From positions 1,568,001-1,632,000 of the forward strand of contig CBDDCK010000005.1 of NCBI GenBank assembly GCA_965225855.1: DNA of 64,000 nucleotides. The letters are read 5' to 3'. Below are positions 1 to 64,000 of the stretch, one piece after another. How positions within the stretch are numbered: the stretch's first letter is position 1; each line of letters opens with the position of its first letter. Source of the stretch: Spirochaetia bacterium (GTDB lineage Bacteria > Spirochaetota > Spirochaetia > SP-2023). The notes beneath the pieces are model-generated. The model did not search any database. It saw nothing but the letters and a program-made list of their open reading frames with translations, and was not told the DNA's origin. The translations under genes were made by a program, and so were the position numbers.

Positions 1-1286
1 TCGCTTGCTGTGTTGGTATTCGCCGTTTGCAGCTCACCGTATATGCGAGTGGCTAGCAAAGGTTGCCGTTCTGCAGGTAAGGCAAGCTGGCTTGCAAAGC
101 GAGCCATAAACGCTTGTTTGCTGCGATTAACGCGCGCCCGAATTTCGTCTTGCAGGGGCAATAGTCGGTCAAGAGCTGCCATTGGGTGATAAGGGCCCGT
201 CATTTTTTTTTCTAAATGAGTACGCACATTTAGGTAAAAAGACTGTTCTGCTTGTTCGATTAGGTCATCTTGGTAGCAAATAAAGGCCGCACCTGTAATT
301 GCACCTAAGCCCTTACAAGAACTAAAGGCAATCAAGTCAGCTAAGTGGTGTTGCTGTTCTAGCCCGATGGAAGCGGTAGCATCGAGGAACAATTTAGCAC
401 CGATTTGTTTTTTCAGTTGCGCTAGCTTGGGTACATCGTTGAGCATGGCATTCGATGTTTCACAATAGACACTTACGACCCAGTCATACTGCCCTGCAAT
501 TTGTTCCGTCAATTGGGGTAAATCGGTAGCGAGGAACTGTGTCGCCTCTAGTACTTGTATATGCTCTACTCGCTCTAGCTGTTGCAGTGTTTGGCAATAG
601 CCTAACAAACGCTCACAGTAGTAACCCGTATCAATCACAAGTACACGGCCGGCAACAAAACTACGGGCTGCCACTTCCAAAGCTAGCGATGCAGAACCTT
701 GCAGCCGAGCTACGCAAGGTAGGCCTGTTAGACGGCGCAGATGGTAGGCAACACGCTCTTCTATTTCGGCAAAATCCGAATCACCACGGCCAAATAACGG
801 TTGTGCTGCAAACATATTCTCGAACGGAATCGAACCGGGGCCAGGGGTTAGCATAACCTTGCGTTTATTGATTTGCGAATGGATAGAAGCTGCTGCACGG
901 ATACGAAGTTCAGTACTTGAAATGCCTTGAGTACGGGGCACCATAATCAGTTTATCCGCTGCTATTTGATTACTGTTATCCGCCCCATGGAACAAATAAT
1001 TAGCACCGACTTGTTCCAGCACTTGCTCGGTTAGCAGCCATGGGGTTTCCACAACTTCATCGACATAACGACAAGCTAGTAAAATCTCACTCCGTTCTGC
1101 AAAATTAAATTCGGGAGTATAGCCTTTCATATTTAAAATATCTGCATCACTCGTTAGGCCAACAACCACAAGTGCATCGCGTTCATCAGCGGCTAGTTTC
1201 GCCCGTTTTAGCAAACGGATATGGCCGTAATGAATTAAAGTTGCAGACATATCGACCAGTAATCTCTTTTTTTCTTTTTTATCCAT
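1..1286 (-). CDS. Fusion of an HxGH cytidylyltransferase-like domain and a class-V PLP aminotransferase (2-aminoethylphosphonate transaminase-like); runs off the left edge
   Basis: Hand translation from ATG at 1286: MDKKEKKRLLVDMSATLIHYGHIRLLKRAK...PRTQGISSTELR, continuing in frame into VMLTPGPG...QGSASLALE...VLVIDTGYY...YCETSN...LDATAS...SSCKG (PLP Lys). Absent from the ORF track, probably because it is open at the window edge. Confidence 0.85.
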   Translation of the reverse strand, partial: MDKKEKKRLLVDMSATLIHYGHIRLLKRAKLAADERDALVVVGLTSDADILNMKGYTPEFNFAERSEILLACRYVDEVVETPWLLTEQVLEQVGANYLFHGADNSNQIAADKLIMVPRTQGISSTELRIRAAASIHSQINKRKVMLTPGPGSIPFENMFAAQPLFGRGDSDFAEIEERVAYHLRRLTGLPCVARLQGSASLALEVAARSFVAGRVLVIDTGYYCERLLGYCQTLQQLERVEHIQVLEATQFLATDLPQLTEQIAGQYDWVVSVYCETSNAMLNDVPKLAQLKKQIGAKLFLDATASIGLEQQHHLADLIAFSSCKGLGAITGAAFICYQDDLIEQAEQSFYLNVRTHLEKKMTGPYHPMAALDRLLPLQDEIRARVNRSKQAFMARFASQLALPAERQPLLATRIYGELQTANTNTAS

Positions 1287-1302
1287 ATGATTGTTTTTCT
1301 GC

Positions 1303-2490
1303 TTATAAATGAGCCAAATAGGACTTAAAACCTGCTTTTATCTCTTGAAGGCTTAGAGTGGGGCGACCTAAATCGTTACGAGCTCCTTTTTTTACTATTA
1401 TTTCCAGCATAGCTGGGCCTGTAGCTCGTAATAGCTGGGGCAATAGTTTTTCCAGTTCTGTATGGGTCTTAGCTGTTTGAGCCCAGTGATAACCGCAGGA
1501 TTTGGCTATTGTTGGAATATCGAGTTCCAATGCCACGGTGGGCTGGCCACCCACAGAATCGTGCGCCCCATTGTTAAGCAAAATGTGTTTGAAGTTCCCA
1601 AGTTGGGTGCTTTGCCCTATGATAGCTAGGCTTCCCATGTGCATCAATAGCGCACCATCACCATCAAAGCAATAGACCAAAGCTTCTCTATTTTGCTGTT
1701 TGAGTTGTTGAGCTAGCCCTTGAGCGATGGAACTTGCGTGGCCCATCGCACCGACCACTAAGAAGTCTTGTTCATGAGTTTGAGAACGTTGGGCGCGTTG
1801 TTCAAACAGCTCTCTAGAAACCATACCCGTGGTCGATACGATTGGCCCTGCGGGCAGCTGATCCAATAGAAAGCGAATTACTTGTTCTCTGCCTAGTTGG
1901 AGTGTCGGTTGTGAGATTGGCGTAGAGCCAGCAGAATAGCTGCTAAACGTATTTTTGCGCACGACTAAGGCAACGGGGCGTTGCTCGCTTTTGGCCCGTT
2001 GCAATAGATTGGCGGTAACTTGTTGGGCGGCCGTATCTTCACAAGGCAATATTTCGTAGGGAATATCGCAAGTTTGTAGCCATGCTAAGGTTATACGCCC
2101 TTGGTGGCGGTGTTGTGGTTCGTCTTTTCGTTGACTGCCTGTTTGCTGTTGGCCTTGGCCCAGCTCCCCGCGCCAACCCACAAGTAGCAAAAGCGGAATG
2201 CTGTAGACCATAGGGTCTGCCATGGAAGCTAAGGGGTTGAGAGTGTTGCCCAAGCCCGAGTTTTGTAAATATACCAGTGGGATATTGCCGTTAGCTAGAT
2301 AAGCACCTATGGCCATGCCAACAGCTGTGCCTTCATTGGCAGCGATGGCAAATTGGCCTGCAGGGGCTAAATCTTTCGCACAAGCACAAAAAGACTTTAA
2401 TAATGAATCGGGCACACCAATAAAAAAATTACAGCCTTGTTGTTCTAAAAAGTTATAATAATTTTGTGTAGAAACTTGTGTTTGGCTCAT
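1303..2490 (-). CDS. aepY: Phosphonopyruvate decarboxylase
   Basis: GVPDSLLK, ANEGTAVG, YLQNSGLGN, DEPQH, STTGMVSREL, DGDGALLMH (ThDP motif), HDSVGGQPT, LGRP. Confidence 0.93.
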   Translation of the reverse strand: MSQTQVSTQNYYNFLEQQGCNFFIGVPDSLLKSFCACAKDLAPAGQFAIAANEGTAVGMAIGAYLANGNIPLVYLQNSGLGNTLNPLASMADPMVYSIPLLLLVGWRGELGQGQQQTGSQRKDEPQHRHQGRITLAWLQTCDIPYEILPCEDTAAQQVTANLLQRAKSEQRPVALVVRKNTFSSYSAGSTPISQPTLQLGREQVIRFLLDQLPAGPIVSTTGMVSRELFEQRAQRSQTHEQDFLVVGAMGHASSIAQGLAQQLKQQNREALVYCFDGDGALLMHMGSLAIIGQSTQLGNFKHILLNNGAHDSVGGQPTVALELDIPTIAKSCGYHWAQTAKTHTELEKLLPQLLRATGPAMLEIIVKKGARNDLGRPTLSLQEIKAGFKSYLAHL

Positions 2491-2514
2491 TGTGCATACA
2501 TTTTGTGCTTTTCG

Positions 2515-2979
2515 TTATTCTAATTCTTGGCATTTTTCACATGTTCCGTAAAGGATATGAGTATGGTGGGTAAGCACGAAGTTCTTTTTTTCGGCAATTT
2601 TTTCTTGTAAATCTTCAAGCTCTTGGTTGTGAAACTCAAAATGTTGGCTACAAACAGTACAAACTAAATGGTCGTGATGGTTACTGACTTGCATGGGCTC
2701 AAAATAGCTCGATAAGGCATGCCCACTTGAAGACCCTTGAGTGCTTCTCAAGTTTAATTCAAAGGCTAAGCCATTTTCACACAACAATTTCAAAGTGCGA
2801 TAAACTGTAGCTTGCCCAATTTGAGGCAATTTTTTTTGCAAGATATTATACAAACCCTCTGCGGTATAATGTTGTTCTTGCTCCATAAAAGTCTCAAAAA
2901 TTAAGCGGCGTTGCTTAGTATCACGCAATTGATTGATCACTAAAAAGTGATGATAAGATTTAACTGTATTTTCTTTCAT
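2515..2979 (-). CDS. Fur-family metalloregulator
   Basis: ATVYRTLKLL helix, HHDHLVCTVC and C-terminal CEKC motifs. Confidence 0.92.
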   Translation of the reverse strand: MKENTVKSYHHFLVINQLRDTKQRRLIFETFMEQEQHYTAEGLYNILQKKLPQIGQATVYRTLKLLCENGLAFELNLRSTQGSSSGHALSSYFEPMQVSNHHDHLVCTVCSQHFEFHNQELEDLQEKIAEKKNFVLTHHTHILYGTCEKCQELE

Positions 2980-3352
2980 AGATCCTCCTTAAATATATTA
3001 AAATAATTTTTATTATCTAGTCTTTATCATATGTTTCAAAATATTTCAACTTTTTTATAGGTTTATATAGATATATTTATCAGGAGAGATAGCAGTAAAA
3101 ATGACTATATATTTGTAAAGATTTTGTGTTAAGTTTTTTGGGACTGGAAACTCTGCACCAAAACTTGAGTAAAAAATAATGAAAAAACTAGATAGCTTGG
3201 GAAACTGTAACTAGGAATCAATTGGGCTTTCTATTATACTCCTGCGCGTTCTATACTTTATGTTTATCCCATAAAGAAAGATTAAATGCAGTTCCAAGGC
3301 AACAACGGGAACAGTAAAAGTAACGCGAACAGTAAAAGTAAATTGGGGAGCG

Positions 3353-6300
3353 ATGAAACAAAATCGCAAACATTTGGGAATCATTTTATTCATCTATTTG
3401 GTTTTTTTACCATTATTCAATACCCAATCAAATATGAGAATAAGTGCTCAAGACACTACTGAAAATTCAGTAGCCCCTCCAAAAGAAACAAAGGAAATAA
3501 CCAAGCAGCTTTTGACTGACGAGCAGAAACGTGAGCAAAGGTTGAAAGAGCTGCGTATTCGCTCCTTGCAAGATGATATTGCAACCGCTAGCTATTTTGA
3601 ACTGCAAAGTTTAGCTCGTGAGCTTGGGCTTGATCCCAATCTTGCGATTGAAGCTCTGCGAACCTCGCTCCATAGTAAGCTGGAAATTTCCGCACCAGCG
3701 AAAAAAAGTAGTGAAGATTCAGCAGATGTTGCTGCCAATGAAAACAATGCAAATGATGAAGAAAATTTATTGATACGGATTGAGTCTGCACAAAAGGCCC
3801 AAGCCTTTACCATTGAACGCCAACCCAATGACAAAGAAGACTATTTTAAAATTAGCGGCGGGGTCAAAATATTTATCACTGATCAAAAAGCTGGTGAAGA
3901 GCATAGCGTTCATGCAGACAGTATTGTATTAAATCGCAAACAAAATACGATTCGTGCTGAAGGTAAAGTAACCTATATCAAAAAAAAATTGGGGGATAAG
4001 AATGGCAGTGATATTGAAAAATTTACGGGCGACTCTCTCATTTTCCGTTTAAATATTTGGCGTGGCGTCATTCTATACGGTGTATTTTCTCGCAACCAAA
4101 CAACCGATACGCCTCGGCCTGCCGATATTCACAGCAAATCTTCCAACCCTGAAAAAACAAAAGCAGACCCTAATGCCAGTCAAGATAAAGATTCTTTATT
4201 AGGGAAAGGGGTTTTAGCTGAAAATCATATCCGTTATTACTTTGATGGCCAAAAAATACGCAAAGGTACAGATGACGTTCTGGTATTGGAGCAAGGGACT
4301 ATGTCTAGTAGCCAGAGAGAACAGAATGAATATTTCCGCCTAAGTTTTCACCGGCTTTGGATATTTGGCAAGCCCGAATGGGCCATGTTGAGTGCAACTC
4401 TTTATGTAGGGCATATACCTGTATTGTATTTGCCTTATTATTACTATAATGATAACCGAATTTTATTCCATCCAGTTTTTGGTATTCGTGAAGCTTATGG
4501 CGAATTTTTGCAGACAACCACATATTTGCTGGGTAAACCACCCGCTGCTGATACGGATTCTCTTTCTTTTATACCGGTTAATACTGGGGCGGATGAAAAC
4601 AGTAACTTGAAACTTGATGCTTTGTTTTTGGCTCCCTGCACCGAAGAGGATAAAAAGCGAGAAGAAAAAAAATTTAAATCTTGTAATAGCCAAAATCAAG
4701 GCAAAACTAGTAAAGATAGTTATATAAAATTTTTGTTTGACTACTATAGCTACATAGGTTTATTTACAGGTTTTAGTGGTCAAGTAAAAAATCTGGGGCC
4801 CATTAATAGTTTGAATTTTGAGACATCACTTGCATACGCCTACGCATTGGAAGAACGTGGTGGTTTCAACTCAAATGGGCAGGGCTTTCTAAAAGGTAAG
4901 CCCTTTATTCTCAATGATGAGGGAAAATACCAATTGAAACATATTGAAGGGAATTTTTTTGGTGAACCTATACCCTTTCGCTTTGGCCTTAGTTTGAAGA
5001 CAAAACTCAACCATGAAAGCAGTTCGTTTAATTTGGATTTTCAGCATTATTCAGACCCATTTTATCGTAGGGATTATTTTAACCGTAAAGAAAGTTTTGA
5101 TTGGATTGACTATACTTTGGAACGACTTCAACGCGATTCAACAGATGAATTGGAAGAATGGCGTAAAAAAGAAGCAGTGCTAAATTCGTATAAATGGGAA
5201 TTTGGTTTGAGCTTGAATCCCAAATTGCAAAGTTCATGGCTTAGTTCACTTAGTTTAAAAACCAATGCAGTGGTATATTTTAATCAAAAAGATGATTCGA
5301 CTCGTAAAATTTATGACCCTAATAAGAAATTTTTCTACCCGACTAAACTGTTTATACCCGATACAACCATCAGTTTATCGGGTACTTTATGGCCCTTGAA
5401 AAAGACCAGTGTAGCACAAAAGAAAATTGACTTACCAATTTTGGAAGACTGGAAGTATAAGCCAAATTCATCTAAAACATCAGAACCGTCAGAAGGGGAG
5501 CAAGAAGAAAGTGATATAGGAAAACCAGAAAAGTTGGAAGAATCCTTGGTAGTAACCGGAGTACAAAAGCCCAAAGAGCTCAAAAAAATAGAGCTAGATC
5601 AACAAGTGAAAACCCTTAGCTTTAAGGCTACATACAACATCGTATTGCAAAATTCGTTTGAAAGTCAAACCGATAATAGTAAGTGGACACGTATTGAAGA
5701 TGTTACGCTCAACAATAAAGAGCTGAAATTGAATGGCAAGGAAGCTTTACAGTTAGTTACAAATTGGAAATTTCTTGACTCATTTTTGTCGGTTGGTTTA
5801 AAGCATGATATGACGTTTTATGTGTCCCATTATTTTGATATTGGCAGAGAAGAAGCAGATACGGATTCCAACGGCTTAGATGCCACTAAGCAAGCAAGTA
5901 AATGGGATTGGACGGAAACCGCAAATATTACTTTAAAACCTTTTTACTTATTGGATTGGCTCTCCGAAAGTTCTATATCATACACGCTAAGAGCTATCAT
6001 TTACGACTATAAATACAACACAACCAAGAAAGAATATGAAAAATCTTTCCTCGATTTAGATATGACGGATAAAGAGCTGCGCAAACGTATTACGACCCAT
6101 CGTTTAGTATCACAATTAAATTTTCAGCCGATTAAAAATGCCTATAACCCTATTAATAATTTACAAATAAATTTTACGTTTACCAATGAGTTGCCACCGG
6201 CAAATTCCAAACATACGCTAAAAACCCGGTTGTTTTTTGAAATTTTCAAATGGTCTCACGATTTATCGCTAAAGTTTGAACAAGTTACCGAAGATGGCAA

Positions 6301-7105
6301 AGAAGAGGACCCAGAATTTTATCTCCAGCCTTTAAGCTATATTTCCATGTATAAGCCCATCGAAAAATTGGAGATAAAGAAAACTTTGGTTCTCAATTTT
6401 GAACCGAAAAACCAAAATAGAGAACCGCATTTAGATAAACTTACTATAAGTTTTAAAGCTTGGTGGTTTCGTGGCAACTTAGATTTTCGCTATACCGAAC
6501 AAAAAGCATGGGATAAAAATAGCTTTACTTGGAAGACAAATAAAACAGATGATCCTATACTGCAGGCAAGCACAACCTTTTTAAGTTTTGATTTAACCAC
6601 TAAAGATCGCTATTTTTGGAAAAACCGTATCTTATTTTATTTTACATTTAATACCCGTTGGGACCAAGATTTAATCGAATATAACGAAAAATCTTCCCTA
6701 ACTCTGGACTTTACTTTGAGTTTCTTTATTTATGAATTTTTGAATATTCAAATCTCCTACCGTATGAGCAATGAAAAATTATACCTCTATTATCCCGGAA
6801 TGAATAATATACTTGGGTTTAGCCAAGAACGTTCATTTCTACAAGATTTATGGTATAGCCTCCATTTTTGGGATGAAGAAAGACAAAAGCAAGGGCTGTT
6901 TAAAATGAAAGATTTACGCCTGCTGGCCATACATCACTTAAAAGATTGGGATTTAATTTTTGAATTTGTCGGCAAGCCTAAGCAAATTGATAACAAGTTA
7001 AGTTGGGATTATGCAATAGGTTTTTATTTGCGTTGGATACCTATTCCATTGATCAAACGCCGGGCAACAGTAGAACGCGATATTTGGAAAACCGATGCGC
7101 GTTAG
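3353..7105 (+). CDS. LptD-like (LPS-assembly/OstA-type) outer-membrane beta-barrel protein, spirochete type
   Basis: 1250 aa; signal peptide, OstA-like N-terminal region (GGVKI...ADSIVLN...AEGKVTY), IPVLYLPY and FHPVFGIR motifs, aromatic beta-rich C-terminal half. Confidence 0.65.
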   Translation: MKQNRKHLGIILFIYLVFLPLFNTQSNMRISAQDTTENSVAPPKETKEITKQLLTDEQKREQRLKELRIRSLQDDIATASYFELQSLARELGLDPNLAIEALRTSLHSKLEISAPAKKSSEDSADVAANENNANDEENLLIRIESAQKAQAFTIERQPNDKEDYFKISGGVKIFITDQKAGEEHSVHADSIVLNRKQNTIRAEGKVTYIKKKLGDKNGSDIEKFTGDSLIFRLNIWRGVILYGVFSRNQTTDTPRPADIHSKSSNPEKTKADPNASQDKDSLLGKGVLAENHIRYYFDGQKIRKGTDDVLVLEQGTMSSSQREQNEYFRLSFHRLWIFGKPEWAMLSATLYVGHIPVLYLPYYYYNDNRILFHPVFGIREAYGEFLQTTTYLLGKPPAADTDSLSFIPVNTGADENSNLKLDALFLAPCTEEDKKREEKKFKSCNSQNQGKTSKDSYIKFLFDYYSYIGLFTGFSGQVKNLGPINSLNFETSLAYAYALEERGGFNSNGQGFLKGKPFILNDEGKYQLKHIEGNFFGEPIPFRFGLSLKTKLNHESSSFNLDFQHYSDPFYRRDYFNRKESFDWIDYTLERLQRDSTDELEEWRKKEAVLNSYKWEFGLSLNPKLQSSWLSSLSLKTNAVVYFNQKDDSTRKIYDPNKKFFYPTKLFIPDTTISLSGTLWPLKKTSVAQKKIDLPILEDWKYKPNSSKTSEPSEGEQEESDIGKPEKLEESLVVTGVQKPKELKKIELDQQVKTLSFKATYNIVLQNSFESQTDNSKWTRIEDVTLNNKELKLNGKEALQLVTNWKFLDSFLSVGLKHDMTFYVSHYFDIGREEADTDSNGLDATKQASKWDWTETANITLKPFYLLDWLSESSISYTLRAIIYDYKYNTTKKEYEKSFLDLDMTDKELRKRITTHRLVSQLNFQPIKNAYNPINNLQINFTFTNELPPANSKHTLKTRLFFEIFKWSHDLSLKFEQVTEDGKEEDPEFYLQPLSYISMYKPIEKLEIKKTLVLNFEPKNQNREPHLDKLTISFKAWWFRGNLDFRYTEQKAWDKNSFTWKTNKTDDPILQASTTFLSFDLTTKDRYFWKNRILFYFTFNTRWDQDLIEYNEKSSLTLDFTLSFFIYEFLNIQISYRMSNEKLYLYYPGMNNILGFSQERSFLQDLWYSLHFWDEERQKQGLFKMKDLRLLAIHHLKDWDLIFEFVGKPKQIDNKLSWDYAIGFYLRWIPIPLIKRRATVERDIWKTDAR

Positions 7106-7169
7106 CCTAATTTTTTAACAAGTCAAACATTGTTTTTTTATTAAATGAACTATATATTAAACTGAGTTT

Positions 7170-7790
7170 ATGTTTGAAGGTGCAATCATTTTAAAGCGTA
7201 TTATGAACGTGATATTTAGGTACAAAATTTATACTCTATTGTTATTGTTGATTGTTCCAGTTCCTTTGTATGCCAATGCGGGAATACCCACCATTATTGT
7301 TTCTTATCCGCTAATGCTAATAGCGTTGATTCCTATTATTTTTATTGAAGCTTTATTTTTTACATCGAAAATGGAAGTAAAGTTCAAAAGTAGTTTGGTA
7401 GCTCTTTCTGTTTCCAATGCGGCTACAACAATTTTGGGAATACCACTAAATTGGTCGTTATTATTGCTTTTTGAACTTTTAATTACGGGAGGTTCTTGTG
7501 GCCCAGGTTTTGATAATCCAATTTATGGCATCATCACCCTTATTGTCGAAGCAGCATGGCTTTGCCCTTGGGAACATGAACTGTTTGATTTATTGTTACC
7601 CCTTGTTTTCATAGTCAATTTTGTTACAGCATTTTTTATCTCTGTATTTGTTGAATCCAAAATTCACAAAAAATTTTATAAAGATTTAGAATATAAAAAA
7701 ATCAAAAAAATCACACAGCAAGCAAACATTTTATCGTATTCAATTTTGTCTATTGTGGTAGTAATTATATATTATATATCTTTTTATTAG
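7170..7790 (+). CDS. Hypothetical multi-pass membrane protein
   Basis: About five hydrophobic segments (ANAGIP...IIFIEA...AAWLCP); start could be the ATG at 7203. Confidence 0.7.
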   Translation: MFEGAIILKRIMNVIFRYKIYTLLLLLIVPVPLYANAGIPTIIVSYPLMLIALIPIIFIEALFFTSKMEVKFKSSLVALSVSNAATTILGIPLNWSLLLLFELLITGGSCGPGFDNPIYGIITLIVEAAWLCPWEHELFDLLLPLVFIVNFVTAFFISVFVESKIHKKFYKDLEYKKIKKITQQANILSYSILSIVVVIIYYISFY

Positions 7791-8030
7791 AAATTTGAAA
7801 AAGGGCCTTGTTAGCATAAAACCAACTTTTCAACGCTTATGGCTAAATTCTAGTGACAATTATTACAAGGTTCTTACAATAGATATTGTAAAGTTTATAA
7901 TCGCATTAGCATTAGATGTAACTGTTGGTTCTAATTAAAGTCAACTAACTACAGCATAACAAAGCCTTTTCGCAAAATAAAAGCTGGGAAAGCGCTTTGT
8001 TATATAAAACCAATTTCTAAACTGTTATGG

Positions 8031-8077
8031 CTGAACATTGTAACAGTGTTAACTAGTAACACTGTTACAATGTTCAG
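8031..8077. repeat. Perfect 21-bp inverted repeat with 5-nt loop between convergent genes; possible terminator
   Basis: CTGAACATTGTAACAGTGTTA-ACTAG-TAACACTGTTACAATGTTCAG. Confidence 0.8.
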
Positions 8078-8204
8078 TTAAAGGCTATACCAACATATAC
8101 AATAGTGCTAGTCCACTCTCTCAATATTGTTTGAATAATAAGTTCAAAAGCAACTCCCAAGGTTATAACTCTAAGTGATTGTTAGATCATGAATCGTAGA
8201 TAGA

Positions 8205-9323
8205 TTATAGCTGTGTCGCAAACCAAGGGTATGGGTCTAGGCCATTATAAAGGGGGCGACCATCGTTTTCTTGCAGGGTTGTAATGCTTAGTGATGGCAA
8301 TTCTCTATTAAAATCCTCTACAGGCCAAGGCAAATTGTAAGTGCTTAGCGCATTGCCATAGAATAATTCTGCCAGGCGTTCGCTGCTGAAACCCGCTTTT
8401 TGTAGCTGTTGATATAGTAGATACATTCCGCTTAGCCCTGGGATACCGGAAGGCACTGCCCCTTCGGTGCGGAACTTTTCATTGTGAGTATGGGGGGCAT
8501 GGTCGCTTTCCAGCCAGTCTACTTTACCAGCAAGTAATTGTTGCCATACTTGACTGCGCATCGGTTCATCACGCAAAGGCGGATTGACTTTCAGTATGTT
8601 TCCCTTGCCCTCTCGCTGGAGTTTGGCTTGAGAGTCGGTGCTCAATAGGCAGTGATGCGGCGTAAGTCCACAGCTAATTCGCATACCTTCTTGCTTGGCC
8701 TGCCAAACAATCTCGATGCCTTTAGGTGTGGAAATATGGGCAATGTGTAGATGCCCTTGGAAATTGTTGGCTTTTGCCAAAGCTAACTGCTGCTCGATCG
8801 AATCAATTTCTGCTTGAGGTGGCCTAGCTATACTGTGGCTTTTCGGGTCTAATGCCGTAAAAAAGCTGTTGTCCATTAGGTGCTCTGCTTCGCAGTGTAC
8901 GACTAATACCCCAGCATAAGCTGCTTGGGCCAGGCTTGCATAGACTTGATTTTGCCTGGATTTTACGATGATTCCCATTTCTCCTGTCGAATGCCCAGCA
9001 TACATTTTCAAGCCAGCTACACGGGGAAAGTACTCGCTATGCAAGGCAATGGCTTGCGATATTTGCTCGCTGTTTGCCGTTAAACCGAGGTGCATGCCGT
9101 AGTATGGCACTCTGTATCCTTGCGATTGGCAGTGGTCTAGCGCAGCGGCAACCAGTTGCAAACGCTGCTCTACTGCTGGGCGAGATACCAGAGCTGGCTC
9201 TGTATTGGGCATTTCTATCAAGCCGCCAATCCCAAGTTTATGGGCCAACCAAAATGCATGGGCAACCGTTTCCTTATCGGCTTGCGACCAATCTCGCAAG
9301 TGGACATGAGGGTCTAATATCAT
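8205..9323 (-). CDS. pyrC: Dihydroorotase-family amidohydrolase
   Basis: DPHVHLRD, EMPNT, VHCE, HIAHIST, KVNPPLR, SDHAPH; ATG at 9323 preceded by AGGAG. Confidence 0.85.
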   Translation of the reverse strand: MILDPHVHLRDWSQADKETVAHAFWLAHKLGIGGLIEMPNTEPALVSRPAVEQRLQLVAAALDHCQSQGYRVPYYGMHLGLTANSEQISQAIALHSEYFPRVAGLKMYAGHSTGEMGIIVKSRQNQVYASLAQAAYAGVLVVHCEAEHLMDNSFFTALDPKSHSIARPPQAEIDSIEQQLALAKANNFQGHLHIAHISTPKGIEIVWQAKQEGMRISCGLTPHHCLLSTDSQAKLQREGKGNILKVNPPLRDEPMRSQVWQQLLAGKVDWLESDHAPHTHNEKFRTEGAVPSGIPGLSGMYLLYQQLQKAGFSSERLAELFYGNALSTYNLPWPVEDFNRELPSLSITTLQENDGRPLYNGLDPYPWFATQL

Positions 9324-9403
9324 ATTGTTACTCCTAGATTGCACTAATCTAGCAAAGACAATCCCAACGAGCAAGCCCTAGATAAAACGAGAGTTTTTGC
9401 TGC

Positions 9404-9763
9404 TTGCATATAATGGTGATTTATAGATTATCAAGGCTTGTGTTCTACCGTGCCTTTTTATGGATATTTTTTCTGTTGTCTTCGGCTCTGCTATCACCAT
9501 TATATGGGGAAGAAAGCGATAGTTTAAGCCAAGAATATCGGCAACAGTTAGAGAATGAACAGCAGCGCAATGCCCGATTGCGCCAGTATCCTACGGCCCC
9601 GGAATCGGGGACTTTTGGCTACCAATACCAAGATGATGATTGGCTTCCTCGACAACAACAGCATAATCCTACAGTGATAGCAGAATCTATAATCAACGAT
9701 AGTCGGCTTGGCATTCATAGAGAGGATAAGCATAAACCGATGATAACAATGGCAATTACCTAA
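9404..9763 (+). CDS. Small hypothetical exported protein
   Basis: Hydrophobic signal-like segment ending LYG followed by a polar region; start uncertain. Confidence 0.45.
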   Translation: MHIMVIYRLSRLVFYRAFLWIFFLLSSALLSPLYGEESDSLSQEYRQQLENEQQRNARLRQYPTAPESGTFGYQYQDDDWLPRQQQHNPTVIAESIINDSRLGIHREDKHKPMITMAIT

Positions 9764-9806
9764 GGTTATAACATAGATAATCGCCATTTGTGGTACTGTT
9801 GTTCGC

Positions 9807-10472
9807 TTATTGTTTCTGCCCAGAAAATAGAATTACACTGCCGATGCGCTGGACTTGCACTTGTTTAAGCTGTTGCTTTAGGGCTTGGTCTAACTGTTCT
9901 TGAGTGTCATTCTGGTTGTGAAAGATGCCTTTTTTATTGTATATCTGCATCAGTTTGTGGGCTAAGCCGCTGGATTGTTCATCGGCATTGATGATGGTAG
10001 CCCCAAACAATCGCCCGCCTTCTTTGAGGGTGGCTACCGCATTGCTTAGGGCTTTGGCCTTTTCATTGGCAAACGTTCCCGGTATACAGTGCAATAAATA
10101 ATTGATGGCCACACTGTCATAGCCGTTGCAAGTCGCTGGGAATGGCTCAAAAATATTGTGTTGTGTGGTGGCACAATTGCCGTGTTGCGAACGATTTTTC
10201 GCATATTGTAAGGCCGTTTGATTTAAATCCATTAGGTGCAGCTCTTGGACTTTTTGGGTGCATCTTTGCAAGTAATAGCCCGAACCCACGCCAATATCTA
10301 AGTGTTTCTTGCCGATATATTGCTTGTACCATTGCTTGATGTGGCTTGCCGGGCAACGCCATATAAAGCGGTTGGAATAGTGGGTTACCACCAAATCGTA
10401 CACAATGAGTACCCGTTTGCTGTAGACTGCCTGGCCGTCTTGTACCGACTCTTCAAATGTTTTCTCTGCCAT
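9807..10472 (-). CDS. Class I SAM-dependent methyltransferase
   Basis: HLDIGVGSG motif I, LMDLN, NYLLHCIPG, GRLFGATI; ATG at 10472 after GAGG. Confidence 0.88.
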   Translation of the reverse strand: MAEKTFEESVQDGQAVYSKRVLIVYDLVVTHYSNRFIWRCPASHIKQWYKQYIGKKHLDIGVGSGYYLQRCTQKVQELHLMDLNQTALQYAKNRSQHGNCATTQHNIFEPFPATCNGYDSVAINYLLHCIPGTFANEKAKALSNAVATLKEGGRLFGATIINADEQSSGLAHKLMQIYNKKGIFHNQNDTQEQLDQALKQQLKQVQVQRIGSVILFSGQKQ

Positions 10473-10546
10473 AATGCCTCGCTTAATTGTAGAATGTTGC
10501 AACCATAGCAATTTATAGTAGATTTTGCAATAGTGGTCTTTTGCTT

Positions 10547-10704
10547 TTTAGATTGGCGATTTTGCTGCTTAGATTCTGGCTCTTTTGTTACTTAGATTGG
10601 CGATTTTGCTTTTTAGATTCTGGCGATTTTGCTGCTTAGATTCTGGCGATTTTGCTGCTTAGATTCTGGCGATTTTGCTGCTTAGGCTGGCGATGTTTGC
10701 CTTA
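10547..10704. repeat. Tandem repeat, about 23-bp unit (CTTAGATTCTGGCGATTTTGCTG), about 7 degenerate copies
   Basis: Read directly; the middle copies are near-perfect and the flanking copies decay. Confidence 0.85.
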
Positions 10705-12024
10705 TTTAGAATAGACTTTGATGAGCCATTCTGTCGAGTTGGGCTTGCTTAAACCGAGTAAAGCATCATAGCTATCGTCTAAAATCCATAAAATATTCGG
10801 AAATTCTAGGTGGCTAAATAGGCTATTAGCTAATTGCATCGGGTAGACATACCCCCAAGGACCAAGCTGCGGTACGATTTCATCACTTGGCTTTACAGTT
10901 TGTTTTACAGCGTTAGCGCCGCTGAAAGCCATTTGGCTTAGGACTAGAGATAAGTGTCTTCTACCTTCGGTTTCTAAGATAAGTAGATTGTTGCCATCGG
11001 TGGTTAGAGACATAGCAAACTGGCCTACAAGCGTTCCCTTGAGGTAATCCCGATCGCCATTCGGTGCAACGGTGGCAATTTTGTTGCCAGTAACGGCGGC
11101 ATACAGCGTGCCATCGTGGTATAAAAGCCCGTTGAAAGGGGCCAACTCATGGGGGTAATTGTGCGTTCTACTGGTGATAAAGCTGGCACCATTCGCTGTT
11201 TTACCCCGGCTAGCTCCTCGCTTTGCCGATGAATAAACGCTGGCATTGTTGTTGGGGTCTGCTGCGTTTAAGTCTACCTTTACGATGCCTTGAACTCCTC
11301 TATCGCCGATAAAAAGGGCGTCTCTAGCGTTTGATGTGATGCTGTATGCTTGGGATAGCCTGGCCTTGCCACCGATTTTTAGTGCCGTACGCTTGCCATT
11401 GTCTAAGTCTACCGCAACGACAGAGCGGAGGGAGGTCAGTACATATAGCTTGTTGCCTACCAGAGTCATGCCCTTCATGTGGCCGAGACTGGGGCCGGTT
11501 GCCACTTGTTTATTGCCCGTATGTTCGTGCTTATCTTGTTCGGCAAGCGAAAATACTTGGCGTCTACCTGTAGCGGGGTTTACTTTGTAAATCACCTTGC
11601 CATTGTCTATATGGTTATCACCGGCATCGGCAATGTAGAACAAACCATTGGCGTAAACCATTGATATAGGCGTTTTAAATGTAGGGCCTGTGCTGTTTTT
11701 CCACTTGGCATAGAGGACGATTCCTTGGGGGCTAGGCTCTGCATCACGGAAGTTATAGAGCTTAGTTAGTGCTGTATCTGTGTACCAAGCTTCCAGCTGT
11801 TGGTTGGGATTGTAGTAGGTTTTAAGGGAAGGGCCAGCGGGTTGGGAGACTCGGCCAGTCGAGTTAAATTTCTGTTCAAACCGAGCTAGGCCTTGGCTAT
11901 TGGTGATAAAGATTGCGGTATGTTGTATTGTTTGGGGTTGATCTTCGCTATCTTCATCGGTTTCACAAGCAACTATGGACAACAGAAACAACGATAAAAA
12001 ATATAAACATTGATAACGATTCAT
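10702..12024 (-). CDS. Lipoprotein with an InlB-B/Flg_new-like repeat and a beta-propeller-like region
   Basis: Lipobox SIVA-C; WYTDTALTKLYNF...LYAKW repeat signature; repeated FYIAD/LYVL/LFIGD/LYAA strands. Confidence 0.7.
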   Translation of the reverse strand: MNRYQCLYFLSLFLLSIVACETDEDSEDQPQTIQHTAIFITNSQGLARFEQKFNSTGRVSQPAGPSLKTYYNPNQQLEAWYTDTALTKLYNFRDAEPSPQGIVLYAKWKNSTGPTFKTPISMVYANGLFYIADAGDNHIDNGKVIYKVNPATGRRQVFSLAEQDKHEHTGNKQVATGPSLGHMKGMTLVGNKLYVLTSLRSVVAVDLDNGKRTALKIGGKARLSQAYSITSNARDALFIGDRGVQGIVKVDLNAADPNNNASVYSSAKRGASRGKTANGASFITSRTHNYPHELAPFNGLLYHDGTLYAAVTGNKIATVAPNGDRDYLKGTLVGQFAMSLTTDGNNLLILETEGRRHLSLVLSQMAFSGANAVKQTVKPSDEIVPQLGPWGYVYPMQLANSLFSHLEFPNILWILDDSYDALLGLSKPNSTEWLIKVYSK

Positions 12025-12377
12025 ATAAAACCCTACGATATAGTAAGTATCAATTCAGACTATAGCAAAAGTAATTCATTTGGCATAGTATTGATTCTAT
12101 ACAAAATACAATCCAATAATCATCGACAATTGAATTATCAATAATAGATAGTTGGGTTAATTGTTGTAGATTGATGGCTTGTGAATAATCGAAAATTCTT
12201 GCGCTTATTTTCGTCATTTAATTTGCATAGTCAATAGTTTGTGAACGAGTATCATCTTTTTTTGCTTTTGGGATTGTTGTTTTTTTGTCGGTTATTGCTA
12301 TTGGCTCAATATATTTGTATTATGGTTTATCATAGCCTGAATAATTGGCAAAATAAATTGAAATAACGGAGATTGTT

Positions 12378-13814
12378 ATGAAAAAATACTTATATATACC
12401 CATTATCTTAGTGTTGTTGGCTTGCCAAACTTATGATAGCAATCATTACTCTATGGTAATCAAACAATCAGAATACACTTTAGAGACTGGTGTTGCCGAT
12501 GATGTACCGCAACAAACTCAACAGATGATGGAATATTTGCAAGCGACTATGGTTGAGAATATCGACTTAATTTGGAGCAATTATAGTTGGCAAGGCCTAC
12601 AAGTCTTATTTGTTTATCCTTCCAAAGTTAGTTCCTATCTTTGGCCTATTGGCAAACAAATGGTTAAAGTACAGACGAAAGAGCTACCCGAACAAGCACA
12701 AGGTCTCTATGGCAATCTGTATATCAATGGCCGACAAACGCTGACAATAAACTTAGAAAACGATTACATTCGCTCTGTATCTATAGGGGCTCGGTTAGTT
12801 GCCCATGAGTTTTTTCACTTTACTGCCCAAAGGGATTGGAACTTTCGTAATGAACGGGCAACCCTTTACCCCAAGCAAGCCAGGCCTCGCTTGTACCGAA
12901 AGATGATTTACAAAGCATTGGCAGCCTACTGGCAAAGCCTTGGCACAGAAAGCCAAAGTCAGGCAAAGCAGCAGCTAGGCTATGCGCGTTATTGGTATGA
13001 CCGTTGGCTCAATGAATACCCAAATGAGTTAAAACAGTCTCAAGATATAGTGGAAGGCACGGCCAATTACGTAGATATTATGGCCGGGGCTATGGGAAGT
13101 TTGAAGGCGAAAGCTAGGGCAATCAATGAAGAAAACTTGCAAAAATCCCTCCAGAATCTGCAACATTTATTTACACCTTATATGGAATCCGAATCGGTTT
13201 CTTTAGATCAAGAAGCCTATGGTCTGGGAGCTTTGGCGGTTACTATGCTGCGTTTTGGTGCGGTACGCCCCGAATTGAGCCTAGAAGGTTGGAATGATTT
13301 AATTGCCAAAGGCCAGGAACCGCTGGCAATTCTGCTAGAAAATGTTGCGCCGATACAGCAAGAACCCGATGCGGTATCGCAGGAACAACTGGAGAGAATC
13401 ATTGAAGAAGAAAACGAGATTCTAGCACCTACCTATGATGTATTGGTGGCTCAATGGTTGGATAGCGCCAACTATGTGCGGGTACGCTTACCTATTGAAT
13501 TTCTATATGCGCAGGGAAACCTATATGCAATCGACTTTGGTTACCTTAGCAATATTGGACAAAAAGCCATTCAATTGGCGCAACCCCATTCGGTTGTCTC
13601 GACAACCGGGGGCAAAACTCGGCTTAGTTTGGATAATGGCTTTATTGAGCAGCAGCCTTTTTTAATCGTGATGCTAAAGCACAGTCTATTTAAGAAGACC
13701 GATAAAATACAGACATTGACCCTGCCTAAAGCCGATAATGATTCTTTTATTCGTGGAAAATTACAAGGCCGCCTACAACAACAAGAAGGCATAACTTACT
13801 TTGTTGCCGAGTAA
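12378..13814 (+). CDS. Lipoprotein, putative gluzincin-type Zn metallopeptidase
   Basis: Lipobox LLA-C; AHEFFH (HEXXH) plus downstream EGTANY third-ligand motif. Confidence 0.75.
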   Translation: MKKYLYIPIILVLLACQTYDSNHYSMVIKQSEYTLETGVADDVPQQTQQMMEYLQATMVENIDLIWSNYSWQGLQVLFVYPSKVSSYLWPIGKQMVKVQTKELPEQAQGLYGNLYINGRQTLTINLENDYIRSVSIGARLVAHEFFHFTAQRDWNFRNERATLYPKQARPRLYRKMIYKALAAYWQSLGTESQSQAKQQLGYARYWYDRWLNEYPNELKQSQDIVEGTANYVDIMAGAMGSLKAKARAINEENLQKSLQNLQHLFTPYMESESVSLDQEAYGLGALAVTMLRFGAVRPELSLEGWNDLIAKGQEPLAILLENVAPIQQEPDAVSQEQLERIIEEENEILAPTYDVLVAQWLDSANYVRVRLPIEFLYAQGNLYAIDFGYLSNIGQKAIQLAQPHSVVSTTGGKTRLSLDNGFIEQQPFLIVMLKHSLFKKTDKIQTLTLPKADNDSFIRGKLQGRLQQQEGITYFVAE

Positions 13815-14116
13815 AGTAACCATGATGAATGGGATTTATTTATGAATCTCTATCCATATATCTAGGGATTATAGATTGAGTATCAACGACAATAGACTTG
13901 ATACTCAATCAATTATTTAGCTATAACCGTAGATAAGTGATTGTTTCCCTATATAAATTAAAAATAATTATTGAATCGATTGTGAATGGTAATCGTTTTT
14001 TTACAATTCTACTTTATTTTATCTTTGGTTTTATTGTCTATGAATGACAAAGTTTATACAATAGAATTTAATTCATCTTATAGATGATAAACTTTATTAA
14101 AGGAATGGAGATTCTT

Positions 14117-15553
14117 ATGAAACCATATCTATATTTATTTTTGGGGTTGGTGCTATTGGCCTGCCAAACCTACGACAAGACAAAGCCTTATATGGCCGTT
14201 CAAGGGCAAAAGTCTACGGTACAAACCAGCGTTGCCACTGATGTAGCGCAACAGGTACAGCGACTAAAGGCTAGTTTGCAATGGATTATGCTGGAAAATT
14301 TCTCGCTAATTTGGAGTGATTATCGTTGGCAGGACTACCAAATATTATTGGTTAATTCTTCTAAACCCGTTTCATACCTTTGGCCGATTGGTAAAGAGCT
14401 ATTGGCTGTAAAGACGAAAGAGCTTCCTGCTCAAGCCGAAGGTCTTTATGAAAACTTACATATCAATGGTCGGCAAACGCTGGTATTGCAATTAGAAGGT
14501 ACGGCTATTGATTCTGTAGAACAGTTGGCAGCGATGACAACAGCAGAATTGTTCCGGGCTTTTGTCCAAGAGAATTGGAACTTTAATTATCAACATGGGC
14601 CGATATACCCAAGGCAGGCTAGCTCGCGCTTGTACCCAAGAATGATTGCTCAATCATTGATTGCCTACTGGCAAAGCGTTGGCACAGAAAGCGAAAGTCT
14701 AGCAAAGCAGAGTTTAGGCCAGGCGCGTTATTGGTATGATCGTTGGCAAAAAGAATTTCCATATCAACTAGAGCGAACGGCTGTAGCGGTGCTTGGTGGT
14801 GCTTTTTATGTAGAGATGATGGCCCAAGCTATGTTAGACTTGCAAGCCAAAGCCACAGCATTGAACGAAACAAACATAGAAAAATATCTACAAAGCCAGC
14901 GAGAACGGTTTGATACCTTTACGAGCCCCGAACAATTTTCCCCAGATATTGAAGGCCATGGTCTGGGAGCTTTGGCGGTTACCCTGCTGCGTTTTGGTAC
15001 GGTACGCCCCGAATTAAACTTAAAAGATTGGAATGATTGGATTGCCGAAGGCCAAGAACCGCTGGCGATTCTGCTAGACAATGTTGCTCCGATACAGCAA
15101 GAGCCCGATAGCTTATTGCAGGCAAAGTTAGAAAAAAGCAGCGAAAAGAAAAACCAAACCCTAGCACCTACTTACGATGTATTGATGGCCCAATGGTTGG
15201 ATAGCGCCAATTATGTGCGGGTACGCTTTCCTGCTTTATTCCTGTATCAGCATGGAAGCTATCACCCAAGCGATGGGTCTTACCTGCAAGCTATTGGGCA
15301 ACGAGCGATGCAAATGGCGGAATCATATACCTTAGCCTCCACCACTGTGGGCAAAACTAAGCTAGAGCTGGACAAGGGCTTTATTACTCAAGATAACTCT
15401 TTCATCGTGATGCTCAAGCGCAGTTTGTTTCAACAGACCGATCAATCGCAGACTTTGACCCTGCCTAAAGCCGATAAGGATAGTTTTATTAGTGGCAAAC
15501 TGCAAGGCAAACTGCAACAACAACAAGGCATAACTTACTTTCTTGCCGAGTAA
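14117..15553 (+). CDS. Paralogous lipoprotein with a degenerate metallopeptidase site
   Basis: Colinear with 12378..13814, but AHEFFH is replaced by TAELFR and EGTANY by LGGAFY; ATG at 14117 after GGAG. Confidence 0.8.
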   Translation: MKPYLYLFLGLVLLACQTYDKTKPYMAVQGQKSTVQTSVATDVAQQVQRLKASLQWIMLENFSLIWSDYRWQDYQILLVNSSKPVSYLWPIGKELLAVKTKELPAQAEGLYENLHINGRQTLVLQLEGTAIDSVEQLAAMTTAELFRAFVQENWNFNYQHGPIYPRQASSRLYPRMIAQSLIAYWQSVGTESESLAKQSLGQARYWYDRWQKEFPYQLERTAVAVLGGAFYVEMMAQAMLDLQAKATALNETNIEKYLQSQRERFDTFTSPEQFSPDIEGHGLGALAVTLLRFGTVRPELNLKDWNDWIAEGQEPLAILLDNVAPIQQEPDSLLQAKLEKSSEKKNQTLAPTYDVLMAQWLDSANYVRVRFPALFLYQHGSYHPSDGSYLQAIGQRAMQMAESYTLASTTVGKTKLELDKGFITQDNSFIVMLKRSLFQQTDQSQTLTLPKADKDSFISGKLQGKLQQQQGITYFLAE

Positions 15554-15578
15554 AACCGCCGCCTAAAACGGTAATAGT

Positions 15579-15612
15579 GCCCAGCATTCTAATTAGAATG
15601 CTGGGCTTTTTT
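15579..15612 (+). terminator. Intrinsic terminator
   Basis: GCCCAGCATTCTAA/TTAGAATGCTGGGC stem followed by TTTTTT. Confidence 0.85.
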
Positions 15613-15675
15613 GTTTGGGTCTTTTCGGCTATTGGGGTATGATGCCGTTGCAATCCATATTCTTTGTTTATGGCA

Positions 15676-15708
15676 ACAATGTGAATATTCACCGAATATT
15701 CACATTGT
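15676..15708. promoter_or_regulatory. Operator-like 15-bp inverted repeat upstream of a lipoprotein gene
   Basis: ACAATGTGAATATTC-ACC-GAATATTCACATTGT, with a third GAATATTC shortly after. Confidence 0.45.
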
Positions 15709-15845
15709 ATTCACTGAATATTCATCTATATATCTATTTATTTACAATAATAAAATCGTAATATTGACATATTGTATCAATTATTGAATAATTGCAAGTG
15801 TTGGCAGTTTGGCTGACGATATACCCTTTCCTTATGGAGGAATCT

Positions 15846-16787
15846 ATGATCTATAACTACAAAATAAGCGCTTTTTGGGGTTTGGGCCTGTTATTAGCAT
15901 TGGCTTGTGAGCCGATTGACAAGAAGGAAGACAAAGACATTTCCCCTCCAAAGCGGTTAAACAAGGGCAAGGTTAAGCATGGTTTTCTCATTGTTCCCAA
16001 TAGTTATGGTACAGGAAGTAAGTTAGTTTTGGCTTTTGACGAACAGGTAACCATGAATGGTTGGCGTGAAGATGATGGCAGAACTCAATTTGCTGCTCTT
16101 TATTTAAAGGCGTATCGCGGGGACAGTAACACTAGCCTTTGGGCAGTAGATAGTGAAAATGCAAAGATAAAACCACTAGAAGGCGAGGGAAGTGTATCCG
16201 CTTCAGGGGATGCCTATAGACAATTTTGGATTCTTACCCTTGGCACAGCGTTGCAACAAGGCGACACATTGTACCCCGTATCTAGTAAGATTCACGATGC
16301 TGCAGGCAACAGTGCGCTGCCGAAAGCTGATGACAATGCCCTCGTCTTTAAGTTACCTGCGCCCGATACCACTGTGCCAAAGGCTTATACAACAATCCCT
16401 ATACTGGCCGATGGCTATGGAGATGGCGATCGGATTCAATTGCATTTTGATGACTATGTCCATATGAATGGTTGGAAATTTAGTGTTAATGATGGAAATA
16501 GCTCAAGGAGTCATGCAGCGCCTTTCTACTTTAATGTTAGTAGAGGTACATGGAATGACGCCACAACAGGCGGGACAATTCTTCCCGTTTCTGGTTATTT
16601 TACGACCTTTGATAGTAAGGTTTATGCCAGTGTTTGGGTTATTACCCTAGCGGGAAACACTGGCCTAGCACAAGGAGATAAGCTATTCCCGAAAACTGGC
16701 CAAGTGGTAGACCTGTCCGGAAACGCTGCGGTAGCCAGTGATAGTGGCAGTGCTGCCTTTACATTGCCAACGCCAACTCCAAAGTAA
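15846..16787 (+). CDS. Lipoprotein with two Ig-like/beta-sandwich repeats (pair member 1)
   Basis: Lipobox LALA-C; internal repeat (YGxGxxxxLxFD...LYP...DxxGNxA); GGAGG RBS. Confidence 0.75.
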   Translation: MIYNYKISAFWGLGLLLALACEPIDKKEDKDISPPKRLNKGKVKHGFLIVPNSYGTGSKLVLAFDEQVTMNGWREDDGRTQFAALYLKAYRGDSNTSLWAVDSENAKIKPLEGEGSVSASGDAYRQFWILTLGTALQQGDTLYPVSSKIHDAAGNSALPKADDNALVFKLPAPDTTVPKAYTTIPILADGYGDGDRIQLHFDDYVHMNGWKFSVNDGNSSRSHAAPFYFNVSRGTWNDATTGGTILPVSGYFTTFDSKVYASVWVITLAGNTGLAQGDKLFPKTGQVVDLSGNAAVASDSGSAAFTLPTPTPK

Positions 16788-16949
16788 GTAAGCGATTGTT
16801 CACATAATATTCATAGGTTTCAACAGAGATAGTCTATTTTTTTGTCATAATATGATTATTATATAGACAATGTATATCGCTTGTATTATTATCCTGAATG
16901 TTGGCAGTTTGGCTGGCGATATACCCTTTTCCTGATGGAGGAATCTATT

Positions 16950-17918
16950 ATGTATAAGTACAGAATCACCGTTTTTATGGCCTTAGGCCTGTTATTAGCA
17001 TTGGCTTGTGTAGCGCCCGGCGAGGAGGAACCAAAAGATACTTCCCCCCCAAACAAACTAATCAATGAATACATCACCAATGGTATTGGTCTTGTTCCCA
17101 ACAATTATAACAAAGGTAGTAAGCTAATCTTGGCCTTTAATGAGCCGGTAACCATGGTAAATTGGCGTGAAAGTGATGGTGAAAGCCATAGAGTTGTTCA
17201 TTATTTAAAGTTGCATCGAAATAACAGTGAAAGTGGCTTTTGGAACCAAAAAAGCGAAAATGCAAAGATAAAGCCACTAGATGGTGAGGTAGAACAATCG
17301 GCTTCTGGTGCTATCTATACACAGTATTGGATTCTGACTATTGCGACACCATTAGCAGAAGGTGATAGATTATACCCGATAGGTAGTCAGATCAAAGACC
17401 GAGCAGGCAATGGTGCGCTTCCTAGAAAAGATAAGAATGCTCTAGCCTTTGTGTTGCCTGCCCCAGATACTACTGTGCCTAAGGCCCATAAAACGCAAGC
17501 TATCAGTGCAGATGGCTATGGCAATGGTAATGCAATTCTATTACAGTTTGATGACTATGTTATGATGAAGGGTTGGACATTCGATAAAAGTCAGTTATTA
17601 ATCTTGAAATTTATGGCTACACCAGAGACTAAAGCTGCCCCATTATACTTTGATGTTAGCAATAGTCGTACATGGAATGATGCTTCAACGGGCGGGACAA
17701 TTGCTCCGTATCCCGGCACGATCGTTCTTTTTGATAATACGATTTATGCCAGTGCGTGGACGATAACCCTAGCAGGAACCACCGGTTTACAAGCAGGTGA
17801 TGTATTACACCCGAAAATGGGCCAAGTGGTAGATCGGTCGGGAAACGTTGCGGAACATACGAATAGTGGTAGTGCTGCCTTTACATTGCCAGCACTTCCA
17901 CCTGCCAGTATCTACTAA
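16950..17918 (+). CDS. Lipoprotein with two Ig-like/beta-sandwich repeats (pair member 2)
   Basis: Colinear paralog of 15846..16787 (SENAKIKPL, LPAPDTTVPKA, SGSAAFTLP shared); same leader and RBS. Confidence 0.75.
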   Translation: MYKYRITVFMALGLLLALACVAPGEEEPKDTSPPNKLINEYITNGIGLVPNNYNKGSKLILAFNEPVTMVNWRESDGESHRVVHYLKLHRNNSESGFWNQKSENAKIKPLDGEVEQSASGAIYTQYWILTIATPLAEGDRLYPIGSQIKDRAGNGALPRKDKNALAFVLPAPDTTVPKAHKTQAISADGYGNGNAILLQFDDYVMMKGWTFDKSQLLILKFMATPETKAAPLYFDVSNSRTWNDASTGGTIAPYPGTIVLFDNTIYASAWTITLAGTTGLQAGDVLHPKMGQVVDRSGNVAEHTNSGSAAFTLPALPPASIY

Positions 17919-18212
17919 AGCTATTTTGGGATTCACTGTTACCAAGGCCAACTCTTTAGGAGCTGGCCTTGGTAATACGCTGTTTTTATTAGCCATATTC
18001 TATTATTTAGCCGCCCAATTATGCAAATAAGCATACTGATAATCGTAGCTAATCATATAGCAAACCATAGATAATTTTGTTGGTTGTCGCAGAAAATTAC
18101 AGCAACAATTGATTACAGTAAAACGATCAATATAGTATATTTTGGGCCAATAAAATAAAGTTCGCTGTTTGGTAATTGCCATTTTGCCAGCCGATCAGCA
18201 TAATAGCAGCCT

Positions 18213-20126
18213 ATGAAGATGTCTAAATTAATTGGCCAAACCCGCAAGGAAGTACCTGTGGGTTTGAGTGCCCGTAGCCATGAATTACTGCTTCGCGCTG
18301 GCTATATCCACCAAGTTGCCGCCGGTATTTTTAGCTATTTGCCTTTGGGCTTGCGGGTTTTACAAAAGATTTGCGCCATTTTACGCCAAGAGTTACAGGC
18401 AATTGGCGGCCAAGAAGTGCAGATGCCGGTGGTCCAACCCGCCGATCTTTGGCAGCAAAGTGGGCGTTGGTACAAGATTGGAGCGGAGATGGGCCGCTTT
18501 ATTGACCGCAAGGGCCACAACATGGCTCTGGCAATGACGCACGAAGAAGCTACGGCAGACATGGTGCGTCAATTCGTGCATAGTTACCGTGATCTACCAC
18601 GTTTGGTTTATCATGTACAGACCAAATGGCGCGATGATCCACGCCCTCGTGCGGGTTTAATACGGGTTCGTGAATTTACTATGAAGGATAGTTATTCGCT
18701 AGACCACAGTTGGCAGGGGTTGGAACAACAGTATTACAAGCACTATCACGCTTATTTTCGCATCTTTGGTCGTTGTGCTTTGCCGGTTATGGCCGTGCTT
18801 TCCGATACCGGTATGATGGGTGGCCGTATGGCCCATGAATTTATGTATGCTAGCGAAGTCGGCGAAGATATTATTATACATTGCCGTGATTGTGGCTATA
18901 AAGCCAATCGCCAAGTGGCCAAATTCCGCAAGGGCCAAAGCACAAACCAGCAGCAAACGGCCCCGCTATCGTTGCAACCGCTGCAGGAAGTCGCCACTCC
19001 CAATTGCAAAACCATTGCAGAGGTATCCCAATTGTTGCAGGTAGAAGCCAGCCAATGCGCTAAGATGGTGTTTTTTGTTGCCAGCTTTGCGCAAGAACAA
19101 TCGGCGGTTCAGCAAACGCAAAGTGGCGATATAGCTAGTGGTTCTTTACGACATCAGCAGGTGAAGCAAATGTTAGTTGCTGCGGTATTGCCCGGCAATA
19201 TGGATTTGAATCAGACAAAACTGGGGGTATTGATTGCGGCTAAAGAGTTACGGCCCGCAGATTCTGAAGAAATTTTAGCGGTAGGTGCGGTGCCGGGGTA
19301 TGCGTCTCCCATAGGGCTTATCGGTGGTTCTGGGGCAGAGAATCAGCGATGTTTGCCTTTAATCATTGTGGTTGATGATCTGATTGCCAGCGATAGTCAA
19401 GTTAATTGGATAGGTGGTGCCAACAAAGAAGGCTTTCACTTGCGGGGCTTAAACTACGGTAGAGACTTCAAAGCCCACTATGTTGGGGACTTATCTACTG
19501 CGGCTGCTGGCTGCCTTTGCCACGATTGTGGCAGTGTGTTGCACAGTTATAGGGCGGTAGAAGTGGGCAATATCTTCCAGCTTGGCACTTTTTATAGTGA
19601 AGCTATGGGCTGTTATTTCAAAGATGAAAGCGGCAATCAGCAGCCGGTAATCATGGGTTCTTACGGTATTGGTGTGGGGCGATTGGCCGCTTGCATTGCC
19701 GAACAACACAACGATACCGATGGTTTGTGTTGGCCGATTAGTGTAGCCCCGTACCAATTGCACTTGCTATCTCTGGCGGGAAAAAACGATACCGAGGTGC
19801 AAACTCTGGCAGAGGAGCTCTATCAACAATTGATTGCTGCCGGCGTTGAAGTACTGTTTGATGAGCGAGAACAGCGACCTGGCTTTAAATTTAAAGATGC
19901 AGATTTAATTGGAATCCCTATTTGTTTGACTGTGAGTAAGCGATCGTTAGAGCATGGAGCTGCGGAGTTTCAGTTGCGTAGCGATAAGCCCAGCAAGGAA
20001 GAGCCTAAAACTTTTTGGCCAATGACAGAGGTTATCGCCAAAGCTCTGGCCGAGATTGAGCGTTTAGAACGGCAATGTTTGGCCTTTGATTCAAGCCTTC
20101 AGCCTACGGATACTTACAGTATTTAG
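18213..20126 (+). CDS. proS: Proline--tRNA ligase
   Basis: LAMTHEE, KWRDDPRPRAGLIRVREFTMKDSYS, editing (INS) domain, EVGNIFQLG, MGSYGIGVGR, anticodon-binding domain. Confidence 0.97.
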   Translation: MKMSKLIGQTRKEVPVGLSARSHELLLRAGYIHQVAAGIFSYLPLGLRVLQKICAILRQELQAIGGQEVQMPVVQPADLWQQSGRWYKIGAEMGRFIDRKGHNMALAMTHEEATADMVRQFVHSYRDLPRLVYHVQTKWRDDPRPRAGLIRVREFTMKDSYSLDHSWQGLEQQYYKHYHAYFRIFGRCALPVMAVLSDTGMMGGRMAHEFMYASEVGEDIIIHCRDCGYKANRQVAKFRKGQSTNQQQTAPLSLQPLQEVATPNCKTIAEVSQLLQVEASQCAKMVFFVASFAQEQSAVQQTQSGDIASGSLRHQQVKQMLVAAVLPGNMDLNQTKLGVLIAAKELRPADSEEILAVGAVPGYASPIGLIGGSGAENQRCLPLIIVVDDLIASDSQVNWIGGANKEGFHLRGLNYGRDFKAHYVGDLSTAAAGCLCHDCGSVLHSYRAVEVGNIFQLGTFYSEAMGCYFKDESGNQQPVIMGSYGIGVGRLAACIAEQHNDTDGLCWPISVAPYQLHLLSLAGKNDTEVQTLAEELYQQLIAAGVEVLFDEREQRPGFKFKDADLIGIPICLTVSKRSLEHGAAEFQLRSDKPSKEEPKTFWPMTEVIAKALAEIERLERQCLAFDSSLQPTDTYSI

Positions 20127-20220
20127 CTTGGCATTCGGTATAGTTGGGTTTGGTTCTGTGCGATATTCTGCTTGTTTTCGTGTTAATAAGGGCTTCCGTA
20201 TTTCCGCTTTTTAATAAATT

Positions 20221-20796
20221 TTGTATAATGGTGTTATGTTATTGTTACCGAATCACAGACCCACACACGGGCATTTTTGGGCTAACTGCCTATTTGTAAG
20301 TATTGTCATTATTGCGGCAAGCATGTTGCTTTCTTGTAATAGTAGCACTCCAGCTTTAGACCAAGAATCGCCAAGTTTGTACTTTAAAGCTGCGGAACAA
20401 GCGCGTTTCCAGCGCAAATATCGAAAAGCTGTGGAACTGTACAAGTTGACACAGCTGCGCTTTGCCGATAACTTTCCGATCATTTTAGAGGCAGAGTTTA
20501 GTATTGCACAAATTTATTTTTCTTGGCAAGGCCACAATAAAGAGGCTGAAAAACACTATCTTAATGTTGTGGCCTTTTACGATCGTCCAGAGATTGGCAC
20601 CGATGTTTTCCCCCAAAGTTACTTACATTTGGCCCGTAAAAACTTGGAGGAGATCGAGCATAAAAGGCAAAGTTTCCGTTTGTTACCGCCAAAAACCAAC
20701 GGGGTAAAAAGCGTTTATGATTTGCCTACCAAACAGAAAGACACTGATTTTGGCAATGGTAGCACCGATAGTTCGGCAAAAGATGGAGCAGAATAG
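20221..20796 (+). CDS. TPR/BamD-like lipoprotein
   Basis: Lipobox LLS-C followed by TPR-like helices; start uncertain. Confidence 0.6.
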   Translation: MYNGVMLLLPNHRPTHGHFWANCLFVSIVIIAASMLLSCNSSTPALDQESPSLYFKAAEQARFQRKYRKAVELYKLTQLRFADNFPIILEAEFSIAQIYFSWQGHNKEAEKHYLNVVAFYDRPEIGTDVFPQSYLHLARKNLEEIEHKRQSFRLLPPKTNGVKSVYDLPTKQKDTDFGNGSTDSSAKDGAE

Positions 20797-20831
20797 CCAA
20801 TAAAATGGCTATCAAATAGGGCTTTACCATA

Positions 20832-22136
20832 TTGTTTCGCCGTAAAATAAGAGTAGCTCATAAGTTCAATTTGGGTGCTATTGAATCGAGAACATTGTTC
20901 TATGATAGCATTCGTCAAGGCATTGAAGGCGGAGGTGAATCCCTTGCTTCAGTGTTTTTCCTCTACATTGCCATAGAGATTTTTGAGTTACCCAGTGAAC
21001 AGAAGGCCTTATTGGTGGCTAGCCGTGCCGTTGGTTTTTGCCTAGCTCCGTGTCTGCCTATGTTATTTTCGCACAGTCGCTTGCGGCGTAGCCATTTGGC
21101 AGCCTACTGTAATTTACTTAGTGGTCTAAGCTTGTTTCTTGCAGCTCTCGCAGAATATCGCTGGGAATATACATTATATTGCAGCCTGTTTGTGTTGTTT
21201 TTGTGTGTGAAAGTCCCACTGTTTTCGTATATCTATCGCAAAAACTACCGTAGTGAACACCGAGGCCGCTTGTTTAGTTTAGGCGGTACTTTGCGTAATA
21301 TCTGTAATTTGAGCTTGAATTTATTTACGGCAATTGTTGTCTCCCAAGGTGGAGATGGCTCCTATCGTTGGATACTGGTGGTGTATTCTCTACTGATACT
21401 GTTTAGTGCTTTCATTAGTTTTTTAATACCTTCTCAACGTTTTTGCGATACGGAAACTCACGGTGGCAAACGTGGGAAATTCTGGATTGAAATTCGGCAA
21501 AACTTATGGTTGGTATTGCGAGATAAGTTGTTTTTATATATTTGTCTTGCCTGGTATTTGTTAGGCTTTGGTAATTTGGCACTGGGCCCTATGAAAGTGG
21601 AATTTTTATTGGGTAAAGCGGCTGGCAGTTATGGTGCGGTGAGCCCCATTCAGTTAGTTTTGATTTTGCAAATTTTACCGGGAATTGTTCGTAGTGTAGG
21701 CACTATTTTTGGCGGTAGGCTGTTTGATAGGATACCTTTACTCTTATTTCGTATTTTGACAAATCTATTGTTTATGGCAGCTATTATCCTATTTTTTCAG
21801 GCTCGTTCATGGTGGATGCTTTTCTTAGGAATGGTTGTGTTTGGCCTAGCAGAATCGGGTGCCCAGTTTATTTGGAACTTGTGGATAACTCATTTAGCCC
21901 CAGATAGGAAACAGGTTGAGCTATATATGGGCGTCCATGTTTTCTTAAATGGCACGCGGGGACTGCTGGCCCCCTTTGTCAGCTATGCTTTACTAGACAA
22001 AGGGGGACCACAAATACTTGGATTTTTTGGCAACGATATTCGCGGTTTATCTTGGTTGACCGTTCTGCTAATGTTGCTCGCAACCTTAATGTTTTTGAGC
22101 ATGGCCCGCAGCCCAAGGGTCAACCGCAGAGCCTAA
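20832..22136 (+). CDS. MFS transporter
   Basis: About 12 TM segments, RGRLFS and GRLFDRI loop motifs. Confidence 0.85.
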   Translation: MFRRKIRVAHKFNLGAIESRTLFYDSIRQGIEGGGESLASVFFLYIAIEIFELPSEQKALLVASRAVGFCLAPCLPMLFSHSRLRRSHLAAYCNLLSGLSLFLAALAEYRWEYTLYCSLFVLFLCVKVPLFSYIYRKNYRSEHRGRLFSLGGTLRNICNLSLNLFTAIVVSQGGDGSYRWILVVYSLLILFSAFISFLIPSQRFCDTETHGGKRGKFWIEIRQNLWLVLRDKLFLYICLAWYLLGFGNLALGPMKVEFLLGKAAGSYGAVSPIQLVLILQILPGIVRSVGTIFGGRLFDRIPLLLFRILTNLLFMAAIILFFQARSWWMLFLGMVVFGLAESGAQFIWNLWITHLAPDRKQVELYMGVHVFLNGTRGLLAPFVSYALLDKGGPQILGFFGNDIRGLSWLTVLLMLLATLMFLSMARSPRVNRRA

Positions 22137-22137
22137 T

Positions 22138-22195
22138 TGATGCAGGACGTGATAACTTTGTGCCATCGGACGTGATAACTCGATTTTTTCTACTT
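22138..22195 (+). repeat. End A terminus (copy 1)
   Basis: TGATGCAGGACGTGATAACTTTGTGCCATCGGACGTGATAACTCGATTTTTTCTACTT; other copies at 26979, 30895(rev), 55409(rev), 58052. Confidence 0.92.
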
Positions 22196-22282
22196 ACCAA
22201 GGCTATAATTGGCAAAAGCAGCCTTGATAAAAAAACTTACCAAGGCTGCAATTGGCCAATGCAAGCGCAGTTAAACCAAACC

Positions 22283-24100
22283 CTACCTTATAACATTAAT
22301 ACCAGTGGTTGGGTCTTCTGGACTACCAGATACAAATTCTGCTGCTGCTTCAAGGTTATATGCACCAGTATTATCACTATCACCAACCTTAACCAGTATC
22401 TTATCGACTTCCGCTTTTACACTACCCCTTAAAGTAATATTTAATCTTGTTGTACTTGCACTAGAACCTGTGGCTCTGTTTACACCTTCATTTGCGTGCC
22501 GGGGTAATGGGTATCTCTTCTTACCATCACCGGATACAATCGTCAATTTGCTAAAGTCCCAGTCTGTAACTGCTCTCGGTAACCTGACACCTCTAATAGT
22601 TAACTCGCCTCCATAATAATCGTAGACTGCACTGGTGATGCTGGCTACATACCCACTAACGGTAATCGGGTTGCTTGGGTCTTCTGCGCTACCACCTGCA
22701 AAGCCTGCTGCTGCTTCCAGGTTGTATGCACCATTAGCATCACGAACACCTTCCTTAACCAGTATCTTCTCGGCTTCCGCTTTTACACTACCGCTTAAAG
22801 TAATACTTAAGTAGGTTGTACCTGCACGAGAACCTGTGGCTGTGTTTTCACCTGCAGTTTCGTGCCGGGGTAATGGGTATCTCTTACTACCATCACCGGA
22901 TACAATCGTCAATTTGCTAAAGTCCCAGTCTGCAACTGCTCTCGGTAACTTGATACCTCTAATATATAACTCGCCTGTATTAGCATTGTAGGTTGCACTG
23001 GTGATGCTGGCTGTATACCCGCTAACGGTAATAGGATTGGTTGTGTCTTCTGCGCTACCACCTGCAAAGCCTGCTGCTGCTTCCAGGTTGTATGCACCAT
23101 TAGCATCACTATCACCATCGTTAACCAGTATCTTCTCGGCTTCCGTTTTTACACTACCGATTAAAGTAATCTGTAAGCCTGTTGCACTTGCACGAGAACC
23201 TATGGCTCTGTTTCTACTTTCAAAACCTACGGCTCTGTTTTCTGGCCGGGGTAATGTGTATCTCTTACTACCATCACCGGATACAATCGTCAATTTGCTA
23301 AAGTCCCAGCCTCTAACTGCTGCTGGTAAATTAGTACCTGTAATCACTAACAAGCCTAAAGTAACATTGTAGGTTGCACCGGTAATTGCAGCTTTAGGCG
23401 ACTCTTGTTCAGCTTGTTCGTCTTGTTCAGCTTGTTCGACTTGTTCAGCTTGTTCGTCTTTAGGTTGCTTAGGCGACTGATCTTCGGTTTCAGTCTTAGA
23501 CTGCTTATCTTCGACTTCTTCAGCTTGTTCGACTTGTTCAGCTTCTTCAGTTTCTTCAGTTTGCTTAGATGGCTGATTGTCATCGGATACTTTAGACTGC
23601 TTATCTTCGACTTCTTCGGTTTGTTCGGCTGCGGGTACATTACTAACGGTTAAGTCTTTGGCTGTATTTAAACCCGCCCAAGCACCAGAGCTAGTAAGCA
23701 ACCCTTTTTTTAGACCATCGCTACCCACCTTGGCCTCAAGAACAGCTTTATGTCGATCGGTAAGTCTAAGCCAAAGCGCTGTGCCATCGCTTTTAATACG
23801 GTACTTACCTTTTGCCAGATTGCTACTATCTGGCCCAGTGGGTTTGGCATCTGCAGTATAGGCACTGAAGGCTACACCATTTGTTCGGCTTCCTACCCTG
23901 ATAGTTTGGATTTGCGCTTCTGTAGGACTTAAGTCAGTACCTTGTACGGTTAACAGAGCCGTAGCAAAGTCGTAGATAGCGTTATTGATAGTCGGCCCAG
24001 AAGAAGATGGCGCATCATCGTCATCGGGTGGGGCGCAGGCCAAGGCCATAAAGACCAGTAGCAATGCTACTGGCAATAAAAATAGTTTGAGCTTATACAT
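22283..24100 (-). CDS. Variable surface lipoprotein, copy 1 (N-domain + acidic linker + 3 B-type repeats)
   Basis: MYKLKL...MALA-C lipobox, GGAGG RBS; paralog of five other copies. Confidence 0.9.
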   Translation of the reverse strand: MYKLKLFLLPVALLLVFMALACAPPDDDDAPSSSGPTINNAIYDFATALLTVQGTDLSPTEAQIQTIRVGSRTNGVAFSAYTADAKPTGPDSSNLAKGKYRIKSDGTALWLRLTDRHKAVLEAKVGSDGLKKGLLTSSGAWAGLNTAKDLTVSNVPAAEQTEEVEDKQSKVSDDNQPSKQTEETEEAEQVEQAEEVEDKQSKTETEDQSPKQPKDEQAEQVEQAEQDEQAEQESPKAAITGATYNVTLGLLVITGTNLPAAVRGWDFSKLTIVSGDGSKRYTLPRPENRAVGFESRNRAIGSRASATGLQITLIGSVKTEAEKILVNDGDSDANGAYNLEAAAGFAGGSAEDTTNPITVSGYTASITSATYNANTGELYIRGIKLPRAVADWDFSKLTIVSGDGSKRYPLPRHETAGENTATGSRAGTTYLSITLSGSVKAEAEKILVKEGVRDANGAYNLEAAAGFAGGSAEDPSNPITVSGYVASITSAVYDYYGGELTIRGVRLPRAVTDWDFSKLTIVSGDGKKRYPLPRHANEGVNRATGSSASTTRLNITLRGSVKAEVDKILVKVGDSDNTGAYNLEAAAEFVSGSPEDPTTGINVIR

Positions 24101-24495
24101 AAGCAATACCTCCAACAATGGATAAAGATTGGCCAACCCATACGGGCTAGTCTGTAAATCCCTATTTTGCTAGGGGGGGTGTTGCGTCAAGGCCTATATA
24201 AGCTTTTTGTAAGTTTTTTTATGTTTAGTGTTGTAAAGTGGTTAAAAATCCATGCCAATCAAAAGGCTTGAGATTATTTGAGATACCTTGAGATTGCTTG
24301 AGATACCTTGGGTAAAAATTTGTAATACGCTAGACGCAGTCCGGGTGTTGCGTTGCGTTTCGTATGAAAGTATAAGAATTTGAGTTTTTTGTATCGCAGT
24401 ACAGCCCAGTTTTTAGCAAAATAATACAATACAATTTTTTGCGATTTTTTTAGAGACTGCCACAGTCTCATTGGAAAATCCCCAGGTTGCCAATC

Positions 24496-24540
24496 AAAAA
24501 AGCTAGTAAGGTTTTCAGTCAAAACCTTACTAGCTTTTTT
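24496..24540. repeat. 20-bp perfect inverted repeat in the End-B-side module (also 48242..48286 and 52423..52467)
   Basis: AAAAAAGCTAGTAAGGTTTT-N5-AAAACCTTACTAGCTTTTTT, with an adjacent third half-copy. Confidence 0.85.
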
Positions 24541-24705
24541 GAAAACCTTATTAGCTTTTTGAGACTGTGGCCCGTTACCATGATATTTTGAAAGCATATT
24601 GTTGCCCAATTACTGCCGACAATGACCCATAGGCCGAAAAACAAAAATTTTTTTACCTTTTTATTTTGGAAAGTAAGCCAATTTTTACCTTCCATTTGTG
24701 CCAAA

Positions 24706-24757
24706 AAAATCCCGAGTTATCACGTCTTATCCCGTTCAGTTATCATGTCCTCTTTCA
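24706..24757 (-). repeat. End B terminus (copy 1)
   Basis: Reverse complement reads TGAAAGAGGACATGATAACTGAACGGGATAAGACGTGATAACTCGGGATTTT; other copies at 48622(rev) and 52029. Confidence 0.92.
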
Positions 24758-25185
24758 ATTAAGCCATATTGCCGATTGGTTGCCAAAGTGATTGCAGAGC
24801 ATTAGCACTATTGTGTATTTTAGTATAGCCGTTAATTAAAATCTATTAATAGTATTAAGAAAGCCTTGTAACAATTGTTATTAGAATTTAGCCGTAACCG
24901 TTGAAAAGTTGGTTTTATAAAAAGCCCTTTCCCAAATTCCCAATAAAAAGCTATATAATATATAATTACTACCACAATAGACAAAATTGAGTACGATAGA
25001 GTGTTTTACATAATGTATCTAATAAATTATTTACCTAAGATCAAACCATAAAAATTACAAATTGATAATCTTTTTTACCTAATATAGTTTATAACTGTTA
25101 TTTTAGTGTGTTTATACTTGCTAACTTACATATTTTAATATATTATAGTGGCCATCTTACATTGTCTTACAAAGGAGAGATAATA

Positions 25186-25347
25186 ATGCAAAAATATGTA
25201 TGTGAAGTTTGTGGTTATGTTTACGATCCGGCTGAAGGTGATCCTGATAATGATATTCCAGCCGGCACTGCTTTTGCCGACTTGCCTGATGATTGGTCTT
25301 GTCCTATGTGTGGTGCAGCAACAGAAGATTTTACAGAAGAAGAATAA
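25186..25347 (+). CDS. Rubredoxin
   Basis: [15 protein letters not shown]...[24 protein letters not shown] at 25186. Confidence 0.96.
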
Positions 25348-25365
25348 ATATAGTGTTTTGTATGG

Positions 25366-25393
25366 GCCAGCCTTTTTTATTGCTGGCTTTTTT
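25366..25393 (+). terminator. Intrinsic terminator after rubredoxin
   Basis: GCCAGC...GCTGGC stem followed by TTTTTT. Confidence 0.65.
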
Positions 25394-25423
25394 ATTAAAT
25401 AAGTAATATAAAGGGATCCGTCT

Positions 25424-25915
25424 ATGCCAACTTTTGAAATTAGCCTTGTGTTATTAAAGCCTGATACAGTACAACGAGGCCTAGTGGGTGAGGTTATCTC
25501 CCGTTTTGAACGTTGTGGTTTACGTATTATTGCAATGAAAATGATTTCACCAGATAGAGGGGTATTAGAGCAACATTATGCAGAACACAAAGAGAAAAGC
25601 TTTTTCCTCTCTCTAGTCCAATTTATGGAAAATAAGACTATCGTTATTTTGGCACTTGAAGGTGCAAATGCCATATCGAATATTCGGAAATTAGTTGGCA
25701 GTACAGAACCAGCTAGTGCCGCTCCTGGCACGATAAGGGGGGATTTTTGTCATATAAGCTATGCTCGTTCCGAGAGTTCTGAAATGAAAACTTTAACTAA
25801 TATAATTCATGCCTCAGATAGTATGGAATCAGCTAATCGTGAATTGGCATTATGGTTTGAAGATAAGGATTTTTGCCATATCAATAACCCTCGCTGTGAT
25901 CAGCATTTTATGTGA
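25424..25915 (+). CDS. ndk: Nucleoside-diphosphate kinase
   Basis: LKPDTVQRGLVGEVISRFE, PGTIRGDF, NIIHASDS. Confidence 0.96.
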   Translation: MPTFEISLVLLKPDTVQRGLVGEVISRFERCGLRIIAMKMISPDRGVLEQHYAEHKEKSFFLSLVQFMENKTIVILALEGANAISNIRKLVGSTEPASAAPGTIRGDFCHISYARSESSEMKTLTNIIHASDSMESANRELALWFEDKDFCHINNPRCDQHFM

Positions 25916-25920
25916 TAAAA

Positions 25921-26874
25921 CTAACGCTTTCTCTTTAAATCTACCGGTAAGTACCCTAATTCTTGTTTTAGATAATCCATAAAAATCATGGCGTCTTTAT
26001 AGTAGCCAGTGGTAGCAGGGGCTTTCGGAAATACACTTTGCCAATAACGATTAAACTGCAACATCAGTAATTCTCGGTAGTACTTGGCCCAAATAGAAGC
26101 AATAGCACATAAAATATTGTGCTGATCGCCCTTAACCCAAAAATATAAATCAAATTCTACGTTCTGCTTTATGTTGTGCAGCCGATACTCGGAGCTATTG
26201 AAATCCTCTTTTAAAACCTCAATCTTTGAATCATCTACTCCAAATAATTCACAAAGCCAAGGGGAATAGTATTTTAATCCGCCCAAGCGATCGACTACAC
26301 AGCAAGGACTTATCGATGTTTGCGGCTTATCGATAAAATCGGCAAAGGCCCTTATAAAAGAACCAACCAACTCTCTTAATATGAAACTTTTATTGTTTAA
26401 TTGTTCTACCTTTTGGTTAAATTGTTTTTCTGTAAATAACCGTGCTGATAGCTGGATAAAACTATTTCTACACCGTAAGACTTCCCTCAATAATGTGGCT
26501 TGTTGCCATATTTTTTGCCGGTCAGCAACCAAAGGTAAAAAATTTGGCTGCAAGGATAGCTCTCGGTACCAATCTAATTCATAGATCGCAGCAGGCATTA
26601 AGTGTGATAAGGATAATTCTCTCTGGTTTATATTAGAGAGGCCACTTAAATAAAAGCTTAAAGCTAGAGTCTCTAAACGTGCAAAATCACCACGGTAGAT
26701 TTGTTTGCTGTCAGCTACTAATCCTTGCTGTTTTTTAGAGTGTTTCGGCCAAATACCTAAATCAAGTAAGATAGCTAATAATTCCTTTGATTGTAAATTA
26801 CTAGCACCACTAGCCACTACTAAAGGGCCAAGCAAAGGCCCTAATCCTGCTTCATCAATACCACTATATATCAT
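25921..26874 (-). CDS. Ribonuclease HII-like protein
   Basis: GIDEAGLGPLLGPLVV, DSK, VDRLGG, KGD...AIASIWAK. Confidence 0.75.
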   Translation of the reverse strand: MIYSGIDEAGLGPLLGPLVVASGASNLQSKELLAILLDLGIWPKHSKKQQGLVADSKQIYRGDFARLETLALSFYLSGLSNINQRELSLSHLMPAAIYELDWYRELSLQPNFLPLVADRQKIWQQATLLREVLRCRNSFIQLSARLFTEKQFNQKVEQLNNKSFILRELVGSFIRAFADFIDKPQTSISPCCVVDRLGGLKYYSPWLCELFGVDDSKIEVLKEDFNSSEYRLHNIKQNVEFDLYFWVKGDQHNILCAIASIWAKYYRELLMLQFNRYWQSVFPKAPATTGYYKDAMIFMDYLKQELGYLPVDLKRKR

Positions 26875-27046
26875 TTATGATTAGAACTAATCTTAGTTTT
26901 AGTTAGCTTCGTAATTTAATAAAAGTAGGTCCATACTATACGGCATAATAAAGAATAATCCAATATGAAAACACAGCCTGATGCAGGACGCGATAACTTT
27001 GTGCCATCGGACGTGATAACTCGATTTTTTCTACTTTCCAGAATGG

Positions 27047-27282
27047 GTATTTTACCCAATAGCTACTTGAAGTACCACATATTTGGCTGTTGCTATCTTG
27101 CTTTTTATCCTTTTCATCTTGCCAAAGTTTGCCTTGTGGCAATAACGCTAGCAAAGCATCACGATATTGTGCGTTACTATGATTACCTAAAAGCCCCTCA
27201 CCATCTAAGCCCATGTTATTGCTCCTAATGTTAAGATTTTTCTCTGGATACAGCTTTTACTGGCTGTGGCTTGTAATGTCAA
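27047..27282 (-). pseudogene. Phage baseplate remnant: baseplate-J/gp47-like C-terminus overlapping a YmfQ/DUF2313/gp48-like N-terminus
   Basis: ...KILTLGAITWA* overlaps the ATG at 27214 (AGGAG RBS) of MGLDG...QYRDALLALLPQGKLW; sequence recognition only. Confidence 0.5.
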
Positions 27283-27822
27283 TTGCTATAATATAGCTTT
27301 CCGCCTTGGATCAATAGATTGATCGGCCTTGCTATAATATAGCTTTCCGCATTCGATCAAGGCCTTGATCTATTGCGCTTGTTTATCGCTAGCGGATAAG
27401 CTACCGAACATTTTTGCCTACTTTTTATCTCACTAAGCACATCTAAAATTGCTTGCGTTGCATCTATTGAAGCGCTTTCGGTATATACGGTAAGAGCCCC
27501 AGCTAAATACGGGAAGCCAATATAGCCAAAGCTATTGATCATTGCATGGAAACAACCAAAGGCTGGAACAGCCAAAGGCCAAACCAAGCCCTAAACACCC
27601 AGACTTATACAAATTCTTACCCAAGGTATCTGAAGGTATCTGAAGGTATCTCAAGTAATCTATTGCTTACAAACCACCGTATTTGCCTACAACACTAAGA
27701 CACAAAAAACTTACAAAAAGCTTATATAGGCCTTGACGCAACACCCCCCCTAGCAAAATAGGGATTTACAGACTAGCCCGTATGGGTTGGCCAATCTTTA
27801 TCCCTTGTTGGAGGTATTGCTT

Positions 27823-30684
27823 ATGTATAAGCTCAAACTACTTTTATTGCCAGTAGCATTGCTACTGGCCTTTATGGCCTTGGCCTGCGCCCCACCCGAT
27901 GACGATGATCGATCTTCTGGGCCATCTTCTGGGCCGTCTATCAATAATGCCATCTACGACTTTGCTACGGCTCTGTTAACCGTACAAGGTTCTAACTTAA
28001 GTCCTACAACTGCGACCCAAGCGCAAATCCAAACTATCAGGGTAGGAAGCCAAACAAATGGTGTAGACTTCAGTTCCTATACTGCAGATGAGGATGCCAC
28101 TGGTGTAAATAGTAACGGTCTTGAACAAGGTAAGTACCGTATGAAAAGCGATGGCACAGCGCTTTGGCTTAGACTTACCGATCAACATAAAGCTGCTCTT
28201 CAGACCAAGGTGGGTATGAATACCAATGGTCTAAAAAAAGGGTTGCTTACTAGCTCTGGTGCTTGGGCGGGTTTAAATACACCTAAAGACTTGGACGTTA
28301 GGAATGTACCCGAAAATAAGCAGTCTAAAGTATCCGATGACAATCAGCCATCTAAGCAAGCTGAAGAAGACGAACAAGACGAACAAGACGAACAAGCTGA
28401 ACAAGCCAAACAAGCTGAACAAGCCAAACAAGCTGAACAAGTCGAAGATAAGCAGTCTAAGACCGAAACCGAAGATCAGTCGCTTAAGCAAGCCGAAGCT
28501 GCAATTACCGGTGCAAGCTACCATGTTGGCACGGCGCTGTTAACTTTACAAGGTACTCACTTAGCTAGTGCGACCCAAGCGCAAATCCAAACTATCACGG
28601 TAGATGGCTTAGCCTTAAGTTCCTATATTGCAGATGAGGATGCCACTGGGCCAGATAGTCGCGGTCTTGTAAAAGGTAAGTACCGCCTGCATAGCGCTGG
28701 CACAGCGCTTTGGCTTTACCTTACCGATCAACATAAAGCTACTCTGAATGGCAAGACAGGTATGGATAGCAATGGTCTAAAAGATGGGTTGCTTAGCGTT
28801 GGCACTGGTACTTGGGCGGGTTTAAATACAGCCAAAGCCTTGGCCGTTAGTGGAAACCCCGCAATTACCCGTGCAAGCTACAATGTTGGCACGGCGCTGT
28901 TAACTGTACAAGGTACTGACTTAGGTAGTGCGACCCAAGCCCAAATCCAAACCATCGTGGTAGATGGCTTAGCCTTAAGTTCCTATACTGCAGATGGCAC
29001 AGCCACTGGGCCAGATAGTCGCGGTCTTGTAAAAGGTAAGTACCGTATTAAAAGCGATGGCACAGCGCTTTGGCTTTACCTTACCGATGCCGATAAAGCT
29101 ACTCTGAATGGCAAGACAGGTATGGATAGCAATGGTCTAAAAGATGGGTTGCTTACTAGCACTGGTACTTGGGCGGGTTTAGATACAGCCAAAGCCTTGG
29201 CCGTTAGTGGAAACCCCGCAATTACCGGTGCAAGCTACCATGTTGGCACGGCGCTGCTAACTTTACAAGGTACTGACTTAGGTAGTGCGACCCAAGCCCA
29301 AATCCAAACTATCACGGTAGATGGCGTAGCCTTAAATTCCTATATTGCAGATGGCACAGCCACTGGTGAAGATAGTAGCGGTCTTACAAAAGGTAAGTAC
29401 CGCCTGCATAGCGCTGGCACAGCGCTTTGGCTTTACCTTACCGATACCGATAAAGATGCTCTGAATGGCAAGACAGGTATGGATAGCAATGGTCTAAAAG
29501 ATGGGTTGCTTACTAGCACTGGTACTTGGGCGGGTTTAGATACAGCCAAAGCCTTGGCCGTTAGTGGAAACCCACCCGCAATTACCAGTGCAAGCTACAA
29601 TGTTGGCACGGCGCTGTTAACCGTACAAGGTTCTAACTTAAGTCCTACAACTGCGACCCAAGCCCAAATCCAAACCATCACGGTAGATGGGATAGCTTTA
29701 GATTCCTATACTGCAGATGGCACAGCCACTGGGCCAGATAGTCGTGGTCTTGCAAAAGGTAAGTACCGTATGAAAAGCGATGGCACAGCGCTTTGGCTTT
29801 ACCTTACCGATACCGATAAAGCTACTCTGAATGGCAAGACAGGTATGGATAGCAATGGTCTAAAAGATGGGTTGCTTAGCGTTGGTACTGGTGCTTGGGC
29901 GGGTTTAGATACAGCCAAAGCCTTGGCCGTTAGTGGTAACCCACCCACAATTACCCGTGCAACCTACAATGCTGCTACAGGCGTGTTAGTGATTACAGGT
30001 GTCAATTTACCAAAAACAGTTAAAGGCTGGGACTTCACCAAATTGAGGTTTGTCGCAGGTAATGGTCGTACTAAGAGTGCCCCATTATTACGGCACAACC
30101 CAACATTCAGTTTTAGTAGAGCCAAAGGTTCTCGTGCAAGTGCAACAAGCTTAACGATTACTTTAAAGGGTAGAGAAATAGATAAAGCCGATAAGATATT
30201 GGTTAAGAATGGTGATAGTGATGCTGATGGTTTTTACAACCTGGAAGCAGCAGCAGGATTTGCAGGTGGTAGCGCTGAAGACACAAGCAATAACCCTATT
30301 ACCGTTAGTGGGCGTGTAAGCCATATCACCAACGCATTCTACAATTCACGTACAGGCGTGTTAACGATTAATGGTACTGATTTACCGACAACAGTTGCAG
30401 AGTGGGACTTCAGCAAATTGACGCTTGTATCCGGTGATGGTAAGAAGAGATTCACATTACCCCAGCACGCAACCACAGGTGAAAACACAGCCACAGGTTC
30501 TGCAGCAAGTATAACAATCGTAACTATTACTTTAAGCGGTAGTGTAAAAGTGGAAGCCGATGCTATACTTGATACGGCTGGTCTTCAAGATGCTGATGGT
30601 TATTACAACCTTGAAGGAGCAGCAGGATTTGTAATGGGTAGTCCAGCAGACACAAGCAATAACATTATTTATGTTAGTAATTAG
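27823..30684 (+). CDS. Variable surface lipoprotein, copy 2 (N-domain + linker + 4 A-type + 2 B-type repeats)
   Basis: Same signal, lipobox and RBS; tandem repeats of about 120 aa. Confidence 0.9.
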   Translation: MYKLKLLLLPVALLLAFMALACAPPDDDDRSSGPSSGPSINNAIYDFATALLTVQGSNLSPTTATQAQIQTIRVGSQTNGVDFSSYTADEDATGVNSNGLEQGKYRMKSDGTALWLRLTDQHKAALQTKVGMNTNGLKKGLLTSSGAWAGLNTPKDLDVRNVPENKQSKVSDDNQPSKQAEEDEQDEQDEQAEQAKQAEQAKQAEQVEDKQSKTETEDQSLKQAEAAITGASYHVGTALLTLQGTHLASATQAQIQTITVDGLALSSYIADEDATGPDSRGLVKGKYRLHSAGTALWLYLTDQHKATLNGKTGMDSNGLKDGLLSVGTGTWAGLNTAKALAVSGNPAITRASYNVGTALLTVQGTDLGSATQAQIQTIVVDGLALSSYTADGTATGPDSRGLVKGKYRIKSDGTALWLYLTDADKATLNGKTGMDSNGLKDGLLTSTGTWAGLDTAKALAVSGNPAITGASYHVGTALLTLQGTDLGSATQAQIQTITVDGVALNSYIADGTATGEDSSGLTKGKYRLHSAGTALWLYLTDTDKDALNGKTGMDSNGLKDGLLTSTGTWAGLDTAKALAVSGNPPAITSASYNVGTALLTVQGSNLSPTTATQAQIQTITVDGIALDSYTADGTATGPDSRGLAKGKYRMKSDGTALWLYLTDTDKATLNGKTGMDSNGLKDGLLSVGTGAWAGLDTAKALAVSGNPPTITRATYNAATGVLVITGVNLPKTVKGWDFTKLRFVAGNGRTKSAPLLRHNPTFSFSRAKGSRASATSLTITLKGREIDKADKILVKNGDSDADGFYNLEAAAGFAGGSAEDTSNNPITVSGRVSHITNAFYNSRTGVLTINGTDLPTTVAEWDFSKLTLVSGDGKKRFTLPQHATTGENTATGSAASITIVTITLSGSVKVEADAILDTAGLQDADGYYNLEGAAGFVMGSPADTSNNIIYVSN

Positions 30685-30895
30685 TTTGACTGCGCTTGCC
30701 CAATAGCTCTTATAGCAGCTAAGTGAAAGCTAGCGGGCGGTCAACCAAGTAAATGCGGTAAGCAATGCTTGGTTGGCTTATTGCAGCCTTGGTAAGTTTT
30801 TTATCAAGGCTGCTTTTATCAATTATAGCCATTCTGGAAAGTAGAAGAGTCGAGTTATCACGTCCGATGGCACAAAGTTATCACGTCCTGCATCA

Positions 30896-31012
30896 TAGCG
30901 CGGCATTCATCTGGATAGTTTTCATATATCCAATCAGCCATTTCCCGAGTAGTAAATTTTTGTTCAGGATTTTGACGTAAGCATTCAATAGCTTTTTCTG
31001 TAAGTTAAACAT
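30896..31012 (-). pseudogene. 5' fragment of a COG2958/HrgA-like gene, frameshifted and cut at End A
   Basis: Homologous to 60983..61100; ...GAATGCCGCGCTA is followed directly by TGATGCAGG, where the intact copy has AACAAG. Confidence 0.85.
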
Positions 31013-31264
31013 ATTTTCAAGACCTATAATATTATGCTGTGTCCATAATTCAGATATAATGAAATCTTGTCTAGTCCCCATGTTTGAAAAGCGCGTAAAT
31101 TGTGGTTAAACAGATACTTTTCAAACCGGGCAAATCCCGTTTACAAAGTGATGAGGCAAAAATATGGGAGAAAATAAGAATTTTCTTGACAGATGGTCAA
31201 ACCTGTGCAATGATAATAGAATATTGTACTTTAGCTTGTAATTTAAAAGGAATCTTAGAGTTTT

Positions 31265-32044
31265 ATGAAGAAAAATATACTGGAGAAGATGCGTTTAGAT
31301 GGAAAAGTTGCTTTTATAACTGGAGGGGCGGGAGGTATCGGTTACAGTATTGCCATAGCATTGGCCGAAGCTGGTGCAGATGTAGCCATTATAGATTTAG
31401 ATATAGCAAAGGCACAAAATGCTACTAAACAAATTCAATCGGAAACTGGTCGTAAGGTTATCGCTTATCAAGCTGATGTAACGAAAGAAACCGATGTGCA
31501 GCAGGTTGTGGATTCTATTGTGCGAGATTTTGGCAAATTGGATATTGCTTTCTGTAATGCCGGTATCTGTATCAATACTAAGGCTGAAGAAATGAGCCTG
31601 GAATCTTGGAATCAAGTTTTATCCGTGAATTTGACTGGCGTTTTTTTAACAGCTCAAGCAGCAGGAAAGATAATGTTACAACAAGGCGGAGGCTCTATTA
31701 TCAATACAGCTTCTATGTCAGGCCATATTGTCAATGCACCTCAGCCGCAGTGTGCTTATAACGCTTCCAAAGCAGGAGTTATTCAGCTTACCAAATCCCT
31801 AGCAGTAGAGTGGGCAGAAAGGAATGTCCGGGTGAATTGTATTAGCCCTGGCTATATCAATACAGAGCTTAATTCTAGGGAATATTTGAAATCTTTAGTA
31901 AATCAATGGAAGCAGTTCACACCGCTACATCGTTTAGGCAAGCCGGAAGAATTGCAGGCCATTGCGCTATATTTGGCGGGTGATGCCAGTTCTTTTACTA
32001 CAGGTTCTGATTTTGTAATAGACGGTGCGTTTACTTGTATTTAA
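31265..32044 (+). CDS. Short-chain dehydrogenase/reductase (polyol/sugar dehydrogenase-like)
   Basis: TGGAGGIG, NAGI, SMSG...QCAYNASK (YxxxK), NCISPGY. Confidence 0.92.
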   Translation: MKKNILEKMRLDGKVAFITGGAGGIGYSIAIALAEAGADVAIIDLDIAKAQNATKQIQSETGRKVIAYQADVTKETDVQQVVDSIVRDFGKLDIAFCNAGICINTKAEEMSLESWNQVLSVNLTGVFLTAQAAGKIMLQQGGGSIINTASMSGHIVNAPQPQCAYNASKAGVIQLTKSLAVEWAERNVRVNCISPGYINTELNSREYLKSLVNQWKQFTPLHRLGKPEELQAIALYLAGDASSFTTGSDFVIDGAFTCI

Positions 32045-32107
32045 CAAATTATCCTATAGATATATTTTGAGGGCTAGTCCCTTATATTTTCCCATTGGAG
32101 GTTTATT

Positions 32108-33466
32108 ATGGGTACAACAAAAGTGGCTAGATGTATTCTAGCATTTTTACTGGCAATAACAGCCAGTTCGCTATTTGCTAGAGGTAGCAGTGGCAGTAAT
32201 AACCAAAAGCTGGTGGTAGCCACGGTCAACAATCCCGATATGGTGGTAATGAAAGAGTTGACCAAGCATTTCACCGAAAAAACTGGTATTGAAGTTCAAT
32301 ATGTGGTTATGCCTGAAAACGAGTTGCGCCAGAAAGTAACCCAAGATGTTGCTTTAGGTGCGGGGCAATTTGATATAGTTACGATTGGTGCTTACGAAGT
32401 TCCATTCTGGGCGGCAAATAATTGGATCGTTTCACTCGAACCACACTTCAAAAATATGAGTTCTGAAGAACAGTCAAGTTATGATCGCGATGATGTATTT
32501 GACGCAATACAAAGTGCCCTTAGCTCAAAAGAAGGCGAGCTACATGCTTTGCCGTTTTATGCGGAAGGTTCGATTATGTTATACCGCAAGGACTTGTTTA
32601 AACAAGCCGGACTATCCATGCCTAAAGAACCAACTTGGCAGCAAATCTATGACTTTGCCAAAGTTTTGCATAAACCCCAAGATGGCCGATACGGTATTGT
32701 ATTGCGTGGTTTGCCCGGCTGGGGTCAGAATATGGCTGTGTTTGGCAGCATGCTAAATGCTTTTGGTGCGCGTTGGTACGACTTAAATTGGAATCCCCAG
32801 TTTGACACCCCCGAAATGCGCAATGCTTGGGAATTTTACAAAAAGATTATCACCGATTACGGTGAGCCAGGTCCGACTTCAGTGGGTTTTACCGAAGCCT
32901 TTGCTCTGATGTCTGCCGGCAAGACCGCCATGTGGTATGATGCCAGTTCTGCCGCTGGCCCGCTAAAAAGAGGAGACTCTCAGGTAAAAGATAAAATTGG
33001 CTATGCCCTAGCACCAACGGATAAGAAGAAAAATACGACCTGGTTTTGGACGTGGTCTTTGGGTATAGAATCTGCCTCAAAAAATAAGGAGGCCGCTTTT
33101 AAGTTTATAACTTGGGCCACCAGTAAAGAATATATTGAGCTAGTCGGTAAAAACAAAGGCTGGGCAGCTCTACCTCCGGGCACCCGTACCTCTACTTATG
33201 AGAATCCCAAATACCGGCAGGCAGCAGAATTTGCTCAAATTACCTATGACTCCATTGCTAATGCAGATTACGATCAGTCCGCAATAGACCCCGTGCCCTA
33301 TAAAGGAATACAGTATGTCTCCATTCCGGAATTTCAGGGATTGGGAGAGAAGGTTGCCCAAGAATTGGCAGCATATCTTTCCAATACAAAAAGTCTGGAC
33401 GATGCGCTAGCAGCATCGCAACAAGCAGCTTTGGAAGTTGCTCAAAATGGTGGCTATCAGAAATAA
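32108..33466 (+). CDS. Sugar/polyol ABC transporter substrate-binding protein (SmoE/MtlE-like)
   Basis: ATVNNPDM, ENELRQKVTQD, LRGLPGWGQN, PVPYKGIQYVSIPEFQGLG. Confidence 0.9.
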   Translation: MGTTKVARCILAFLLAITASSLFARGSSGSNNQKLVVATVNNPDMVVMKELTKHFTEKTGIEVQYVVMPENELRQKVTQDVALGAGQFDIVTIGAYEVPFWAANNWIVSLEPHFKNMSSEEQSSYDRDDVFDAIQSALSSKEGELHALPFYAEGSIMLYRKDLFKQAGLSMPKEPTWQQIYDFAKVLHKPQDGRYGIVLRGLPGWGQNMAVFGSMLNAFGARWYDLNWNPQFDTPEMRNAWEFYKKIITDYGEPGPTSVGFTEAFALMSAGKTAMWYDASSAAGPLKRGDSQVKDKIGYALAPTDKKKNTTWFWTWSLGIESASKNKEAAFKFITWATSKEYIELVGKNKGWAALPPGTRTSTYENPKYRQAAEFAQITYDSIANADYDQSAIDPVPYKGIQYVSIPEFQGLGEKVAQELAAYLSNTKSLDDALAASQQAALEVAQNGGYQK

Positions 33467-33478
33467 CAGGATAACTGT

Positions 33479-34345
33479 ATGAGAGAAAATAGACCCCAAT
33501 TTTGGTTGATCTTACCTGCAATTACAATTGTGGCTCTGATCACCCAGGGGCTATTCTTAGGGACGATTATATTAAGTACCTTGAAATGGAATTTAATTCG
33601 TCCAGATTTGGGGATAGATTTTATTGGCATAAGTAATTTTATTAAATTATTTACTAACTTTGAAATATATCAAATTTTTTGGAATACATTAAGGCTAGGT
33701 ACAATCGCATTATTCTTTTGTTTTTGGCTTGGTTTGGGCATTGCTTTAATGCTCAATCAGGAGTTCTGGGGAGTTCACGTTTTGCGTGGACTGATACTAA
33801 TACCATTTTTTATAACAGATGTAGCTACTGGGATTATATTTAAAACTTTAATCTTGCATCCTTCGTTTGGTATTTTAGGCTATATTGCAGGACAGTTAGG
33901 GACTGCGCCTCTCGATTTTATGGGACGTTATGCTGCATTTTCAGTAGTGGGATTAATAATTTGGCAATGGACTCCGTTTTTTGTGTTGGTATTACTGGCT
34001 GGTTTGCAAGGCTTAGATACAGAGCTTATACAAAGTGCTAGGATAGATGGTGCCAGTAGGTTACGGACTTTATTTCATATAACAATTCCCTATATCTGGC
34101 ACCAGATTGAAGTTGTTGTAATGCTTGGTACTATCTTCATTTTGAAAATATTTGGTTTGATTTATGTAACCACTTCGGGAGGGCCTGGAATTAGTACGAC
34201 AACCCTGCCATATATTGTATTTAAAGTGAATTTGTTTAAATGGGAAATTGGTGAGGCTGCTAGTTATTCTGTTCTTACTGTAATACTTACATTATTTCTA
34301 CTGACGTCTTTATATAAATTCTTTCAAAATAGGCACTGGAGATAA
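33479..34345 (+). CDS. Carbohydrate ABC transporter permease
   Basis: WQWTPF...EAA-like SARIDGA loop, TSGGPG. Confidence 0.9.
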   Translation: MRENRPQFWLILPAITIVALITQGLFLGTIILSTLKWNLIRPDLGIDFIGISNFIKLFTNFEIYQIFWNTLRLGTIALFFCFWLGLGIALMLNQEFWGVHVLRGLILIPFFITDVATGIIFKTLILHPSFGILGYIAGQLGTAPLDFMGRYAAFSVVGLIIWQWTPFFVLVLLAGLQGLDTELIQSARIDGASRLRTLFHITIPYIWHQIEVVVMLGTIFILKIFGLIYVTTSGGPGISTTTLPYIVFKVNLFKWEIGEAASYSVLTVILTLFLLTSLYKFFQNRHWR

Positions 34346-34356
34346 AGAAATTTCCA

Positions 34357-35169
34357 ATGAGTAAACCTAGAACCATATTCTTGGCAATATTTAGTTTTAT
34401 TGTTGTTTTATTTTGGATATTTCCATTTTTTTACATTTTTATCACCAGTTTCAAAACAGAAGAGACTGTCGTTCCTCCCAGCCTCTGGATTAAAAGTTTC
34501 ACCTTAGAAAATTATACTGCCGTACTTGATAAAGAGATATTCTTCTTCCTTGGCAATTCTCTAGTTATTACCATATCTTCGGTAATATTTAGCATTTTGC
34601 TTGGTATTCCAGTTTCTTACAGCATTGTGTTTGGTAACATAAAAAAGCCTAATAATCTTTATTTTTGGTTTCTGTCTACATTTATCCTTCCTCCTGTAGC
34701 CGTGTTGATTCCAGCTACAGTAATTTTGAAAAACCTAGGCTTATTAGACACCCAAATTGGTTTAATTACTATGTATACTGGAACACACATGGCAATAATT
34801 ATATGGCTAATTACGACGTTTTTTCGAGATGTTCCCAAAGAATTGTTAGAAGCGGCCACTATTGATGGGTCTTCCAAGTGGTATTCATTTTTCTCAATAA
34901 TCTTGCCAATGTCTCGAATGGGTGTTATATCGGCTGGACTCTTGACCTTTGTTTTCATATGGAATGAATCATTCTTTGCATTGAATCTCACTGGTTCCAG
35001 AGCCAATACATTACCCGTGTATATGTCTACATTTCTGACCCAGCAAGGTTTTTTCTGGGCTAGGCTTTCTGCTATATCGGTTGTTACGGTGTTACCAACA
35101 ATAATTTTAGGCATTCTTAGCCAAAAATCCTTGGTTAGGGGCCTAACTGCTGGCGCAGTAAAAGGATAA
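34357..35169 (+). CDS. Carbohydrate ABC transporter permease
   Basis: PKELLEAATIDG, FIWNE, GLTAGAVKG. Confidence 0.92.
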   Translation: MSKPRTIFLAIFSFIVVLFWIFPFFYIFITSFKTEETVVPPSLWIKSFTLENYTAVLDKEIFFFLGNSLVITISSVIFSILLGIPVSYSIVFGNIKKPNNLYFWFLSTFILPPVAVLIPATVILKNLGLLDTQIGLITMYTGTHMAIIIWLITTFFRDVPKELLEAATIDGSSKWYSFFSIILPMSRMGVISAGLLTFVFIWNESFFALNLTGSRANTLPVYMSTFLTQQGFFWARLSAISVVTVLPTIILGILSQKSLVRGLTAGAVKG

Positions 35170-35229
35170 ATTTACTTCATTGAAAAGTGTAAAATTTTTA
35201 TCTTTCGATTTGAAATAAGATGAAGCCAT

Positions 35230-35755
35230 CTATTCAGGTAAGTCTAACCATTTTAGCGGTATTTCATTAAAGAGATAATGGCAATTCATACTATCAATAT
35301 AATTGAGTGTATCTTTATAGGATTCTTGTTTGAACCAATCATTTAATATATATACATATTCGACTTTCCAACCAAGTCCTTTGACTAATTTTGAATATTG
35401 TTTTCTTTTAAAATCACAAGTTTGTAATTTTTCATCAACGGAACCTGCAGCTTCTTGAAATTTAATTTCGATGATAAACAATGTATTTCTTATAACTAGA
35501 CCATTATCAGGTAATAATTGCTTAGAAAGAATGGTTTTCCAATCGACATCAAATTCAGCAAGAAATCTATAAAACTCGTGTTTTTTGCAACAACGAGCGA
35601 CCTCTTTATTGTTGTAATATATATACTCCCGAGTTATTGGTAGTATTTTTGATAGTGTATCGATCTATTTCTTTCAAAAGTGTAATTAAATCCACTCTTT
35701 CTTCAAACTTTAATCCTGATTGTGTATTGCCACCGCCTTTTGCATTTTTAATCAT
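35230..35755 (-). pseudogene. PD-(D/E)XK restriction-endonuclease-like gene, frameshifted at a TA dinucleotide run (35617..35625)
   Basis: ATG at 35755 (GAGGAG RBS) reads MIKNAKGGGNTQSGLKFE...GVYI and then stops; the second frame continues YNNKEVARC...LLPDN...IIEIKFQ...SVDEKLQTCDFK. Confidence 0.8.
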
Positions 35756-35764
35756 AAAAACTCC

Positions 35765-36649
35765 TCAATTTGAAATCAATAGTTCTGTTAGCTGTCCTCT
35801 TTTCAAAGCATTAGAGTTAATACTTCTTTTTGCAATTACTCTATCAATTTTATAGTCAGAAAATAAATCATCAAAAAAATTATCATTTGTATTTACATTC
35901 TTCATATCTGAATTACTTAAAATCCATTTAGAGTTTAAGGTATCTAATTTATCACAAAACAACTTTAATCTATATTGTTCATCATCATTAAATTCATCTT
36001 TGCTATAAGTATTAAAATTTGATGTTTTAGACAAAGGTCTGTAGGGAGGATCGAAATAGAATAAAACATCATGATTTACATATTGCATTGTTTGCTCAAA
36101 GTCTCCTGACAAAATTTTTACTTTTTGTAAGGATTCATAAACAGCCAAAAGATTGCTCTCATCACAAATCATTGGCTTTTTATAACTTCCAATAGGCACA
36201 TTAAATTCATTATTTTTATTAACTCTATACAAACCATTAAAACAAGTTCTATTTAAAAAAATGAATAAAGCCGTTTGGATTGTTGGCTCACAAACACGTG
36301 CATTAAAAAGCTGTCGTTTATTGTAGTAATAGGCTTTTTTTTCTTTGGTTTTATCCAATAAAAAGTGGTATTCTTGCTCATATTGTTTGAGAATAAGTAT
36401 TACATCTTTAATAGTTGATTGAATGGTTCTATATGTGTCTATAAGATCATAATTTATATCGTTAATGACTATCGATTTTACATTAGGAAAATTATTTAAA
36501 ATCCAAAAGAGTACAGCCCCACTTCCAACAAATGGCTCAACATAAGAAAATATATCATATTTTTTATAGGGGAATTTACTTTCAATGTCGTCCAAAAGCT
36601 GGGTTTTCCCTCCTGCCCATTTTAGAAATGGTTTTACTGTTTTAATCAT
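35765..36649 (-). CDS. Dam/DpnM-family DNA adenine methyltransferase
   Basis: KPFLKWAGGK, EPFVGSG, LNRTCFNGLYRVN, YFDPPY. Confidence 0.95.
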   Translation of the reverse strand: MIKTVKPFLKWAGGKTQLLDDIESKFPYKKYDIFSYVEPFVGSGAVLFWILNNFPNVKSIVINDINYDLIDTYRTIQSTIKDVILILKQYEQEYHFLLDKTKEKKAYYYNKRQLFNARVCEPTIQTALFIFLNRTCFNGLYRVNKNNEFNVPIGSYKKPMICDESNLLAVYESLQKVKILSGDFEQTMQYVNHDVLFYFDPPYRPLSKTSNFNTYSKDEFNDDEQYRLKLFCDKLDTLNSKWILSNSDMKNVNTNDNFFDDLFSDYKIDRVIAKRSINSNALKRGQLTELLISN

Positions 36650-36759
36650 ATCTTAAGCTCATATCGTGAATGAATAATAATTTTTTTGAAGGTGTGCCGG
36701 TTTTTACCTGCGCTTTTTTGTGTCTTTTTGATTTGGTTTTCTGAAACTTTCTTCATAAA

Positions 36760-37095
36760 TTATTCCTCTATCTCTGCAATGATAACGTCAATATTGCTAC
36801 GCAGTTGGTCAATTTTGGCAACGGCTGTTTTGATCTCGGTATTAAACTTCGTGAATATTGATTTTTGGGTGTCTTTATTGTACATAGGAGCTAACGGATA
36901 TGTTATAGTCGTTATTGACAATATTATGATGGGGTAACCACTTTGCGCTGTGGTCGCTGTCTTTCTTATCATTAAATATAGCGATGATTTTTGCAATGTG
37001 TTCATCGTTTATAATATTAGTTGTTAGTGGTTTTAAAAACCTTCACTTCTAGCATCGATAAATTGGGTGTTTGTGTCTATTTTTGTCTAAAGCCG
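36760..37095 (-). pseudogene. Degraded 3' fragment of a type I restriction-modification HsdM
   Basis: Across frames: DEHIAKII...NDYNISVSSYVQ* and ...EIKTAVAKIDQLRSNIDVIIAEIEE, a typical HsdM C-terminus. Confidence 0.7.
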
Positions 37096-37393
37096 ATATT
37101 TTAAATCATTATCATATTTATTGTAAAGCTCTTTGATACTCAAAAATAAATACCCAATGCCCAAAATAGTCGAACAAACTATCCCCAAAACCATAACCCA
37201 AACGATACCTAATCAAAGTAATATAATACGACTAGGTACGTCAATACAATAGACTTGGGTACAGTAAATATAATAGACTTGGGTAAGATATTTTAGGCTT
37301 GCCCAGTTTGGGCTTGCAAAAGGTTTGTGTTTTTGCAATATTTACTTTTCATTTCCCATAATTTCCCAGCCCCCATTATGAAAGAGAAATTCT

Positions 37394-39394
37394 ATGAAAA
37401 AATTTGAAGTTGTTGCACCTTATCAGCCGGCAGGAGACCAACCCCAAGCTATTGAACAGCTTGTTGCCAGTGTGAAAAATGGCCATTGTTTTCAGACTTT
37501 ACTGGGCGTTACAGGTTCGGGCAAAACATACACCACAGCCAAAGCAATTGAACAATTGCAACGCCCAACGTTAGTGTTATCACACAACAAAACGTTGGCA
37601 GCTCAGCTCTACCGCGAATTTAAAGAATTTTTCCCTCACAATGCAGTAGAATATTTTATTTCGTACTACGATTATTTCCAGCCCGAAGCCTATGTTCCCA
37701 CCCGCGATCTGTATATTGAGAAAGAAATTGATATTAACAAAGAAATAGAGCGTATGCGGCTCTCAGCTACTATGGCTTTAATGGAACGGCGCGATGTGAT
37801 TATTGTCGCCTCTGTTTCTTGCATCTATGGTTTGGGCAACCCTAGCGATTTTAAAGAAATGCGCATTCTCTTGGAAGTTGGCCAAGAATTGGATATTGAG
37901 GCCTTACTGCGGGGCTTAGTTGATTTACAATATGAGCGGCAGCGCGAACTACTAGAGCGAGGCCAATTCCGCAAACGCGGTGATGTGCTCGATATTTTTC
38001 CAGCATACATGGAGGATTATTATCGCTTGGAGTTTGAGTGGGACGAACTCGTTTCCATTCGGCGTATGCACGCCATCAATCACATCGCAGAAGAGCAGCT
38101 AGAAGAATTGACGATTTACCCCGCTACTCATTTTGCCGTACCACCGCACCGTTTGAAAAAGGCCATTCAGCTAGCTAAGGAAGAATTAGCCCTGTGCTTA
38201 GCCGCATTACAAGCTCAAGGGAAAACATTGGAAGCCCAGCGCCTGAAAACGCGAACCATTTACGATTTAGAAATGATGGAAGAAATGGGCACCTGCAAGG
38301 GGATTGAAAATTATTCGCGGCATTTGACTGGGCGCAAAGAAGGGGAAGCCCCCGATGTTTTAATCGATTATTTTCCCGATGATTTTTTGATGGTCATTGA
38401 TGAGTCCCACGTAACTTTGGGGCAAGTGCAGGCCATGTACAACGGTGATCGTGCCCGCAAGAAAAATCTTGTAGAATATGGTTTTCGCCTTCCTTCCGCC
38501 TTGGATAACCGCCCCCTTCAGTATGATGAATTTTGGAAACGTTGTAAGCAGACGGTATTCATCAGTGCAACCCCGGGAGCAGAGGAACGCAAAAATTCGG
38601 CTATGATTGCCGAGCAAATTATTCGGCCCACTGGATTGCTGGACCCGATTATCCACGTGCGCCCCAGCGATGGCCAAATTGACGATTTATATAGTGAAAT
38701 TCAAAAACGCATCACCAGAAAAGAGCGCAGTTTAGTTACGACTTTAACCAAAAAAATGGCCGAGCATTTATCGGACTACTTGCTGAATATGGGAATTAAG
38801 TGCCAATGGCTGCATTCGGAGTTGGACGCCATTGAACGAGTGGAAATTATCCAAAAATTGCGCAGTGGCTTTTTTGATGTACTGGTGGGAGTTAATTTAT
38901 TGCGAGAAGGCTTGGATATTCCCGAGGTTTCCTTAGTTGCCATTTTAGATGCGGAAAAAATCGGCTTTTTGCGTTCGGCTACCAGCTTGATTCAAATTGT
39001 AGGCCGAGCAGCGCGCAATGCAGCTGGTGTGGTGATTATGTATGCCGATCGCAATTCTGATGCTATGGATGTTTGCATTCAGGAAACGCTGCGCCGCAGG
39101 GAATTGCAACAACAATACAATGAGGAACATGGCATAACACCCAAAACAATCCAGAAAAATATTCAAGCCATTTTAGAAAGGCACTTAACGGAAAAAGAAC
39201 AAAGCGTTGGCGAAAATGTAGCGATCATGCGCAAAAATACCAATTTACTAGATACCAAACAGCGTAACAATTTAGTCAAAACACTAGAACGGGAAATGTT
39301 GGAAAAAGCCAAAAATTTGGAATTTGAAGAGGCTGCACTATTGCGCGATGAGATAGAAAAACTAAAAGGCTCGGCCTTATATTCTGAATCCTAA
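37394..39394 (+). CDS. uvrB: Excinuclease ABC subunit B
   Basis: PAGDQPQAI, GVTGSGKT, HNKTLAAQL, DESH, GFRLPSALDNRPL, C-terminal UVR domain. Confidence 0.98.
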   Translation: MKKFEVVAPYQPAGDQPQAIEQLVASVKNGHCFQTLLGVTGSGKTYTTAKAIEQLQRPTLVLSHNKTLAAQLYREFKEFFPHNAVEYFISYYDYFQPEAYVPTRDLYIEKEIDINKEIERMRLSATMALMERRDVIIVASVSCIYGLGNPSDFKEMRILLEVGQELDIEALLRGLVDLQYERQRELLERGQFRKRGDVLDIFPAYMEDYYRLEFEWDELVSIRRMHAINHIAEEQLEELTIYPATHFAVPPHRLKKAIQLAKEELALCLAALQAQGKTLEAQRLKTRTIYDLEMMEEMGTCKGIENYSRHLTGRKEGEAPDVLIDYFPDDFLMVIDESHVTLGQVQAMYNGDRARKKNLVEYGFRLPSALDNRPLQYDEFWKRCKQTVFISATPGAEERKNSAMIAEQIIRPTGLLDPIIHVRPSDGQIDDLYSEIQKRITRKERSLVTTLTKKMAEHLSDYLLNMGIKCQWLHSELDAIERVEIIQKLRSGFFDVLVGVNLLREGLDIPEVSLVAILDAEKIGFLRSATSLIQIVGRAARNAAGVVIMYADRNSDAMDVCIQETLRRRELQQQYNEEHGITPKTIQKNIQAILERHLTEKEQSVGENVAIMRKNTNLLDTKQRNNLVKTLEREMLEKAKNLEFEEAALLRDEIEKLKGSALYSES

Positions 39395-39447
39395 ACAAGG
39401 GTTAGGTTGTAAATTTTATCATCTATACGTTTAGAAATATAGGGCTA

Positions 39448-39603
39448 TCAAAGTTTAATCAATCTCAAGATACCGATAACTAGGCCAATGCCTGTTGCTA
39501 TAAACCATTGCAACATTAAAAATCTTTTATCCATGTTCTGTTGAATAGCTTTAAAACACTTGCCGACTTGTTCAAAACGTTTATCTATTTGTGTTGCTAT
39601 CAA
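39448..39603 (-). pseudogene. Short coiled-coil (DKRFEQV-type) plus C-terminal TM ORF or remnant
   Basis: Hand translation: LIATQIDKRFEQVGKCFKAIQQNMDKRFLMLQWFIATGIGLVIGILRLIKL*. Confidence 0.5.
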
Positions 39604-39758
39604 CTTGGTTTGACCAAACCTAGTTGGTTATTTAACACAACAAAAAGTCTCTGTACTTGTAAAAGCAAATGTCAGTTTAGAGTGAAGATCATCTCCTCCA
39701 ACCAACACCCCACCCGATGATGATGATCGATCTTCTGGGCCGTCTGGGCCACCTATAT

Positions 39759-39852
39759 AATAGAATTGACCCAAATCTATCCATAGAATTACCTCCCACC
39801 TATTGATAGAATCGACCTAAATCTATTGATAGATTTACCTCCCACCTATTAA
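39759..39852 (-). repeat. Two copies of the 46-bp repeat also found at 60555..60733
   Basis: Reverse complement of AATAGGTGGGAGGTAAATCTA...TAGATTTRGGTCRATTCTAT. Confidence 0.85.
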
Positions 39853-40200
39853 TACCCTAGTCTTTAATGAACTTTTCTACATCGGCAATACGCAGTTTGC
39901 CGGATAGTGTAATCAAGTATTTTATTCAATTCTACACTTTCCCACTCCAAAGCAACAAACCCAAAACAATGTATGGCCAAAATTGTTTGCGTGAAGAGCC
40001 CCAGCTAAATACCCAGAAGCCCATATAGCCCAAGCTAAAGTACCCTAACACAAAAAAAGTGCCCAAACATAAAAAAAGCACAAAAAAACTTACAAAAAGC
40101 TTATATAGGCCTTGACGCAACACCCCCCTAGCAAAATAGGGATTTACACACTAGCCCGTATGGGTTGGCCAATCTTTATCCATTGTTGGAGGTATTGCTT

Positions 40201-42954
40201 ATGTATAAGCTCAAACTACTTTTATTGCCTGTAGCCTGGCTACTGGCCTTTATGGCCTTGGCCTGCGCCCCACCCGATGACGATGCACCATCTTCTGGGC
40301 CGTCTGGGCCGTCTGGGCCGACTATCAATAACGCTATCTACGACTTTGCTACGGCTCTGTTAACCATAAAAGGTTCTAACTTAAGTCCTACCCAAGTGCA
40401 ACAAACGCAAATCCAAACCATCAAAGTATATGGCGTAGTCTTAAATTCCTATACTGCAGATGACGATGCCACTGGGGTAAATAGTAACGGTCTTGAACAA
40501 GGTAAGTACCGCCTGCATAGCGATGGCACAGCGCTTTGGCTTAGACTTACCGATGCCGATAAAGCTACTCTGAATGGCAAGGTGGGTAGCAATGGTCTAA
40601 AAAAAGGCTTGCTTAGCGTTGGCTCTGGTAGTTGGGCGGGTTTAAATACAGCCAAAGACTTGGACGTTAGGAATATACCCGCAGCCGAACAAGTCGATGA
40701 TCAATCGCCTAAGCAAACTGAAGACGAACAAGCTGAACAAGTCGAACAAGCTGAAGAAGAGTCGCCTAAAGCCGCAATTACCGGTGCAAGCTACCATGTT
40801 GGCACGGCGCTGCTAACCTTGCAAGGTACTGACTTAGGTAGTGCGACCCAAGCCCAAATCCAAACCATCGTAGTAGATGGGGTAGCCTTAAGTTCCTATA
40901 CTGCAGATGGCACAGCCACTGGGGCAGATAGTAGCAGTCTTGCAAAAGGTAAGTACCGCCTGCATAGCGATGGCACAGCGCTTTGGCTGAAACTTACCGA
41001 TCAACATAAAGCTGCTCTGAATGGCAAGGACGGTATGGATAGCAATGGTCTAAAAGATGGGTTGCTTGCTAGCTCTGGTACTTGGGCGGGTTTAAATACA
41101 GCCAAAGCCTTGGCCGTTAGTGGTAACCCCGCAATTACCCGTGCAAGCTACCATGTTGGCACGGCGCTGCTAACCTTGCAAGGTACTGACTTAGGTAGTG
41201 CGACCCAAGCCCAAATCCAAACCATCGTAGTAGATGGGGTAGCCTTAAGTTCCTATATTGCAGATGGCACAGCCACTGGGGCAGATAGTAGCAGTCTTGC
41301 AAAAGGTAAGTACCGCATTGCAAACGATGGCACAGCGCTTTGGCTGAAACTTACCGATCAACATAAAGCTGCTCTGAATGGCAAGGACGGTATGGATAGC
41401 AATGGTCTAAAAGATGGGTTGCTTGCTAGCTCTGGTACTTGGGCGGGTTTAGATACAGCCAAAGCCTTGGCCGTTAGTGGTAACCCCGCAATTACCCGTG
41501 CAAGCTACCATGTTGGCACGGCGCTGTTAACCTTGCAAGGTACTCGCTTAGGTAGTGCGACCCAAGCCCAAATCCAAACCATCACGGTAGATGGCTTAGC
41601 CTTAAGTTCCTATATTGCAGATGCCACAGACACTGGGCCAGATAGTCGCGGTCTTGCAAAAGGTAAGTACCGCCTGCATAGCGCTGGCACAGCGCTTTGG
41701 CTGAAACTTACCGATCAACATAAAGCTGCTCTGAATGGCAAGGACGGTATGGATAGCAATGGTCTAAAAGATGGGTTGCTTGCTAGCTCTGGTACTTGGG
41801 CGGGTTTAGATACAGCCAAAGCCTTGGCCGTTAGTGGTAACCCCGCAATTACCCGTGCAAGCTACCATGTTGGCACGGCGCTGTTAACCTTGCAAGGTAC
41901 TCGCTTAGGTAGTGCGACCCAAGCCCAAATCCAAACCATCACGGTAGATGGCTTAGCCTTAAGTTCCTATATTGCAGATGCCACAGACACTGGGCCAGAT
42001 AGTCGTGGTCTTGCAAAAGGTAAGTACCGCATGAAAAGCGATGGCACAGCGCTTTGGCTGAAACTTACCGATCAACATAAAGCTGCTCTGAATGGCAAGA
42101 CAGGTATGGATAGCAATGGTCTAAAAGATGGGTTACTTAGCGTTGGCACTGGTACTTGGGCAGGTTTAGATACAGCCAAAGCCTTGGCCGTTAGTGGAAA
42201 CCCCGCACCCACAATTACCCGTGCAACCTACAATGCTGCTACAAGTGTGTTAGTGATTACAGGTGTCAATTTACCAAAAGCAGTTACAGGCTGGGACTTC
42301 ACCAAATTGAGGCTTGTCGCAGGTAATGGTCGTAAGAGTCAACCATTATTAGGGCACAACCCAAAAGCTTCAGATATAAACAGAGCCACAGGTTCTGCAG
42401 CAAGTGCAACAAGCTTAACGATTACTTTAAGGGGTAGTGAATACACGAAAGCCATAGATATATTGGTTAAGAATGGTGATAGTGATGATGCTGGTGCATA
42501 CAACCTGGAAGCAGCAGCAGGATTTGCCGGTGGTAGGGCTGAAGACACAAGCAATAACCCGATTACCGTTAGTGGGTATGTAGTCGGAATGAGCATCGTA
42601 CGCTACTTTGCTGATGATGGCGAGTTAAATATTACAGGTACTAATTTACCGACAACAGTTGCAGGATGGGACTTTAGCAAATTGACGATTGTATCCGGTG
42701 ATGGTAGTAAGAGATACACATTACCACGGCACGCAACCACAGGTGAAAACACAGCCACAGGTATTGCAGCACGTATAACCATCTTAGTGATTACTTTAAG
42801 CGGTAGTGTAAAAGCGGAAGTCAATAAGATATTGGTTAAGAATGGTCTTCGTGATGATGCTGGTGCATACAAACTTGAAGTAGCAGCAGGATTTGTAATT
42901 GGTGGTTCAGCAGACTCAACAACTAAGATTAAAGTTTTTGGTGTTGGTAAGTAG
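40201..42954 (+). CDS. Variable surface lipoprotein, copy 3 (N-domain + linker + 4 A + 2 B repeats); neither terminus retained
   Basis: Same signal, promoter and 3' module; the 3' module is cut where fliS ends. Confidence 0.9.
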   Translation: MYKLKLLLLPVAWLLAFMALACAPPDDDAPSSGPSGPSGPTINNAIYDFATALLTIKGSNLSPTQVQQTQIQTIKVYGVVLNSYTADDDATGVNSNGLEQGKYRLHSDGTALWLRLTDADKATLNGKVGSNGLKKGLLSVGSGSWAGLNTAKDLDVRNIPAAEQVDDQSPKQTEDEQAEQVEQAEEESPKAAITGASYHVGTALLTLQGTDLGSATQAQIQTIVVDGVALSSYTADGTATGADSSSLAKGKYRLHSDGTALWLKLTDQHKAALNGKDGMDSNGLKDGLLASSGTWAGLNTAKALAVSGNPAITRASYHVGTALLTLQGTDLGSATQAQIQTIVVDGVALSSYIADGTATGADSSSLAKGKYRIANDGTALWLKLTDQHKAALNGKDGMDSNGLKDGLLASSGTWAGLDTAKALAVSGNPAITRASYHVGTALLTLQGTRLGSATQAQIQTITVDGLALSSYIADATDTGPDSRGLAKGKYRLHSAGTALWLKLTDQHKAALNGKDGMDSNGLKDGLLASSGTWAGLDTAKALAVSGNPAITRASYHVGTALLTLQGTRLGSATQAQIQTITVDGLALSSYIADATDTGPDSRGLAKGKYRMKSDGTALWLKLTDQHKAALNGKTGMDSNGLKDGLLSVGTGTWAGLDTAKALAVSGNPAPTITRATYNAATSVLVITGVNLPKAVTGWDFTKLRLVAGNGRKSQPLLGHNPKASDINRATGSAASATSLTITLRGSEYTKAIDILVKNGDSDDAGAYNLEAAAGFAGGRAEDTSNNPITVSGYVVGMSIVRYFADDGELNITGTNLPTTVAGWDFSKLTIVSGDGSKRYTLPRHATTGENTATGIAARITILVITLSGSVKAEVNKILVKNGLRDDAGAYKLEVAAGFVIGGSADSTTKIKVFGVGK

Positions 42955-43078
42955 GGTTTTGTTTAACTGCGCTTGCCCAATAGCTTTTAGAGCATAGGCT
43001 TAGTGAAAGCTGGCTGGCGGCCAACCAAGTAAATGCTGCAAGCAATGCTTGGTTGGCTTAGTTTTTCTAAGCTTTTTA

Positions 43079-43495
43079 TTAACCAGCGATATTCACCCCT
43101 ATAGCTTGTTTGGGGACTTCTCTTTGAGTACTTTGGACTTCTGCCCAAGTATCGCGCAAATCTACAATCTGTTGGCGAATTTTAGGCAGTTCGCTAGAGT
43201 CTTTGCGAATATTCGCTTGCATCAAGATTTTTGTAAAAAAACGATATAAGCTCAACAAATTTTGAGCAATAGAGCCACCATTTTCCAAATCAAGTGAGAT
43301 CTGTAGTTCGTTAAGAATTTCTTGTGCTTTTGTTAAAGCATTGTGGGCCGTATCTAACTGCGGTTTTTGCTTAGATAGCTCTGTAGCCCCCAAGTCAATT
43401 TGTTTGATTAGACCATCATAAAGCATAACTACAAGCCGGCCCGGACTTGCTGTAACAACATCATTTTTACGATACTGCTGCAAGTTTTGATACAT
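43079..43495 (-). CDS. fliS: Flagellar export chaperone FliS
   Basis: TASPGRLVVMLYDG, KAQEILNEL...SLDLENGGSIAQNLLSLY. Confidence 0.95.
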   Translation of the reverse strand: MYQNLQQYRKNDVVTASPGRLVVMLYDGLIKQIDLGATELSKQKPQLDTAHNALTKAQEILNELQISLDLENGGSIAQNLLSLYRFFTKILMQANIRKDSSELPKIRQQIVDLRDTWAEVQSTQREVPKQAIGVNIAG

Positions 43496-43610
43496 GATAG
43501 CTCCTTAGCTTCTATAGATTTTAAAGTGTTGATCTCTAATGATTTTCGGTGCTGTACAATGAAACTTTATATCTTACAGAAAAAACGTAACTACTGCTTT
43601 TATTTTTCCA

Positions 43611-45227
43611 TTAACGGGCAAAGCTTGATTTTGGTTCGCTATTATTCCATGAGACAAAGCGCGCATATTCTGGTATAAACAATAAAGCCACACTACCCAC
43701 AGGGCCATTGCGTTGTTTAGCTACAATTAATTCGGTACGGAAATCTTCAGGATTCACTTCATTCTTTGTAGTTCGTTCACGGTGTAAATACATAACAACA
43801 TCGGCATCTTGCTCTAAAGAGCCTGAACCCCGGAGGTCTGCCAAGCCGGGTGCTTTTCCTTCTGTTTGGCGGCCAACTTGTGAGAGGGCTATTACAGGAA
43901 TATCAAGTTCACGAGCTAAGGCTTTTATGTTCATACTAATTTCTGCCATTTGTTCATGGCGCGGCTGGTTGGTATTAGTTGTGGTGATAAGTCCCAAATA
44001 ATCAATAAAAATAAGCTGTACGCCTTGCCGATGCACCATTCTACGGGCACGGGTGCGCAAGTCCAACAACCCAATATTGGGAGTATCATCGACCCAAAAG
44101 GGAGCTTTGTAAAGGTAATCTATTTGTTCAATGAGTCTGTGTCGCTCTTTATTACCCAATAGGCCACTACGCAAATGGTGGGAATTTACTTGGGCTTGGG
44201 CAGCAAGTAAGCGTTCCATTAGTGAAACCCCATTCATTTCTAAAGAAAATATGCCTACTGGGGTGTGTTGTAAAGCAGACATATGCAAGATCATAGAAAG
44301 ACACATAGCTGTTTTGCCTACAGATGGCCGAGCACCAATAATAATCATTTCCGATTTTTGGAATCCTAAAGTCATACGGTCTAGGTCTGGAAAACCAGAT
44401 TCAATGCCGGTGTATTGGTTTTGGTTTTTGACCTGTTCTTCAATTAAATTAAAAGTTTTTTGTACCAGTGTTGCAGCATCGAGAAATTGGTGTAGATCGT
44501 GGCCTTGTTCTGCCAAGGCTAATACACGCTTTTCAGCATCAGCAAGGATTTGGTCTGTGCCCATATCATACTTATATGCTTGGTGTGTTAGGTCTTGAGC
44601 CAAAGATAATACTTGGCGGCGAATACTGTAACTGCGTATTTGTTGCGCATAATAAGGTAAATTGACACTGCTAGGTATGTTCAGTGTCAAAGCGGCAATA
44701 TAGGAAATGCCTCCGACATTATTCAACAAGCCGCGCGAACGGAGTTCTTCACTTAGCGTTGTTAAGTCGATATCTGCTACTCTCTGGTGCAAGTCGCACA
44801 AGACACTAAAGATAACTTGATGGGCATGTTTAAAGAAATCTTTTTGATTCAGTTGGTCAAAAAACTCATCGCGTTGATCGACATTAGAATTAAATAGTAA
44901 AGCCCCTAAAGCCGATCTTTCCACTTCCAAATCGTAAGGTGGTATTTGATTTTTACGTGAAGGGCTTGGCTCTGATTCTGTTTTGTCTAGAGCCTTTGGC
45001 TTTTCCGTCATAGGAGCTTTTACCTCTTTTATAGGAGGCGGAGGTAGTTCATCGGTAAGCCCTTCTACAGTTTGTGAAGCGCCCGTTTTAGAATCATCGG
45101 TTGGAATTTCCAAGGCATATTGTTCTGCAGGAAGTACACCTGAAGAAATATCCGCTTCTACCGCATTGTCCAACTCTTCTTGTAAGTCTGAATCCATAGT
45201 TGCACTATATGCCTTATTGATTGCCAA
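43611..45227 (-). CDS. dnaB: Replicative DNA helicase with an N-terminal acidic/Pro-rich extension
   Basis: PPYDLEVE, GARPSVGKT, FSLEM, IDYLGL, LSQV.R, DLRGSGSLEQDAD, KQRNGP. Confidence 0.96.
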   Translation of the reverse strand: MAINKAYSATMDSDLQEELDNAVEADISSGVLPAEQYALEIPTDDSKTGASQTVEGLTDELPPPPIKEVKAPMTEKPKALDKTESEPSPSRKNQIPPYDLEVERSALGALLFNSNVDQRDEFFDQLNQKDFFKHAHQVIFSVLCDLHQRVADIDLTTLSEELRSRGLLNNVGGISYIAALTLNIPSSVNLPYYAQQIRSYSIRRQVLSLAQDLTHQAYKYDMGTDQILADAEKRVLALAEQGHDLHQFLDAATLVQKTFNLIEEQVKNQNQYTGIESGFPDLDRMTLGFQKSEMIIIGARPSVGKTAMCLSMILHMSALQHTPVGIFSLEMNGVSLMERLLAAQAQVNSHHLRSGLLGNKERHRLIEQIDYLYKAPFWVDDTPNIGLLDLRTRARRMVHRQGVQLIFIDYLGLITTTNTNQPRHEQMAEISMNIKALARELDIPVIALSQVGRQTEGKAPGLADLRGSGSLEQDADVVMYLHRERTTKNEVNPEDFRTELIVAKQRNGPVGSVALLFIPEYARFVSWNNSEPKSSFAR

Positions 45228-45843
45228 TTGGACTAGAGGCTTTTTGTAAATCTAAATCCATGTCTGTATCATATGAAGAATGATTGTACAAGAAAAGCAT
45301 AATTGCCGTTATTTTTAGAATTTTAATTTTATCAATAATCTAATTTTACTAATATTACCTTTCGTTTAGATTATAGAGTGGGCTAGATAAAACAGATATT
45401 TCTATGAAAAAGCTTGTTAATCTATAAAGTGAGATAAATAGAAATATTGAAACTTAATAGTTAAATGAAATTAAATAGAGACTAATAATAACTTTTATAG
45501 ATAGCTTATTATAGTAGTCGATAAGTTACTATTTTATTGTTCAGTATGTTCGTATTGAACAATTAGTTTTAGCTATATTGTTGAAGTTTATACCTTGTTT
45601 GTCTGCTATACTGAATTATATGTATCATTCCCTCTAGTAATCTCTTTATTGTTTGAGGTAATAAGATAAAAAACTTACCAAGGCTGCTTTTGCCAATGCA
45701 AGCGTTGCAACAACAAGATACAGCCTAATAGCCCAACAAAAAAGCCAACCAAGCATTGCTTGCAGCATTTACTTGGTTGGCCGCCAGCCAGCTTTCACTT
45801 AGCTGCTATAAGAGCTATTGGGCAAGCGCAGTTAAACCAAACC

Positions 45844-47805
45844 CTACTTACCAACTGATGTAACTTGAATATTATTGTTTAGGTCTTCTGCGCTACCACC
45901 TACAAAGCCTGCTGCTGCTTCAAAGTTGTATGCACCAGCATTATCACTTCTACCAGCCTTAACCAGTATAGCATTGGCTTTGGCTTTTACATTACCGCTT
46001 AAAGTAATTATTAAGGCTGTTTCACTTGCACTAGAACCTGTGGCTCTGTTTTCACCTGTAGTTGAGTGCCGGGGTAATGTGTATCTCTTCTTACCATCAC
46101 CGGATACAAGTGTCAATTTGCTAAAGTCCCAGTCTGCAACTGCTGTCGGTAACCTGCTACCAATAATAGTTAACTGGCCTATGTTAAAACTGTAGTATGC
46201 TGCATCGATGCTGGCTACATACCCACTAACGGTAATAGGGTTGCTTGGGTCTTCTGCGCTACCACCTGCAAAGCCTGCTGCTGCTTCCAGGTTGTATGCA
46301 CCATTAGCATCACGAACACCTTCCTTAACCAGTATAGCATTGGCTTTGGCTTTTACACTACCTATTAACTGAATAAATAAGCTTGTTGCACTTGCTTTAG
46401 AACCTTCGGCTCTGTTTCTACTTCCATAACCATAGGTTTTGCTGTTATGCCGGGGTAATGTGAATCTCTTATTACCATCACCGGATACAAGCGTCAATTT
46501 GCTAAAGTCCCAGCTATTCACTGTTGCTGGTAAATTGACACCTGTAATCAATAACTCGCTTATACGAACATCGTAGGTTGCACTGGTAATTGCGGGTGCG
46601 GGGTTACCACTAACGGACAAGTCTTTGGCTGTATCTAAACCCGCCCAAGTACCAGTGCCAACGCTAAGCAACCCTTCTCTTAGACCATTGCTATCCATAC
46701 CTGTCTTGCCATTCAGAGTAGTTTTATGTTGATCGGTAAGGTAAAGCCAAAGCGCTGTGCCATCGTTTGCAATGCGGTATTTACCTTTTGCAAGACCACG
46801 ACTATCTGGCCCAGTGGCTGTGCCATCTGCAGTATAGGAACTTAAGGCTAAGCCATCTACCGTAATGGTTTGGATTTGGGCTTGGGTCGCAGTTGTAGCA
46901 CTTAAGTGAGTACCTTGCAAGGTTAACAGCGCCGTGCCAACATGGTAGGTTGCACGGGTAATTGCAGCTTCGGGTAGTTCAGGCGACTCTTCTTCGACTT
47001 CTTCAGCTTGTTCGACTTCAGTTTGCTTAGGCGACTCTTCTTCAGCTTGTTCGGCTTGTTTGGCTTGTTCAGCTTGTTCGTCTTCAGTTTGCTTAGGCGA
47101 CTCTTCTTCAGCTTGTTCGGCTTGTTTGGCTTGTTCAGCTTGTTCGTCTTCAGTTTGCTTAGGCGACTCTTCTTCAGCTTGTTCGGCTTGTTTGGCTTGT
47201 TCAGCTTGTTCGTCTTCAGTTTGCTTAGGCGACTCTTCTTCAGCTTGTTCGGCTTGTTTGGCTTGTTCAGCTTGTTCGTCTTCAGTTTGCTTAGATGGCT
47301 GATTGTCATCGGATACTTTAGACTGCTTATCGGGTACATTCCTAACGTCCAAGTCTTTGGCTGTATTTAAACCCGCCCAAGCACCAGAGCCAACGCTAAG
47401 CAAGCCTTTTTTTAGACCATTGCTACCCACCTTGCCATTCAGAGTAGCTTTATGTTGATCTTTAAGTTTCAGCCAAATCGCTGTGCCATCGCTTTTAATA
47501 CGGTACTTACCTTTTGCAAGACCGCTACTATTTACCCCAGTGGCATCGTCATCTGCAGTATAGGAACTTAAGGCTACACCATTTGTTCGGCTTCCTACCC
47601 TGATAGTTTGGATTTGGGCTTCTGTAGGACTTAAGTTCGTGCCTTGTACGGTTAAGATAGCCGTAGCAAAGTCGTAGATGGCGTTATTGATAGTCGGCTT
47701 AGACGGCCCAGAAGATCGATCATCGTCATCGGGTGGTGCGCAGGCCAAGGCCATAAAGGCCAGTAGCAATGCTAATGGCAATAAAAATAGTTTGAGCTTA
47801 TACAT
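45844..47805 (-). CDS. Variable surface lipoprotein, copy 4 (N-domain + expanded linker + 1 A + 2 B repeats)
   Basis: Same signal, lipobox and RBS; End B upstream at 48622, End A missing. Confidence 0.9.
   Translation of the reverse strand: MYKLKLFLLPLALLLAFMALACAPPDDDDRSSGPSKPTINNAIYDFATAILTVQGTNLSPTEAQIQTIRVGSRTNGVALSSYTADDDATGVNSSGLAKGKYRIKSDGTAIWLKLKDQHKATLNGKVGSNGLKKGLLSVGSGAWAGLNTAKDLDVRNVPDKQSKVSDDNQPSKQTEDEQAEQAKQAEQAEEESPKQTEDEQAEQAKQAEQAEEESPKQTEDEQAEQAKQAEQAEEESPKQTEDEQAEQAKQAEQAEEESPKQTEVEQAEEVEEESPELPEAAITRATYHVGTALLTLQGTHLSATTATQAQIQTITVDGLALSSYTADGTATGPDSRGLAKGKYRIANDGTALWLYLTDQHKTTLNGKTGMDSNGLREGLLSVGTGTWAGLDTAKDLSVSGNPAPAITSATYDVRISELLITGVNLPATVNSWDFSKLTLVSGDGNKRFTLPRHNSKTYGYGSRNRAEGSKASATSLFIQLIGSVKAKANAILVKEGVRDANGAYNLEAAAGFAGGSAEDPSNPITVSGYVASIDAAYYSFNIGQLTIIGSRLPTAVADWDFSKLTLVSGDGKKRYTLPRHSTTGENRATGSSASETALIITLSGNVKAKANAILVKAGRSDNAGAYNFEAAAGFVGGSAEDLNNNIQVTSVGK
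47029..47293 (-). repeat. Four 66-bp in-frame tandem repeats (KQTEDEQAEQAKQAEQAEEESP) in copy 4
   Basis: GCGACTCTTC recurs at 47031, 47097, 47163 and 47229. Confidence 0.92.
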
Positions 47806-47934
47806 AAGCAATACCTCCAACAAGGGATAAAGATTAACCAACCCATACGGGCTAGTGTGTAAATCCCCATTTTGCTAGGGGGGGTGTTGCGTCAAGGCCT
47901 ATATAAGGCTTTTTGTAAGTTTTTTTGTGTCTTA

Positions 47935-47980
47935 GTGTTGTTTTGTGTTGTTTTGTGTTGTTTTGTGTTGTTTTGTGTTG
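47935..47980. repeat. 10-bp VNTR (TTTTGTGTTG x4 plus a partial unit) upstream of the copy-4 promoter
   Basis: Read directly; about one unit in copy 1 and two in copy 6. Confidence 0.9.
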
Positions 47981-48570
47981 TAAGGTGGTTAAAATCAATG
48001 CCAATCAAAAGGCTTGAGATTATTTGAGATACCTTGAGATTGCTTGAGATACCTTGGGTAAAAATTTGTAATACGCTAGACGCAGTCCGGGTGTTGCGTT
48101 GCGTTTCGTATGAAAGTATAAGAATTTGAGTTTTTTATATCGCAGTACAGCCCAGTTTTTAGCAAAATAATACAATACAATTTTTTGCGATTTTTTTAGA
48201 GACTGCCACAGTCTCATTGGAAAATCCCCAGGTTGCCAATCAAAAAAGCTAGTAAGGTTTTCAGTCAAAACCTTACTAGCTTTTTTGAAAACCTTATTAG
48301 CTTTTTGAGACCGTGGCCCGTTACCATGATATTTTGAAAGCATATTGTTGCCGACAACCCATATGCCGAAAAACAAAAATTTTTTACTTGTTCCATTTGT
48401 GGATTCAGCCGAAAGGCACAAAAAAAGCGGTGCATGGTTTGGTTATCCTAGCACCGCTTTGGCTTTTTGAAGTTTTGAGCGTTTTTGCTCTGGTTTGGTG
48501 TTAAAAATGGATTCTGGCTTTTTCTCGTGCTTGGAAAGTAAGCCAATTTTTACCTTCCATATTGTTCCAA

Positions 48571-48622
48571 AAAATCCCGAGTTATCGCGCCTTATCCCGT
48601 TCAGTTATCATGTCCTCTTTCA
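48571..48622 (-). repeat. End B terminus (copy 2), followed by CCTAAT
   Basis: AAAATCCCGAGTTATCGCGCCTTATCCCGTTCAGTTATCATGTCCTCTTTCA|CCTAAT. Confidence 0.9.
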
Positions 48623-48630
48623 CCTAATGA

Positions 48631-51600
48631 TTACTTCAATAAAAATGTACGAATAGCAAAAGGTTCAAATAGCAATTCGCATTCTCCGCTGCTATCGCTA
48701 AATGGTAGCTCATGCCATTCTAACAAATCACATTCGGTCAGGTTGCCCGTAAAGTACAGGCGCACTGCACTTTGTATGCCTGCTCGTTCCACTAAGCGAA
48801 CCACTAAGTACTCGCTCTTTTCGGCCTTTTTCAAAACTTCTAACGTTACATTGTCGCTATCAACTTGGATAGGCAACTTTACTGTATCAAGGCTCACATC
48901 TTTAAATTGTGGTATGGGCTGGTTGAGTCGTGCTGCTTCCGCTTGGATTTGAGGCATAGCCGCTTGCAGATTGCCGGAGTGAGGTAGTAAGGCGTAAGTA
49001 AATCGGTGCTGACCACAAATATAGCTTTTATCGGCATCTGGGTCTGGCAGCGTAGAAGAGCGCAACAAGTTCAAGTCTAGCCAATTCCCTTTGACTTGGT
49101 GGCCATATTTTGAATCATTGAGCAATGTAAGGCCATAGTCGTGCGCCGATAAATCGGCATAGCGTTGGCCAACCACTTCAAATTGGGCCATTTCCCAACT
49201 GGTGTTCCGATGTGTAGCCCGTTCTACATAACCGTATTGTATATCGTAACTAGCCTTTTGGCTGTAGATTTTCGGTTCAAAACCAACCCTTAGCATTCGG
49301 TGTCTTTCAGCCCAATCTACTTGGCAACAAAAGCTCAATCGTTTGTTTTGGGCTTCCAGCGTAATAGTCTGTTCCATATGCGATGCATTGCCAATCTCAT
49401 AACGGAAATATAGACTGCAGTAAAGGCTACCAGTTGAAGGCAGTAGTTTGGCTGTACTGGCTTCTACTTGTTGCAGCAGCTCATCTTGGTAGTTAATGTC
49501 AATATCCCAAGCGTCCCAATCGCTTGGCCAGTCTTGATATAAATGCAATAAGTTACCTGCACCGGTGTTTTGGCTACCTTCATTAGAGAAAATATAGCGT
49601 TGGTACTCTTTATCATAGGCTTGCGTTATTTGACCTTTGCTATTGAAGGTGTAAGATACTTTTTCGTTTTCCAAACAAAATAGATTGTCTTGTTGGTAGG
49701 CTTTCAATTCCCCAGCCGCCTCTTTGGCTTGCCCTGCTTTGAGAGTAATAATCGCTTGGGGGGCCAGACGCACTAAAGCCCAGCCATCAGTGGCTGCCAA
49801 TATTTGGCAATCGGTTTGTTCTTCGGTGCTGGCATTTTTTGGCGCTGTTCCTGTCCAACCTGCAGGTAGCTTTACGAGTGTTTGTATACTCAAGCTATAG
49901 GGGTTTACCAAGCTAAGGCAATCTGCTTGTTTGGGTTGCTGCTGTTGCCATTGTTGTTGTAGCTCGCGGCATAGTGCCAGCCCTTGGGTGTATTCCGTTT
50001 GGGTATGCAAATACACTTCGTGAATACTGGAGCCCGGGATAATATCGTGGAATTGGTTGATTAAGACCATCTTCCACAGTTTGTCCAGTGTTTCCTGTGG
50101 ATAAGGTAGTTCCCTATTTAGACTGTAGAGGTATTCTACCAATCGTAGGGCTTGTTCCATACGGCGGTTGTCGCGCTTATTTGAGGCCTGGGTGGTTAGC
50201 GTTCCCCTGTGTAGTTCTAAGTATAACTCACCTTGCCAAGTAGCTAGCTCATTACTATGTTCGGCTAGCCACTCAAAGAATTGGTCGGCACGGCCAAAGC
50301 GGACGTAAGGGCTGCCTTCTACCCCCATGTTTTTGTTTCTTCCATCTGTAGTAGAATTACTAGCACCTAAACGCAGACCCTGTTCTACCATAGCTTCATC
50401 TGGGCCACCACCGCCATCGCCTACACCATACAAGGTCATAAACTCATTGAGGATATGGGCCTCTTTGTATTTGTTTTGGGCTTTGGCTAGGCCCACACCG
50501 TGATAACTACCTAAGCCAATGGTACTGTGGTAGGTGTTTTCGGGTGGGAAGTGGGTTAGAACCGAGCTGCCGTCAATCCCTTGCCAATGGAAGGTATGGT
50601 GGGGGAAATCATTGTATTGGCTCCACGATAGCTTTTGGGTTAGGAAGTAGGCTACCCCTGCCCGCTTTAGTATCTGTGGCAGATTGGCACTGTAGCCAAA
50701 GACATCGGGTAGCCATAGGTTGGTTATATCAACGCCAAACTCATCGCGGAAGAAGTTTTTACCATGCAGCAGTTGCCGTACTAGGGATTCCCCGCTAGGT
50801 AGGTTGGCATCGGCCTCAATCCACATCGCCCCTTGGACTTCCCAACGGCCCTCTTTTATGCGCTGCTGTATCTGGCTGTAGATTTGCGGGTAGTGTTCTT
50901 TGACAAAAACATAGTGCTGGGCTTGGGAAGCTCCAAAGACATATTCGGGGTAGTGCTCCATTAGGCGTAGCTGGTTGCTAAAGGTACGGGCGCATTTGCG
51001 CACGGTTTCATCTATGGGCCACAGCCAAGCGGTATCAATATGGGCATGGCCTACGGCAATGGTCGTTAGGTCAGAAGGGGCGTTGCCGTTGGCAAATTCT
51101 TTTAACAATAGGGCGTGGGCTTCGGCTACGCGCTCCCGCTGATTGGCACAACAACTCAAGGCACGGTCTATGGCGTATAGTAGGCGTTTGGCTCTAGGGC
51201 TGGCTTGTTTGTCTGCAGAGGTATCGCTAGAGCCCCAGCTACCAGAGGCTTGGCTCGTTAGCAATGTTTCGGCAAGGCAGGTAGCGTTTCCCAAATCCAG
51301 CAAATACTGCCACAGGGCTGTGTCGAATAAGACAATGCGGGCGTTGTGCACGCGGCCGCTGTATTCGCCGTAATAACGGGGGGCATTGTGTTGGGCTTCT
51401 CTTCTGCTGGGGTCGTCATTGCGCTCTAGGCCAAATAAGGTATTGGCTGCTGCTTCCACCCATAATTCTAGTTTGTGCTCTGGCTTGCCATCGCTCTGTA
51501 GCAAAGGTTCGGCCTTACGCACTAGCGAGCGTTGGAAATTATCTTTGAACAGAGAGCCGCCGCTAATTCCTTGGATTACCTTGCCTGTACGGTCAAAGAC

Positions 51601-51927
51601 TAAACCTTCACCACTAAGGTGAAACTCGATGGCAATCTCGGCGCCTAGTGCTTGGGCCTTCTGTTGCCAGTCTGGCCACTCTTGGGTTAAATCGGCTTTG
51701 GCTTCTATCCAAGCACTTACCCATTGTAGGTTATCGCTGCGCCCCCATTCTTGGCCTTGTTCCAAGGGCTGGTAGTCCAGTTGGTCTTTGTCTGTAAAGC
51801 TTAGATGTTGCTTGGTCTGGGCATAGCGCATTTGTAGCGGTTTTGCCTCTATAACTAAGTCATACCGCATGCGCTCTAAAGCACGGTGGGCACGGCCTAA
51901 TACTTGCGGAAATTGTAGATGATACAC
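48631..51927 (-). CDS. Alpha-mannosidase, glycoside hydrolase family 38
   Basis: GHAHIDTAWLWP, WLPDVFGYS, GDGGGGP, GELYLELHRGT, NQFHDIIPGSSI. Confidence 0.95.
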   Translation of the reverse strand: MYHLQFPQVLGRAHRALERMRYDLVIEAKPLQMRYAQTKQHLSFTDKDQLDYQPLEQGQEWGRSDNLQWVSAWIEAKADLTQEWPDWQQKAQALGAEIAIEFHLSGEGLVFDRTGKVIQGISGGSLFKDNFQRSLVRKAEPLLQSDGKPEHKLELWVEAAANTLFGLERNDDPSRREAQHNAPRYYGEYSGRVHNARIVLFDTALWQYLLDLGNATCLAETLLTSQASGSWGSSDTSADKQASPRAKRLLYAIDRALSCCANQRERVAEAHALLLKEFANGNAPSDLTTIAVGHAHIDTAWLWPIDETVRKCARTFSNQLRLMEHYPEYVFGASQAQHYVFVKEHYPQIYSQIQQRIKEGRWEVQGAMWIEADANLPSGESLVRQLLHGKNFFRDEFGVDITNLWLPDVFGYSANLPQILKRAGVAYFLTQKLSWSQYNDFPHHTFHWQGIDGSSVLTHFPPENTYHSTIGLGSYHGVGLAKAQNKYKEAHILNEFMTLYGVGDGGGGPDEAMVEQGLRLGASNSTTDGRNKNMGVEGSPYVRFGRADQFFEWLAEHSNELATWQGELYLELHRGTLTTQASNKRDNRRMEQALRLVEYLYSLNRELPYPQETLDKLWKMVLINQFHDIIPGSSIHEVYLHTQTEYTQGLALCRELQQQWQQQQPKQADCLSLVNPYSLSIQTLVKLPAGWTGTAPKNASTEEQTDCQILAATDGWALVRLAPQAIITLKAGQAKEAAGELKAYQQDNLFCLENEKVSYTFNSKGQITQAYDKEYQRYIFSNEGSQNTGAGNLLHLYQDWPSDWDAWDIDINYQDELLQQVEASTAKLLPSTGSLYCSLYFRYEIGNASHMEQTITLEAQNKRLSFCCQVDWAERHRMLRVGFEPKIYSQKASYDIQYGYVERATHRNTSWEMAQFEVVGQRYADLSAHDYGLTLLNDSKYGHQVKGNWLDLNLLRSSTLPDPDADKSYICGQHRFTYALLPHSGNLQAAMPQIQAEAARLNQPIPQFKDVSLDTVKLPIQVDSDNVTLEVLKKAEKSEYLVVRLVERAGIQSAVRLYFTGNLTECDLLEWHELPFSDSSGECELLFEPFAIRTFLLK

Positions 51928-52804
51928 AGGGTCTCCTTATTATGAAAGTGTAATTTGGCAATATAAAATCTATAGTCAGTAGCAAAACTATCATAATTAG
52001 TAGATAAAGTATAGAGATTGAGCTTAATTGAAAGAGGACATGATAACTGAACGGGATAAGACGTGATAACTCGGGATTTTTTGGAACAAATGGGAAGGTA
52101 AAATTGGCTTACTTTCCAAAATAAAAAAGTAAAACCAAAATAAAAAAGTAAAAAATTTTCATTGCACGAGAAAAAGCCAGAATCCATTTTTAACACCAAA
52201 CCAGAGAAAAAACGCTCAAAACTTCAAAAAGCCAAAGCGGTGCCAGGATAACCAAACCATGCACCGCTTTTTTTATGCCTTTCGGCTGAATCCACAAATG
52301 GAACAAGTAAAAAATTTTTGTTTTTCGGCCTATGGGCCATTGTCGGCAGTAATTGGGCAACAATATGCTTTCAAAATATCATGGTAACGGGCCACGGTCT
52401 CAAAAAGCTAGTAAGGTTTCTGAAAAAAGCTAGTAAGGTTTTGACTGAAAACCTTACTAGCTTTTTTGATTGGCAACCTAGGGATTTTCCAATGAGACTG
52501 TGGCAGTCTCTAAAAAAATCGCAAAAAATTGTATTGTATTATTTTGCTAAAAACTGGGCTGTACTGCGATACAAAAAACTCAAATTCTTATACTTTCATA
52601 CGAAACGCAACGCAACACCCGGACTGCGTCTAGCGTATTACAAATTTTTACCCAAGGTATCTCAAGCAATCTCAAGGTATCTCAAATAATCTCAAGCCTT
52701 TTGATTGGCATGGATTTTTAACCACCTTACAACACTAACACACAAAAAAAGTGCCCAAAACATAAAAAAAGCACAAAAAAACTTGCAAAAAGCTTATATA
52801 GGCC

Positions 52805-52831
52805 TTGACGCAACACCCCCCCTAGCAAAAT
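52805..52831 (+). promoter_or_regulatory. Putative sigma70 promoter of the lipoprotein family (TTGACG-CAACA-C7-TAG-CAAAAT), conserved in all six copies
   Basis: The same motif lies about 60-90 bp upstream of every copy; the -10 assignment is uncertain. Confidence 0.55.
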
Positions 52832-52894
52832 GGGGCACTGTACACTAGCCCGTATGGGTTGGCCAATCTTTATCCATTGTTGGAGGTATTGCTT

Positions 52895-54994
52895 ATGTAT
52901 AAGCACAAACTATTTTTATTGCCAGTAGCCTGGCTACTGGCCTTTATGGCCTTGGCCTGCGCACCACCCGATGACGATGATCGATCTTCTGGGCCGTCTG
53001 GGCCTGCAATCACCAGTGCAAGCTACGATGTTGGCACGGCGCTGTTAACCGTACAAGGTTCTAACTTAAGTCCTACAACTGCGACCCAAGCGCAAATCCA
53101 AACTATCAGGGTAGGAAGCCGAACAAATGGTGTAGCCTTAGATTCCTATACTGCAGATGACCCAGCCACTGGGCCAGATAGTAACGGTCTTGCAAAAGGT
53201 AAGTACCGTATTAAAAGCGATGGCACAAAGCTTTGGCTGAAACTTAAAGATGCCGATAAAGCTACTCTGAATGGCAAGCCCGGTATGAATAAGGATGGTC
53301 TAAAAAAAGGGTTGCTTAGCGTTAGCACTGGTGCTTGGGCGGGTTTAAATACAGCCAAAGACTTAACCGTTAGGAATATACCCGCAGCCGAAGAAGTCGA
53401 TGATCAATCGCGTAAGCAAACTGAAGACGAACAAGTCGAACAAACCGAAGAAGTCGAAGATAAGCAGTCTAAAGTATCCGATGACAATCAGCCATCTAAG
53501 CAAACTGAAGAAGCTGAACAAGACGAACAAGCTGAACAAGTCGAAGAGGAGTCGCCTAAAGCTGCAATTACCGGTGCAAGCTACCATGTTGGCACGGCGC
53601 TGTTAACCTTGCAAGGTTCTAACTTAAGTGCTACAACTGCGACCCAAGCCCAAATCCAAACCATTACGGTAGATGGCTTAGCCTTAAGTTCCTATACTGC
53701 AGATGCCACAGCCACTGGGGCAGATAGTCGCGGTCTTGCAAAAGGTAAGTACCGCCTGCATAGCGCTGGCACAGCGCTTTGGCTAAAACTTACCGATCAA
53801 CATAAAGCTACTCTGAATGGCAAAACAGGTATGGATAGCAATGGTCTAAAAGATGGGTTGCTCAGCGTTGGCACTGGTGCTTGGGCGGGTTTAAATACAG
53901 CCAAAGCCTTGGCCGTTAGTGGAAACCCCGCACCCGCAATTACCAGTGCAACTTACAATGTTGGCACGGCGCTGCTAACCGTACAAGGTACTGACTTAGG
54001 TAGTGCGACCCAAGCGCAAATCCAAACCATTACGGTAGATGGCGTAGCCTTAAGTTCCTATACTGCCACAGCCACTGGGGCAGATAGTCGCAGTCTTGTA
54101 AAAGGTAAGTACCGCATTAAAAACGATGGCACAGCGCTTTGGCTGAAACTTACCGATACCGATAAAGCTACTCTGAATGGCAAGACAGGTATGGATAGCA
54201 ATGGTCTAAAAGATGGGTTGCTTACTAGCACTGGTACTTGGGCGGGTTTAAATACAGCCAAAGCCTTGGCCGTTAGTGGACACCCACCCGCAATTACCAG
54301 TGCAAGCTACAATGTTGCTACAGGCGTGTTAGTGATTACAGGTACTAATTTACCGTCAACAGTGAATAGCTGGGACTTTAGCAAATTGAGGTTTGTCGCA
54401 GGTAATGGTGATAAGAGTGGACCATTATTCCAGCGAGCTTCAACTAAACACTCCGCCACAGGTTCTGCAGCAAGTGCAACAAGCTTAACGATTACTTTAG
54501 GGGGTAGTGAAAAAAGGAAAGCCGATAAGATACTGGTTAAGAATGGTGATAGTGATGATAATGGTGCATACAACCTGGAAGCAGCAGCAGGATTTGCAGG
54601 TGGTAGCGCAGCAGACACAGGCAATAACCCGATTACCGTTAGTGGCTACGTAAGCCAGATCAGCTCCGTACAATACAGTGATAATGGTAATATAGGTATA
54701 TTAGAGATTTATGGTAGCGGTTTACCGACAACAGTTGAAGAGTGGGACTTTAACAAATTGACGATTGTATCCGGTGATGGTAGTAATAGATACACATTAC
54801 CCCAGCACGAAACTGCAGGTGAAAACAGAGCCACAGGTCTTAGGGCAAGTAGAATCAGATTAATTATTACTTTAAGGGGTAGTGTAAAAGCGGAAGCCGA
54901 TAAGATACTGGTTAAGAATGGCAACCTTGAAGCAGCAACAGGATTTGTAACGGGTAGTCCAGCAGACCTAAAAAATGCTATAACGTTGTATTGA
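52895..54994 (+). CDS. Variable surface lipoprotein, copy 5 (N-domain + linker + 2 A + 2 B repeats)
   Basis: Same signal, lipobox and RBS. Confidence 0.9.
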   Translation: MYKHKLFLLPVAWLLAFMALACAPPDDDDRSSGPSGPAITSASYDVGTALLTVQGSNLSPTTATQAQIQTIRVGSRTNGVALDSYTADDPATGPDSNGLAKGKYRIKSDGTKLWLKLKDADKATLNGKPGMNKDGLKKGLLSVSTGAWAGLNTAKDLTVRNIPAAEEVDDQSRKQTEDEQVEQTEEVEDKQSKVSDDNQPSKQTEEAEQDEQAEQVEEESPKAAITGASYHVGTALLTLQGSNLSATTATQAQIQTITVDGLALSSYTADATATGADSRGLAKGKYRLHSAGTALWLKLTDQHKATLNGKTGMDSNGLKDGLLSVGTGAWAGLNTAKALAVSGNPAPAITSATYNVGTALLTVQGTDLGSATQAQIQTITVDGVALSSYTATATGADSRSLVKGKYRIKNDGTALWLKLTDTDKATLNGKTGMDSNGLKDGLLTSTGTWAGLNTAKALAVSGHPPAITSASYNVATGVLVITGTNLPSTVNSWDFSKLRFVAGNGDKSGPLFQRASTKHSATGSAASATSLTITLGGSEKRKADKILVKNGDSDDNGAYNLEAAAGFAGGSAADTGNNPITVSGYVSQISSVQYSDNGNIGILEIYGSGLPTTVEEWDFNKLTIVSGDGSNRYTLPQHETAGENRATGLRASRIRLIITLRGSVKAEADKILVKNGNLEAATGFVTGSPADLKNAITLY

Positions 54995-55067
54995 TAAGTA
55001 GGGTTTGGTTTAACCTTGCTTGCCCAATAGCTCTTAGAGCATAGGCTAAGTGAAAGCTAGCGGGCAG

Positions 55068-55111
55068 GCCAACCAAGTAAATGCGGTAAGCAATGCTTGG
55101 TTGGCTTTTTT
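55068..55111 (+). terminator. Intrinsic terminator downstream of the lipoprotein (hairpin also in copies 2, 3 and 4)
   Basis: GCCAACCAAGTA...TGCTTGGTTGGC followed by TTTTTT. Confidence 0.7.
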
Positions 55112-55248
55112 GTTGGGCTATTAGGCTGTATCTTGTTGTTGCAACGCTTGCATTGGCCAATTGCAGCCTTGGTAAGTTTTTTTATCAAGGCTGCTTTTAT
55201 CAATTATAGCCTTGGTATAAAGTATTGTTCCGCATTGGTGCAATACAT

Positions 55249-55288
55249 CTTTCCGCCTTGGATCAAGGCCTTGATCCAAGGCGGAAAG
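55249..55288. repeat. Perfect 40-bp palindrome (also 58172..58211; decayed copies near 27297..27380)
   Basis: CTTTCCGCCTTGGATCAAGG|CCTTGATCCAAGGCGGAAAG. Confidence 0.92.
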
Positions 55289-55499
55289 CTATATCATAGC
55301 AAGTCTAGAAAAATTTATTAAGGCTGCTTTTGCCAATTATAGCCATTCTGGAAAGTAGAAGAGTCGAGTTATCACGTCCGATGGCACAAAGTTATCACGT
55401 CCTGCATCAGCTTGGTGGCAAGGGGCTTTGACTTTTTAGTGGTTTGGGTTATATTTAACGGCAAATAAAAACCTTTTAAAACAACCAAAAGGAGAACAT

Positions 55500-57152
55500 A
55501 TGGGATTAACTCTTACCAAAAATCCAGCTTGGAAGCAGCGCAAAGGGCCGGTGGTGTTGTGTATTTTAGATGGGGTGGCCTACAGTGAACACCCTGAAGG
55601 CGATGCTGTAGCGCAAGCCAATATGCCCCATTTTAGGAAATTGGAGCAAAACTGCCTAGCCACTCGGTTAAAGGCGCATGGTAAAGCTGTGGGCCTACCC
55701 GATGATAGCGATATGGGCAATAGTGAAGTGGGGCACAATGCCATGGGTGCTGGCCGCATTTTTGACCAAGGTGCCAAGCTCGTCAAAAACGCTTTGGCCG
55801 ATGCCTCGCTGTTTAAGGGCCAAACATGGTGCAAAGCAATCCAAAATGTAAAAGACAGTGGCGGTAGCTTGCACTTCATTGGCTTAATTTCCGATGGCAA
55901 TGTCCATTCCCATTGGACGCATTTAAAGTTGATGATTGAGCAAGCCAAACGAGAAGGCGTTGCCAAAGTCCGCATCCACGGTTTAACCGATGGGCGTGAT
56001 GTAAACGAAAGATCTGCACTAAGTTATTTTGGGCCTTTGGAAGACTTCCTTGCAGAGTTAAACAAAGACGGTAGTTTTGATAGCCGCATCGCTTCAGGCG
56101 GGGGGCGTATGGTTATAACAATGGATCGCTACGAAGCCGATTGGCCCATGGTAGAGCGTGGCTGGCAAACCCATGTGCTAGGGCAAGCCCAGCCACAGCG
56201 ATATTTTGCCTCGGCTTGTGAAGCCATACAAACCATTTACGATCAAACTGGCAAAACTGACCAATACCTTGACTCTTTTGTAGTTAGCGAAAATGGTGAG
56301 CCTGTTGGTGCAATGCAAGATGGCGATTCTGTGCTGCTTTGCAATTTCCGTGGCGATAGAGCGATTGAGATTAGCCGCGCCTTTGATGAACCAGATTTTA
56401 ATGCTTTTGAGCGTAAGCGAGTGCCTAAGGTTTTTTACGCAGGTATGATGGAATACGATGGAGATGCCCATATTCCCAAAAACTACTTGGTTTCCCCACC
56501 GGCGATTGACCGCACCATCGGCCAGTATTTGGCCGATATGGGGCTGTGCCAGTATGCCATTAGTGAGACGCAGAAATACGGCCATGTTACCTACTTCTTT
56601 AATGGCAATCGTTCTGGCAAGTTCTCTACAGAGTTAGAGACGTATACAGAAATTCCTTCCGACAATATTAGTTTTGACCAGCAACCGGAGATGAAAGTGG
56701 ACTTCATTACGGATTCTGTAGTTGGAGCGATTGAGAGTGATAAGTTCCAGTTTATTCGTTTGAATTACCCCAACGGAGATATGGTAGGCCATACGGGTAA
56801 TTTAGCTGCAACTGTTAAAGCTATGGAAAAAGTCGATGAAGGCTTGGGCCGTTTAATTGCTGCTGTAGAACAATCAAATGGCGTTCTGTTAGTAGTTGCA
56901 GACCACGGCAATGCCGATGAGATGTACGAGATTGATAAGAAAACCAAGCAGGTTGACAAGAATAAGGTCAAGACTTCGCATTCACTGAACCCTGTACCGT
57001 TTATTGTTTATGATCCACAGAACCAGGGTGAATATAAAGCCCAACTGAAAAGTGGTTTGGGTATTAGTTCGGTAACAGCCACTTGTATCAACTTTCTGGG
57101 CTATCATGCTCCCGAAGATTACATGCCTTCCATTATAGAGTTACTCGATTAA
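55500..57152 (+). CDS. gpmI: 2,3-bisphosphoglycerate-independent phosphoglycerate mutase
   Basis: ILDG, MGNSEVGH, SDGNVHSH, DGRD, NFRGDR, SETQKYGHVT, DMVGHTG, ADHGNA. Confidence 0.97.
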   Translation: MGLTLTKNPAWKQRKGPVVLCILDGVAYSEHPEGDAVAQANMPHFRKLEQNCLATRLKAHGKAVGLPDDSDMGNSEVGHNAMGAGRIFDQGAKLVKNALADASLFKGQTWCKAIQNVKDSGGSLHFIGLISDGNVHSHWTHLKLMIEQAKREGVAKVRIHGLTDGRDVNERSALSYFGPLEDFLAELNKDGSFDSRIASGGGRMVITMDRYEADWPMVERGWQTHVLGQAQPQRYFASACEAIQTIYDQTGKTDQYLDSFVVSENGEPVGAMQDGDSVLLCNFRGDRAIEISRAFDEPDFNAFERKRVPKVFYAGMMEYDGDAHIPKNYLVSPPAIDRTIGQYLADMGLCQYAISETQKYGHVTYFFNGNRSGKFSTELETYTEIPSDNISFDQQPEMKVDFITDSVVGAIESDKFQFIRLNYPNGDMVGHTGNLAATVKAMEKVDEGLGRLIAAVEQSNGVLLVVADHGNADEMYEIDKKTKQVDKNKVKTSHSLNPVPFIVYDPQNQGEYKAQLKSGLGISSVTATCINFLGYHAPEDYMPSIIELLD

Positions 57153-57293
57153 GTTTATTCTTAAACAATTCATTTTATTAACACCATGCCTACTATAGCC
57201 AATATAGCATGGCATAGCGGCCTGCTCTATTAGGAGCCGAATATTCTATGCTGTGGTAATAGCTATCGCTTTTACAGATAAAAATAGAAGGGA

Positions 57294-57893
57294 TTGTCTT
57301 TACTAAACAGAACCAGCCTAATACTAGCTGTTTTACATCTATTTTTACACCTAATATATATTACAGGTATAGGTAATAGTGAGATAAAGGTTATAGATAA
57401 TAAGGCCTATCTATCGGGAATTTTAGGTACTCGTACCTATCATCAAGTTAAAAAGCTAATCCAAGAGTACCCAGATATAAAGACGATTATAATGACCAAT
57501 GTTCCCGGTTCGATCAATGATATGGTCAACATGCACACGGGAAGGTTGCTAAGACAAAACGGTTTTACAACCCAATTACCATTTAATAGCGACATTGCTT
57601 CTGGAGGGGTAGATTTATTCACCGCAGGAGTTAAGCGAATTGTTACCAAAGGAGCGAAGTTGGGCGTACACTCTTGGTGTTGTGTCGATGATTTAACTGC
57701 AGCGGATGTAGAGCCAGAACATCCCGCCTATAAGTACCAGCTAGACTACTTTAGCGAAATGCTAGGTATTCACAAAGGTTATGACTTTTATTTTTATACT
57801 TTGCAAGCCGCTCCATTTGATGGGGTATACTACATGACCGACAAAGAAATAAAAGACTGGGGCCTTGCGACTCAATTTATAGATACACCATAA
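57294..57893 (+). CDS. Hypothetical exported protein (COG3904-like, ClpP/crotonase-type fold suspected)
   Basis: NVPGS, IASGGVDLF.AG..R, LGVHSW; TTG start uncertain. Confidence 0.6.
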   Translation: MSLLNRTSLILAVLHLFLHLIYITGIGNSEIKVIDNKAYLSGILGTRTYHQVKKLIQEYPDIKTIIMTNVPGSINDMVNMHTGRLLRQNGFTTQLPFNSDIASGGVDLFTAGVKRIVTKGAKLGVHSWCCVDDLTAADVEPEHPAYKYQLDYFSEMLGIHKGYDFYFYTLQAAPFDGVYYMTDKEIKDWGLATQFIDTP

Positions 57894-58051
57894 CTAAGCC
57901 CAAAGCTAAAGGCCTGCTAGCCAGCCGGTTGGACCGATGTAAGGGAGCTTATTTTCAGCCTTGTACTTTTGGGGGCACAGATTATAAGGTATTTAGGGCA
58001 TAGGGCTTAGGTTTAAGGTGAAACTAGAGTGATATGCGGATTTTAATTAAC

Positions 58052-58110
58052 TGATGCAGGACGTGATAACTTTGTGCCATCGGACATGATAACTCGATTT
58101 TTTTCTACTT
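58052..58110 (+). repeat. End A terminus of cassette 6
   Basis: TGATGCAGGACGTGATAACTTTGTGCCATCGGACATGATAACTCG. Confidence 0.9.
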
Positions 58111-58330
58111 ACCAAGGCTATAATTGGCAAAAGCAGCCTTAATAAATTTTTCTAGCCTTGCTATGATATAGCTTTCCGCCTTGGATCAAGGCCTTGATCC
58201 AAGGCGGAAAGATGTATTGCACCAATGCGGAACAATACTTTATACCAAGGCTATAATTGGCAAAAGCAACCTTGATAAAAAACTTACCAAGGCTGCAATA
58301 GGCCAATGCAAGCGTTGCAACAACCAAAAC

Positions 58331-60118
58331 CTAATTTATAACATTAATACTAGTGGTTGGGTCTGCTGGACTACCCGTTACAAATTCTGCTGCTGCTTCC
58401 AGGTTGTATGAACCATTAGCATCACGAAGACCAACCTTAACCAGTATCTTCTCGGCTTCCGCTTTTACACTACCGCTTAAAATAATACTTAAGTAGGTTG
58501 CATCTGCTGCAGAACCTGTGGCTGTGTTTTCACCTGCAGTTGAGTGCTGGGGTAATGTGTATTTCTTCTTACCATCACCAGATACAAGTGTCAATTTGCT
58601 AAAGTCCCAGCCTTCAACTGCTGTCGGTAAACGGCTACCGTAAATCCGTAACTGGCCACTATTAGAAAAGTAGTATACGTTGTCGATCTGGCTTGTGTAG
58701 CCACTAACGGTAATAGGGTTGCTTGTGTCTTCAGCGCTATCACCTGCAAATCCTGCTGCTGCTTCAAGGTTGTATGCACCAGCATCATCACTTTTACCAT
58801 TCTTAACCAATATCCTATCGGCTTCCGTTTTTACACTACCGCTTAAATTAATATTTACTTTGTTTCTAATTGCACCAGAACCTGTGGCTCTGTTTGCACC
58901 TGTGGTTGCGTGCCGTGGTAATGTGAATCTCTTCTTACCATCACCGGATACAAGCGTCAATTTGCTAAAGTCCCACTCTTCAACTTTTGACGGTAAACTT
59001 TGACCATTAATCACTAACAAGCCTGTGTTAACATAGTAGTATGCGTCATCGATTCTGACTACATACCCACTAACGGTAATAGGGTTATTGCTTGTGTCTT
59101 CAGCCCTACCACCTGCAAATCCTGCTGCTGCTTCAAGGTTGTATGCACCACCATGTTTTCCTGTAAGACCATTCCTAGACAATATTTTATCGGATTCCGC
59201 TTCCGCTTTTACTCTACCGCTTAAAGTAATCGTTAAGCTTGTTGCACTTGCTTTAGAACCTGTGGCTCTGTTTGCACCTGTGGTTGAGTGCTGGGGTAAT
59301 GTGTAGCTGGATAAACTATATAAATTATAATATTGTACAAACCTCAATTTGCTAAAGTCCCAGTCATCCACTGTTTTTGGTAAATTAGTACCTGTAATCA
59401 CTAACACACCTGTAGCAACATTGTAGGTTGCACGGGTAATTGCAGCTTCGGCTTGCTTAAGCGACTGATCTTCGGTTTCGGTCTTAGACTGCTTATCTTC
59501 GACTTCTTCGGTTTGTTCGGCTTGCTTAGGCGACTGATCTTCAGTTTCGGTCTTAGACTGCTTATCTTCGACTTCTTCAGCTTGTTCGTCTTGTTCAGTT
59601 TCTTCAGTTTGCTTAGATGGCTGATTGTCATCGGATACTTTAGACTGCTTATTTTCGGGTACATTACTAACTTCCAAGTCTTTGGCTGTATCTAAACCCG
59701 CCCAAGCACCAGTGCTAGTAAGCAACCCTTTTTTTAGACCATTGCTACCCACCTTGCCATTCAGAGCAGCTTTATGTTGATCGGTAAGTCTAAGCCAAAG
59801 CGCTGTGCCATCGCCTTTCAGGCGGTACTTACCTTGTTCAAGACCGTTACTATTTAGCCCAGTGGCATCGTCATCTGCAGTATAGGAACTTAAGGCTACG
59901 CCATCTACTACGATGGTTTGGATTTGGGCTTCTGTAGGACTTAAGTCAGTACCTTGTACGGTTAACAGAGCCGTAGCAAAGTCGTAGATGGCGTTATTGA
60001 TAGTCGGCCCAGAAGATGGCGCACCATTGTCATCGTTGTCATCGGGTGGGGCGCAGGCCAAGGCCATAAAGGCCAGTAGCCAGGCTACAGGCAATAAAAA
60101 TAGTTTGTGCTTATACAT
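58331..60118 (-). CDS. Variable surface lipoprotein, copy 6 (N-domain + linker + 3 B repeats)
   Basis: Same signal, lipobox and RBS; End A present, End B missing. Confidence 0.9.
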   Translation of the reverse strand: MYKHKLFLLPVAWLLAFMALACAPPDDNDDNGAPSSGPTINNAIYDFATALLTVQGTDLSPTEAQIQTIVVDGVALSSYTADDDATGLNSNGLEQGKYRLKGDGTALWLRLTDQHKAALNGKVGSNGLKKGLLTSTGAWAGLDTAKDLEVSNVPENKQSKVSDDNQPSKQTEETEQDEQAEEVEDKQSKTETEDQSPKQAEQTEEVEDKQSKTETEDQSLKQAEAAITRATYNVATGVLVITGTNLPKTVDDWDFSKLRFVQYYNLYSLSSYTLPQHSTTGANRATGSKASATSLTITLSGRVKAEAESDKILSRNGLTGKHGGAYNLEAAAGFAGGRAEDTSNNPITVSGYVVRIDDAYYYVNTGLLVINGQSLPSKVEEWDFSKLTLVSGDGKKRFTLPRHATTGANRATGSGAIRNKVNINLSGSVKTEADRILVKNGKSDDAGAYNLEAAAGFAGDSAEDTSNPITVSGYTSQIDNVYYFSNSGQLRIYGSRLPTAVEGWDFSKLTLVSGDGKKKYTLPQHSTAGENTATGSAADATYLSIILSGSVKAEAEKILVKVGLRDANGSYNLEAAAEFVTGSPADPTTSINVIN

Positions 60119-60396
60119 AAGCAATACCTCCAAAAATGGATAAAGATTGGCCAACCCATACGGGCTAGTGTACAGTGCCCCATTTTGCTAGGGGGGGTGT
60201 TGCGTCAAGGCCTTTATAAGCTTTTTACAAGTTTTTTTGTGTTTTTTTATGTTTGGGGCACTTTTTTGTGTGTTAGTGTTGTTTAGTGTTGTAAGGTAGT
60301 TCAAAATCAATGCCAATCAAAAGGCTTATGTTTGGCCTTTGGGGGGTGGCAAAGTGTAGAATTGAATAAAATACTTGATTACACCTTAATTACACT

Positions 60397-60504
60397 ATGG
60401 GGCAATCTCCAAAAGGTGAAACATTTAATGAAAATGAAAACGGGATATTATTCTTTCAGGGGCATTCAGAATTTGGCCAACGATTGCCGATGATTGTTGT
60501 ATAG
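60397..60504 (+). pseudogene. Fragment of a type I restriction-modification HsdS target-recognition domain
   Basis: MGQSPKGETFNENENGILFFQGHSEFGQRLP resembles the MGQSP...FFQG..EFG motif of HsdS subunits. Confidence 0.65.
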
Positions 60505-60554
60505 GTCCTTGATTATGTGCCGATGTAGAAAATTTCATTAAAGACTAGGGTATC

Positions 60555-60733
60555 AATAGGTGGGAGGTAAATCTATTGATAGATTTAGGTCAATTCTATC
60601 AATAAGTGGGAGGTAATTCTATAGTTAGATTTGGGTCAATTCTATTAATAGGTGGGAGGTAAATCTATGGATAGATTTGGGTCAATTCTATTAAATAGGT
60701 GGGAGGTAATTCTATAGTTAGATTTGGGTCGAT
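60555..60733 (+). repeat. About four tandem copies of a 46-bp unit
   Basis: Units start at 60555, 60601, 60647 and 60694; no unique spacers. Confidence 0.9.
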
Positions 60734-60982
60734 AATTTTTTACTTGTTCCATTTGTGGATTCAGCCGAAAGGCATAAAAAAAGCGGTGCATGGTTTGACC
60801 ATCTGTCAAGAAAATTCTTATTTTCTCCCATATTTTTGCCTCATCACTTTGTAAACGGGATTTGCCCGGTTTGAAAAGTATCTGTTTAACCACAATTTAC
60901 GTGCTTTTCAAACATGGGGACTAGACAAGATTTCATTATATCTGAATTATAGACACAGCATAATATTATAGGTCTTGAAAAT

Positions 60983-61915
60983 ATGTTTAACTTAGCGAAA
61001 AAAGCTATTGAGTACTTACGGCAAAATCCTGGACAAAAATTTACCTCTCTGGAAATAGCCGAGTGGATATATCAAAACTATCCAGATGAATGCCGCGCTA
61101 AACAAGATCGTTCTAACGTGCTGAACGATCGTCCCTCTCTCTTACGGCAAATTGCGGGGGAAATCCAGCCAGATCGTTTAAAGTTGCAAGATAATCCGGA
61201 TATTAAAACCACGGAGGGGCGTCCTCGAAAATTTTACTTCACTGAATCCACTGATAAGGCCGAGATTGACCAGGCTGAAAGCCATGAGGCTCGACCAACT
61301 TCCAAATCAAATGGCTCTATGTTGAGAGAGCATGATTTATATCCCATTTTATCTAACTATCTCTATTCAGAATTTGGAATATATAGTAAACGCATTGACG
61401 ACAAGTATTCCAAAAATTCTCAAGGGCCTAACGGCAATAAATGGCTCTATCCCGATCTGGTTGGTATGGAAAATCTTAGCCATGATTGGTGTCAAGAAAT
61501 CAAAGATTGTGTCCAGCAATATGCCGATAAAAAGACAAAGCTCTGGTCATTTGAAGTGAAAATTGAGATCAAGCGCTCAAACTTGCGTAAATTCTTTTTC
61601 CAAGCTGTTAGCAATTCTTCATGGGCGAATTTTGGTTATTTAGTGGCCAATGATATTGAAGGACCTGATACCCTAAAAGAGCTGCGTATGCTTGCAGGCC
61701 TACATGGCATCGGTTTTATTCTGCTTGATAGGAACCCTGGAGAAAGTCAGATCATGATTCCAGCTAGAGAGCGCAATGAAATTGATTGGAAGACGGCAAA
61801 TAGGATAACAAAGGAAAACAACGACTTCTTGGAATATATCAAGCTCATCCGCCAGTTTTACCAAACTGGTGAAATGCGTAAGTCCGATTGGGATATGAAT
61901 GTCGCTGAATTTTAA
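60983..61915 (+). CDS. COG2958/HrgA-like protein (HTH plus PD-(D/E)XK nuclease-like domain, RM-associated)
   Basis: EHDLYPIL, NKWLYPDLVG, WSFEVK, FFQAVSNSSWANFGYLVA. Confidence 0.85.
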   Translation: MFNLAKKAIEYLRQNPGQKFTSLEIAEWIYQNYPDECRAKQDRSNVLNDRPSLLRQIAGEIQPDRLKLQDNPDIKTTEGRPRKFYFTESTDKAEIDQAESHEARPTSKSNGSMLREHDLYPILSNYLYSEFGIYSKRIDDKYSKNSQGPNGNKWLYPDLVGMENLSHDWCQEIKDCVQQYADKKTKLWSFEVKIEIKRSNLRKFFFQAVSNSSWANFGYLVANDIEGPDTLKELRMLAGLHGIGFILLDRNPGESQIMIPARERNEIDWKTANRITKENNDFLEYIKLIRQFYQTGEMRKSDWDMNVAEF

Positions 61916-61982
61916 TTGAGTAATCAAAGCAAGGTTGTTACAATGCCCATCTCAATATTAAGTGAGGTTTGATGGGGAGTTT

Positions 61983-63602
61983 ATGGCCTTAACATTTTTA
62001 GATACAACTTTGCGTGATGGAGCCCAAGGAGTTGGTATCAATTTTTCCGTACAAGATAAACTGGATATAACAGAAAAATTAGATGCATTTGGCATCGACT
62101 ATATAGAAGGTGGTTTCCCACTAGCATCGCCGAAAGAGAGTGAATATTTCCGCAAGGCTGGGGCCTTGAATTTGAAACATGCCAAACTAACCGCCTTTGG
62201 TTCGACCCGTCGCCCCGAGACTAATGCAGAAAAAGATGTGCATATCCAGGCCTTATTAAAAGCGGAAACACCAGCGGTTGTCTTGGTCGGCAAAGGTTGG
62301 GACGCCCATGTGCATAAAGTGATAGGCACGGATTTACAAGAAAACCTGCGCATGATCGATGACTCCATTCATTGTTTAAAACAGTATAATCGCGAAGTGC
62401 TCCTTGATATAGAACATTTTTTTGATGGCTACTTGGGCAACCGTGAATATGCTTTGCAAGTGTTGCGTGCAGCTTTAGTAGCAGGTGCAGATTTAGTTGT
62501 GCTATGTGATACTAACGGCGGGGTATTGCCTCAACAAGTGAGTGCCGTTTTAGCAGACCTCAAACAGCAAAATATTCCCTTACAGCAATTGGGTATTCAC
62601 TGCCATAATGACACCGAGTGTGCGGTTGCTTGCTCTATCGCAGCCGTTGCAGCTGGGGCTTGCCACGTTCAAGGCACAAGCAACGGTATTGGCGAGCGCT
62701 GTGGCAATGCCAACTTAATTTCGATTATCCCAAACCTCATTTTGAAAATGGGTATCGAAGCCTATTGTGCTAGTCAATTGCCTACCTTAACCCAGCTATC
62801 GCGCTATATCATAGAGAAAACCAATCAAGTACCCCAACGCACTCAACCTTATGTTGGCGATGCAGCCTTTGGCCATAAAGCGGGCCAACACGCCGATGTC
62901 ATTTTGAAAGATTCGGTCTTAATGGAACATATTGACAGTGCATTAGTCGGTAATTTGCGCCACCTAGTGGTATCGGAATTAGCCGGTAGGGCATCAGTAT
63001 TACCATTGTTGCAAGAATTAAGTGGTTCACAAATCTTAGATAAAAATTCGCCGCAAGTTTGCACCTTTATTGAACGTATTAAAATGCGTGAAAGGCAAGG
63101 CTACTTGTATGAAGCCGCAGATGCCTCTTTGGAGTTAGAGGCCTTGCGCGTGTTAGAGCTTTATCGTCCTTTGTTTGAATTGCTCAACTATCACATTGAG
63201 ATATTCCGCACTAGGGAATTTAAAAGCCAGACAGTTGGGCGTTTATTTTTGAAGGCCTCACACAATGAGGGGCTGCTGGAATTGATGGGCGCAGGAGTGG
63301 GTGAAGGCCCTGTAGAAGCCCTTGATGCCTCCATACGCAATGCGCTTTTGCTACGGCATATCGAAGGTAACCATGAAAGCGATTTTGCCTTTATCAAAGA
63401 ATTGTCCTTATTAGATTACCGAGTGCGTGTGATTAACCCTGAAAATGCAGTAGAAGCTCGCGTTCGAGTCGTTATTTCTTCTAAATGTGAAAGGGATTCT
63501 AAGACCTGGGACACCGTAGGGGTTTCACAAAATATTGTCGATGCGTCTTTGGAAGCCTTAAAAGATGCTTATGATTATTTTTATAACCACTATATTTTAT
63601 AA
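61983..63602 (+). CDS. cimA: Citramalate synthase (LeuA/CimA family)
   Basis: DTTLRDGAQ, AFGSTRR, EHFFDGY, LCDTNGG, HCHND, GERCGNANL, regulatory domain. Confidence 0.88.
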   Translation: MALTFLDTTLRDGAQGVGINFSVQDKLDITEKLDAFGIDYIEGGFPLASPKESEYFRKAGALNLKHAKLTAFGSTRRPETNAEKDVHIQALLKAETPAVVLVGKGWDAHVHKVIGTDLQENLRMIDDSIHCLKQYNREVLLDIEHFFDGYLGNREYALQVLRAALVAGADLVVLCDTNGGVLPQQVSAVLADLKQQNIPLQQLGIHCHNDTECAVACSIAAVAAGACHVQGTSNGIGERCGNANLISIIPNLILKMGIEAYCASQLPTLTQLSRYIIEKTNQVPQRTQPYVGDAAFGHKAGQHADVILKDSVLMEHIDSALVGNLRHLVVSELAGRASVLPLLQELSGSQILDKNSPQVCTFIERIKMRERQGYLYEAADASLELEALRVLELYRPLFELLNYHIEIFRTREFKSQTVGRLFLKASHNEGLLELMGAGVGEGPVEALDASIRNALLLRHIEGNHESDFAFIKELSLLDYRVRVINPENAVEARVRVVISSKCERDSKTWDTVGVSQNIVDASLEALKDAYDYFYNHYIL

Positions 63603-63635
63603 TAGTAAGAACGTTTTAGGTAAATATTACGGGCG

Positions 63636-64000
63636 ATGCGAATTTTAGGTATAGAAAGTTCTTGTGATGAATGTGCTGCTGCTGTTGTGCAAGATGGGCG
63701 CATAGTTTATTCCAATATTATTGCTTCACAAGTGGAACAACACAAGCTTTACGATGGTGTAGTTCCCGAAATTGCTGCAAGGCTGCACTGCGAGTGGATA
63801 CAGAAAATATGCGAACAAGCTTTGGAACAAGCAAGTTGTAATCTGAATGATATAGATGCCGTTGCGGCCACCCAACAGCCGGGAATGGTTGGCGCACTTT
63901 TGGTCGGTGTGTCCTTTGCCAAAGGTTTAGCTTGGGCAGCAGGTAAGCCTTTAATAGGTGTCGACCATATCCTTGCCCATCTATATGTTCCCCATTTGAT
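63636..64000 (+). CDS. tsaD: tRNA N6-threonylcarbamoyltransferase, partial at the right edge
   Basis: MRILGIESSCDECAAAVV...GVVPEIAARLH...PGMVGALLVG...VDHILAHL. Confidence 0.93.
   Translation, partial: MRILGIESSCDECAAAVVQDGRIVYSNIIASQVEQHKLYDGVVPEIAARLHCEWIQKICEQALEQASCNLNDIDAVAATQQPGMVGALLVGVSFAKGLAWAAGKPLIGVDHILAHLYVPHL

Follow-up and report, generated by a model that had tools for sequence, protein, structure and literature searches.

The closest known system to the one described here is that of the mobile insertion cassettes (MICs), such as the TALE MICs of Xanthomonas, which are flanked by inverted repeats of the Tn3-family transposon TnXax1 (PMC4337579). As set out in the excerpted text of that report, a MIC carries a member of a repetitive, variable gene family between transposon ends without a transposase, duplications flank some copies, and solo ends and family members without ends also occur. 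All of these features recur in the spirochaete genome studied here, where the cassettes are built from phage ends. Cassettes of phage ends are known as laboratory tools: the mini-Mu, mini-D3112 and mini-B3 vectors place phage ends around a passenger, with the transposase supplied in trans (PMC8705779, excerpted text). Our literature search found no natural mini-Mu amplifying a host gene. B3 and Tn552 transposases make 6-bp duplications, according to the same excerpts (PMC8705779). A second relevant theme is promoter spacing. In Treponema pallidum tp0126 and tpr and in Neisseria porA, a mononucleotide run between −35 and −10 sets the spacing, and 17 bp is permissive (PMC7864442, excerpted text).

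Lipoprotein genes and ends in the window

The window is a stretch of 64,000 nucleotides from a Spirochaetia bacterium, and positions without a contig name refer to it. The preliminary description reported six paralogous lipoprotein genes in alternating orientations, all with the same promoter and 3′ module. Six paralogous open reading frames are indeed present, and a predicted promoter and 3′ hairpin modules are common to all of them. Their orientations run −, +, +, −, +, −; orientation is random and not alternating, because the strand switches in 45 of 81 cases along contig C5. The proteins of this family are built of tandem repeats of two types, I and II.

22283-24136, minus strand: open reading frame of lipoprotein gene 1 (gene 22283..24100, likely start ATG at 24100); lipobox ALAC; 1 type I and 3 type II repeats
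27787-30684, plus strand: open reading frame of gene 2 (gene 27823..30684); 5 type I and 2 type II repeats
40165-42954, plus strand: open reading frame of gene 3 (gene 40201..42954); both sides without a phage end
45844-47841, minus strand: open reading frame of gene 4 (gene 45844..47805); End B only
52859-54994, plus strand: open reading frame of gene 5 (gene 52895..54994); 3 type I and 2 type II repeats
58331-60154, minus strand: open reading frame of gene 6 (gene 58331..60118); End A only, plus a clipped B module

Sequences around all of these genes except gene 3 match the ends of a prophage resident in the same genome; they are listed here with neighboring features.

22132..22137, plus strand: 6-bp flank CCTAAT at the stop codon of an MFS gene; direct repeat at 48623-48628, beyond the End B at 48622
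22138..22199, plus strand: End A of unit 1, the prophage right end; two sites at a 23-bp period
24651..24757, minus strand: End B of unit 1, the prophage left end; about 105 bp
26979..27467, plus strand: prophage-type End A of unit 2 with prophage-interior scraps
30825..30895, minus strand: second End A of unit 2
30897..31004, minus strand: 5′ stub of a paralog of gene 60983-61915, truncated at End A; 75% identity, residues 4-39
48396..48622, minus strand: End B with prophage left-end sequence, on the gene 4 side
52029..52298, plus strand: End B of unit 5; prophage left end over 270 bp, at about 95% identity
52299..52804, plus strand: non-coding, non-phage inner module common to cassettes
54995..55338, plus strand: 3′ module of unit 5; terminator-like hairpin 55163-55194 and one copy of a 46-bp repeat
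55339..55409, minus strand: End A of unit 5
58052..58114, plus strand: End A of unit 6
60752..60797, minus strand: End B module remnant of unit 6; prophage bases 225-270

The complete units are the two originally proposed, 22138-24757 and 52029-55409. No transposase or recombinase lies inside the units, where the lipoprotein gene is the sole long open reading frame and the rest are antisense shadows. Target duplications are absent from both complete units, whose flanks are CCTAAT/ATTAAG and CTTAAT/GCTTGG. The remaining units had been described as carrying End A twice or as having lost ends. The first part stands for unit 2 (26979-30895). The second is seen as a junction for gene 6 only, where the End B tip has been swapped for a 211-bp inverted copy of 30993-31203 at CAAACC microhomology. 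Gene 3 has no such junction; there, and at the other genes without ends, end loss is our inference. The scraps behind the End A at 26979 comprise 101 bp of right end, a broken baseplate-J tail with 46-bp repeats, and an 89-bp internal piece. End A also interrupts a gene within the window, leaving the stub at 30897..31004. Among facing A/B pairs 5-60 kb apart, one of 13 had exactly matching flanks against 0.018 expected, and this is the CCTAAT pair.

A transposable prophage with the same ends

The genome also holds a complete element that has these ends and encodes both a DDE transposase and an AAA ATPase, as the preliminary description had suggested looking for. It is a prophage of 36,089 bp at G000:C5:1257678-1293766 with most phage modules present, and it carries Mor, GemA-like and head/tail genes. 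The transposase and ATPase genes are open. The 3′ parts of portal and baseplate J have been replaced and the tape measure is split; a partial second copy on contig C4 has an intact baseplate J. The prophage is of B3/BcepMu type: transposase and ATPase match phrog_310 (E 1.8e-70) and phrog_296 and have the Pfam domains rve and AAA_22, and the best phage matches of the transposase are Ps59, BcepMu and phiE255, of the same type, at 28-37%. A PDB sequence search with the transposase gave no matches at E<=1. The gene is single-copy, the sole rve match and the only DDE transposase found in the assembly, where the rve_3 profile had no match. Its product (C5:1273165-1274925) is the candidate enzyme for the cassette ends.

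The prophage itself lacks a target duplication. Its left tip is one base short and deviates from the first 10 bases of the cassettes, so the present copy is not their direct template. Prophage ends outnumber the resident copy about 30 to 1. Related prophages in the same-genus genomes G001 and G002 have homologous ends at matching positions; used as queries, these relatives' own ends occurred once in G002 and twice in G001, with no parallel expansion.

Ends and cassettes across the genome

The ends have the form TGA…TCA with two sites at a 23-bp period and match the prophage termini over 43-270 bp. The genome contains 32 copies of End A and 32 of End B. As 58 of these 64 ends adjoin a lipoprotein family gene, the pattern in the window is not due to chance. 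A B end upstream and an A end downstream of the same gene are associated (Fisher P 5.5e-6). All 17 short facing A/B pairs hold a family gene, always reading from B to A, and these complete cassettes measure 2.35-3.7 kb with no transposase inside.

Exact 6-bp target duplications flank five of the 17 complete cassettes (chance 0.0014 per pair, under a null that keeps the target bias) and are absent from the other 12, including both window units. Flank 6-mers have a central TA in 24 of 59 cases, against 8% in the background. On contig C3, an End A abuts sequence from within the prophage's own repressor gene, the junction falling exactly at its TCA. Displaced A/B flank matches did not exceed chance genome-wide (3 vs 1.4 expected, P 0.17). 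Five B ends have one flank in common, which means that at some end-bearing loci the flank was copied along by a route other than transposition; one cassette lies between the two copies of a 232-bp direct repeat. When the flanks were joined at nine sites (the five duplication-flanked cassettes and four wider pairs), no long frame was open on both sides, the best case giving 129 and 44 codons.

No empty sites were found in relatives, and gene order within the genus is too broken for a synteny comparison. Among the joints listed for contigs of four of eight sequencing runs, none skips the cassette at C5:45577-48292. An independent short-read contig of run X1, which may be the source sample, spans this cassette's End A junction and extends 37 letters inside, and a second study has 20 End A letters there. 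The end pattern is absent from five of five relatives and from genome_contigs. Twelve matches in viral_contigs were rejected, all being an unrelated short tandem repeat upstream of terminase.

The lipoprotein family and its predicted promoters

The family comprises 106 full-length genes, 8.2% of the genome, and 40 of them (38%) have at least one prophage end. The other 66 are without ends and 65 of these are without any phage remnant, so the cassette directly explains at most part of the dispersal. In 53 of 61 genes without ends, at least half of the outer upstream repeat is common to cassette interiors. The edges of genes without ends show no excess of 6-bp repeats (15 vs 11.4 ± 3.0 expected). 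Secondary end loss is visible at 60752-60797 and at C5:1301505, and the genes with ends do not cluster on either gene tree (P 0.41 and 0.96).

The cassettes had been proposed as an engine for both multiplying and shuffling the family. The shuffling looks more like homologous recombination between copies than the work of a transposase. In only seven of the 106 genes is the nearest paralog the same for the two ends of the gene. Every copy is different, with the best pair sharing 79% of 31-mers; since no two genes are near-identical, there is no sign of very recent jumps. The cassettes at 52029 and at C5:156270-159390 share 805 upstream 31-mers but only 2% of coding 31-mers.

The type II repeat is modeled as Ig-like, in a model with three beta-sandwiches (pLDDT 89.9), and the best fold match of the model is the S-layer protein SbsC (Z 7.8, a generic level). 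The repeat is 33% identical to P0092 (E 5e-17), and homologues number 498 representatives at E<=0.001; proteins carrying the homologous repeat have DUF4347, Big_9, cadherin or RTX domains. The six window proteins have no convincing Pfam domain: matches to CrtC and others were rejected, as no stretch passed on its own. An Atlas search returned unnamed clusters with a recognition value below threshold. The family was found in none of 30 relatives, in none of 12 searched with the repeat profile, and not in metagenome_contigs; a P0107 query gave matches in one of five relatives, at the level of the signal peptide only. The proteins may lie on the surface and act as antigens or adhesins, as first suggested.

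A common predicted promoter, with a run of C6–C9 between the predicted −35 and −10, precedes 104 family genes. In the window these are:

24164..24190, minus strand: predicted promoter of gene 1; C7, 15-bp spacer
27733..27759, plus strand: predicted promoter of gene 2; C7, 15-bp spacer
40112..40137, plus strand: predicted promoter of gene 3; C6, 14-bp spacer
47869..47895, minus strand: predicted promoter of gene 4; C7, 15-bp spacer
52805..52831, plus strand: predicted promoter of gene 5; C7, 15-bp spacer
60182..60208, minus strand: predicted promoter of gene 6; C7, 15-bp spacer

Among the 104 paralogs the run is C7 in 84, C6 in 18, and C8 and C9 in one each, and the C6/C7 split is possibly in part assembly error. 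Family promoters account for 86 of the 136 C7/G7 runs in the genome. The genome's TTGAC/−10 spacing peaks at 16-17 bp, with 15 bp at background, and two diverged paralogs have TTGACA-17-TAAATT. A workable −35/−10 spacing is absent from 99 of the 104 predicted promoters, which suggests phase variation, in which the C run may switch single copies on and off. The copies predicted to be on, by a 16-17-bp spacer, are those at C5:800631, C5:1508615 and C5:1901464, and perhaps those at C3:28722 and C5:597115.

Discussion

We favor, with a probability of roughly three in four, a reading in which these units are natural mini-Mu cassettes on the ends of a B3/BcepMu-type prophage, likely moved in trans and likely recombined afterwards. 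A cassette consists of one lipoprotein gene with its promoter between two ends of the resident prophage, whose transposase likely moves it in trans. Internal deletion and capture would have placed a family gene between the phage ends, and bursts of transposase expression would then have scattered cassettes into TA-centered, almost always intergenic sites. Recombination, deletion and rearrangement would later have stripped many loci of their duplications and ends. In the predicted promoter, slippage of the C run would alter the −35/−10 spacing and might leave no more than a few of the roughly 100 intact genes on at once, which would give a switchable coat of Ig-like rods.

The family may instead have grown mainly by recombination-based duplication, with the phage ends a late side branch at a minority of loci. 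The genes without ends or remnants fit this idea, near-duplicate gene pairs often both lack ends, and the B ends copied together with their flank and the cassette within the 232-bp repeat point the same way. Against it, end-bearing genes form no clade on either tree, the same inner modules occur in genes without ends, and secondary end loss is seen. In addition, dispersal to about 100 separate sites in random orientation requires some means of insertion, and the searches turned up no other transposase. We regard it as unlikely for the family as a whole, although it can be true together with the cassette explanation for part of the loci. Alternatively, a prophage or an empty mini-element could have transposed first and received lipoprotein genes by later recombination, the gene itself never having jumped. 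Copies do swap sequence freely, as the cassettes at 52029 and C5:156270-159390 illustrate, and collinear prophage scraps lie behind some A ends. This improbable route is opposed by the lack of any empty A-B element among the 64 ends, every one of the 17 short pairs being occupied, and by the five duplication-flanked units, which have the cassette-type B tip and not that of the prophage.

TG...CA termini with tandem sites occur in IS21-type, Tn7-type and transposable-phage elements alike. On that ground an unrelated element of the IS21 or Tn7 type could be the source of the ends, or their multiplicity could be an artefact of assembly. Both ideas are very improbable, and the match to the prophage already largely refutes them: a complete transposable prophage lies between such ends, the IS21 option is not supported, with no IstB over the cut-off, and the only rve protein in the 94% complete assembly is the phage's. 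Artefact is also contradicted by the difference of every gene copy and by the run X1 contig across an End A junction.

Beyond the favored cassette reading, it is possible, if doubtful, that a domesticated transposable phage runs a whole antigenic-variation system. The crippled prophage would be the transposase source, its ends would have seeded all ~100 loci, recombination would remix the Ig-like repeats, and the C-run switch would silence about 95% of intact genes. Variable-antigen repertoires are known under names such as vls/vmp and var, and such a system, if real, would be their dispersed, phage-built counterpart. The tie between phage ends and a 106-gene family that fills 8% of a small genome points to a route by which a single lineage may quickly acquire a large repertoire of variable proteins from a prophage. 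Two questions follow that lend themselves to direct tests: do the transposases of transposable phages mobilize host cargo in trans under natural conditions, and can a C run in the promoter bring about nearly exclusive expression among some 100 dispersed genes?

Each known system shares part of this design. The resident prophage and its ends resemble B3/BcepMu/Tn552-type prophages, including those of Leptospira, in the 36-kb size, TG-CA ends, 6-bp duplication at some cassettes, related transposase and ATPase, and Mor, GemA-like and head/tail genes, and the Leptospira duplication CCTACT fits the flank pattern seen here (PMC8705779, excerpted text). The resident copy differs in that its virion genes are broken and it lacks a duplication. 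Homopolymer spacing concerns a handful of genes in tp0126, tpr and porA, according to the excerpts of PMC7864442, whereas here 104 paralogs have a predicted common design. The Borrelia cp32 prophages with their Erp and Rev lipoproteins likewise tie a spirochaete prophage to the multiplication of paralogous lipoproteins; the excerpted report describes whole episomal prophages (PMC10016077), whereas here only phage ends occur and the genes are scattered in the chromosome. Unlike the mini-Mu vectors, these cassettes are natural, stand at dozens of loci and are loaded with a host surface-protein gene. The fraction of TALEs in MICs, 45% in the excerpted text (PMC4337579), compares with 38% of genes here having at least one end. 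In contrast to the TALE MICs, the ends here come from a transposable phage instead of a Tn3 or IS element, duplications measure 6 bp, and 106 members with a lipoprotein cargo and a C-run promoter are found in one genome.

Results

Ends and lipoprotein genes

The window occupies G000:C5:1568001-1632000 in the assembly under study (2.71 Mb, 5 contigs, 94% complete). The best named matches to the genome's UvrB in a sequence search were spirochaetes, at 61-63% identity. The six lipoprotein genes and the eight ends, together with the common promoter and 3′ modules, all lie in the window where the preliminary description had placed them. The orientation of the genes, thought then to alternate, is random instead.

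End A: 22138, 26979, 30895, 55409, 58052
End B: 24757, 48622, 52029

Both ends start with TGA and carry two GACGTGATAAC-like sites 23 bp apart, with a single site only in 8 of 32 A ends. The whole-genome search for ends proposed earlier found 32 A and 32 B copies. A lipoprotein query matched 114 ORFs; the 106 that are full-length make up 8.2% of the genome. By the per-gene end counts tabulated here, 58 of the 64 ends adjoin a family gene, while four are the prophage copies' own and two stand apart. Complete units span 2.35-3.7 kb, and the gene always runs from B to A. Two tandem pairs of lipoprotein-like paralogs at window 12378-17918 (478/489 aa and 331/345 aa) are unrelated to this family.

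Table. Family genes by flanking ends (n=106)
B and A: 17
B only: 13
A only: 9
A and A: 1
None: 66

The prophage as source of the ends

The full-length element with the same ends, a transposase and an ATPase that the preliminary description had sought is a prophage. The assembly's single rve match falls inside this 36,089-bp element (C5:1257678-1293766), which has End B at its left and End A at its right. It encodes a 586-aa transposase, nearest among phage transposases to the B3/BcepMu type by sequence search, and a 279-aa AAA ATPase, along with terminase, portal, head, sheath, tape measure, repressor and Mor-like activator genes. The genes for transposase, ATPase and repressor have open frames. 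The portal and baseplate J genes have had their 3′ parts swapped for sequence carrying a 46-bp repeat, the tape measure gene is split, and the left tip is unlike that of the cassettes. A second, partial copy runs off the end of contig C4. Cassettes retain 72-270 bp of the prophage's left-end sequence and mostly 43-73 bp of the right, a few having longer collinear scraps, among them the upstream A end at 26979. Homologous ends occur on prophages in 2 of 3 same-genus genomes, only once or twice per genome.

An ArdC-like anti-restriction gene lies at the prophage's left end. The homologous prophage of the same-genus genome G002 (C1:229792-257556) has about 27.8 kb between intact ends, with no match to head and packaging genes. 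The 46-bp repeat forms 45 clusters genome-wide (55258-55300 and 58168-58181 in the window), located in cassette 3′ modules, short tandem arrays, and the breakpoints destroying the portal and baseplate-J genes.

Predicted promoter

In 104 family genes, the predicted promoter consists of TTGAC, a C run and a CAAAAT-type hexamer. Of the 136 C7/G7 runs in the genome, 86 lie in family promoters, as does its only run of nine. Homopolymer errors may affect how the family promoters divide between C6 and C7. For 1278 other ORFs, upstream pairs of this kind are most frequent at a spacing of 16-17 bp and at background level at 15 bp. A -10-like hexamer at 16-18 bp was found in 5 of the 104 family promoters and in none of the other 99. 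This predicted layout resembles that of phase-variable promoters, as described for Treponema and Neisseria in PMC7864442.

Table. Spacer of the predicted promoter (n=104)
14 bp: 18
15 bp: 84
16 bp: 1
17 bp: 1

Two diverged, long family members (G000:C5:353655-357602 and 571733-574801) lack the modules, have a regular promoter with a 17-bp spacer, and are candidates for ancestral genes.

Cargo lipoproteins

All 106 family proteins have a lipobox (ALAC in 75, AFAC in 29, AFSC in 2). In the six from the window, an acidic linker is accompanied by 4-7 repeats, each about 120 aa long and belonging to one of two types. Type II is homologous to repeats in giant DUF4347/RTX/Big_9 proteins and models as an Ig-like beta-sandwich. 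The genes are mosaic, the nearest paralog being the same at both ends in 7 of 106, and near-identical chassis bear different genes; together these points suggest homologous recombination. Searches of relatives did not find the family. Many variants of it occur in sequencing run X6, from another study, where read depth does not give copy number. Lipoproteins of other assemblies (P0107, P0127, P0228) have the same repeats at lower identity, and therefore related families exist in other organisms. Small coiled-coil proteins with MDKRFEQ-type repeats form a further family of nine copies (G000:C3:37308-37769 and eight more), several of which apparently lie directly downstream of end-less lipoprotein genes.

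Discussion

Several features speak for transposition. Exact 6-bp duplications, the product of B3/Tn552 enzymes according to PMC8705779, flank 5 of 17 complete cassettes (chance 0.0014 per pair). Flanks are TA-centred at 24 of 59 distinct sites, against a background of 8%, and 63 of 64 ends lie between genes when ORFs of at least 150 aa are considered. On contig C3, the last base of an End A abuts a site within the repressor gene of the prophage itself, and the End A at 30895 interrupts a paralog of the gene at 60983-61915. The outer flanks of the ends at 22138 and 48622 share CCTAAT (1 of 13 such pairs, 0.018 expected), which suggests that the intervening 26.5 kb either recombined into an existing cassette or moved whole as a composite unit. 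Genome-wide, displaced A/B flank matches were not above chance.

The complete cassette at G000:C5:402242-405702 lies between 232-bp direct repeats (99%) rather than 6 bp, and could have arisen when two insertions spaced 232 bp from each other recombined. A 14-kb End B-End A unit at G000:C5:1027022-1041147, with flanks matching at 5 of 6 positions, is possibly a larger cargo island: it holds two family genes, prophage scraps, and a peptide ABC transporter operon and MATE-like gene, both named by eye from sequence.

Cassette transposition as a simple engine for the family has evidence against it at sequence level. No duplications were found at 12 of the 17 complete cassettes or at the prophage, no phage remnant was found at 65 of the 66 end-less genes, and five B ends have one flank in common. 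No empty site was seen in same-genus relatives, where gene order is broken, or, for one cassette, in the run contigs. Erosion of ends may be a route to part of the family. This candidate route draws on the clipped B module at window 60752-60797, the scatter of end-bearing genes over both gene trees (the 5′ tree leaving out two diverged paralogs), and the inner modules shared with cassettes by 53 of the 61 end-less genes having enough flank to test. A 211-bp inverted duplication (98%; window 30993-31203 and 60792-61002) joins the promoter region of an SDR gene to the clipped End B module via a 6-bp microhomology.

The observation is real, and judged by its sequence features the element resembles a mobile insertion cassette in the way it works. 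The literature searched, which covered subscription journals thinly, yielded no natural mini-Mu carrying an amplified host gene. The nearest case is the Xanthomonas TALE MICs (PMC4337579); here the ends come instead from a transposable phage, and the scale also differs.
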